Shown: in pieces, positions 1 through 36,223 of the stretch | Numbering within the stretch: the first letter of the stretch is position 1 | Layout of the letters: each line of letters starts with the position of its first letter | NCBI GenBank assembly: GCA_020724945.1 | Contig: DYFX01000003.1 | Coordinates: 1-36,223 of the forward strand | Origin: Candidatus Paceibacter sp. | Lineage (GTDB): Bacteria; Patescibacteriota; Patescibacteriia; SG8-24; DYFX01 | Reading direction: 5' to 3' | DNA: 36,223 nt | Position numbers and translations under genes: made by a program | The notes under the pieces: generated by a model | What the model saw: only the letters and a program-made list of their open reading frames with translations | What the model was told of the DNA's origin: nothing | Database searches by the model: none

Positions 1-113
1 GCACCGACAACGCCGCCATGATCGCCATGGCCGGATATTTCCGCCTCTCCAAGAAGAAGCAGGACGGCTGGAAGGGCATCGCGCCCGACCCGTCCTGGGA
101 ACTCGGCCGTTGA
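1..113 (+). CDS. tsaD: 3' end of tRNA threonylcarbamoyltransferase TsaD (partial)
   Basis: Frame from nt 3 reads TDNAAMIAMAGY...ELGR*; DNAAMI is the TsaD/Kae1 C-terminal motif; stop at 111-113 directly precedes tsaE. Confidence 0.9.
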   Translation, partial: TDNAAMIAMAGYFRLSKKKQDGWKGIAPDPSWELGR

Positions 114-114
114 T

Positions 115-576
115 ATGGAACGCCACATCACCTCGAAACCTGGAGAGACCGCGAAGATCGCCGCCGCGCTGGCCAAGCGCATGAAGGGCGGCGAAGTCCT
201 GGCGCTCATCGGGAATCTCGGCGCCGGCAAGACGACCTTCGCGCAGGCGTTCGCCAGGACCCTCGGCGTCCGCCACCGCATCCAGAGCCCGACCTTCATC
301 TTCATGCATGAGCACCGTCTGGACCGGAAAAGCGACCCCGCGTATTTCGTGCACGCCGACGCCTACCGCGGCGGCGTCGCGGAACTGCGCTCCATCGGCC
401 TCGCGGAATACTTCGGCCGACCGGACGCCGTCGTCCTCGTCGAATGGGCCGACCGCGTGAAGTCGATGCTTCCCAAGAAGACGATCACGGTCCGCTTGAA
501 GCATCTCGGAGGCGACCGGCGCGAAGTGACGATCGCTGGGGCGCCGGCCGCGGCGAACCGGAGGCCGAGGGGTTGA
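115..576 (+). CDS. tsaE: tRNA threonylcarbamoyladenosine biosynthesis ATPase TsaE
   Basis: GNLGAGKTTF P-loop, SPTF, HADAYR and VEWAD motifs; adjacent to tsaD. Confidence 0.95.
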   Translation: MERHITSKPGETAKIAAALAKRMKGGEVLALIGNLGAGKTTFAQAFARTLGVRHRIQSPTFIFMHEHRLDRKSDPAYFVHADAYRGGVAELRSIGLAEYFGRPDAVVLVEWADRVKSMLPKKTITVRLKHLGGDRREVTIAGAPAAANRRPRG

Positions 577-642
577 ACGATCCGGCCGGAAGTGCTAGCT
601 TCGTAAGGAGTCCTTTTCACCGACCGTACGAAGGAGGAAACC
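573..642 (+). promoter_or_regulatory. sigma70 promoter, boxA-like element and SD of accessory gene
   Basis: TTGAAC(573, overlaps tsaE stop)-17-TAGCTT(596) with extended TG; GTCCTTTTCAC at 610; AGGAGG at 632. Confidence 0.6.
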
Positions 643-2172
643 ATGGGCAAGTACCTGCGGATCAAGAACCGCGGGGAGTGCCCGCGGCTCTATCTGACCC
701 TGCTCGGAGCGACGACCAAGGGCGACAGGATGGACGACCCGTCCCAGGGCGGATGGTTCGGCTCGGGGACGAAATTCGCCCCCGTGGCCGCGCTCAACCT
801 GGGCATCAGCGTCGCCGTCGCCTCGCGCGACGAGGGAGGCCGGTACTTCATCCAGTACCTCGCCGAGAAGCGCAAGCTGCCGGGCAAGACGATCAAGCAG
901 ATCGTCCTGCGCACCACCCTGCCGGATCGGAGCTTCGTCACGCGCGATACGCCGTTCACGCTCGACGCCTGCAAGAACTGGAAGGAGCCGATCGGCGACG
1001 ACGGCATGAAGGCCTTCCGCGTCCTGCGCGAGTACCTGCGCAACGCCGTCGATGCGGATCCGCAAGGCTACGCGATCGAGGAGTGCGACGAGCTCCAGTG
1101 GCCGCCGGAGGGATGGACCTATGTCTACCTCTCGGTGTCGGCGGAGATCCGCGCGATGCTGGCGGCCCCCGCCCGCTACTTCAAGTATGTCGCGCCGGAG
1201 CGTAATCCGCCGCCGCTCGCGTACTTCAAGAACGGCGCGGCCTACGCCCGCTCCGATCCGGAGCGCACGCGCCTCTTCTCGCTCGGCACGCTAGCCTTCT
1301 GCAGCGCGCACCCCCGGTATCGGGCGCGCTATGACTACAGCGTCGACGTGAAGACCGGTACCCAGGGACGCCCGCTCCTCGCCGAGGAACGGACCTTCTC
1401 GGACATGAGCCTGGTCTACTGCGAGGTCAAGAAGATGCTCGCGGCCTGGAAGGATGTCGCCGCGCTCACCGGACTGATCACGGCCATGATCGACGGCGAC
1501 GCCTCGTTCGAGGCGGAAGCGATGGGGTATCTGGACAACACGCCCAAGCTCCTCGCCGCCGCGCCGGAGTGGCTCGCCGCCTGGCGACGGGCCTACGGCG
1601 ACGACGCCGTCATCTCCTCGAACCCGTACGCGGACGAGCTCGCGCGCTACAGCTTCCGGAAGACCTCCGTGACCGTCCTGCAGCAGGGCGTCCGAAGCTT
1701 CCTGAAGGCCTGCGGCGTCCCCGAAGCCGCCGAGTGCATCCCGGGGATGGTCGTGGGACAGGAATACCGCCCCGTCGCCGACCTCGAGGATTGGGAACGC
1801 GAGCGCCTGGCGATCGCGTGCGCCATCATGCACGAGGAGTTCCCCGAATCGAAGGGCTTCGCGCTCTGCGTCTACGAGCCGATGACGGAACGGATGAAGC
1901 CGACCCTCGGCTTCGCCCGCTACGACACGGCCCAGCCCATCCTCTTCGTGCAGCGCGCCTGCATCCGCTCGTGGGACACCCTGATCGCGACGCTCGTCGT
2001 GCACGAGTGCCGCCACGCCCGCACCAAGGTCGACGACACCAAGCGCGACTTCATCGACCGGGCGGACCGCGACCTCGCGGACCTGCTCATCGAGAAGCAC
2101 GGCCTCGAGCACGAGCCCGAGGTGAGGCCGGAGGACATCAGCCTGCCCTCCGTCATCGTCGCGAAACCGTAA
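643..2172 (+). CDS. Permuted GHKL-type ATPase with C-terminal HEXXH zincin-like motif (hypothetical protein)
   Basis: LRIKNRGE, LGATTK and GWFGSGTK precede REYLRNAVDA; VHECRH near the C-terminus; strong SD. Confidence 0.6.
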   Translation: MGKYLRIKNRGECPRLYLTLLGATTKGDRMDDPSQGGWFGSGTKFAPVAALNLGISVAVASRDEGGRYFIQYLAEKRKLPGKTIKQIVLRTTLPDRSFVTRDTPFTLDACKNWKEPIGDDGMKAFRVLREYLRNAVDADPQGYAIEECDELQWPPEGWTYVYLSVSAEIRAMLAAPARYFKYVAPERNPPPLAYFKNGAAYARSDPERTRLFSLGTLAFCSAHPRYRARYDYSVDVKTGTQGRPLLAEERTFSDMSLVYCEVKKMLAAWKDVAALTGLITAMIDGDASFEAEAMGYLDNTPKLLAAAPEWLAAWRRAYGDDAVISSNPYADELARYSFRKTSVTVLQQGVRSFLKACGVPEAAECIPGMVVGQEYRPVADLEDWERERLAIACAIMHEEFPESKGFALCVYEPMTERMKPTLGFARYDTAQPILFVQRACIRSWDTLIATLVVHECRHARTKVDDTKRDFIDRADRDLADLLIEKHGLEHEPEVRPEDISLPSVIVAKP

Positions 2173-2204
2173 ACCCCGCACCTTCCGGTGCGGGGTCTTT
2201 TCGT
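2173..2204 (+). terminator. Intrinsic terminator between convergent genes
   Basis: ACCCCGCACC-TTCC-GGTGCGGGGT followed by CTTTTCGT. Confidence 0.8.
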
Positions 2205-2206
2205 CT

Positions 2207-3919
2207 CTATTCCGCGGCGGCGAGCACCTCGTCGACCGTCGTGAGGCCGTCGAGCGCCTTCAGGATGCCGTCCTGCGCCATCGTGACCATGCCCTGCTTC
2301 ACGGCGAGCTCCTGCATCTGGTACTCGGAGACGTTGCCCGTGAGGAGCAGCTTCTCGATCTCGGGGCTCATGGTGAAGATCTCGTAGATGCCCAGCCGGC
2401 CCTTGTAGCCGGAGTCGCCGCAGGTCTTGCAGCCCTTGCCCTTGTAGAACTTGGCGGCGTCGAGGTCCGGCTTCTCGCCGGCGTCGGGCGAGAGCGTCGC
2501 CATGATGTCCTTCACCTTCTTCAGCTGCTCCGGCTCGAGCTTCACCTCCTCCTTGCAGTCCTTGCAGATGCGGCGCACCAGGCGCTGTCCGATGACGGCG
2601 TTCAAGGCCGGCGCGAGGAGGAACGGCTTCACGCCCATCGAGAGGAAGCGCGGGATGGCGCCAGCCGCGCTGTTGGTGTGGATGGTGGAAATCATCAGGT
2701 GGCCGGTGAGCGCCGCTTGGATGGCGGTCTCGGCCGTCTCGAGGTCGCGGATTTCGCCGACCATGATGACATCCGGGTCCTGGCGCAGGATGGCGCGCAG
2801 GCCCTTGGCGAAGGTGTAGTCCTTGGAGAGATCGATGGGGGATTGGTTGATGCCCTCCAGGCTGTATTCGACCGGGTCTTCGAGCGTGATGATCTTCGTC
2901 TCCGCGTCGTTGAGCTTCTTCAGCGTGGCGTAGAGCGTGGTCGTCTTGCCGGAACCGGTCGGACCGGTCGTGATGATCATGCCGTTGGGGCGTTCCACCT
3001 GCGCCTTGAGCTGTTCGTACGCCTTGCCGCGGATGCCGAGATCGTCGAACGACAGGCCGATGGTCGAGGGCTTGAGGAGGCGCATCACGACGGATTCGCC
3101 GTAGGAAGTCGGGATGGTCGAGACGCGGACCTCGGTCTTCTTGCCGCCGATGAAGATGGTGAAGCGCCCGTCCTGCGGGATGTTGTTGACGTTGATCTTC
3201 AGCGCGGAGAACAGCTTGATGCGCGAGATGATGCGCGGCCAGACATCCTTGCCGAGGCGGGCGGCGTCCTGGAGCACGCCGTCGATGCGGTAGCGCACCA
3301 CGACATCCTTCTCCTCGGCCTCGATGTGCATGTCCGAGGCGTCGCCCTTGAGCGCGCCCGCGATGATGATGGTGACGGCGTCGGTGATGTCGGCGCCCTT
3401 CATCATGGCGTCCAGGTCCTTGAAGGACGCCATCTTGTCCTGGTACTTCTTCAGGTCCGCTTCGGTGATCTCGACGCCTTTCACGATCTTGCGGATCTTG
3501 GGGAGCGTGTCGTAGAGCTTCATGGCGTGGGCGAAGCTCTCCTCGGAGATGATGTACATCCCGACATTGGCGCGCGCCCGTTCGCCGACCTGATAGGCGG
3601 CTTCCTTCACCTCCGCGCGCCCCGGGTCGACGGAGGCGATGCGCACCTCGTCGCCGGTCTGCAGGAAGACGACCGTCTTGAGCTCCTTGGCCTGCTCCTG
3701 CGAGAGGAGCACGAGCGCCTCGGGCGAGATGGGGAAGCCTTTCAGGTTGATGTAGGAGACGCCCAAAAGCTGCCCGCGCTTGGCGGTCTCGCGCTCCTTG
3801 GCCTGCAGATCGAGCTCGCGCATCTTGGCGGAGAACTTCTCCTGCGCGTCCGGGGACGCGATGCTCGGCAGCTTCGATTTCTTCAGCAGGTCGTCGATCG
3901 TGGGATTGTCTCCAGGCAT
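2207..3919 (-). CDS. pilB: Type IV pilus / type II secretion assembly ATPase (PilB/GspE family)
   Basis: ASDMHIE, PQDGRF, GPTGSGKTTT, EDPVE, RQDPD, GEIRD, STIHTN and two CxxC motifs. Confidence 0.9.
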   Translation of the reverse strand: MPGDNPTIDDLLKKSKLPSIASPDAQEKFSAKMRELDLQAKERETAKRGQLLGVSYINLKGFPISPEALVLLSQEQAKELKTVVFLQTGDEVRIASVDPGRAEVKEAAYQVGERARANVGMYIISEESFAHAMKLYDTLPKIRKIVKGVEITEADLKKYQDKMASFKDLDAMMKGADITDAVTIIIAGALKGDASDMHIEAEEKDVVVRYRIDGVLQDAARLGKDVWPRIISRIKLFSALKINVNNIPQDGRFTIFIGGKKTEVRVSTIPTSYGESVVMRLLKPSTIGLSFDDLGIRGKAYEQLKAQVERPNGMIITTGPTGSGKTTTLYATLKKLNDAETKIITLEDPVEYSLEGINQSPIDLSKDYTFAKGLRAILRQDPDVIMVGEIRDLETAETAIQAALTGHLMISTIHTNSAAGAIPRFLSMGVKPFLLAPALNAVIGQRLVRRICKDCKEEVKLEPEQLKKVKDIMATLSPDAGEKPDLDAAKFYKGKGCKTCGDSGYKGRLGIYEIFTMSPEIEKLLLTGNVSEYQMQELAVKQGMVTMAQDGILKALDGLTTVDEVLAAAE

Positions 3920-3958
3920 CGTTGCGTGTCGTTCCCGCGAGCGCGGGGAACCCGTACC

Positions 3959-4978
3959 TTACTTCAGGAACCGGTCGAACCAGCGGGCGAGCTTGGACCT
4001 TCCGGCATGGCCGCGCTGATGGAGCTTGGTGAAGAGGTGCACCCAGACCGCGTACTGGAACGAGGCGAGGAGGCCGCCGATGAGCGCGAGGAAGAGCACG
4101 GCCGCCAGGCCGGCGAGCGCGAGGATCACGGCCACGCCCACGCCGCCTTCGATCAACGAGGCGCCGACGAGCAGCGGCAGGAGCACGATGCCGGCCACGA
4201 CGGTGGCCGCGCCGATGCCCAGCGCGGCCAGCAGGTTCACGGCGAAGAGCGCGAGCGCCGTCTCGATGCTGATGAGCCAGTACTTGCGGAAGAGCGCGAC
4301 GGCGGACTCGATGGCGGCGATGACCGGCAGGCGCTGCAGCGTGACATAGCAGGCGGCGTAGATCGTCACGAAGCCGATGATGAGGGTGAGGGGGATGAGG
4401 AGGACGAAGCCGGCCAGGTAGGAGAACGAGCTCCAGAAATTGGCGTCGGCGAGATACAGCACCGTGAGCGACAGCATCAGGTAGAAGAAGGCCAGCGTCG
4501 CCAGGCGCGCGAGGAGGTTCAGGACGAACAAGGGCCAGGCGACCTCGTTGCCGGCCGCGAAGAGCGAACCGAAGGCGGTCTTGCGCCCCCGTTCGGCGTC
4601 GCGGGCTCCGGCGATGAGCCCGCCTTGCGCGGACACCACCACCCAGACGGCCGCGGCCGCGATCCCGATGATCGTCAGCGCGGTCAGCAGGAAGATGACG
4701 ATGCCCTGCGCGCCCGCGGAGGCGAGCGCCTCGCCGATGCCGCCGGCGTCGAGCGCTTGCCAGAGGCCGAAGAAGCCTCCGAAGTCCTCGTCGAGGCCCA
4801 GGCGCCCCGTGCCTTGGACGAGGATCTCGTAGACCCCGCCGTTGCCGAGGAACGAGACGAAGAAGCCCAGAAGCCAGAGCGCCTTGTTCGCGCGCACCGT
4901 CTTCCAGGCGTCCGCCAGGATGTGGCGGTAGAACGCGCCGGTCGGTTTGGTCATATTTCCTCCGCGTGAGTCAAACAT
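3959..4978 (-). CDS. Multi-pass membrane protein of unknown function
   Basis: About 7-8 hydrophobic segments. Start is either 4978 (9 nt after TATACT) or 4954 (after GGAGG). Confidence 0.75.
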   Translation of the reverse strand: MFDSRGGNMTKPTGAFYRHILADAWKTVRANKALWLLGFFVSFLGNGGVYEILVQGTGRLGLDEDFGGFFGLWQALDAGGIGEALASAGAQGIVIFLLTALTIIGIAAAAVWVVVSAQGGLIAGARDAERGRKTAFGSLFAAGNEVAWPLFVLNLLARLATLAFFYLMLSLTVLYLADANFWSSFSYLAGFVLLIPLTLIIGFVTIYAACYVTLQRLPVIAAIESAVALFRKYWLISIETALALFAVNLLAALGIGAATVVAGIVLLPLLVGASLIEGGVGVAVILALAGLAAVLFLALIGGLLASFQYAVWVHLFTKLHQRGHAGRSKLARWFDRFLK

Positions 4979-5019
4979 AGTGCCCTAAGTATACAGGATT
5001 CCCGAGCGCCTGCCCACGC

Positions 5020-5086
5020 TTGACCGCGGCGCGGCGCGCTGGTAGGGTGAACCGTCGTCACTCGCGACGGCAGGAAGGCGTCAGGC
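5020..5086 (+). promoter_or_regulatory. sigma70 promoter and leader of accessory gene
   Basis: TTGACC(5020)-17-TAGGGT(5043) with extended TG; short leader hairpin; AGGAAGG at 5072. Confidence 0.6.
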
Positions 5087-5932
5087 ATGGAGGAAACGCT
5101 GTTCGGGACCCGACTTTCCGTACCGGAAGATCCGGATCCGGCCGCGCCGGAGCTGATCGACGCGATGCATACCGCCTACCGCATCGGCCGCGACTTCCTG
5201 TGGGAGCGGCCGGACATCCCTCCGGCGCCGCCGGACGCCATCGGACGGCGGATCGAGAAGCTCTCCGGAGGATCGTCGTCGTCCTTCCACGCGGCGCTGG
5301 CCGCGTTCCATCTCGGCGCCGCGCGGCCCTCGGAGGGCTCGCGCCGGAAGTCGACGCCGCGCGTCGCGCACCTCGCCTCCGCCCAACAGGCGCTCACCCG
5401 TTCTTTCCTCGCGATGCACCGCGACGCGCTGGTCGAAGTGTTCAGCAAGAGCAAGCGCGTCGGGTTCGCCGATGTCGTCGCCTGGCGCACCACCCTCTCC
5501 GGCGCCATGGCCGTCGCCCGCGTCGCCCGCGTCCTGCATGACGCCGGAGCCCGGCTCTGGCTGCCGACGATCCGGATGGACATGCGCGACAAGATCGACC
5601 TCATCGCGGCCTTCGGCCCGGCGACGGGCGTCTGCCTCCAGGTCAAGAACGACCACGCCGCCGCCGCGACCGTCTGCACGCCCTGCGCGCCGGACGACCT
5701 CGCTACGCCCGCGGACTGTCCGCCGGAGTTCATGCGCGGCGTCCGCGACCATGCGCGGCGCGTCGGCGGCGCGTGGCACGGCCTCTTCGTCCGCGTCGGC
5801 AGCCGCGGCATCCCGTTCCAGGACCTGAAGCGGTGCCAGACCATCCGCCGCAGCCTGCTCGCCGCCGTGGCGGGACTGGTTCCCGAGGCGATCATGACCT
5901 CGGCGACCGAAACCTCGCCGCCCGCACCATAG
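5087..5932 (+). CDS. Hypothetical protein with PD-(D/E)xK-like nuclease motif
   Basis: DMRDKIDL-x9-CLQVK; own promoter and terminator. Confidence 0.55.
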   Translation: MEETLFGTRLSVPEDPDPAAPELIDAMHTAYRIGRDFLWERPDIPPAPPDAIGRRIEKLSGGSSSSFHAALAAFHLGAARPSEGSRRKSTPRVAHLASAQQALTRSFLAMHRDALVEVFSKSKRVGFADVVAWRTTLSGAMAVARVARVLHDAGARLWLPTIRMDMRDKIDLIAAFGPATGVCLQVKNDHAAAATVCTPCAPDDLATPADCPPEFMRGVRDHARRVGGAWHGLFVRVGSRGIPFQDLKRCQTIRRSLLAAVAGLVPEAIMTSATETSPPAP

Positions 5933-5963
5933 ACCGCGCCGCTCCCGGCCGGTCTTTTTCGTT
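5931..5963 (+). terminator. Intrinsic terminator
   Basis: AGACCG..GCCG-CTCC-CGGC-CGGTCT followed by TTTTCGT; starts within the TAG stop. Confidence 0.7.
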
Positions 5964-5973
5964 CCGCCTCCGC

Positions 5974-6031
5974 TTGACCTCGTCTCCATCCGCGGACTAG
6001 CGTGGAAGCAGGACCTTGAAAGGAGGCCGCC
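5974..6031 (+). promoter_or_regulatory. sigma70 promoter, boxA-like element and SD
   Basis: TTGACC(5974)-18-TAGCGT(5998); GGACCTTGAAA at 6011; AGGAGG at 6021. Confidence 0.6.
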
Positions 6032-6679
6032 ATGATCGATTGCGTCGATGCCATCGCCGTCCCGCAGGCGGTCACGCCCTTCGTCCGCCCGAGCGCCTCC
6101 ATCTTCACCGTCGAAGGCGGGAAGGTCCGGATGCATGTCGTCCGCGGACGCGACGAGGCGCTGCGCGTCATCGCCGAAAAGCGCGCCCAGACCCGCGACG
6201 AACGCTATCGGCTGTGCCTCGACATCGTCGAGGCGTCCATGCTGCCGGAGCGCGCCGACGCCCCGACCGTCTCCATCGCGCCATGCGCCGCCGTCCTGCA
6301 GATGCTGGAAGCGACCTACGCGGTGATGCCGGAACTCGATCGGGTCGAGGATCTCGTCTATGCCGACGCGCCCGGCCTCGACGCCTTCCGTCTGCCGCGG
6401 TCGCCGGAAATCGATTCCGGGTATGCCGTCGTCCGCACGCGGACGGGCCCTCTGCTCGAGGTGTTCCATACGCGCGCGCACGCCTTCGCGTTCGCGGAGC
6501 GCCACGACGCGTTGTTCAGCGAGGACGACCGGCGTCTCATCGACGAGGCGTTCGGCGCGAGTCCGCTCGACGACCGATCCGTGCGCGCCTCCGAGGCCTT
6601 CGGAGGCTTCGCCGCCGCCGTCATCGGCGCCCACGACCGCCTCTTCCGCCTCCTCCGCGCCGCGGCCATCCGCCGCTGA
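6032..6679 (+). CDS. Hypothetical protein with apparent internal duplication
   Basis: Strong SD and own terminator; two similar ~100-aa halves. Confidence 0.7.
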   Translation: MIDCVDAIAVPQAVTPFVRPSASIFTVEGGKVRMHVVRGRDEALRVIAEKRAQTRDERYRLCLDIVEASMLPERADAPTVSIAPCAAVLQMLEATYAVMPELDRVEDLVYADAPGLDAFRLPRSPEIDSGYAVVRTRTGPLLEVFHTRAHAFAFAERHDALFSEDDRRLIDEAFGASPLDDRSVRASEAFGGFAAAVIGAHDRLFRLLRAAAIRR

Positions 6680-6684
6680 AACTC

Positions 6685-6719
6685 AAGACCGGCCCCTTTC
6701 GGGAGCCGGTCTTTTTCGT

Positions 6720-6720
<1 letters not shown>
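6685..6720. terminator. Intrinsic terminator between convergent genes
   Basis: AAGACCGGC-CCC-TTTC-GGG-A-GCCGGTCTT followed by TTTCGT. Confidence 0.8.
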
Positions 6721-8534
<1,814 letters not shown>

Positions 8535-8597
8535 TGGGAGATGTGGTTCGGGCCGCGGGGTCCCTGCGGGATCCGAGGCGGCCGCGCCGCGAGGCGC

Positions 8598-9734
8598 TTA
8601 ACCCTTAGATTCTTCCGTCGGCGCCTCCGCCTTGTCGGAACCGCCCTCTTCCAGCGCCTTCAGCGAGAGGCCCAGGCGGTGCTGTTCCGGCTCGATCGAG
8701 ACGATCTTGAATTTCATGGTGTCGCCGATCTTGGCGATGTCGCTCACGCTCTTCACCGGCTTCTTGGAGAGCTCGGAGATGTGGGCGAGGCCGTGGATGT
8801 CGCGGTCCAGCTCGACGAAGAAGCCGAACGGGTTGACCTTGAGCACCTTGCCTTCGACCGTGTCGCCGACCTTGTACTTCTCGCCGACCGTCTTCCAGGG
8901 GTCCTGGATGAGCTTCTTCATGGAGAGGAAGATCTTGGAGCCCTCGATGCCGATGACCTCGGCCTTGACCGTCTCGCCGACCTTCACGAGGTCGCGCGGA
9001 TGGTCGATGCGCTGCCAGGCGATCTCGGAGATGTGGACGAGGCCTTCGAGGTTGTCGAACTTCACGAAGACGCCGAAGTCCGCGATGGCCGTGATGGCGC
9101 CTTCGACGACATCGCCGACCTTGTACTTGTCGAGCACGCCCTTCTGCGCCTCTTCCCAGACGGCCTTCTCGGAGACGATGAGCTTCTCCTCGCGCTCGTT
9201 CACATCGATGATCTTGACGCCCATCGACTGTCCGACGAAGCTCTTCAGCTTCTCGAGGATCTTGATCTTGTCGCCGCCGGAGACGCGCGGGTAGTTGTCG
9301 GGGGAGAGCTGGGAGACCGGGAGGAAGCCGTTCACGTGGTTCACGCGGACGAGCAGGCCGCCCTTGTTGGCCTCGACGATCTTGGCCGGGATGACTTCGC
9401 CCGTGTCGATCATCTTGCGGAGGGTTTCCCAGGCGCGCTGCTGGCCGGCGTAGCGGAAGGAGAGCTCCACTTCGCCGAGCTCGTTCTCGAGCTCGATGAC
9501 GGTGGCTTCGACCTCGTCGCCGGGCTTCAGGCCGTCGTACTCGCCGGCTTCCGCGTAGATCTCGCGGCCGCGGACGACGCCGGTCTTGTAGCCTTCGATA
9601 TCGACGCGGATCTCGTTCTTGGCGATGGAGATGACCTTGCCTTTGACGACATCGGCGACCTTCGGAATCTTCAGCCAATCCTTGTCGGCAAGGAGGGTCT
9701 TCAGGTCGACGGCCGCGGTTTTGGTGTTGGACAT
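8598..9734 (-). CDS. rpsA: 30S ribosomal protein S1 (four S1 domains)
   Basis: Repeated S1 motifs (GFLPVSQL, GLVHISEI, GLAHISEL). Confidence 0.92.
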   Translation of the reverse strand: MSNTKTAAVDLKTLLADKDWLKIPKVADVVKGKVISIAKNEIRVDIEGYKTGVVRGREIYAEAGEYDGLKPGDEVEATVIELENELGEVELSFRYAGQQRAWETLRKMIDTGEVIPAKIVEANKGGLLVRVNHVNGFLPVSQLSPDNYPRVSGGDKIKILEKLKSFVGQSMGVKIIDVNEREEKLIVSEKAVWEEAQKGVLDKYKVGDVVEGAITAIADFGVFVKFDNLEGLVHISEIAWQRIDHPRDLVKVGETVKAEVIGIEGSKIFLSMKKLIQDPWKTVGEKYKVGDTVEGKVLKVNPFGFFVELDRDIHGLAHISELSKKPVKSVSDIAKIGDTMKFKIVSIEPEQHRLGLSLKALEEGGSDKAEAPTEESKG

Positions 9735-9859
9735 ACTGATTTAGCTTAAGAATTAGCCTTTTAATACTTAAAATCGGGCTGGGTTAAGAGTTACGGGAGC
9801 CGCCCGTGGCTCCATATAAAAGGCACGGGGAGTATAGGGAAAAGCCGTTTTTTTGGCAA
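9735..9859 (-). promoter_or_regulatory. rpsA promoter and AU-rich structured leader
   Basis: TTGCCA(9859-9854)-17-TATACT(9836-9831); ~90-nt AT-rich leader with two hairpins and no SD. Confidence 0.7.
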
Positions 9860-9874
9860 GTCCAGGCCGAAATC

Positions 9875-9934
9875 TTGACGCGGCGCCGGAATCGGGGTAG
9901 AGATGGGCGCAGTCCCTTCCACCGCGAGGTTCCG
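9875..9934 (+). promoter_or_regulatory. sigma70 promoter, boxA-like element and SD
   Basis: TTGACG(9875)-17-TAGAGA (imperfect -10); GTCCCTTCCAC at 9912; GAGGT SD. Confidence 0.5.
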
Positions 9935-10324
9935 ATGCGCTCTGCCATCACGACGCTTGCGCTTTGCCTGGCCGCCACCGCCTGCCGAACGGACACGGAG
10001 CCGAAACTCCAGGGTCCGGACCCGGATCCGATACTTCATACGGAGACGCTGTCGAACGATCTCTTCATCGTCGTCGCGACCGCCCCCTTCGGTCACCAGG
10101 ACCGGCTCGCGCTGGCCGTCGCCGAAGACGGCAGCGGCGCGTGCGCGACTTTCGTCGTGCCTTCCGACATGGCCCTGAAAAAGGGCGATGTCTTCAAGGT
10201 GCACCGCCTCTGTTACCGCGCGCGGGAGGCGCGCCGTGGAAGCGAAGGCGTGACCGCCCTCGACGCCTGCACGGATGTCGTCATCCCGTATCGGCTCCCG
10301 ACGCCGGAAGCGGAGCCGAAGTGA
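9935..10324 (+). CDS. Putative lipoprotein, hypothetical
   Basis: MRSAITTLALCLAATA-C lipobox-like signal; start chosen from the SD. Confidence 0.65.
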   Translation: MRSAITTLALCLAATACRTDTEPKLQGPDPDPILHTETLSNDLFIVVATAPFGHQDRLALAVAEDGSGACATFVVPSDMALKKGDVFKVHRLCYRAREARRGSEGVTALDACTDVVIPYRLPTPEAEPK

Positions 10325-10384
10325 CCGCGGCGAGCCGTTCGCCCGGTATCCGGAAACCCCGATCCTCATCGTGAAGGAGTCTTC

Positions 10385-10675
10385 GTGAGTTCCACCGACC
10401 CGTCCGTCCATTGCGACTGCCGCGCCGTCAGCGTCCGTCGCGCCATCGTCGTCTCCATCGTCGTCGGCCTCGCCGCCGCCGTCGCCCGGAGCGCCGTCTT
10501 CCGCGACGCGCCGGCCGCCCAAGCCGCCTGCGGGACCGTCGCCGGCCTCGCCGTCGCCGCGTACGGCATCGCGCGCCTGTACGACCGCGACCGCCGCCTG
10601 CCCGCGTGGGTCTACGCCGCCGTCGTCCTCGCCGGCACGACGCTCGCGACGCTCTGGACCGTCCGCCTCTTCTGA
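10385..10675 (+). CDS. Small membrane protein (about 3 TM), hypothetical
   Basis: AAGGAG SD, GTG start, three hydrophobic stretches, terminator at the stop. Confidence 0.6.
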   Translation: MSSTDPSVHCDCRAVSVRRAIVVSIVVGLAAAVARSAVFRDAPAAQAACGTVAGLAVAAYGIARLYDRDRRLPAWVYAAVVLAGTTLATLWTVRLF

Positions 10676-10700
10676 CCCTCCTCGCGAGGGTCTTTTTCGT
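10674..10700 (+). terminator. Intrinsic terminator
   Basis: GACCCTC-CTCGC-GAGGGTC followed by TTTTTCGT; begins within TGA. Confidence 0.8.
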
Positions 10701-10710
10701 CCGTCGCCCC

Positions 10711-10739
10711 TTGCCCCGACGCTCTTGCGATGCTACGCT
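10711..10739 (+). promoter_or_regulatory. sigma70 promoter for the MBL-hypothetical-gyrA unit
   Basis: TTGCCC-17-TACGCT with extended TG. Confidence 0.55.
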
Positions 10740-10805
10740 GACCCCGTAAAACAGCCCCCGTACGCGGCCCTCGCCGCCGCGGGGCAAGCATCACTGCCGC
10801 ACCAC

Positions 10806-11456
10806 ATGACCATCCAGTTCCTGGGCGTTTCCTGCTTCAAGATCGCGACGAAAATCGGCAACGACGAGGTGACCATCGTGACCGATCCGTATTCCGACAA
10901 GGTCGGGAAGCTGCCGCGCAACCTTTCGGCCGACATCGTCACCATGAGCCGCCGCACGCACGAGCATCACAACAATCTCGAGGCGGTCGCCGCGGGCGCG
11001 TTCGTCATCGAGCATCCGGGCGAATACGAGGTGAAGGGCATCCCCATCTACGGCACGCCGGCGTCGCACGAGAAGCCCGAGCCGAAGGACTATCACAAGA
11101 ATGTCATCTTCCAGTTCACCGTCGACGACATGCGCATCGCGCACCTCGGCGGCCTCGACAAGCCGCTCACCGACGACCAGCTCGCCCAGCTCGGCGAGGT
11201 CGATGTGCTGATGATCCCCGTCGGCGGGGGAGACGTGCTCTCCGCGCAGGCCGCGGCCGATCTCGTGAGCCGCATGGAACCGCGCATCGTCATCCCGATG
11301 CATCATAAGATGAAGGACCTCGCGCTCTCCGCCGGAGCCGTCGAGCCGTTCGTGAAGGAAGTCGGCGCCAAGACCATCGAGACCGACAAGTGGAAGGTCC
11401 TGAAGAAGGACCTGCCCCAGGAGGAGACCTTCATCGTCCTCTTGTCCAAAGCCTAA
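10806..11456 (+). CDS. Metallo-beta-lactamase-fold hydrolase
   Basis: FLGVSCF, VTDPY, PGEYEVKG, IAHLG, VDVLMIPVGG, IVIPMH. Confidence 0.85.
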   Translation: MTIQFLGVSCFKIATKIGNDEVTIVTDPYSDKVGKLPRNLSADIVTMSRRTHEHHNNLEAVAAGAFVIEHPGEYEVKGIPIYGTPASHEKPEPKDYHKNVIFQFTVDDMRIAHLGGLDKPLTDDQLAQLGEVDVLMIPVGGGDVLSAQAAADLVSRMEPRIVIPMHHKMKDLALSAGAVEPFVKEVGAKTIETDKWKVLKKDLPQEETFIVLLSKA

Positions 11457-11464
11457 GACTCCCG

Positions 11465-11884
11465 ATGCCGCACGCGACGCACAAGGCCCGAAGGATCCAG
11501 ACGAGCGATGTCCCGCACGCGCCCGTTCGGCGTCGTCGCAGCCGCTTCGAGCAGCAGGCCCTGCTGGCGCTCGCGGTCGGCATCACGATGACGGCCATCG
11601 TCGGCCTGTATGCGGCGTCGTTCCGGTCGCGGTATCCCGTGATGCGCCTCGCGTCGGACACGCCCCGATGGTCGCTCCTCGACGAGGATCTCCTGGACCG
11701 CGCGGCGCCCGTCTATCGCGATTTGAGCGGCGTGAAAGCCTCGCTGCTGCGGCTGACGAGCGCCGGCAAGACGCACGCGGACGCCGCCGTCATCCTGAAA
11801 GCCAAGGTCCAGGAACGCGCCCGCGCCGCCGCGAGCGGAACCCCCGAGACCTCCGAACCCCCTGCTACTCCGGAAACGCCCTGA
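11465..11884 (+). CDS. Hypothetical single-TM protein
   Basis: Fills the gap between the MBL gene and gyrA; basic N-terminus followed by one hydrophobic helix. Confidence 0.6.
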
Positions 11885-11894
11885 AGCTCCCCAT

Positions 11895-14369
<2,475 letters not shown>

Positions 14370-14370
14370 C

Positions 14371-15141
14371 ATGAAAGCCTTCTTCGCCTGGATCCGGCAG
14401 TGGGCCCGCACGGCCTTCGAGGCCGCGAGCGACATCGCCTTCTACCGCCGCCTCGAAGGCCGGAAGACGGGCGAGGCGGTCGGCTACCTCGCGATGTTCG
14501 CGGTGGTCTGGACCGTCCCGCTCGCGGTGATGTTCTTCGTCGGGCTTCGCGACGCGGTGACCCGTTTCGCCGAAGGCGTCCGGACGGAAATCCCGCCCGG
14601 CACGGTCTTCGAGATGAAGGACGGCAAGCTCTCGAACGATCTCCAGGAACCGCTCGTCATCCGCGGCAGCGATGCCGTGATCGTCGTGAACACCGCCACC
14701 TCGACGCTCGGACTCCAGGAGGGGGAGAGCGGACTCGTCGTCGGCGCCGACGGCATCGAGCCGAGTCCCGATGTCGGGGCCGACCGCGTGGACTTCGCGC
14801 GCGCCCCCGACTTCCGCGTCGACCGCGAGGGCCTGATGGGATGGATCGCGCGCTGGGGGCCGTTCCTGCTCTTCCTCGCGTCGCTGGCCACCCTCGTCCT
14901 CATGTTCCTGGCGTTCTGGGCGGGCTTCCTGCTGAACGCGCTGGTGCACGGTTTCGCGCTGTGGCTCGTCCTCAAGCTGATCAGGCGCCCGCGCCGCTGG
15001 CGCGCGTCGTTCGTCGCCGCCGCCTATGCCGGCACGGCGCCGATCGTCCTGGGGATGCTGTTCAACGGCGTCGAGGCGCTCGCCTTCGTGCCCGGCATCG
15101 TCTACTGGGGCTTCGTCGCGTGGATCGCGTACGACGCCTAG
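14371..15141 (+). CDS. Membrane protein, DUF1189-like
   Basis: N-terminal TM, soluble loop (FEMKDGKL), several C-terminal TMs; family assigned from recalled architecture. Confidence 0.6.
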   Translation: MKAFFAWIRQWARTAFEAASDIAFYRRLEGRKTGEAVGYLAMFAVVWTVPLAVMFFVGLRDAVTRFAEGVRTEIPPGTVFEMKDGKLSNDLQEPLVIRGSDAVIVVNTATSTLGLQEGESGLVVGADGIEPSPDVGADRVDFARAPDFRVDREGLMGWIARWGPFLLFLASLATLVLMFLAFWAGFLLNALVHGFALWLVLKLIRRPRRWRASFVAAAYAGTAPIVLGMLFNGVEALAFVPGIVYWGFVAWIAYDA

Positions 15142-15157
15142 AAGAAGGGAGGTCCGC

Positions 15158-15478
15158 ATGAGCCGAAAGAAGCCGTCGACCGCCCTCATGGCGATCGACA
15201 GGATCCTGCCTGAAGCCGCCGCCCGCGCGATGTACGATTGGCGCCGCGCCTTCGGCACGCCGCCGACGCAGATGCGTCTCGGCGTGGACGCGCGCGGGAA
15301 CCTCGCGATCGATCTCGCCGACCCGAAGGCCGTCCGGCCGGGGGAGTCCTACCTCGTGGTCGAGTCGCTCACGAGCCGCATCGTCGGCGTGCTCCGCGAC
15401 GGCGCGCTCGACGCCGAGCCGCAGCACCTTCCGCCGTCGAGCGCCGCCTGCACGCTCTTCCGCGCCGCGAAAGCCTAG
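15158..15478 (+). CDS. Hypothetical protein
   Basis: GGAGGT SD before ATG 15158; terminator starts within the stop. Confidence 0.65.
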   Translation: MSRKKPSTALMAIDRILPEAAARAMYDWRRAFGTPPTQMRLGVDARGNLAIDLADPKAVRPGESYLVVESLTSRIVGVLRDGALDAEPQHLPPSSAACTLFRAAKA

Positions 15479-15544
15479 GCCCTCCCTTGCGCGGAGGGCC
15501 TTTTTTCGTCTAAGGTGCGGGCAGTTCCTTGGAAGGAGGCCGTC
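15477..15544 (+). terminator. Terminator overlapping the next promoter, boxA-like element and SD
   Basis: AGGCCCTCC-CTTGCGC-GGAGGGCCT followed by TTTTTCGT; TTGCGC(15487)-18-TAAGGT(15511); GTTCCTTGGAA at 15524; AGGAGG. Confidence 0.7.
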
Positions 15545-16645
15545 ATGGCCGAAGGACTCGTTTCACGGTTCCAGAAGCGCCGCGCCGAGAAGCGCGTGAA
15601 GAAGATCGCCATGTTCGGCAACGCCAAGAAGGCGGGGTTGGGCATGGACCGCGAGAAGCTCAAGGCGGATGTCGAGAAGACGCTCCGCAAGCATTTCCCG
15701 ACCAAGCCTGTCCTGGGCCACTCCGCCTATGTCGAGCTGAACCTGACGCGCGATCTCGACGAGCTCGCCGAGGCCAAGGAGCGCACGATGCGGGACGACC
15801 CGCCGGAGATCGTCGTCCTCTTCGGCGGCGACGGCACGACGCAGAAGACGCTGGGCGAGGACGAGGAGTTCCTCCGCTACCTGACGCATGATCCGGAGCG
15901 CGCTCCGGAAGTCATCGTCATCGGCGGCGGCACCAAGAATGTCGTCCCGACGGCGCTGAAGCTCCTCGGCCGCGACCCGATCGCCGCGCTCGATGTCATC
16001 TGCCAGAAGATCAACCGCGGTTTCCCGCGCGAGGTCCGTCCGTGCCCGATCCTGCGCATCAACGACCGCCACGGTTTCATCTACGGCGCGGGCCTGCCCG
16101 TCAACGCGCTCGACGAGTACTACCGGCACGAGGCCGGCCGTTGGCGCGCGAGCAAGGCCGGCGCCTCGATCCTGTGGCGCGAGACGCTGGGGCGCCTGTC
16201 GCCCTGGCGGCGCCCGTCGGTCTTCCGGAAGTTCGGAGCGACCGTCTCCACCCGCGGCGCGGACGGAGGCGACGGCGCGATCGCGATGACGAGCTTCAAC
16301 GCGGTCATCGCCTCGTCGCTCCGCGAGATCCACTCGGTGCTCAAGGTCACCCATCGCGCCGGAGAGCGCCTCGCGTGCTTCCACGCCGTCTGCAACAGCA
16401 ACGGCTTCCTGCGCAGCGCCATGAACCTGCCGGCGTTTTTCAGCAAGGACTTCCCGCTGCTCGGCTCCGCGGAGGAGGTTGTCACCGACCGCATGGTCAT
16501 CCGCTACAAGGAGCCGATGCGGCACACCATCGATGGCGAGATCTACGACTCCACGGCCAAGCTCGGCAGGTCAGTCCTGTCCGAGGAGGGCGAGGAGGTC
16601 GTCGTCATCGAGACCGGACCGTACATCAAGTTCGTCCGCGCCTGA
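15545..16645 (+). CDS. Diacylglycerol/lipid kinase family protein
   Basis: GGDGT, GGGTKN and IDGE motifs of the DAGK/YegS family. Confidence 0.8.
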   Translation: MAEGLVSRFQKRRAEKRVKKIAMFGNAKKAGLGMDREKLKADVEKTLRKHFPTKPVLGHSAYVELNLTRDLDELAEAKERTMRDDPPEIVVLFGGDGTTQKTLGEDEEFLRYLTHDPERAPEVIVIGGGTKNVVPTALKLLGRDPIAALDVICQKINRGFPREVRPCPILRINDRHGFIYGAGLPVNALDEYYRHEAGRWRASKAGASILWRETLGRLSPWRRPSVFRKFGATVSTRGADGGDGAIAMTSFNAVIASSLREIHSVLKVTHRAGERLACFHAVCNSNGFLRSAMNLPAFFSKDFPLLGSAEEVVTDRMVIRYKEPMRHTIDGEIYDSTAKLGRSVLSEEGEEVVVIETGPYIKFVRA

Positions 16646-16672
16646 TCCCGGCCCTCGCGCCGGGATTTTTTT
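16645..16672 (+). terminator. Intrinsic terminator
   Basis: ATCCCGGC-CCTCGC-GCCGGGAT followed by a T-run; starts within TGA. Confidence 0.85.
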
Positions 16673-16715
16673 AAGGCGAAACGGCGTCGCGGAGGCTTGC
16701 GAGGAGGGGGAGGGC

Positions 16716-16744
16716 TTGCCAAAACCCCGGAGTGCCGCTACACT
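16716..16744 (+). promoter_or_regulatory. sigma70 promoter of rpmF-nusB-rnc
   Basis: TTGCCA-17-TACACT. Confidence 0.7.
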
Positions 16745-16771
16745 GCCCGTGTCATTTATCGTATACTGACT

Positions 16772-16960
16772 ATGGGTCTCCCCGGACATCGCCGGACTTC
16801 CTCGCACAAGCGCCGCCGCGCCGCTCACTTCGCCCTCGGCAAGAAGCAGCTCACGGAATGCGCCAAGTGCAAGAAGCCGGTCCAGCCCCACAAAGCTTGC
16901 GCCTTCTGCGGCACCTACAAGGGCCGCCAAGTGCTCAAGACCAAGGCTTCCAAGAAATAG
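16772..16960 (+). CDS. rpmF: 50S ribosomal protein L32
   Basis: 62 aa, basic, CxxC-x9-CxxC, CGTYKGR. Confidence 0.95.
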
Positions 16961-16994
16961 ATGTACTTTCAGTGAGGTAACGCGTCAGCCCTTT

Positions 16995-17513
16995 ATGTCC
17001 AACCGCCATCTCGCCCGGACCGTCGCCATGCAAACCCTGTATGAACGGGATTTTCACGGCGGCAAGATGGAAGATCCCGACGCCGCCTGCGCGCGCAACT
17101 TGGAAGAGTTCGCGCCTGGCCTCGACGACAAGGGCTTCGCCAAGGAGCTCGTGGTCGGCGTGTTGAAGCATCAGAAGGACATCGACGCGACCATCACCAA
17201 GTACGCCCCTGCGTGGCCGTTGCCGCAGATCACGATCGTCGATCGGAACATCCTCCGTATCGGCGTTTTTGAACTCAAGCATTCGGACACCGTCCCCTCC
17301 AAGGTCGCCATCAACGAGGCCATCGAGATGGCCAAGACCTTCGGCGGCGAATCCTCCGGCAAGTTCGTGAACGGCGTCCTCGGCGCCATCTTCAAGGACA
17401 TGATCGCGAGCGGCTCCATCAAGGAGGTCGACAAGCAGGAACCGAAGAAGAAAGAGGAGGGCGACGAGGCGGACAAGAAGGAGGAAAAGGCTCCTGCCGC
17501 CGAAGAGTCCTGA
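16995..17513 (+). CDS. nusB: Transcription antitermination factor NusB
   Basis: [35 protein letters not shown]. Confidence 0.96.
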
Positions 17514-17603
17514 TCGCGACTTAACTCACCGCGTTTCTGCGGCGATGCGTGCCTGTCGATCCCGACGGGACTTGTCGCTACGGAAAGGCGCGCACCGCGC
17601 ACC

Positions 17604-18296
17604 ATGAAAGACTTCTCCAAGTTCGAGGAGAAGATCGGCGTCCAGTTCAAGGACCGGGATCTTCTCGTCCAGGCGTTCGTCCACCGTTCCTATCTCAACG
17701 AGCATCCGGATTTCCGGCTCGGGCACAACGAACGGCTCGAGTTCCTCGGCGACGCCGTCGTCGAGCTCGTCGTCACCGAATACCTCTACGCCAACTATCC
17801 GAATCCCGAAGGCGAGCTGACCAACTGGCGCGCCGCCTTGGTCAACGCCAACACGCTGGCGCTCATCGCGCAGCACGACCTCGGGATGGAGGAATACCTG
17901 TACCTCTCGCGCGGCGAGGCGAAGGACTCCGGTTCCAAGGCCCGCTCCTACATCCTGGCCAACGCCATCGAGGCGCTCATCGGCGCGATGTACCTCGACC
18001 GGGGGATGGATGTCGTCAGCGACTTCATCAGGCGCTTCGTCCTCTCCAAGCTCGACGAGATCCTGGAGAAGAAGCTCTACATCGACCCCAAGAGCCGCTT
18101 CCAGGAAGCCGCGCAGGAGAGCTCCGGCGTCACGCCGTCGTACCGCGTGCTCTCCGAGACCGGACCCGACCATGCCAAGGAGTTCGATGTCGGCGTCTAC
18201 CTCGGTTCCGAGCTCGTCGCCACCGGCAAGGGCTCCTCCAAGCAGGACGCGCAGATCGAAGCCGCGCGGAAGGCGCTGGAAGTGAAGGGGTGGTAG
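17604..18296 (+). CDS. rnc: Ribonuclease III
   Basis: NERLEFLGDAV signature and C-terminal dsRBD. Confidence 0.98.
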   Translation: MKDFSKFEEKIGVQFKDRDLLVQAFVHRSYLNEHPDFRLGHNERLEFLGDAVVELVVTEYLYANYPNPEGELTNWRAALVNANTLALIAQHDLGMEEYLYLSRGEAKDSGSKARSYILANAIEALIGAMYLDRGMDVVSDFIRRFVLSKLDEILEKKLYIDPKSRFQEAAQESSGVTPSYRVLSETGPDHAKEFDVGVYLGSELVATGKGSSKQDAQIEAARKALEVKGW

Positions 18297-18300
18297 GCGC

Positions 18301-18341
18301 AGGGGCCGGTCATACCGGCCTCTTTTCGTTTGTAGTATACT
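18301..18341 (+). terminator. rnc terminator followed by the pilT -10 box
   Basis: AGGGGCCGGT-CAT-ACCGGCCTCT followed by TTTCGTTT; TATACT at 18336, 8 nt before the ATG. Confidence 0.7.
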
Positions 18342-18349
18342 GGGCCCAT

Positions 18350-19393
18350 ATGCTCACCGCTCCCTCGTTGTTCGGCGCCGCCGCGCAGAAAGGCGCGTCG
18401 GACCTGCACCTGCTCGTCGGACACCGGCCGATCCTCCGCGTCACCGGAGAGCTCTTCGACATCGAAGCCGAGGAGGTCCTGACGGACGCCGCGATGGAGA
18501 AGATCATCCGGCAGGTCGCCACGCCGGAGCAGTTCGAGCGCTTCCGCATCGAGAAGGAGCTCGACCTCGCCTACGGCGTCGAGGGCGCGCGTTTCCGCGT
18601 GAACCTGCACTGGGAGAAGGGGCACATCGGCCTGGCCGCGCGTACCATCCCCCAGGAGATCCCGACGATGCAGCAGCTCGGACTGCCGCCGGTCATCCAG
18701 GGCTTCACCGACCTGCCGCACGGGCTCATCCTCGTGACCGGCCCGACCGGCGCCGGCAAGTCCACCACGCTCGCCGCCAAGGTCGACTACATCAACGAGA
18801 GCCGCCGCGTGAACATCATCACGCTCGAAGACCCCGTCGAGTTCCTCTTCACGCCCAAGCAATCCATCATCCGCCAGCGCCAGCTCGAATCGGACATGGT
18901 CACCTTCGCCGAAGGCCTGAAGCATGTGCTGCGCCAGGACCCGGATGTCGTCATGGTCGGCGAGATGCGCGACCTCGACACCATCGCCACCACGCTGACT
19001 CTCGCCGAGACGGGCCACCTCGTCTTCGCCACGCTCCACACCTACTCGGCGCCGCAGACCATCTCGCGCATCATCGATGTCTTCCCGCCGTTCCAGCAGA
19101 CGCAGATCCGCCTCCAGCTCGCCATGACGCTCCGCGGCGTCGTCTCCCAGCAGCTCCTGCCGCGCGTCGGCGGAGGCCTGATCGCCACGCGCGAGGTGCT
19201 GGTCAACACGCCGGCCTGCGCCAACCTCATCCGCGAGAACAAGGTGGAGCAGATCAAGAACGTCATCCAGACCGGCGCCGCCGTCGGCATGGTGTCGTAC
19301 GCGCAGGACATCAAGCGCATGGTGAAGGAGGGCCTCATCACCGCCGAGACCGCCGAGAACTACCTGATCGCCAGCAACGAGAACCAGAAGTGA
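18350..19393 (+). CDS. pilT: Type IV pilus retraction ATPase PilT
   Basis: ASDLHL, RFRVN, GPTGAGKSTT, EDPVE, RQDPD, GEMRD, AETGHL, ATLHT; start reassigned to ATG 18350. Confidence 0.93.
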   Translation: MLTAPSLFGAAAQKGASDLHLLVGHRPILRVTGELFDIEAEEVLTDAAMEKIIRQVATPEQFERFRIEKELDLAYGVEGARFRVNLHWEKGHIGLAARTIPQEIPTMQQLGLPPVIQGFTDLPHGLILVTGPTGAGKSTTLAAKVDYINESRRVNIITLEDPVEFLFTPKQSIIRQRQLESDMVTFAEGLKHVLRQDPDVVMVGEMRDLDTIATTLTLAETGHLVFATLHTYSAPQTISRIIDVFPPFQQTQIRLQLAMTLRGVVSQQLLPRVGGGLIATREVLVNTPACANLIRENKVEQIKNVIQTGAAVGMVSYAQDIKRMVKEGLITAETAENYLIASNENQK

Positions 19394-19399
19394 CGCGCG

Positions 19400-19432
19400 A
19401 AGAGGCCCGGACATCCCGGGCCTCTTGCTTTT
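19400..19432 (+). terminator. Intrinsic terminator after pilT
   Basis: AAGAGGCCCGG-ACATC-CCGGGCCTCTT followed by GCTTTT. Confidence 0.75.
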
Positions 19433-19488
19433 GACGCGGAGGCGGCAGGCGGGTAGGGTAGAGCCGCTCTTTCCACCTGGAGGTCCGC
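19431..19488 (+). promoter_or_regulatory. sigma70 promoter, boxA-like element and SD
   Basis: TTGACG(19431)-17-TAGGGT(19454); GCTCTTTCCAC at 19466; GGAGGT at 19479. Confidence 0.7.
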
Positions 19489-20697
19489 ATGCGCCGCTTC
19501 ATCGCTTTGACCGCCCTCGCGTTCGCCGCCTGCGGCGACAACGACCGCCTTTCCGACCCGATCGACATGGTCTATCGCGTCACCGTCACGGAGTTGGAGG
19601 ACAGCTGCGACGACGGCTCCCTGGCGGGGCCCGAGACCGCCTTCGTCGACGCGCGCCTGCATGCCGACGGCACGGTCGAGCTGGTCGAGCGCAGCCTCTG
19701 GATCCCCGGACCCGGAGCGTACCCGTCCATCCGCGTGCACGGCGGCGTCGTCGACTACGACGCCCAGCGCGCGTCGGCCTACACCGAGAAGGTGTTCCCA
19801 TACCATATCGGAGGGACGCTCACGACGGAGGCGATGGACCTGACGCTCACGGAGCATTGGTACCGCCAGCCGGATTTCACCGACTGCGTGCGCATCGTGC
19901 GCATGCGGGGCGCGCCGCGCGGGTTCCTCGATCCCGCGGACCTCGACGGCATCTACGAGATCGATGTCGCCTATTACGGCGAGATCTGCGGAAGCGATCC
20001 GCTCCCGTCCGTCCCGGAGGGCCGCCAGGTCCTCCTGCTCGACGCCGATCCGCGCCCTGACACGCTGACGCTGTGGATCGAGTCGTACATCGGCATGAAC
20101 GCCGATCTTCCCGGCGGCGACGGCCGCATCGACTGGGACGGTCCGATGACCGTCTCGACCATCGAAGGCTATGTCGGGACGACCGGCGGCCTGCACGGCC
20201 GGTTCGGACCCGCCGAGGTCGACGCCGAACTGTCGTTCCGCCTCCCGGGACAGGCGGCGGACTGCGCGTATCGCTACGCGCTCACGGGCGCCAAGCGCCC
20301 GTCGACCGCGACGGAGCCGCAAGGCGACTACCGCGTCGTCTTCCGCGTCCGCGACGGCTGCGAAGGCCGCACCGAGACGCGCGAGTCCCATGTCACGCTC
20401 GTCCGCCAGCGCGCCGACCTCATGGAAGTCCGCGACAGCTTCGGCCTCTGGTTCATCCCGATCGACGGCGACGCCCTTTCCGCGACCGATTCCGGACCGG
20501 GCGTCGTCGCGACCTTCGAAGGCGCGGCGACGCCGCCGTACCTCTCGTACACCGTCGCGTTCACCTACGGCGAAGGCGCCGACGCCTGCACCTACGCCTG
20601 GGATGTCGACGGCGTCGCCCGCTACCATCCGCACGAGCCGTGGGAACCCGCCTTCCCGCCCGATCCGACCCGCACCGCGCCCGACCTCGACCCGTGA
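19489..20697 (+). CDS. Putative lipoprotein with three tandem beta-rich repeats
   Basis: MRRFIALTALAFAA-C lipobox; three ~120-aa repeats with two Cys each. Confidence 0.75.
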   Translation: MRRFIALTALAFAACGDNDRLSDPIDMVYRVTVTELEDSCDDGSLAGPETAFVDARLHADGTVELVERSLWIPGPGAYPSIRVHGGVVDYDAQRASAYTEKVFPYHIGGTLTTEAMDLTLTEHWYRQPDFTDCVRIVRMRGAPRGFLDPADLDGIYEIDVAYYGEICGSDPLPSVPEGRQVLLLDADPRPDTLTLWIESYIGMNADLPGGDGRIDWDGPMTVSTIEGYVGTTGGLHGRFGPAEVDAELSFRLPGQAADCAYRYALTGAKRPSTATEPQGDYRVVFRVRDGCEGRTETRESHVTLVRQRADLMEVRDSFGLWFIPIDGDALSATDSGPGVVATFEGAATPPYLSYTVAFTYGEGADACTYAWDVDGVARYHPHEPWEPAFPPDPTRTAPDLDP

Positions 20698-20760
20698 CCT
20701 CCCCGGTCGCGGGCTTTTCTTTTGGAACGAAAAACACGCCCGTTCAGGGCATGTCATTCA

Positions 20761-20836
20761 TGGTGCGTCGGCTGGGGGTCGAACCCAGGACCTTAGGCTT
20801 AAGAGGCCTCTGCTCTACCGGCTGAGCTACCGACGC
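20761..20836 (-). tRNA. tRNA-Lys (anticodon CUU)
   Basis: Acceptor GCGTCGG/CCGACGC, TAGCTCAG D-arm, loop CT-CTT-AA, GTTCGA T-loop, encoded CCA. Confidence 0.95.
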
Positions 20837-20891
20837 ACGGACGATTTCCACAAACGGATACTATACGGCCCCGCGAAAAGAATCAAGACCC

Positions 20892-20966
20892 TGGTGCGGG
20901 CGGAGGGAATCGAACCCCCATAGCCGGTTCCGAAGACCGGTGCTCTATCCGTTGAGCTACGCCCGC
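20892..20966 (-). tRNA. tRNA-Arg (anticodon UCG)
   Basis: Acceptor GCGGGCG/CGCCCGC, anticodon arm CCGGT-CT-TCG-GA-ACCGG, GTTCGA, encoded CCA. Confidence 0.95.
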
Positions 20967-20976
20967 CAGCCAGGGA

Positions 20977-21005
20977 ACGATAGCGGATTTGAACGGGATT
21001 TTCAA
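20977..21005 (-). promoter_or_regulatory. tRNA promoter
   Basis: TTGAAA-17-TATCGT on the minus strand. Confidence 0.65.
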
Positions 21006-21012
21006 GTCCGGG

Positions 21013-21040
21013 ACGAAAAAAACCGCCGGTCAGGCGGTTT
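21013..21040 (-). terminator. gmk terminator
   Basis: AAACCGCC-TGACC-GGCGGTTT followed by TTTTCGT; stop codon lies in the loop. Confidence 0.75.
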
Positions 21041-21605
21041 CGGAATACGGACGGAGGATGCGGAGGACATCTTGGATGCAGTCTTCCAGGTATCCGTGCC
21101 GGTTCGTGACGACATGATCGCACTCGACGGCGGCGGCGATCTCGCCGGGGGCGGCGGCCAGGCGCTTCGCGATGTCCTCCTCCTTCATCGGCGGGACGCG
21201 GGCGCGGAGGCGCGGCTCGAGGTCCCCGAAGTCGCCGGGCCTGATGAAGATCGCCACGGCTTCGGGCATCAGCTTCTTGATGATGCGGGCGCCCTGGATC
21301 TCGACGATCTTGATGGCGAGGGGAGAGGCTTCCAGCGCGCGTCGGAGGCCGGAACGCGAGGTCCCGTACCAGTGCTGCGAGTACTGTGCGTGCTCGAAGA
21401 AGTCGCCTTCCGCGGCCTTCCGCTGGAACTCCTCGCAGGAGAGGAAGTGCATGTCGACGCCGGGCGTCTCCTTCGTGCGCGGGGCGCGGCAGGTGGTGGA
21501 GAGCACATGGATGGCGTCGGGACGCCGCGCGAGCACCTCCGCGAGGACGGAGCTCTTGCCGACCGCGGTCGGCCCGATGATCAGGACGAACGTTCCGATC
21601 GGCAT
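21030..21605 (-). CDS. gmk: Guanylate kinase
   Basis: IIGPTAVGKS P-loop, STTCRAPR, E..GVDMHF, F.EHA.Y..HWYGT. Confidence 0.88.
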   Translation of the reverse strand: MPIGTFVLIIGPTAVGKSSVLAEVLARRPDAIHVLSTTCRAPRTKETPGVDMHFLSCEEFQRKAAEGDFFEHAQYSQHWYGTSRSGLRRALEASPLAIKIVEIQGARIIKKLMPEAVAIFIRPGDFGDLEPRLRARVPPMKEEDIAKRLAAAPGEIAAAVECDHVVTNRHGYLEDCIQDVLRILRPYSETA

Positions 21606-21642
21606 GGCGGCCTCCTTTCAATGAGCCGCCAGGAGCTTACCA
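21606..21642 (-). promoter_or_regulatory. Extended -10, boxA-like element and SD of gmk
   Basis: TGG-TAAGCT; GCTCATTGAAA (21626-21616); AGGAGG. Confidence 0.6.
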
Positions 21643-21644
21643 CA

Positions 21645-21673
21645 TTGAATTCCCGTCCTGATTCCGCTACACT
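21645..21673 (+). promoter_or_regulatory. sigma70 promoter divergent from gmk
   Basis: TTGAAT-17-TACACT. Confidence 0.65.
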
Positions 21674-21685
21674 GTGGACAAGTCT

Positions 21686-21883
21686 ATGAGGACCAAGCTT
21701 CTGAAATGCAGCGATTTCGGCCTCGAGTGCGACGCGGAATTCCGCGGCGCGACGGTCGAGGAGGTCTTGGAGCAGGTCAAGAAACACGGCATGGAGGCCC
21801 ACGGGCAGACCGCCGAGCAGGTCAACTCCGAGGCCGTGATGCAGATCGCCGCGACCAAGACCCGCGACGAGGACGGTTCCTGA
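21686..21883 (+). CDS. Small metal-binding protein, DUF1059-like
   Basis: LKCSDFGLEC..EFRG.T.EEVL....KHGMEAHG pattern. Confidence 0.8.
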   Translation: MRTKLLKCSDFGLECDAEFRGATVEEVLEQVKKHGMEAHGQTAEQVNSEAVMQIAATKTRDEDGS

Positions 21884-21930
21884 ACCGCGCTCCCGGCCGC
21901 GCTCCGTGACCGCGATGCGGTTTCACGGAG

Positions 21931-21959
21931 TTGACAAAGCCGGGGCTTCAGGCTATCTT
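21931..21959 (+). promoter_or_regulatory. typA promoter
   Basis: TTGACA-17-TATCTT. Confidence 0.75.
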
Positions 21960-22012
21960 GAGGCGTCGAGAATCCGACCCTGTCGGATTTTCATTTTCGC
22001 CGAAAACACCCT

Positions 22013-23818
<1,806 letters not shown>

Positions 23819-23826
23819 GGAAGACG

Positions 23827-23865
23827 ACGGCCGCCCTTGACGGGGCGGCCGTCTTGCGTTCTGCT
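23827..23865 (+). terminator. Hairpin after typA with TTGACG in the loop
   Basis: ACGGCCGCCC-TTGACG-GGGCGGCCGT; weak U-tract; TCTGCT 17 nt after the loop. Confidence 0.55.
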
Positions 23866-23882
23866 GTCATGCAGGAGGAAGC

Positions 23883-24410
23883 ATGAGACGGAAACCGAAG
23901 ACGCCCGAAGGGATGATCGTCGCCGCCACGACGCGCGAGGAACCGCCGCCGCGGCCCGATCCGACCGACACGCTCGCATGCGTCGGGGAGTCGGGCTGGA
24001 AGGTGAAGTTCGCCTGCGGTCACAAGGCGCCGAGGCGGTTCAAGATCGATTTCTACGGCGAGGTGCGCGAACCCGCCAAGGAGGTCCTCAAGCGGCGCGA
24101 GCGCTGCGGCCCGTGCGCCGCGGCATGGCTGAAGGACATCTCCATCCGCTGCGCGCTCTGCGGCTGCGCCATCCTCCCGGGCGAAGGCGTCGCGGCGTAT
24201 GCCGACGATCCTTCCTACAAGGAGGCGTGGAAGACGCGCATCGGCTCGGACAAGGACGGCGTCCTCGGATGCATGGGGTGGGACTGCTGCCCCTCCGGCG
24301 GCTTCTTCGCCGGACACTGGACGCTGGACGGGTTCCGCCCGGCCTACGCCCACGGCTCGGCCATGTCCGAGGCCATCGCCACCGGCAAGCCCGTCATCGG
24401 CAACGCCTGA
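23883..24410 (+). CDS. Cys-rich putative zinc-binding hypothetical protein
   Basis: CGH, CGPC, CALC and CMGWDCC motifs; AGGAGG SD; own terminator. Confidence 0.75.
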   Translation: MRRKPKTPEGMIVAATTREEPPPRPDPTDTLACVGESGWKVKFACGHKAPRRFKIDFYGEVREPAKEVLKRRERCGPCAAAWLKDISIRCALCGCAILPGEGVAAYADDPSYKEAWKTRIGSDKDGVLGCMGWDCCPSGGFFAGHWTLDGFRPAYAHGSAMSEAIATGKPVIGNA

Positions 24411-24440
24411 CCGCCCCGCACCACGGGCGGTCTTTTTCGT
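24409..24440 (+). terminator. Intrinsic terminator
   Basis: GACCGCCC-8 nt-GGGCGGTC followed by TTTTTCGT; starts within TGA. Confidence 0.8.
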
Positions 24441-24498
24441 CTCCGGCTTCGATGGACGAAAATGCGTCAGCTGACGCAAAACGGTACACGAGGGTTTC

Positions 24499-24527
24499 TT
24501 GACCCCGCACCCGTTTCCCCATAAAGT
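24499..24527 (+). promoter_or_regulatory. proS promoter (near-leaderless)
   Basis: TTGACC-17-TAAAGT, 9 nt before the ATG. Confidence 0.7.
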
Positions 24528-24536
24528 AGGCGTGCT

Positions 24537-25805
24537 ATGCGCTACTCCCACCTCTTCGGAAAGACTTCCAAGAACGCCCCGTCGGACGCCGATTCGCCGA
24601 ACGCCCGCCTGCTCGAGCAGGGCGGCTTCGTCGAGCATGTGATGGCCGGCGTCTATTCGTGGCTCCCGCTCGGGCTCTCCGTCCTCCGCAAGGTGGAGCA
24701 GATCGTCCGCGAGGAGATGGACGCGCTGGGCGGCCAGGAGATCTTCATGCCGTCGCTCCATCCGAAAGAGTACTGGGACACGACCGGCCGCTGGGACAAG
24801 GTCGACATCCTCTTCAAGCTGAAGTCGCAGACGGACAAGATGTACGCCCTCGGCTGCTCGCACGAGGAAGTCGTCACGCCGCTCGCGCAGAAGTTCACGC
24901 GCTCGTACAAGGAGCTGCCCTTCGCGCTCTACCAGATCAACACCAAGTTCCGCGACGAACTGCGCGCCAAGTCCGGCGTCCTGCGCGGCCGCGAGTTCCG
25001 GATGAAGGACATGTACAGCTTCCACACGGACCAGGCCGACCTGGAAGCGTTCTACGCGAAGGCGCTCGAGGCGTATGTCCGCGCCTTCAAGCGCTGCGGC
25101 CTCGATGTGAAGGTCGTGCAGGCTTCCGGCGGCATCTTCACCGACAAGATCTCGCATGAGTTCCAGGCGCTCACCGAATCCGGCGAGGACACCATCCTGG
25201 CCTGCGAGACCTGCCGTTTCGGCCAGAACCTCGAGGTCGCGACCCTCAAGGAAGGGGACGCCTGCCCCAACGGCGACGGCAAGCTCGTGAAGGTGAAGGG
25301 TATCGAGGTCGGCAACATCTTCGACCTCGGCACCAAATATTCGGACGCCTTCGGCTTCGACTTCATGAACGAGGAAGGCAAGCATGAGCGCATCCTGATG
25401 GGCTGCTACGGCATCGGCACCTCGCGCCTCGTCGGCGCCATCGTCGAGGCCTACAACGACGACAAGGGCATCGTCTGGCCCAAGGCCGTGGCGCCGTTCC
25501 ATGTCCATCTCGTGCCGCTCAAGTCGAAGGATGAGGAGAAGCGGAAGCTCATCGATGCGGCCGTCTCCGCGATCGAGACGGACCTTGCCGAGCGGCATAT
25601 CGAAGTCCTGGTCGACGACCGCGACAAGGGCGCCGGCGAGAAGTTCGCCGACGCGGACCTGATCGGCGCCCCGCTCCGCCTCGTGCTCTCCGAGAAGTCC
25701 CTCGCCGCCGGCGGCGTCGAATGGAAGGAGCGCGCCGCGGCCGAAGCCAAGAGCGCCCCGCTCGAGGGCCTCGGCGCCGAAATCGCGCGCTGGTTGAAAG
25801 CCTAG
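24537..25805 (+). CDS. proS: Proline--tRNA ligase (short form without a full editing domain)
   Basis: GVYSWLPLG, KFRDELR..GVLRGREF.MKD.YSF, IEVGNIF.LG, MGCYGIG, anticodon-binding domain. Confidence 0.95.
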   Translation: MRYSHLFGKTSKNAPSDADSPNARLLEQGGFVEHVMAGVYSWLPLGLSVLRKVEQIVREEMDALGGQEIFMPSLHPKEYWDTTGRWDKVDILFKLKSQTDKMYALGCSHEEVVTPLAQKFTRSYKELPFALYQINTKFRDELRAKSGVLRGREFRMKDMYSFHTDQADLEAFYAKALEAYVRAFKRCGLDVKVVQASGGIFTDKISHEFQALTESGEDTILACETCRFGQNLEVATLKEGDACPNGDGKLVKVKGIEVGNIFDLGTKYSDAFGFDFMNEEGKHERILMGCYGIGTSRLVGAIVEAYNDDKGIVWPKAVAPFHVHLVPLKSKDEEKRKLIDAAVSAIETDLAERHIEVLVDDRDKGAGEKFADADLIGAPLRLVLSEKSLAAGGVEWKERAAAEAKSAPLEGLGAEIARWLKA

Positions 25806-25812
25806 ATTCCCG

Positions 25813-25898
25813 AAGGCGGCCTTGACTGAAGGCCGCCTTTTTGGTTCAGTGGACGCAGTCTCGCCCTTCCGACCCGATCCACCTGCCAGGAGGATACG
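25813..25898 (+). terminator. proS terminator overlapping the promoter and leader of the next gene
   Basis: AAGGCGGCC-TTGACTGAA-GGCCGCCTT followed by TTT; TTGACT-17-TTCAGT with TG; GCCCTTCCGAC at 25863; AGGAGG at 25888. Confidence 0.65.
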
Positions 25899-26177
25899 AT
25901 GCGCCGATTGCTGCTCTGGATGTTCACCAGCACGCCGGAAACCGGCTTCTCCGAGCACCTGAACAAGATCGCCGCGCGGCTGATCCTGCTCATGACTCCG
26001 ATCCTGCTGACGCTCTACTGCGGAAGCGTGGGCTTCGGCTGGGGCGTCTGCGCCGGGATGCTCCTCTTCGCCGGCGCGGCCTTCATCAGCACGACCTGGT
26101 ACCGATGGAACGTGATCGAGGCTCCCCGGCTCGACGAGCTGGCCCGCGCCCGCGCGCTCCGCGGTCTCCGTCGCTGA
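25899..26177 (+). CDS. Small membrane protein (2 TM), hypothetical
   Basis: AGGAGG SD; two hydrophobic helices. Confidence 0.65.
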   Translation: MRRLLLWMFTSTPETGFSEHLNKIAARLILLMTPILLTLYCGSVGFGWGVCAGMLLFAGAAFISTTWYRWNVIEAPRLDELARARALRGLRR

Positions 26178-26216
26178 ACGCAAAACGCCCCAGCATCGTC
26201 GGAGCGTCTTTTCTTT

Positions 26217-26501
26217 TTACGCCTTGCCCTTCAGCGAGTCCTTGAGCGTCTTTCCGGCCTTGAACTTCGGGACGCGGACTTCGGGGATGGTGATCTTCTC
26301 GGTGGGGTTCTGCGGGTTCACGCCCATGCGCGAGGCGCGCGTGCGGGCGGAGAAGGCGCCGAAGCCGGCGATCGTGACCTCGCCGCCGTTCTTGAGCTCG
26401 GCGATGATGAGGTCCGTCAGCGTCTCGACGATCTCTTCGCCGCGCTTCTTGGGGAGGTCGAGCTTCTCGGCGAGCTTCACGGCCAATTCGGCTTTGTTCA
26501 T
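26217..26501 (-). CDS. hup: HU family DNA-binding protein
   Basis: MNKAEL, GFGAF, R.GVNPQ, VPKFKAGK.LK. Confidence 0.96.
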   Translation of the reverse strand: MNKAELAVKLAEKLDLPKKRGEEIVETLTDLIIAELKNGGEVTIAGFGAFSARTRASRMGVNPQNPTEKITIPEVRVPKFKAGKTLKDSLKGKA

Positions 26502-26505
26502 ATGT

Positions 26506-27306
26506 TTACTCGATGATCTTTTGAATCTGGACGATCTTCACGGCCTTGCCGTCTTCTCCGACGGTCACGGCGACCGCGTTCAGGTCGACGGGGCCGGCCT
26601 CGGGGATCTCGAAGGCCTTCGCCTCGCCTTCGACGAACCGGCTGATCGGCCCTTCCGGCTCGACGCCGAGGATGGAGTGGCGCGCGCCGGTCATGCCGAT
26701 GTCGGTCAGGTAGGCGGTGCCCTTCGGCAGGATGCGGGCGTCGGCGGTCGGCACATGGGTGTGCGTGCCGGTCACCGAGGAGACGCGTCCGTCGAAGTGG
26801 ATGCCGAAGGCGATGCGCTCGGAGGTCGCCTCGCCGTGGAGATCCACGATGATGGCGTCGAGCTTCTCGCCCGCATGCCGCTTCAGGACGGATTCCATGG
26901 CGACGAAGGGGCTGCCGTACGGCTCGCCCATGAAGACCTGGCAGATCAAGTTTACCACGAGGACCCGTTTTTCGCCAAGTGTTAGCGTTTTTTCGCCGTC
27001 GCCGGCCGTCCCTTCGGGGAAGTTGGCGGGGCGGATGAGGAGATCCTTGAGCTCGGGGTCGGCCCAGACATCGTGCGGACCCTTCTGGTTCGAGAAGATA
27101 TGGTTGCCGGAGGTGAAGAAGTCCACCCCTGCGGCGTGCAGTTCGGCGATGATGGGGCGCGTCACGCCCTTGCCGTGCGCGAGGTTCTCGGCGTTCACGA
27201 TCGTCAGGTCGGGATTGAACTCCTCCTTCAAACGAGGAAGCGCTCGTTTGAGCGCTTCGCGTCCGATCTTGCCGACGACATCTCCGAAGACGAGGAATGT
27301 CATCAT
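26506..27306 (-). CDS. ymdB: YmdB-family metallophosphoesterase
   Basis: GDVVG, NAEN, GNH, RPAN, DLHGEATSE, GTHTH; downstream of rny. Confidence 0.92.
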   Translation of the reverse strand: MMTFLVFGDVVGKIGREALKRALPRLKEEFNPDLTIVNAENLAHGKGVTRPIIAELHAAGVDFFTSGNHIFSNQKGPHDVWADPELKDLLIRPANFPEGTAGDGEKTLTLGEKRVLVVNLICQVFMGEPYGSPFVAMESVLKRHAGEKLDAIIVDLHGEATSERIAFGIHFDGRVSSVTGTHTHVPTADARILPKGTAYLTDIGMTGARHSILGVEPEGPISRFVEGEAKAFEIPEAGPVDLNAVAVTVGEDGKAVKIVQIQKIIE

Positions 27307-27312
27307 ACGGGT

Positions 27313-28842
27313 CTAGCGCGCGTATTCGATCGCGCGCATCTCGCGGATGACGTTGATCTTGATCTCGCCGGGGTACTGGAGCTCCTGCTCGCACTTCTTG
27401 GCGATGTCCTTGGCGAGCTGCCAGGCGCCGAGGTCGTCGATGCGCTGGGGGGAGACGAAGACGCGGATCTCGCGGCCGGCCTGGATGGCGTAGGCGCGGT
27501 CGACGGCTTCGAAGGAGGTGGCGACCTTCTCGAGGTCCTCGAGGCGCCGGACATAGTTCTCGAGCGTGTCCTTGCGGGCGCCGGGGCGCGATCCGGAGAT
27601 GGCGTCGGCGGCCTTGCAGAGGTAGCCCTCGATGTTGCGCGGCCGGTCCTCGTGGTGCGAGAGCGAGTGGTAGGCGATCTCCTCGGGGAAGCCGAACTTC
27701 TTCATGATGTTGTAGCCGATCTCCGGGTGGGCGCCGGGGACATCATGGTCGACGGCCTTGCCGACATCGTGGAAGAGCCCGCCCTTGAGCAGGACCGCGG
27801 CGTCGGCGCCGACTTCCTTGGCGAGGAAGTTGCCGATCAGCGCGACCTCGATGGAGTGGCGCAGGACATTCTGGCCGTAGGAGGTGCGGTACTTCAGGCG
27901 GCCGAGGATGGAGATGAGCTTGGGGTCGACCGAGCCCAGCGGGATGCCGCACTCGATCATGGCGTCCTCGCCGGCCTTCTTGATGTCGAGCGCGAGCGTG
28001 CGCTTGGCCTCCTCGATGGCCTCCTCGATCTTGGTCGGCTGGATGCGGCCGTCCTTGATGAGGCTCTCGAGCGCGAGGCGGGCGACCTGGCGGCGGATGG
28101 GGGAGAAGCCGGAGACCGTGATGGCGTTCGGCGTGTCGTCGACGATGATCTCGGTGCCGGTCAGCTGCTCGAGCGACTTGATGTTGCGGCCCTCCTTGCC
28201 GATGATGCGGCCCTTCATGTCGTCGGAGGGGAGCTGGACCTGGGTCGTGGTCGTCTCGGCGCAGTGCGAGGAGGCGACGCGGGAGATGACGGCGGAGAGG
28301 ATGTTGCGGGCCTTCGTCTCGTACTCGTCGGTGCCGGCGCGCTCGATCTTGCGGATGCGCGAGAGGATCTCGTCCTGGGCCTCGTCCTCGATGGCCTTGA
28401 AGAGCTGCTCCTTGGCGACTTCGCGGGGGAGTTCGGCGACCTTCTCGAGCTTCTCGCGCATGTCCGCCTTGAGCCGCTCGATCTCGGCCTTGGCGGCCTC
28501 GATCTCCTTGGCATGCTCGTCGCTCTTCCGGGTCTTCTCCTGGAGCTCGAGAAGCTGCTTGTCGAACATCGATTCGCGCTTCTCGAGGCGCTGCTGGACG
28601 GCGTTCAGCTCCTTGCGGCGCTCGGCCTCGTCGCGCTTGGCCTCGTCGAGCATCTGGACGGACTTCTTCTTGGCCTGGAGCTCGATCTCCTGGGCCTTGG
28701 CCTTGGCGTCGTTCACGGTCGCCTCGGCCTTGGCTTCGGCGGACGCGATCTTGTCGGCGGTGACTTTCTTTTGGATGTAATAGCCGGCGCCCAGACCGAC
28801 CGCCAAGGCGGCCAGGGCGAGGAGCAACAACGGGACGGACAT
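27313..28842 (-). CDS. rny: Ribonuclease Y
   Basis: N-terminal TM, coiled coil, KH domain (KGRIIGKEGRNI), HD domain (HDVGK), AIQAGRE. Confidence 0.97.
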   Translation of the reverse strand: MSVPLLLLALAALAVGLGAGYYIQKKVTADKIASAEAKAEATVNDAKAKAQEIELQAKKKSVQMLDEAKRDEAERRKELNAVQQRLEKRESMFDKQLLELQEKTRKSDEHAKEIEAAKAEIERLKADMREKLEKVAELPREVAKEQLFKAIEDEAQDEILSRIRKIERAGTDEYETKARNILSAVISRVASSHCAETTTTQVQLPSDDMKGRIIGKEGRNIKSLEQLTGTEIIVDDTPNAITVSGFSPIRRQVARLALESLIKDGRIQPTKIEEAIEEAKRTLALDIKKAGEDAMIECGIPLGSVDPKLISILGRLKYRTSYGQNVLRHSIEVALIGNFLAKEVGADAAVLLKGGLFHDVGKAVDHDVPGAHPEIGYNIMKKFGFPEEIAYHSLSHHEDRPRNIEGYLCKAADAISGSRPGARKDTLENYVRRLEDLEKVATSFEAVDRAYAIQAGREIRVFVSPQRIDDLGAWQLAKDIAKKCEQELQYPGEIKINVIREMRAIEYAR

Positions 28843-28848
28843 AGGGTG

Positions 28849-29030
28849 ATAGTCCGTCGCTCCGATCCTGGTTGTTCGAGCGTCGAAAAGCCGGAAAGCC
28901 TTAGGCTTTCTTCTGTGCGCGCGCGGATTCTCTCATTTCTACCGGAAACTGGGGCAAAAGTCGCATGGGGGTGGGGCGCAGCTCTTCGGGCTCAACCGGG
29001 ACGGAACGAGCGGATCGCTAATGATGAACT
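28849..29030 (-). ncRNA. ~180-nt rod-shaped structured RNA upstream of rny; candidate 6S RNA or rny leader
   Basis: Promoter TTGCCG-17-TATGGT with extended TG; long interrupted complementarity between 29014-28981 and 28891-28853, with G-U pairs valid only on the minus strand. Confidence 0.55.
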
Positions 29031-29081
29031 GGTTCGACCATATCACGGGGAGGTGCCTCCGGCAAGGTGTATACTGCCCCC

Positions 29082-30590
29082 ATGATGAAACGCCCGTATT
29101 CGCTGGTCTTCGCGCTTTCCGCCGCCTTTTTCGCGTGGATCCACTTCGTTCCGGGCTTCGGCGACCCCGACGCCTACTACCATCTGCGGATGACGCGCCT
29201 GACGATGGAGTCCGGGCCCGTCGCGGCCTTCCCGTGGCTGCCGCAGACCACGCTCGCCGACGCGTTCGCCGACCATCACTTCCTCTATCACATCGCGCTC
29301 GCGCCCTTCCTCGCCGCGTTCGGGGATTTCCACGGAGCGAAGATCGCCACGGTCGTCTTCGCGGCGCTCGCGGTCGTCGCCGTCGCATACCTCCTGAAGG
29401 GCTATGGCGTGCGGCGGCCGCATCTTTGGGCGCCGCTCCTGTTCTTCGCTCCGGGATTCGTCTTCCGGCTGCTGCTCACCAAGGCCACCGCGCTCGCGCT
29501 CGCCGCGCTCTGCCTCTTCCTCGTCGCGCTCCGGCGCCGGCATCGCGGCGCGGCGTTCGCGATCGCCTTCGCGTATGTCTGGCTGCATGGCGGGTGGCCG
29601 CTCCTTCTCGTGGCCGCTGCGATCGACGCGCTCGTGCGCCGCTCGGCGCGGATGTTCGTCGCGACCGCGCTCGGATCGGCGGCCGGACTCGTCCTGAACC
29701 CGTTCTTTCCGGCGAACCTCCTCTTCTACGGCGAGCAGATCCTGCAGATCGCCGTGCTCGGGCGCCCCGATCCCGCCGTGCTCGTCGGCGACGAGTGGTA
29801 TCCGCGCGAGTTCGCGACGATCTTCATCGGGAACATCGGCGCGTTCCTGCCGATGCTCGCCGCCGCGGCCGCCGCGGCCGCCGCCGTGCTGACCGGCGCG
29901 CGCCCGCGCCCCGTGCGCGTCGACCTGTCGCGGCGCTTCGACATGCTTTTCGCCGGATCGTTCGCCGCGATCCTGCTGCTCATGACGCTCCGCCAGGCGC
30001 GGCATCAGGAGTACCTCGTGCCGATGGCCCTCCTCGCCGGCGCGCTCGTCGCGGAGACGGCGCTCGCCGCCATCGACCTGCGCGCGCTCGCCGCGCGGGC
30101 GAAGGCGCGGTTCGGCCGCGCGGCCGTCCCGGCGACGGCGGCGCTCGTCGTGGCGTGCGCGGCCGCCGCCGTCTGGCTGCTCTGGATCCCGCGCCGTTCC
30201 TACGAGGATCGTCCGCCGGCGTCGCGGTACGCCGATGCCGGCGCTTGGGTGCGCGCACATGTGCCGGCGGGGGAGACGATCTTCCACGCGCGCTGGGACG
30301 ATTTCCCCCAGCTCTGGTACCGCTCTCCGGAGCATCGCTACATCGCCGGCCTCGACGCGCTCTTCTCCTACCGCAAGGATCCGGCGAAGTACTGGCTCTG
30401 GCGCGACATCGGCGAAGGCCGCCGCCGCGAAGGGCTGGCCGAGCTGATCGTCGAGGAGTTCGGCGCGCGGCATGTCTTCCTGCGCATGGGCCCCGACCCG
30501 CTCCGTTCGCTCATCAAAAAAGACCCGTCGTTCGAACGGGTCTACGCGGACATCGAGGCGGAGGTCTGGAGGATCAGAGACGCACGATGA
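29082..30590 (+). CDS. GT-C fold membrane glycosyltransferase, STT3/AglB-like
   Basis: More than 10 TM segments; DPDAYYHLR after TM1; DEW in a loop; ARWDDFP in the C-terminal soluble domain; start ATG 6 nt after TATACT. Confidence 0.65.
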   Translation: MMKRPYSLVFALSAAFFAWIHFVPGFGDPDAYYHLRMTRLTMESGPVAAFPWLPQTTLADAFADHHFLYHIALAPFLAAFGDFHGAKIATVVFAALAVVAVAYLLKGYGVRRPHLWAPLLFFAPGFVFRLLLTKATALALAALCLFLVALRRRHRGAAFAIAFAYVWLHGGWPLLLVAAAIDALVRRSARMFVATALGSAAGLVLNPFFPANLLFYGEQILQIAVLGRPDPAVLVGDEWYPREFATIFIGNIGAFLPMLAAAAAAAAAVLTGARPRPVRVDLSRRFDMLFAGSFAAILLLMTLRQARHQEYLVPMALLAGALVAETALAAIDLRALAARAKARFGRAAVPATAALVVACAAAAVWLLWIPRRSYEDRPPASRYADAGAWVRAHVPAGETIFHARWDDFPQLWYRSPEHRYIAGLDALFSYRKDPAKYWLWRDIGEGRRREGLAELIVEEFGARHVFLRMGPDPLRSLIKKDPSFERVYADIEAEVWRIRDAR

Positions 30591-30960
30591 GCGTCACGAC
30601 GCCGGAGCGGCGCGCCTCGTCGTGCCAGCGCCAGGCGCGCTCGCAGTCGAGGCCGCGCATGGCCAGGTAGCCGGCGCAACAACCCCAGACGGCGGCCGCC
30701 ACATCGGCGGAAAGGTCGTCGTCCTTGGTGTCGACGAGATCGATCGTCGCGCGGTCGGCGCCGTCGAGGACCGCGTCGCGCAGGCCATCGAACACGCGAT
30801 CGAGGTAGGGGACGGCGAAACCGTTCCCCGCCTTCTCGAACTCCGCGGGCGCGTCGTCGCGCAGGGGCTTGAGGTGAAGCTCGACTTCCTTGGCGAGCTT
30901 GGCGCGGACCGATCGGCAGCCGTTGCGGATGCCCGTGAGCGTCGTGCGGATCTGCGGCAT
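30574..30960 (-). CDS. Hypothetical protein
   Basis: Own promoter TTGACG(31033)-17-TACGCT with extended TG, and AAGGAG SD. Confidence 0.65.
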   Translation of the reverse strand: MPQIRTTLTGIRNGCRSVRAKLAKEVELHLKPLRDDAPAEFEKAGNGFAVPYLDRVFDGLRDAVLDGADRATIDLVDTKDDDLSADVAAAVWGCCAGYLAMRGLDCERAWRWHDEARRSGVVTLIVRL

Positions 30961-31033
30961 GAAGGATCTCCTTGTCGTCCGGGTGATCCGGAAAGCGACG
31001 CAGGAGCGTAGCAGGGATCCGCCGCCGCGTCAA

Positions 31034-31699
31034 TCAGGGCGTGAAGAGGCGTTCCGGCGCGACGCCTTCTTTCGTCACCGCGTCCTTCACGTCGAAGCTC
31101 CCGATGCGCGTGCGCCGCAGTTCCTCCAGGTACGCGCCGCAGCCGAGCGCCCTGCCGATGTCGTCTGCGAGCGCGCGGATGTAGGTGCCGCTCGAGACGC
31201 GCGTGCGGATCTTGGCGATGGGCCAGGCGTAGTCGGCGAGCGAGAGCTCGTGGATCGTCACGCGGACGGGTTTCCGCTCGATTTCCTTCCCCTCGCGCGC
31301 CAGTTCATACAATTTCTTGCCGCCGACCTTCTTGGCGGAGTACATCGGCGGCACTTGGTCGATCTCGCCGCGGAACTTTTCCAGCGCGGCTTCGAACGCC
31401 TCGCGGGAAACCGGCGCGCAATCCTTTCGTTCGGTGACGGCGCCCGTGCGGTCCATCGTGTCGCTCGTCGCGCCGAGGCGGAGCGTCGCTTCGTAGGTTT
31501 TGTCGAGGCCGACGAACCGGGAAATCTCCTTCGTCATCTTCCCGACGGCCAGGATGAGGAGTCCTGAAGCGAACGGATCGAGCGTTCCCGCGTGGCCGAT
31601 CTTCCGGGTGCGCAAAACGCGCCGCGCGGCGTCGACGATGTCGTGCGAGGTCGGGCCGACGGGCTTGTCGATCAGCAGGAATCCGGAGGGGGCGTCCAT
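31034..31699 (-). CDS. truB: tRNA pseudouridine(55) synthase TruB (short form)
   Basis: IDKP.G.TSHD, KIGHAGTLDP, QVPPMYSA, SSGTYIR, L.ELRRT. Confidence 0.96.
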   Translation of the reverse strand: MDAPSGFLLIDKPVGPTSHDIVDAARRVLRTRKIGHAGTLDPFASGLLILAVGKMTKEISRFVGLDKTYEATLRLGATSDTMDRTGAVTERKDCAPVSREAFEAALEKFRGEIDQVPPMYSAKKVGGKKLYELAREGKEIERKPVRVTIHELSLADYAWPIAKIRTRVSSGTYIRALADDIGRALGCGAYLEELRRTRIGSFDVKDAVTKEGVAPERLFTP

Positions 31700-31702
31700 A
31701 GG

Positions 31703-31771
31703 TTGACAATCTGGGATTTCGTGCTAGGTTGAGCTTAGTCCGCCCCGCCCTTTCAGACAACAGGAGGCCCC
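31703..31771 (+). promoter_or_regulatory. sigma70 promoter, boxA-like element and SD
   Basis: TTGACA-16-TAGGTT with extended TG; GCCCTTTCAGA at 31747; AGGAGG at 31762. Confidence 0.6.
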
Positions 31772-32662
31772 ATGAGTTCCGAGGAGAACAAGAAGCCTCC
31801 CGGCAACGGGGGGCCGCGCGTGCTCGGCGACGCGCCGGACGACGCTTGCGAGATCGTGATCGACTGCGAACCGCCCGCGCTCATGCTCACCTCGAAGGCC
31901 AAGCAGGCCCACGAGGAGCTGCGCGACATCATGCGCGAGCGGAAGGACCGCTGGTTCACCGCCTTCGCGCGGAATCTCGCCCGCAACGGCAAGAAGCTCC
32001 CGCGCATCATCGTGCATGTCGTGACCGGCGGCGTCGTGACCATCGCGGTCACGGCCGCGACCGGCGACCCCGTGACCGGCCTGGCCGCCGGCACGGCGGT
32101 CGGCGTCACCGGTCCGCCGGCGCTCTCGACCACGCGCCTGCGCCGCAGCCGCCTCGCCGAGCACCGCCGTTCCTACCCCGATGTCCCGGAGTTCCACGAT
32201 CTCTGGGCGGTCACCGCCTACGAGTTTTGCCTCATCGTCCGCGGCTACGAGCTGCGACAGCAGGCCATCCACCGCCTCCGCAAGCTCGCGCGCCAGTTCC
32301 GGCATGACGAGCGGCGGGCCGCCGCGGCGCTCCGCACGGCCGACGGGTTCGCGAACTTGCTGTGCGGCTATTACGCCGACCTGGTCGAGATCGATCGCGT
32401 GCTCCTCGAGTATCAGGACGATTCCATCGAACGGTACGCCGACGAGGAAGGCCAGGCCGCCATCCGGCAGATCCAGCCCTTGAAGGAAGGACAGTACGAC
32501 TGGCTCATCCTCGAGCCGGAAGTCATCGTCCCCGGCAAGGAGCAGGAGCTGCTCGAGCGCGACCTCCAGGAGATCGCGAGCTACCGCGACATGGCCGATG
32601 CCATCGACCCGTACGAGGCCATGCGCCGCGAACAGGAAGAGCACGAAGGTTCCGAAGACTGA
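31772..32662 (+). CDS. Hypothetical protein with a Gly/Ala/Thr-rich hydrophobic hairpin and helical C-terminus
   Basis: Strong SD, own promoter and terminator. Confidence 0.7.
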   Translation: MSSEENKKPPGNGGPRVLGDAPDDACEIVIDCEPPALMLTSKAKQAHEELRDIMRERKDRWFTAFARNLARNGKKLPRIIVHVVTGGVVTIAVTAATGDPVTGLAAGTAVGVTGPPALSTTRLRRSRLAEHRRSYPDVPEFHDLWAVTAYEFCLIVRGYELRQQAIHRLRKLARQFRHDERRAAAALRTADGFANLLCGYYADLVEIDRVLLEYQDDSIERYADEEGQAAIRQIQPLKEGQYDWLILEPEVIVPGKEQELLERDLQEIASYRDMADAIDPYEAMRREQEEHEGSED

Positions 32663-32663
32663 C

Positions 32664-32725
32664 CCCCGCCCGCGGCGCCGCGGCGGGGCTTTTTCATTGA
32701 CAGATATGCGGAAGTCCCGTATCCT
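32664..32725 (+). promoter_or_regulatory. Terminator followed by the infB promoter (near-leaderless)
   Basis: CCCCGCC..GGCGGGG followed by CTTTTT; TTGACA(32697)-17-TATCCT(32720), 9 nt before the ATG. Confidence 0.75.
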
Positions 32726-32734
32726 CCGACATAC

Positions 32735-34756
32735 ATGAACATCACCGAAATCGCGCGCCGCCTGCGCGTCACGCCCGACGAACTCCGCGAGAAGCTCCCG
32801 ACCCTCGGGTTCGACATCGGGCGCAAGGCGATCAAAGTCGATCATCGCGAGGCCGAGCGCATCATCCGCCGCTGGCAGGAGAACGCCTGGAAGCAGAAAC
32901 AGCTGGCCGACGAGAAGGCCAAGATGGAACTGCGCCGCAAGATCCAGGCCGGCGAAGTCACGGCCGACCGCAAGATCCAGATCCCGCCGTCCATCACCGT
33001 CCGCGAGCTGGCCGACAAGCTCCAGCGCCCCGTCACGGATGTCATCCGCGAACTGATGAAGGGCGGCATCTTGGCGTCCATCAACGAACGCGTCGACTTC
33101 GACACGGCCGCCATCATCGCCGAGGATCTCGGCTACCAGGCCGTGAAGCAGGACGAGGGGCAGAAGGAAGAGACCGTCTCCTCCGCGCTCGACCAGCTCA
33201 AGGAAGCCGTCCTCTCGGAGGACGACGGGAAGCTGCAGCCGCGTCCGCCGGTCGTCGTCGTCATGGGCCATGTCGACCACGGCAAGACGACGCTGCTCGA
33301 CGCCATCCGCGCCACCGCCGTCGCCACGGGCGAGTCCGGCGGCATCACCCAGCACATCGGCGCCTATCAGGCCGTGAAGAACGGGCGCTCCATCACCTTC
33401 ATCGACACCCCGGGCCATGAGGCCTTCACCATGATGCGCTCGCGCGGCGCCCGCGTCGCCGATGTCGCCATCCTGGTCGTCGCCGCCGACGACGGCGTCC
33501 AGCCGCAGACGGTCGAAGTCGTCCGCATCATCGAGGCGGCCAAGCTCCCGTATGTCGTCGCCATCAACAAGATGGACAAGGAAGGCGCCAACCCCGACCA
33601 GGTCAAGCGCCAGCTTTCCGATCTCGGCATGATTCCCGAGGACTGGGGCGGCAAGACCGTCATGGTCCCGATTTCCGCGAAATCGAACACCGGCATCGAC
33701 GGCCTGCTCGACACCATCCTGCTCGTGGCCGACATCGAGAAGGACAAGATCCGCGCGAACCCCGACCGCCGCGCCATCGGCACCATCATCGAGTCGCATG
33801 TCGACAAGGGCGAAGGCCCCGTCGCGACCGTCCTCATCCAGGGCGGCACCTTGAAGCGCAACGACATCCTCGGCATCGGCGGCGTGAACTACGGCCGCGT
33901 CCGCGCCATGAAGGACTGGACGGGCAAGCTCGTCGACGAGGCGCCGCCGGGCATGCCGGCCAAGATCCTCGGCTTCAAGCTCGCGCCGACGGTCGGCGAT
34001 GTCATGGAGGTCCCGGAACGCCCCCAGGATCTCAAGGACTGGAAGGAGATCAAGCACGCGCAGAGCTCCACCCAGCCGACCGTCTCCGGCTCGTCCTCGC
34101 CCTCCGCTTCCGGCGACGAGGGTTCCGCCAAGGAGAAGGACTGGGTCAATGTCATCGTCCGCGCCGACGTGCTCGGCTCGCTGGAAGCCATCCTCGGCGC
34201 GCTCGAGCGCATGACGCATCCCGATGTCGGCGTGCGCATCGTCGGCAAGGGCCTCGGCAATGTCAGCGACTCCGACATCCTCGCGGCCGAATCGAACGGC
34301 GCGCTCGTCCTCGCCTTCCATGTCAACCCGACATCGAGCGCGGCCGCCCTGGCGCGCGACAAGGACATCCCCGTCCGCCAGTACAAGGTCATCTACGACC
34401 TCCTCGACGACGTGAAGGAGGAACTGAAGAAGAAACTCAAGGCGGAAGTCATCCGCACCGACCTCGGCAAGCTCGAGATCAAGGGCGTGTTCCGTTCCGG
34501 CAAGGACGGCCAGATCGTCGGCGGCGTCTGCACCGACGGAAAGGTCATCCGCGGCGCGCTCGCCCAGGTCTTCCGCGCGGGCGTCCCGGTCGCCTCCGGC
34601 AAGATCGCCGACCTCCAGAGCCACAAGCAGTCCGTGGCGGAAGTCTACGGCGGCCAGGAATGCGGCATCCGCTTCGAAGGCCGCGGCCAGATCGAGCTCG
34701 GCGACATCCTGGAGATCTACAGCGAGGAGAAGCGCGAGAAACAGCTCGGCTTCTGA
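32735..34756 (+). CDS. infB: Translation initiation factor IF-2
   Basis: [52 protein letters not shown]. Confidence 0.98.
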
Positions 34757-34761
34757 CATGC

Positions 34762-34801
34762 GCGGACCGCCCTTCACGGGCGGTCCGCTTTCGTCTACGA
34801 T
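34762..34801 (+). terminator. infB terminator containing the trxA promoter
   Basis: GCGGACCGCCC-TTCAC-GGGCGGTCCGC followed by TTTCGT; TTCACG(34773)-17-TACGAT(34796). Confidence 0.65.
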
Positions 34802-34887
34802 GGAGGCGCTTCGTCCCGCGAGCCCGACCGCCTGGCGGCGCGTCCGGCGGCGCCGACGACGGATCGACGCGAATTCAACCAACACCT

Positions 34888-35208
34888 ATGGAACTCGTCA
34901 TCACCGAAGAGAATTTCGAAAAGGAGGTCCTGAAGTCCGATGCGCCCGTGCTCGTCGACTTCTGGGCGCCCTGGTGCGGCCCCTGCAAGATCATGGGCCC
35001 GATCATCGAGGAGGTCGCCAAGGAGCTCGAAGGCAAGCCGGTCAAGATCGGGAAGATGAATGTCGACGACAACCCGGAGACGCCCGGGAAGTTCGGCATC
35101 ATGAGCATCCCGACCATCATCATCTTCAAGAACGGCGAGGCCGTGGAGCAGATGGTCGGCGTGCAGGCCAAGGAGAAACTGATCGAGAAACTCACCGCGC
35201 AGATGTAA
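34888..35208 (+). CDS. trxA: Thioredoxin
   Basis: DFWAPWCGPC and SIPT; start reassigned to ATG 34888. Confidence 0.97.
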   Translation: MELVITEENFEKEVLKSDAPVLVDFWAPWCGPCKIMGPIIEEVAKELEGKPVKIGKMNVDDNPETPGKFGIMSIPTIIIFKNGEAVEQMVGVQAKEKLIEKLTAQM

Positions 35209-35245
35209 GCGAGAGCCCGCCCGGACGGGCGGGCCTCTTCTTCCT

Positions 35246-36193
35246 ATGGAAAAGACCATCATCATCGGCGCCGGCCCGGCCGGCTACACCGCGGGCATCT
35301 ACGCCTCGCGCGCCAACCTGGAACCCCTGCTCTTCGCCGGCCCCCAGCCGGGCGGCCAGCTCACCACCACCACGGAGGTCGAGAACTGGCCAGGCGAGGA
35401 CAAGGGCGTGATGGGGCCCGAACTCGTGCTGAAGCTCAAGGCGCAGGCCGAGAAGTTCGGCACGCGCGTCGTCGAGGAGACCGTCACGGCCGTCGACTTT
35501 TCCGCCAAGCCGTACAAGGTCATGACGGACGCCGGCAAGACCTACGAGGCCGAGACCGTCATCGTCGCGACCGGCGCCTCCGCGCGCCGCCTCGGTCTCG
35601 AATCCGAGAAAGCGTTGTACGGTAAGGGCGTCTCCGCCTGCGCGACCTGCGACGGCTTCTTCTTCAAGAACAAGGAAGTGGTCGTGGTCGGCGGGGGAGA
35701 CTCCGCCATGGAGGAGGCCACCTTCCTCACCAAGTTCGCATCCAAGGTCACCATCTTGAACCGTACCGACAGGTACAAGGCGTCGGTCCCGCTGCTCGAG
35801 CGCGCCAAGGCCAACCCGAAGATCTCCTTCATCGAGAATGTCGAGGTCGCGGAGATCCTGGGCGTCGATGTCGGGCATGTCACCGGCGTGAAGCTGAAGG
35901 ACGCCAAGACCGGCGAGGTGTCGGAGCTGAAGGTCGACGGGGTCTTCGCCGCCATCGGCCATGTGCCCAACACCGAGTTCCTGAAGCCGTGGATCGAATG
36001 CGACAAGGTCGGCTATGTGGTCACCAAGGGCCCGGGCGATGTCACCACCAAGTACGAAGGCGTCTTCGTCTGCGGCGATGTCATGGACAGGCGCTACCGC
36101 CAGGCCATCACCGCCGCCGGCACCGGCTGCATGGCCGCGCTGGAAGCGGAACGCGTGCTGACGCACCGGAGCTTCGGCGCGAACAACGGCTGA
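35246..36193 (+). CDS. trxB: Thioredoxin reductase
   Basis: IIGAGPAG, GGQL, ENWPG, CATCDG, GGGDSA, GD..YRQAITA. Confidence 0.97.
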   Translation: MEKTIIIGAGPAGYTAGIYASRANLEPLLFAGPQPGGQLTTTTEVENWPGEDKGVMGPELVLKLKAQAEKFGTRVVEETVTAVDFSAKPYKVMTDAGKTYEAETVIVATGASARRLGLESEKALYGKGVSACATCDGFFFKNKEVVVVGGGDSAMEEATFLTKFASKVTILNRTDRYKASVPLLERAKANPKISFIENVEVAEILGVDVGHVTGVKLKDAKTGEVSELKVDGVFAAIGHVPNTEFLKPWIECDKVGYVVTKGPGDVTTKYEGVFVCGDVMDRRYRQAITAAGTGCMAALEAERVLTHRSFGANNG

Positions 36194-36201
36194 ATCCCGA
36201 A

Positions 36202-36223
36202 CGCCTCCCTTGACGGGGAGGCG
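36202..36223 (+). terminator. Hairpin after trxB with TTGACG loop (cut by window end)
   Basis: CGCCTCCC-TTGACG-GGGAGGCG. Confidence 0.55.

Follow-up and report, generated by a model that had tools for sequence, protein, structure and literature searches.

Judged from sequence comparison, on which the whole interpretation rests, the short pyrimidine-rich box heading many Shine-Dalgarno (SD)-led genes of this Patescibacteria genome is a real 5'-terminal leader element. We consider it an RNA element with which short primary transcripts begin, and whose core G-Y-Y-C-Y-U-U may be a boxA-type site for NusB-S10 (S10 being NusE). To this reading we assign a probability of roughly 45%. An initial annotation of the window, a stretch of 36,223 nucleotides, had described boxA-like 11-mers ahead of accessory genes. 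That observation holds and extends genome-wide.

Box sites in the window

All eight 11-mers of the initial annotation were found where it had placed them, and the six main ones follow a −10-like hexamer by 8, 7, 8, 7, 6, and 7 nt, in agreement with the 6-8 nt it had given. Box GTCCTTTTCAC (610-620, + strand) lies 8 nt past the −10 TAGCTT (596-601) in the promoter of gene 643-2172 (573-601, +; −35 TTGAAC at 573-578, 17-nt spacer), and is followed by GGAGG at 633-637 and the ATG at 643. The TTGA and a TGCTAGCGT-type −10 of this promoter are kept in 12 genus genomes. Box GGACCTTGAAA (6011-6021, +) is 7 nt past TAGCGT in the promoter of gene 6032-6679 (5974-6003, +; TTGACC, 18-nt spacer), with GGAGG at 6022-6026 and ATG at 6032. 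The hexamer preceding GTCCCTTCCAC (9912-9922, +) by 8 nt is an imperfect −10, TAGAGA (9898-9903); GAGG (9926-9929) and ATG (9935) follow. The gene of a DAGK_cat-like kinase (ATG 15545) has GTTCCTTGGAA (15524-15534, +) 7 nt past TAAGGT (15511-15516) and GGAGG at 15535-15539. Gene 19489-20697 is preceded by a promoter at 19431-19459 (+; TTGACG, 17-nt spacer, TAGGGT), by GCTCTTTCCAC 6 nt further on (19466-19476, +), and by GGAGG at 19479-19483 ahead of the ATG at 19489. On the − strand, GCTCATTGAAA (21616-21626) lies 7 nt past TAAGCT (21639-21634), with GGAGG at 21615-21611 and the ATG of guanylate kinase (gmk) at 21605.

The annotation had rated two further copies as weaker, and both indeed fail the full 11-mer. 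GCCCTTCCGAC (25863-25873, +; GGAGG 25889-25893, ATG 25899) fails GYYCYTT at position 7. GCCCTTTCAGACAACA (31747-31762, +) lies 17 nt past TAGGTT, with GGAGG at 31763-31767 and ATG at 31772, and is the most rrn-like of the window copies (CYTT, 2 nt, GACAAC). Its gene encodes a 296-aa protein directly upstream of infB. The proposed consensus GYYCYTTNNAM is exact in four of the six main sites, whereas 6011 (GGACCTT) and the − strand site at 21626 (GCTCATT) deviate. As noted before, nusB is kept in the window (16995-17513). The statement that no motif precedes SD-less core genes was nearly right, but it missed GCCCTTT at 16988-16994 (+), which adjoins the ATG of nusB, a gene without an SD.

Counting within the window alone does not separate the motif from chance. 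There are five 11-mer matches against 2.05 expected, with 5 of 100 shuffles reaching five, and 33 matches to the 7-mer GYYCYTT against 25.9 expected. The signal resides in position and genome-wide context, not in window counts.

Genome-wide position of the box

The genome that holds the window (G000) has a size of 1.07 Mb and 66% GC. About 70% of its genes have no SD, many of them seemingly leaderless, and the SD-led genes are its fast-evolving, patchily conserved class. The 11-mer occurs at −50 to −5 of 23 of 219 SD-led genes versus 3 of 629 others (Fisher p=1.5e-11), these genome-wide gene counts coming from a crude gene caller that scored candidate starts partly by SD. The relaxed 7-mer GYYCYTT lies within 40 nt upstream of 44/219 SD genes (about 5 expected) versus 13/623 non-SD genes, nusB and rpsJ being among the 13. 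For SD-led leaders with a clear promoter, the CYTT of the full form G-Y-Y-C-Y-T-T-S-N-A starts 8-15 nt past the −10 in 34 of 63, as compared with 5 of 45 leadered non-SD promoters (p=4.7e-6).

The box is invariably on the sense strand. Its distance from the −10 is tight, with a peak at 10-13 nt (6-13 nt after −10 hexamers seen), whereas the SD follows at anything from 2 to 24 nt (usually 5-8, median 7). Operon-internal SDs mostly have no box (2/25 versus 70/176, p=0.0014), and by-eye inspection upstream of 41 tRNA genes found no consistent motif. The earlier placement at about +1 to +10 of SD-led accessory genes stands on predicted promoters, but the box appears anchored to the transcript start, not to the SD.

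The 'accessory' label was borne out. A homologue in the same-genus genome G003 (tblastn, at least 50% coverage) was found for 20/44 motif-bearing and 81/175 other SD genes, as against 138/160 and 379/463 for the non-SD genes. Even gmk, core-like by function, was found in just one of the 12 other genomes of the genus. Among 20 motif genes scanned outside the window, eight had a Pfam match, several of nucleotide-salvage types (uridine kinase/PRK, pyrimidine 5'-nucleotidase-like HAD, NUDIX); gmk in the window is another.

This promoter-linked placement raises a DNA-level reading, in which the box belongs to the initially transcribed region as a repressor operator over +1, a NusG- or sigma-dependent, promoter-proximal pause signal of the non-template strand, or a nucleotide-sensitive start. 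C/U-rich nucleotide-sensitive starts are known at pyrC and pyrBI, and NusG pausing offers a parallel. The tight −10 distance against the variable SD distance fits such an element, as do the absence from operon-internal SDs, the nucleotide-salvage genes including gmk, and the location of the rpsJ box of other genera inside a promoter spacer. However, the placement relative to the promoter is inconsistent, being +3 to +9 at accessory genes and about −29 to −20 at rpsJ of those genera, and the genus nusB and rpsJ boxes touch the ATG with no promoter nearby. The box is also asymmetric and short, unlike typical operators, and only about half of the copies have a T-run of three or more. Because tRNA promoters show no box and leadered non-SD promoters seldom have one (5/45), it is not a general promoter feature. 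We regard a DNA-level element as improbable.

Conservation and pairing potential of the leaders

The orthologous leaders of gene 643 vary in their flanks but keep G[CT]CCTTT[CT]CA[AC]C in 11/12 genus genomes. At gene 15545, 5/9 orthologous leaders of the genus have a CYTT-type box (GTTCTTT, GTCCTTT, or ACCTT) past the −10. At gene 19489, G[CT]TCTTTC (GTCTTTT in G001) lies 6 nt past the −10 in five of six orthologous leaders, and YCCTT(T)NNGACAAC is found in all four at gene 31772.

Could the box have no function of its own and simply reflect promoter-leader cassettes that accessory genes inherited from a common ancestor or copied from one another, or else composition, with a pyrimidine-rich segment before a purine-rich SD? 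Near-identical leaders do exist. The stretch CCTTGAAAGGAGGCCGCCATG at 6011 has an identical copy at C86:13204-13224, and its close variants occupy three or more further loci; the stretch at gmk is near-identical to it. The promoter and leader of gmk recur almost unchanged in G012, despite a protein identity of only 59%. Box abundance is also clade-specific. But orthologous leaders with diverged flanks, whose genes encode proteins of 33-69% identity, still carry the box, reversing the pattern leaves 5 matches versus 52, and the positional peak is sharp. Of the explanations weighed here, we find this the hardest to credit.

The abundance differs strongly within the genus. In G003 the box is rare (7/80 SD promoters versus 4/55 non-SD), and any regulon would thus be clade-specific. 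Counts of CCTT-SD-ATG are high in G000, G012, and G005 (52, 66, and 49), whereas the other nine genomes have 8-22. These three are the genomes with GCCCTTT at rpsJ.

The initial annotation had also considered a pyrimidine-rich anti-SD. In this reading, CCUU(U) pairs with AAGG/GGAGG of its own leader, and the small 5' hairpin so formed would lower translation and perhaps protect the 5' end against nucleases. The pairing is feasible, since CCUUU can pair with GGAGG and CCUU with AAGG, and the usual 5-8 nt gap fits a hairpin loop. In 31/44 leaders, the MFE structure has at least 3 nt of the block paired to the SD region, and the probability of a paired SD is 0.72 versus 0.57 after shuffling of the 5' part (p=1.4e-4). 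The box at accessory genes accompanies SD-led genes only. However, the mean MFE of −4.7 kcal/mol was not below the controls (swapped 5' segments −5.2, reversed −4.75, random genomic −5.0), and RNAalifold predicted 0 conserved pairs in the 12 orthologous, box-conserving leaders of gene 643; these two results do not support a stable, conserved box-SD hairpin. Conservation reaches the G-Y-Y and the C-A past the T-run, positions dispensable for SD pairing, and the enriched words do not include the perfect anti-SD, CCTCC. The box is missing at operon-internal SDs, and the same core occurs at the SD-less nusB and rpsJ and in rrn leaders. An anti-SD mimic seems quite unlikely to us.

Likeness to boxA and copies at nusB, rpsJ, and rRNA genes

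In the site matrix (n=44), G is found in 31 sites, followed by two Y positions, C5 in 37, Y6 in all 44, and TT by definition. Eighteen sites fit GYYCYTT and nine fit GYTCYTT. At core position 4, which is U in canonical boxA, 25 sites have C and 11 have T. The pattern has G at −3, C at 0, and never A or T after the T-run. The information content of the motif is about 10 bits, so some likeness among pyrimidine motifs is expected.

A passage of PMC5725501 gives the boxA consensus as GYTCTTTAANA. Passages of PMC3177189 state that NusB/NusE recognise only the first 8 nt of BoxA and that G2, C5, and U6 are intolerant of transversion. Set beside these, GYYCYTT, the 7-nt core, amounts to a less strict version of the boxA core as those passages give it. 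The boxA likeness claimed by the annotation is partial: the core recurs at nusB, rpsJ, and rrn, but its position 4 is mostly C.

At nusB, G[CT]CCTTT(T)ATG is present in 13/13 genus genomes, the core adjoining the start codon. At the order level, GYYCYTT lies within 40 nt upstream of nusB in 17/28 genomes, compared with 1.9% expected and 1/28 for the reversed control. At rpsJ, which encodes S10 (NusE), G[CA][CT]CTTT-ATG was found in 11/11 genus genomes. Other genera have G[GA]TCTTT about 25 nt upstream in 15/17 genomes and GTTCTTT in one more. Their copy sits inside the spacer of a TTGACA-17-TAATCT leaderless promoter, so it would be in RNA only upon read-through from tuf. The match at secE-nusG corresponds to the 3' arm of a hairpin, with a T-run after it. 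By its location, the core at the nusB and rpsJ start codons is the pattern expected for Nus autoregulation.

CYTT(T) directly before the ATG occurs in 10/842 genes of G000, including nusB, rpsJ, rplU, and fusA, and the same four recur among 14/985 genes in G003. These genes link the box to translation and would suit a single-stranded pyrimidine box read by another translation or decay factor (S1, a cold-shock-type protein, or an RNase), serving as a standby/enhancer site or stability tag. S1 prefers pyrimidine-rich tracts upstream of SDs, and the window encodes both S1 (378 aa, four S1 domains) and RNase Y. Conservation of sequence without structure agrees with this as well. Yet G at −3, C at 0, and no A or T after the T-run exceed a generic U-rich preference. 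Another factor would also leave unexplained the anchoring at +1, the element common to both rrn leaders, and why nusB and rpsJ in particular carry it. We think such a factor unlikely.

The rRNA genes are unlinked, and both have an element in the leader. The 16S and 23S leaders share TCYTTGACAAC, which the box core overlaps; the copies are AGTCTTTGACAAC (16S) and ATCCTTGACAAC (23S) in G000, and GTCTTTGACAAT and ACCTTGACAAC in G003. When the box is compared with this rrn boxA, as the annotation had suggested, the likeness is partial. Only the CYTT-S-A part is shared, with CYTTSAM at 3.34 per kb in SD leaders versus 0.4-0.8. The full TCYTTGACAAC with up to two mismatches is unenriched, with one match in SD leaders (0.09 per kb versus 0.19-0.25 elsewhere). 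The GACAA half is in 4/4 rrn copies seen, whereas most mRNA copies have none, with only about four leaders, 31747 included, containing it. The rrn copies themselves do not have the G-Y-Y prefix. The core is found at the loci where Nus regulation would place boxA, namely the 16S/23S leaders, nusB, and rpsJ, the other-genera rpsJ copy being in a promoter spacer.

Nus proteins and a possible mode of regulation

The genome encodes NusB, NusA, NusG, and S10, with a single match to the NusG family. Two features of the Aquifex RNA-binding site, F122 and the stretch GKFVNGVL, are retained in its NusB. In the 94.9% complete genome, there were 0 Rho_RNA_bind matches for Rho and 0 Inositol_P matches for SuhB.

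If the box is a boxA-type Nus site, NusB-S10, alone or held by RNA polymerase with NusA and NusG, would bind the nascent 5' end. Since the box usually lies 5-8 nt before the SD and touches the AUG at nusB and rpsJ, bound NusB-S10 would impede the 30S subunit and reduce translation, as happens at suhB of E. coli. Steric occlusion is doubtful in the 8/44 leaders whose box is 16-24 nt from the SD. Because Rho was not found, the effect would fall on translation or mRNA life, not on Rho-dependent termination, and its direction could be repression or help. The output of about 40-60 accessory genes, nusB, and rpsJ would follow the NusB/S10 pool that is unengaged on rRNA. Since the box resembles the NusB/S10 site of rRNA, it may tie accessory-gene output to ribosome production. 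We know of no requirement of a Nus site for +1 placement.

The annotation had proposed Nus factors as a global switch or silencer on accessory mRNAs; we can only infer that they may act in this way. A broader proposal, which we hold to be doubtful, is that NusB-S10 has been recruited as a genome-wide regulator. The 5'-terminal boxA core would then mark about 40-60 SD-led accessory mRNAs (about 5% of genes) plus nusB and rpsJ, flexible-genome expression would track the Nus factor left from rRNA synthesis, and the regulon would have expanded recently in one clade with the rpsJ boxA change from GATCTTT to GCCCTTT. Such regulation may overlie the division into core genes, leaderless or without an SD, and accessory genes led by an SD.

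The classical settings of boxA and Nus factors are rRNA and phages, and to our knowledge only few cellular mRNA targets are known. If a boxA-type core truly heads a fifth of the SD-led genes and touches the nusB and rpsJ start codons, Nus factors could be a broad post-transcriptional regulator, and this in a genome with no Rho found. The sequences also suggest that this uncultured, host-dependent lineage expresses its genes in two clearly separated tiers, with core genes leaderless or SD-less and patchily conserved genes carrying promoter, box, and strong SD. This division would be relevant to gene calling, to spotting recently acquired genes, and to the tuning of accessory functions.

Comparison with known systems

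The closest known system is the rrn boxA of E. coli, read by NusB-NusE, NusA, and NusG in rRNA antitermination and rRNA folding. As there, the putative site would be a single-stranded box with a core close to G-Y-U-C-Y-U-U, of which NusB/NusE would read only 8 nt, a box is present in the leaders of both rRNA genes, and NusB, NusA, NusG, and S10 are encoded. Unlike there, the mRNA copies are mostly without GACAA, position 4 is mostly C, and the box lies at +1 of short mRNAs. With Rho and SuhB not found, there would be no Rho for antitermination to counter.

In suhB, according to a passage of PMC5725501, the boxA is 6 nt from its SD. The box analysed here is likewise a few nt upstream of the SD (median 7 nt), Nus-factor genes carry it (nusB, rpsJ), and a 30S-binding block is proposed in both. 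The suhB-type repression invoked by the annotation fits in spacing, but Rho and SuhB were not found, so its Rho-dependent step cannot apply and only the translational step could. The targets also differ, being accessory genes mostly of unknown function, and the nusB and rpsJ boxes touch the AUG of SD-less genes. A survey of boxA near starts gives 0-7 perfect matches per gamma-proteobacterial genome, whereas 44/219 SD genes have the relaxed 7-mer here.

SD-sequestering hairpins, such as anti-SD elements, fourU-type thermometers, and the pyrC leader, share a pairable pyrimidine block upstream of the SD in a short leader, with G-U pairs making the pairing weak. Unlike these, the box gives no stability gain and no conserved pairing, is fixed to the 5' end, and occurs also where there is no SD. 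RfaH/ops and other acquired-operon leader signals resemble the box as short 5' leader elements that mark accessory genes and recruit a general elongation factor. In the case of ops, the reader is a NusG paralogue and its substrate non-template DNA. The sequences are unrelated, and the genome has its single NusG-family match. The eukaryotic TOP motif, read by LARP1 on ribosomal protein mRNAs in another domain of life, is comparable by analogy only, as a pyrimidine tract at the transcript start of a gene set tied to the translation apparatus.

Position of the box at SD-led leaders

The initial annotation had described a boxA-like 11-mer at the transcription start of genes in the window, and all eight copies that it named are present at their coordinates. 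The six main copies start 6-8 nt after a TAnnnT-like hexamer (imperfect at the 9912 box, TAGAGA), with GGAGG or GAGG and then an ATG downstream. The proposed consensus GYYCYTTNNAM fits four of these six, with the boxes at 6011 and 21626(-) deviating, and it was reproduced by a position matrix of 44 sites of the source genome (G000) aligned on the end of the T-run. The successive positions of this matrix (n = 44) are G 31; T 17, C 15; C 25, T 11; C 37, T 7; T 26, C 18; T; T; C 29, G 12, A 3; any base; and A 28. Within the window, neither the 11-mer (5 matches against 2.05 expected, with 5 of 100 shuffles reaching 5) nor the 7-mer GYYCYTT (33 against 25.9 expected) is above chance, and support for the finding therefore comes from position and from the genome as a whole.

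The G000 assembly, whose contig C58:1-36223 is the window, has 1,069,756 bp in 91 contigs (94.9% complete, ~66% GC). Its TypA is 87-95% identical to TypA of Patescibacteria group and Minisyncoccota MAGs, with Candidatus Uhrbacteria more distant, and genome size is 0.7-1.6 Mb in all relatives at the genus, order, and class levels. Genes were called with a self-trained codon model and starts were picked by coding score, start codon, and Shine-Dalgarno (SD) sequence, a crude and SD-biased procedure; gene, start, SD, and promoter calls all come from our own simple scripts. Among 888 called genes, GGAGG lies at −17 to −5 in 123, a 4-mer SD in 101, AGGA only in 29, and none of these in 635. Strict promoters, defined as TTGACA (≤1 mismatch), a 16-18 nt spacer, and then TAnnnT, number 228, and 137 of them are ≤150 nt from a called start. 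The distance from the −10 to the start is bimodal, with 29 promoters at 6-10 nt (leaderless or nearly so) and a second group peaking at 27-32 nt.

In the 50 nt preceding GGAGG genes, CCTTT is 9.7 times as frequent as expected from the genome. The 11-mer is found at 14/122 GGAGG genes, 9/97 genes with a weaker SD, 0/29 AGGA genes, and 3/600 genes without SD; pooled, the counts are 23/219 for SD-led genes versus 3/629 for the others (p = 1.5e-11). Of 63 SD-led leadered promoters, 34 have CYTT starting 8-15 nt from the −10 (peaking at 10-13 nt), versus 5 of 45 leadered promoters without SD (p = 4.7e-6). In the 22 nt before the SD, it occurs at 2/25 operon-internal genes (same strand, ≤25 nt gap) versus 70/176 genes with a gap of at least 60 nt (p = 0.0014); the coding background is 6%. 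Because the box is rare at operon-internal SDs, remains near the −10 in longer leaders, has a variable gap to the SD (2-24 nt, median 7), and was not consistently seen by eye upstream of the 41 tRNA genes, we regard it as a marker of the predicted 5′ ends of primary transcripts that also bear an SD. A general start-site feature was rejected on the tRNA genes and on the rarity of the box at leadered promoters without SD. A DNA-level initiation element, for which the position next to the −10 would be the relevant property, has a small chance of being correct.

Conservation and abundance in related genomes

The box is retained in orthologous leaders of several window genes, among related genomes that are not independent samples. 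In 11/12 genus genomes, the leader of the gene with its ATG at 643 retains G[CT]CCTTT[CT]CA[AC]C, located 8-10 nt downstream of a conserved TGCTAGCGT-type −10. The sequence on either side of the box (8 nt upstream, 10-17 nt downstream) is variable, and the proteins are 33-69% identical. G[CT]TCTTTC is kept in 5/6 leaders of gene 19489, a CYTT-type box in 5/9 leaders of gene 15545, and YCCTT(T)NNGACAAC in 4/4 leaders of gene 31772. The promoter and leader of gmk are almost identical between G000 and its relative G012, with a protein identity of 59%. We consider it quite improbable that a box kept in this way has no function.

The intergenic region that separates gmk from the divergent DUF1059 gene (window 21606-21685) is nearly unchanged between G000 and G012. 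A leader and start of 21 nt, CCTTGAAAGGAGGCCGCCATG, is identical at two unrelated genes (window 6014-6034 and G000 contig C86:13204-13224), and near-identical copies lie at gmk (21605-21625(-)), at several other loci, and in the relatives G003, G005, and G010. The word GAAAGGAGG is complementary over 9 nt to the 16S 3′ end, CCTCCTTTC.

Abundance was counted with the pattern CCTT, 3-12 nt, GGAGG, 4-10 nt, ATG, which gave 52 matches in G000 (5 in the backwards control), 66 in G012, 49 in G005, and 8-22 in the other nine genus genomes. The promoter-anchored count in G003 is 7/80 SD promoters versus 4/55 promoters without SD. Judged by these pattern counts, the abundance of the box is clade-specific. 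A TTCC control pattern was discarded in favor of the backwards control because TTCC overlaps the motif (TTCCTT, CTTTCC) and is thus a poor control. Use of the relative G023 as a natural experiment was also rejected, its 132 TTCC..GGAGG..ATG matches being copies of an unrelated 22-nt palindromic repeat. This repeat, TTCCGGCTCGGAGGCCGGAATG, has ~110 dispersed copies on both strands and many contigs (L228-L257) and resembles a REP or MITE-type element.

Pairing of the box with the SD

The box could instead act as a cis anti-SD that pairs with the SD of its own leader. In the MFE fold, 31 of 44 leaders have the block paired to the SD region, and the probability that the SD is paired is 0.72, versus 0.57 after shuffling. 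However, the mean MFE of −4.7 kcal/mol shows no gain over 5′ segments of other genes (−5.2), reversed segments (−4.75), or random genomic segments (−5.0), and RNAalifold predicted not a single pair for the 12 leaders of gene 643. By the three energy controls and RNAalifold, the topology is present but adds no stability, co-adaptation, or conserved pairs; the hairpin model was dropped, and a cis anti-SD is improbable. The conserved entity according to these folding models is the sequence and not a structure. On the predicted starts and leader alignments, the box lies on the sense strand at the 5′ end of SD-led primary transcripts and is conserved and unstructured.

Genes led by the box

Pfam matches in the window include a T2SSE ATPase, FtsH, S1, GyrA, a DUF1189 protein, a DAGK_cat-like kinase, NusB, RNase III, guanylate kinase, a DUF1059 protein, TypA, a class II tRNA synthetase, YmdB, RNase Y, TruB, IF-2, and a thioredoxin-reductase-like protein; many other window genes are without a Pfam match. 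Homologues of G000 genes were sought by tblastn in G003, a complete genome of the same genus, at a coverage of at least 50%. They were found for 20/44 SD-led genes with the motif (median identity 41%), 81/175 SD-led genes without it (49%), 138/160 genes without SD at leaderless distance (71%), and 379/463 other genes without SD (73%). The label "accessory", first given to the box-led genes, holds in this comparison for SD-led genes as a class, and the motif adds nothing beyond it. The gmk gene was found in 1/12 other genus genomes (2/13 counting G000), and a first contig scan with gmk as the query found no relative.

Outside the window, 20 motif genes were compared with Pfam, and 12 gave no match. 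The remaining ones encode a uridine kinase/PRK-CYTH protein, two HAD hydrolases (one pyrimidine 5′-nucleotidase-like), and AIRS-like, AAA_18, NUDIX, ADP-ribosylglycohydrolase, and fatty-acid hydroxylase proteins. A link to secretion was dropped, with a signal- or TM-like N-terminal start in 10/44 motif genes versus 21-25% in other classes and no surplus of secreted proteins among motif genes. A gene for a 296-aa protein that matches no Pfam family occupies window 31772-32662, immediately upstream of infB and divergent from truB. The protein has high identity only in G012 (76%), and among the boxes of the window, the one in this leader is the most rrn-like.

G000 has a two-tier expression design of SD-less, conserved genes versus SD-led, weakly conserved genes. 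About 71% of called genes are without any SD-like 4-mer. In many of these, a TAnnnT hexamer precedes the ATG by 6-10 nt, with T at −1 in 78% of such cases, and conservation in G003 is high for SD-less genes at this leaderless-type distance. SD-led genes mostly come first in their unit (176 have a gap of at least 60 nt, versus 25 operon-internal) and are weakly conserved. In the window, genes 24537 and 32735 have the leaderless distance, and gene 22013 is leadered without SD. The literature that we found on leaderless or SD genes did not name Patescibacteria, which does not establish that the motif is absent from print.

Copies of the core at Nus-related and rRNA loci

GCCCTTT at window 16988-16994 abuts the nusB ATG, with no SD. 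G[CT]CCTTT(T)ATG is found at nusB in 13/13 genus genomes, and the remainder of the ~38-nt spacer after rpmF differs. In 17/28 order genomes, GYYCYTT occurs within the 40 nt that precede the nusB ATG, compared with 1.9% expected from the rest of the loci and 1/28 in the reversed control; outside the genus, the 7-mer is found in 5/16 and the 6-mer GYCYTT in 6/16. At the same distance, 13/623 non-SD genes of G000 have the 7-mer, including nusB, rpsJ, and the secE-nusG leader. At rpsJ, which encodes S10 (NusE), GCCCTTT-ATG is at contig C32:4070, and G[CA][CT]CTTT-ATG is found in 11/11 genus genomes. The form GCCCTTT is limited to G000, G012, and G005, the three genomes rich in the accessory-leader box. 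Other genera have G[GA]TCTTT ~25 nt upstream of rpsJ in 15/17, and one more (G024) has GTTCTTT; in those checked (G013, G019, and G020), the box is inside the spacer of a TTGACA-17-TAATCT promoter of a predicted leaderless rpsJ.

The match in the secE-nusG leader forms the 3′ arm of a hairpin with a T-run. This leader hairpin (G000 C76:500-586 and the corresponding G003 position) is followed by TTTTAAAAAAC, and its stem GGACCCC/GGGGTCC becomes GAGACCCC/GGGGTCTC in G003, a compensatory change; it may be a leader terminator or attenuator. The nusA leader (G000 C25, reverse strand, ~130-260) has a hairpin with the loop CCTTGAAA, a T-run, and TTAGCC at ~10 nt from the ATG; in many order genomes, words like TTAGCC or TAAGC also lie 8-12 nt before the nusB ATG. 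CYTT(T) abuts the ATG of nusB, rpsJ, rplU (L21), and fusA (EF-G) in both G000 and G003. At metK, a CYTT(T) block touches the ATG in G003, and GTCCCTT lies right after the −10 in G000.

The 16S and 23S rRNA genes are unlinked in G000 (C12:4245-5757(-) and C86:3688-6788(-); loci L001 and L091). The 16S leader carries AGTCTTTGACAACTTGATCGAGAGAATGA 6 nt after its second −10 (TATGAT), and this element pairs with the trailer as a processing stem. The transcript from the second promoter starts within ~30 nt that pair with the trailer immediately ahead of a terminator, which places the boxA-like element within the leader-trailer helix. The 23S leader carries AATCCTTGACAACTGAAGAC, and G003 has GTCTTTGACAATC and AACCTTGACAACTGAA at the places matching the 16S and 23S leaders. 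The rrn element of the lineage is therefore YCYTTGACAAY. A third G003 copy of TTGACAACTGAATAC, the 23S-leader element minus its CYTT part, lies at C1 ~829,480-829,560 (reverse strand), ~13 nt after a TTGACC-17-TATAGT promoter. The likeness of the box to boxA, asserted initially, extends to the core of the genome's own rrn element; the full element (≤2 mismatches) is not enriched in SD leaders, with 1 match. TCYTTGACAAC was dropped as a probe (≤2 mismatches) for this lack of enrichment, and it is also confounded because it contains the −35 hexamer TTGACA. GACAA follows the box in only ~4 leaders, the best being 31747.

Comparison with known boxA sites

We rank a NusB-S10 (boxA-type) site first among the readings of the box, at somewhat less than even odds (about 0.45), because the core corresponds, in a relaxed form, to the recognized half of boxA and recurs at rrn, nusB, and rpsJ. 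These are kinds of loci where boxA is known or predicted elsewhere. In an alignment to the Aquifex NusB of the ternary structure, F122 and GKFVNGVL are kept and E81 is replaced by D, and NusA and NusG are also encoded in G000. Rho_RNA_bind and Inositol_P (SuhB) had no match in this 94.9% complete genome. Binding of NusB-S10 to the candidate site would likely hinder 30S access, as at suhB, and the proposed effect in G000 would proceed without a Rho step. However, the GACAA half is missing from most copies, position 4 is mostly C, the anchoring at +1 is unexplained, the abundance is clade-specific, the rpsJ copy lies in a promoter spacer in other genera, and the motif is low in information. Recognition of the box by another RNA-binding factor is unlikely.

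The NusB-S10 reading can be set against characterized sites. The report on the NusB-NusE-BoxA structure describes only 8 nt as recognized, nothing past position 8 as mattering, and the changes G2U, C5A, and U6G as not tolerated (PMC3177189). A second report gives GYTCTTTAANA as the working boxA consensus of gamma-proteobacteria and places the suhB boxA 6 nt from the SD (PMC5725501). GYTCYTT fits 9/44 sites of the G000 matrix, and GYYCYTT fits 18/44. The core GYYCYTT is a relaxed form of the gamma-proteobacterial core.
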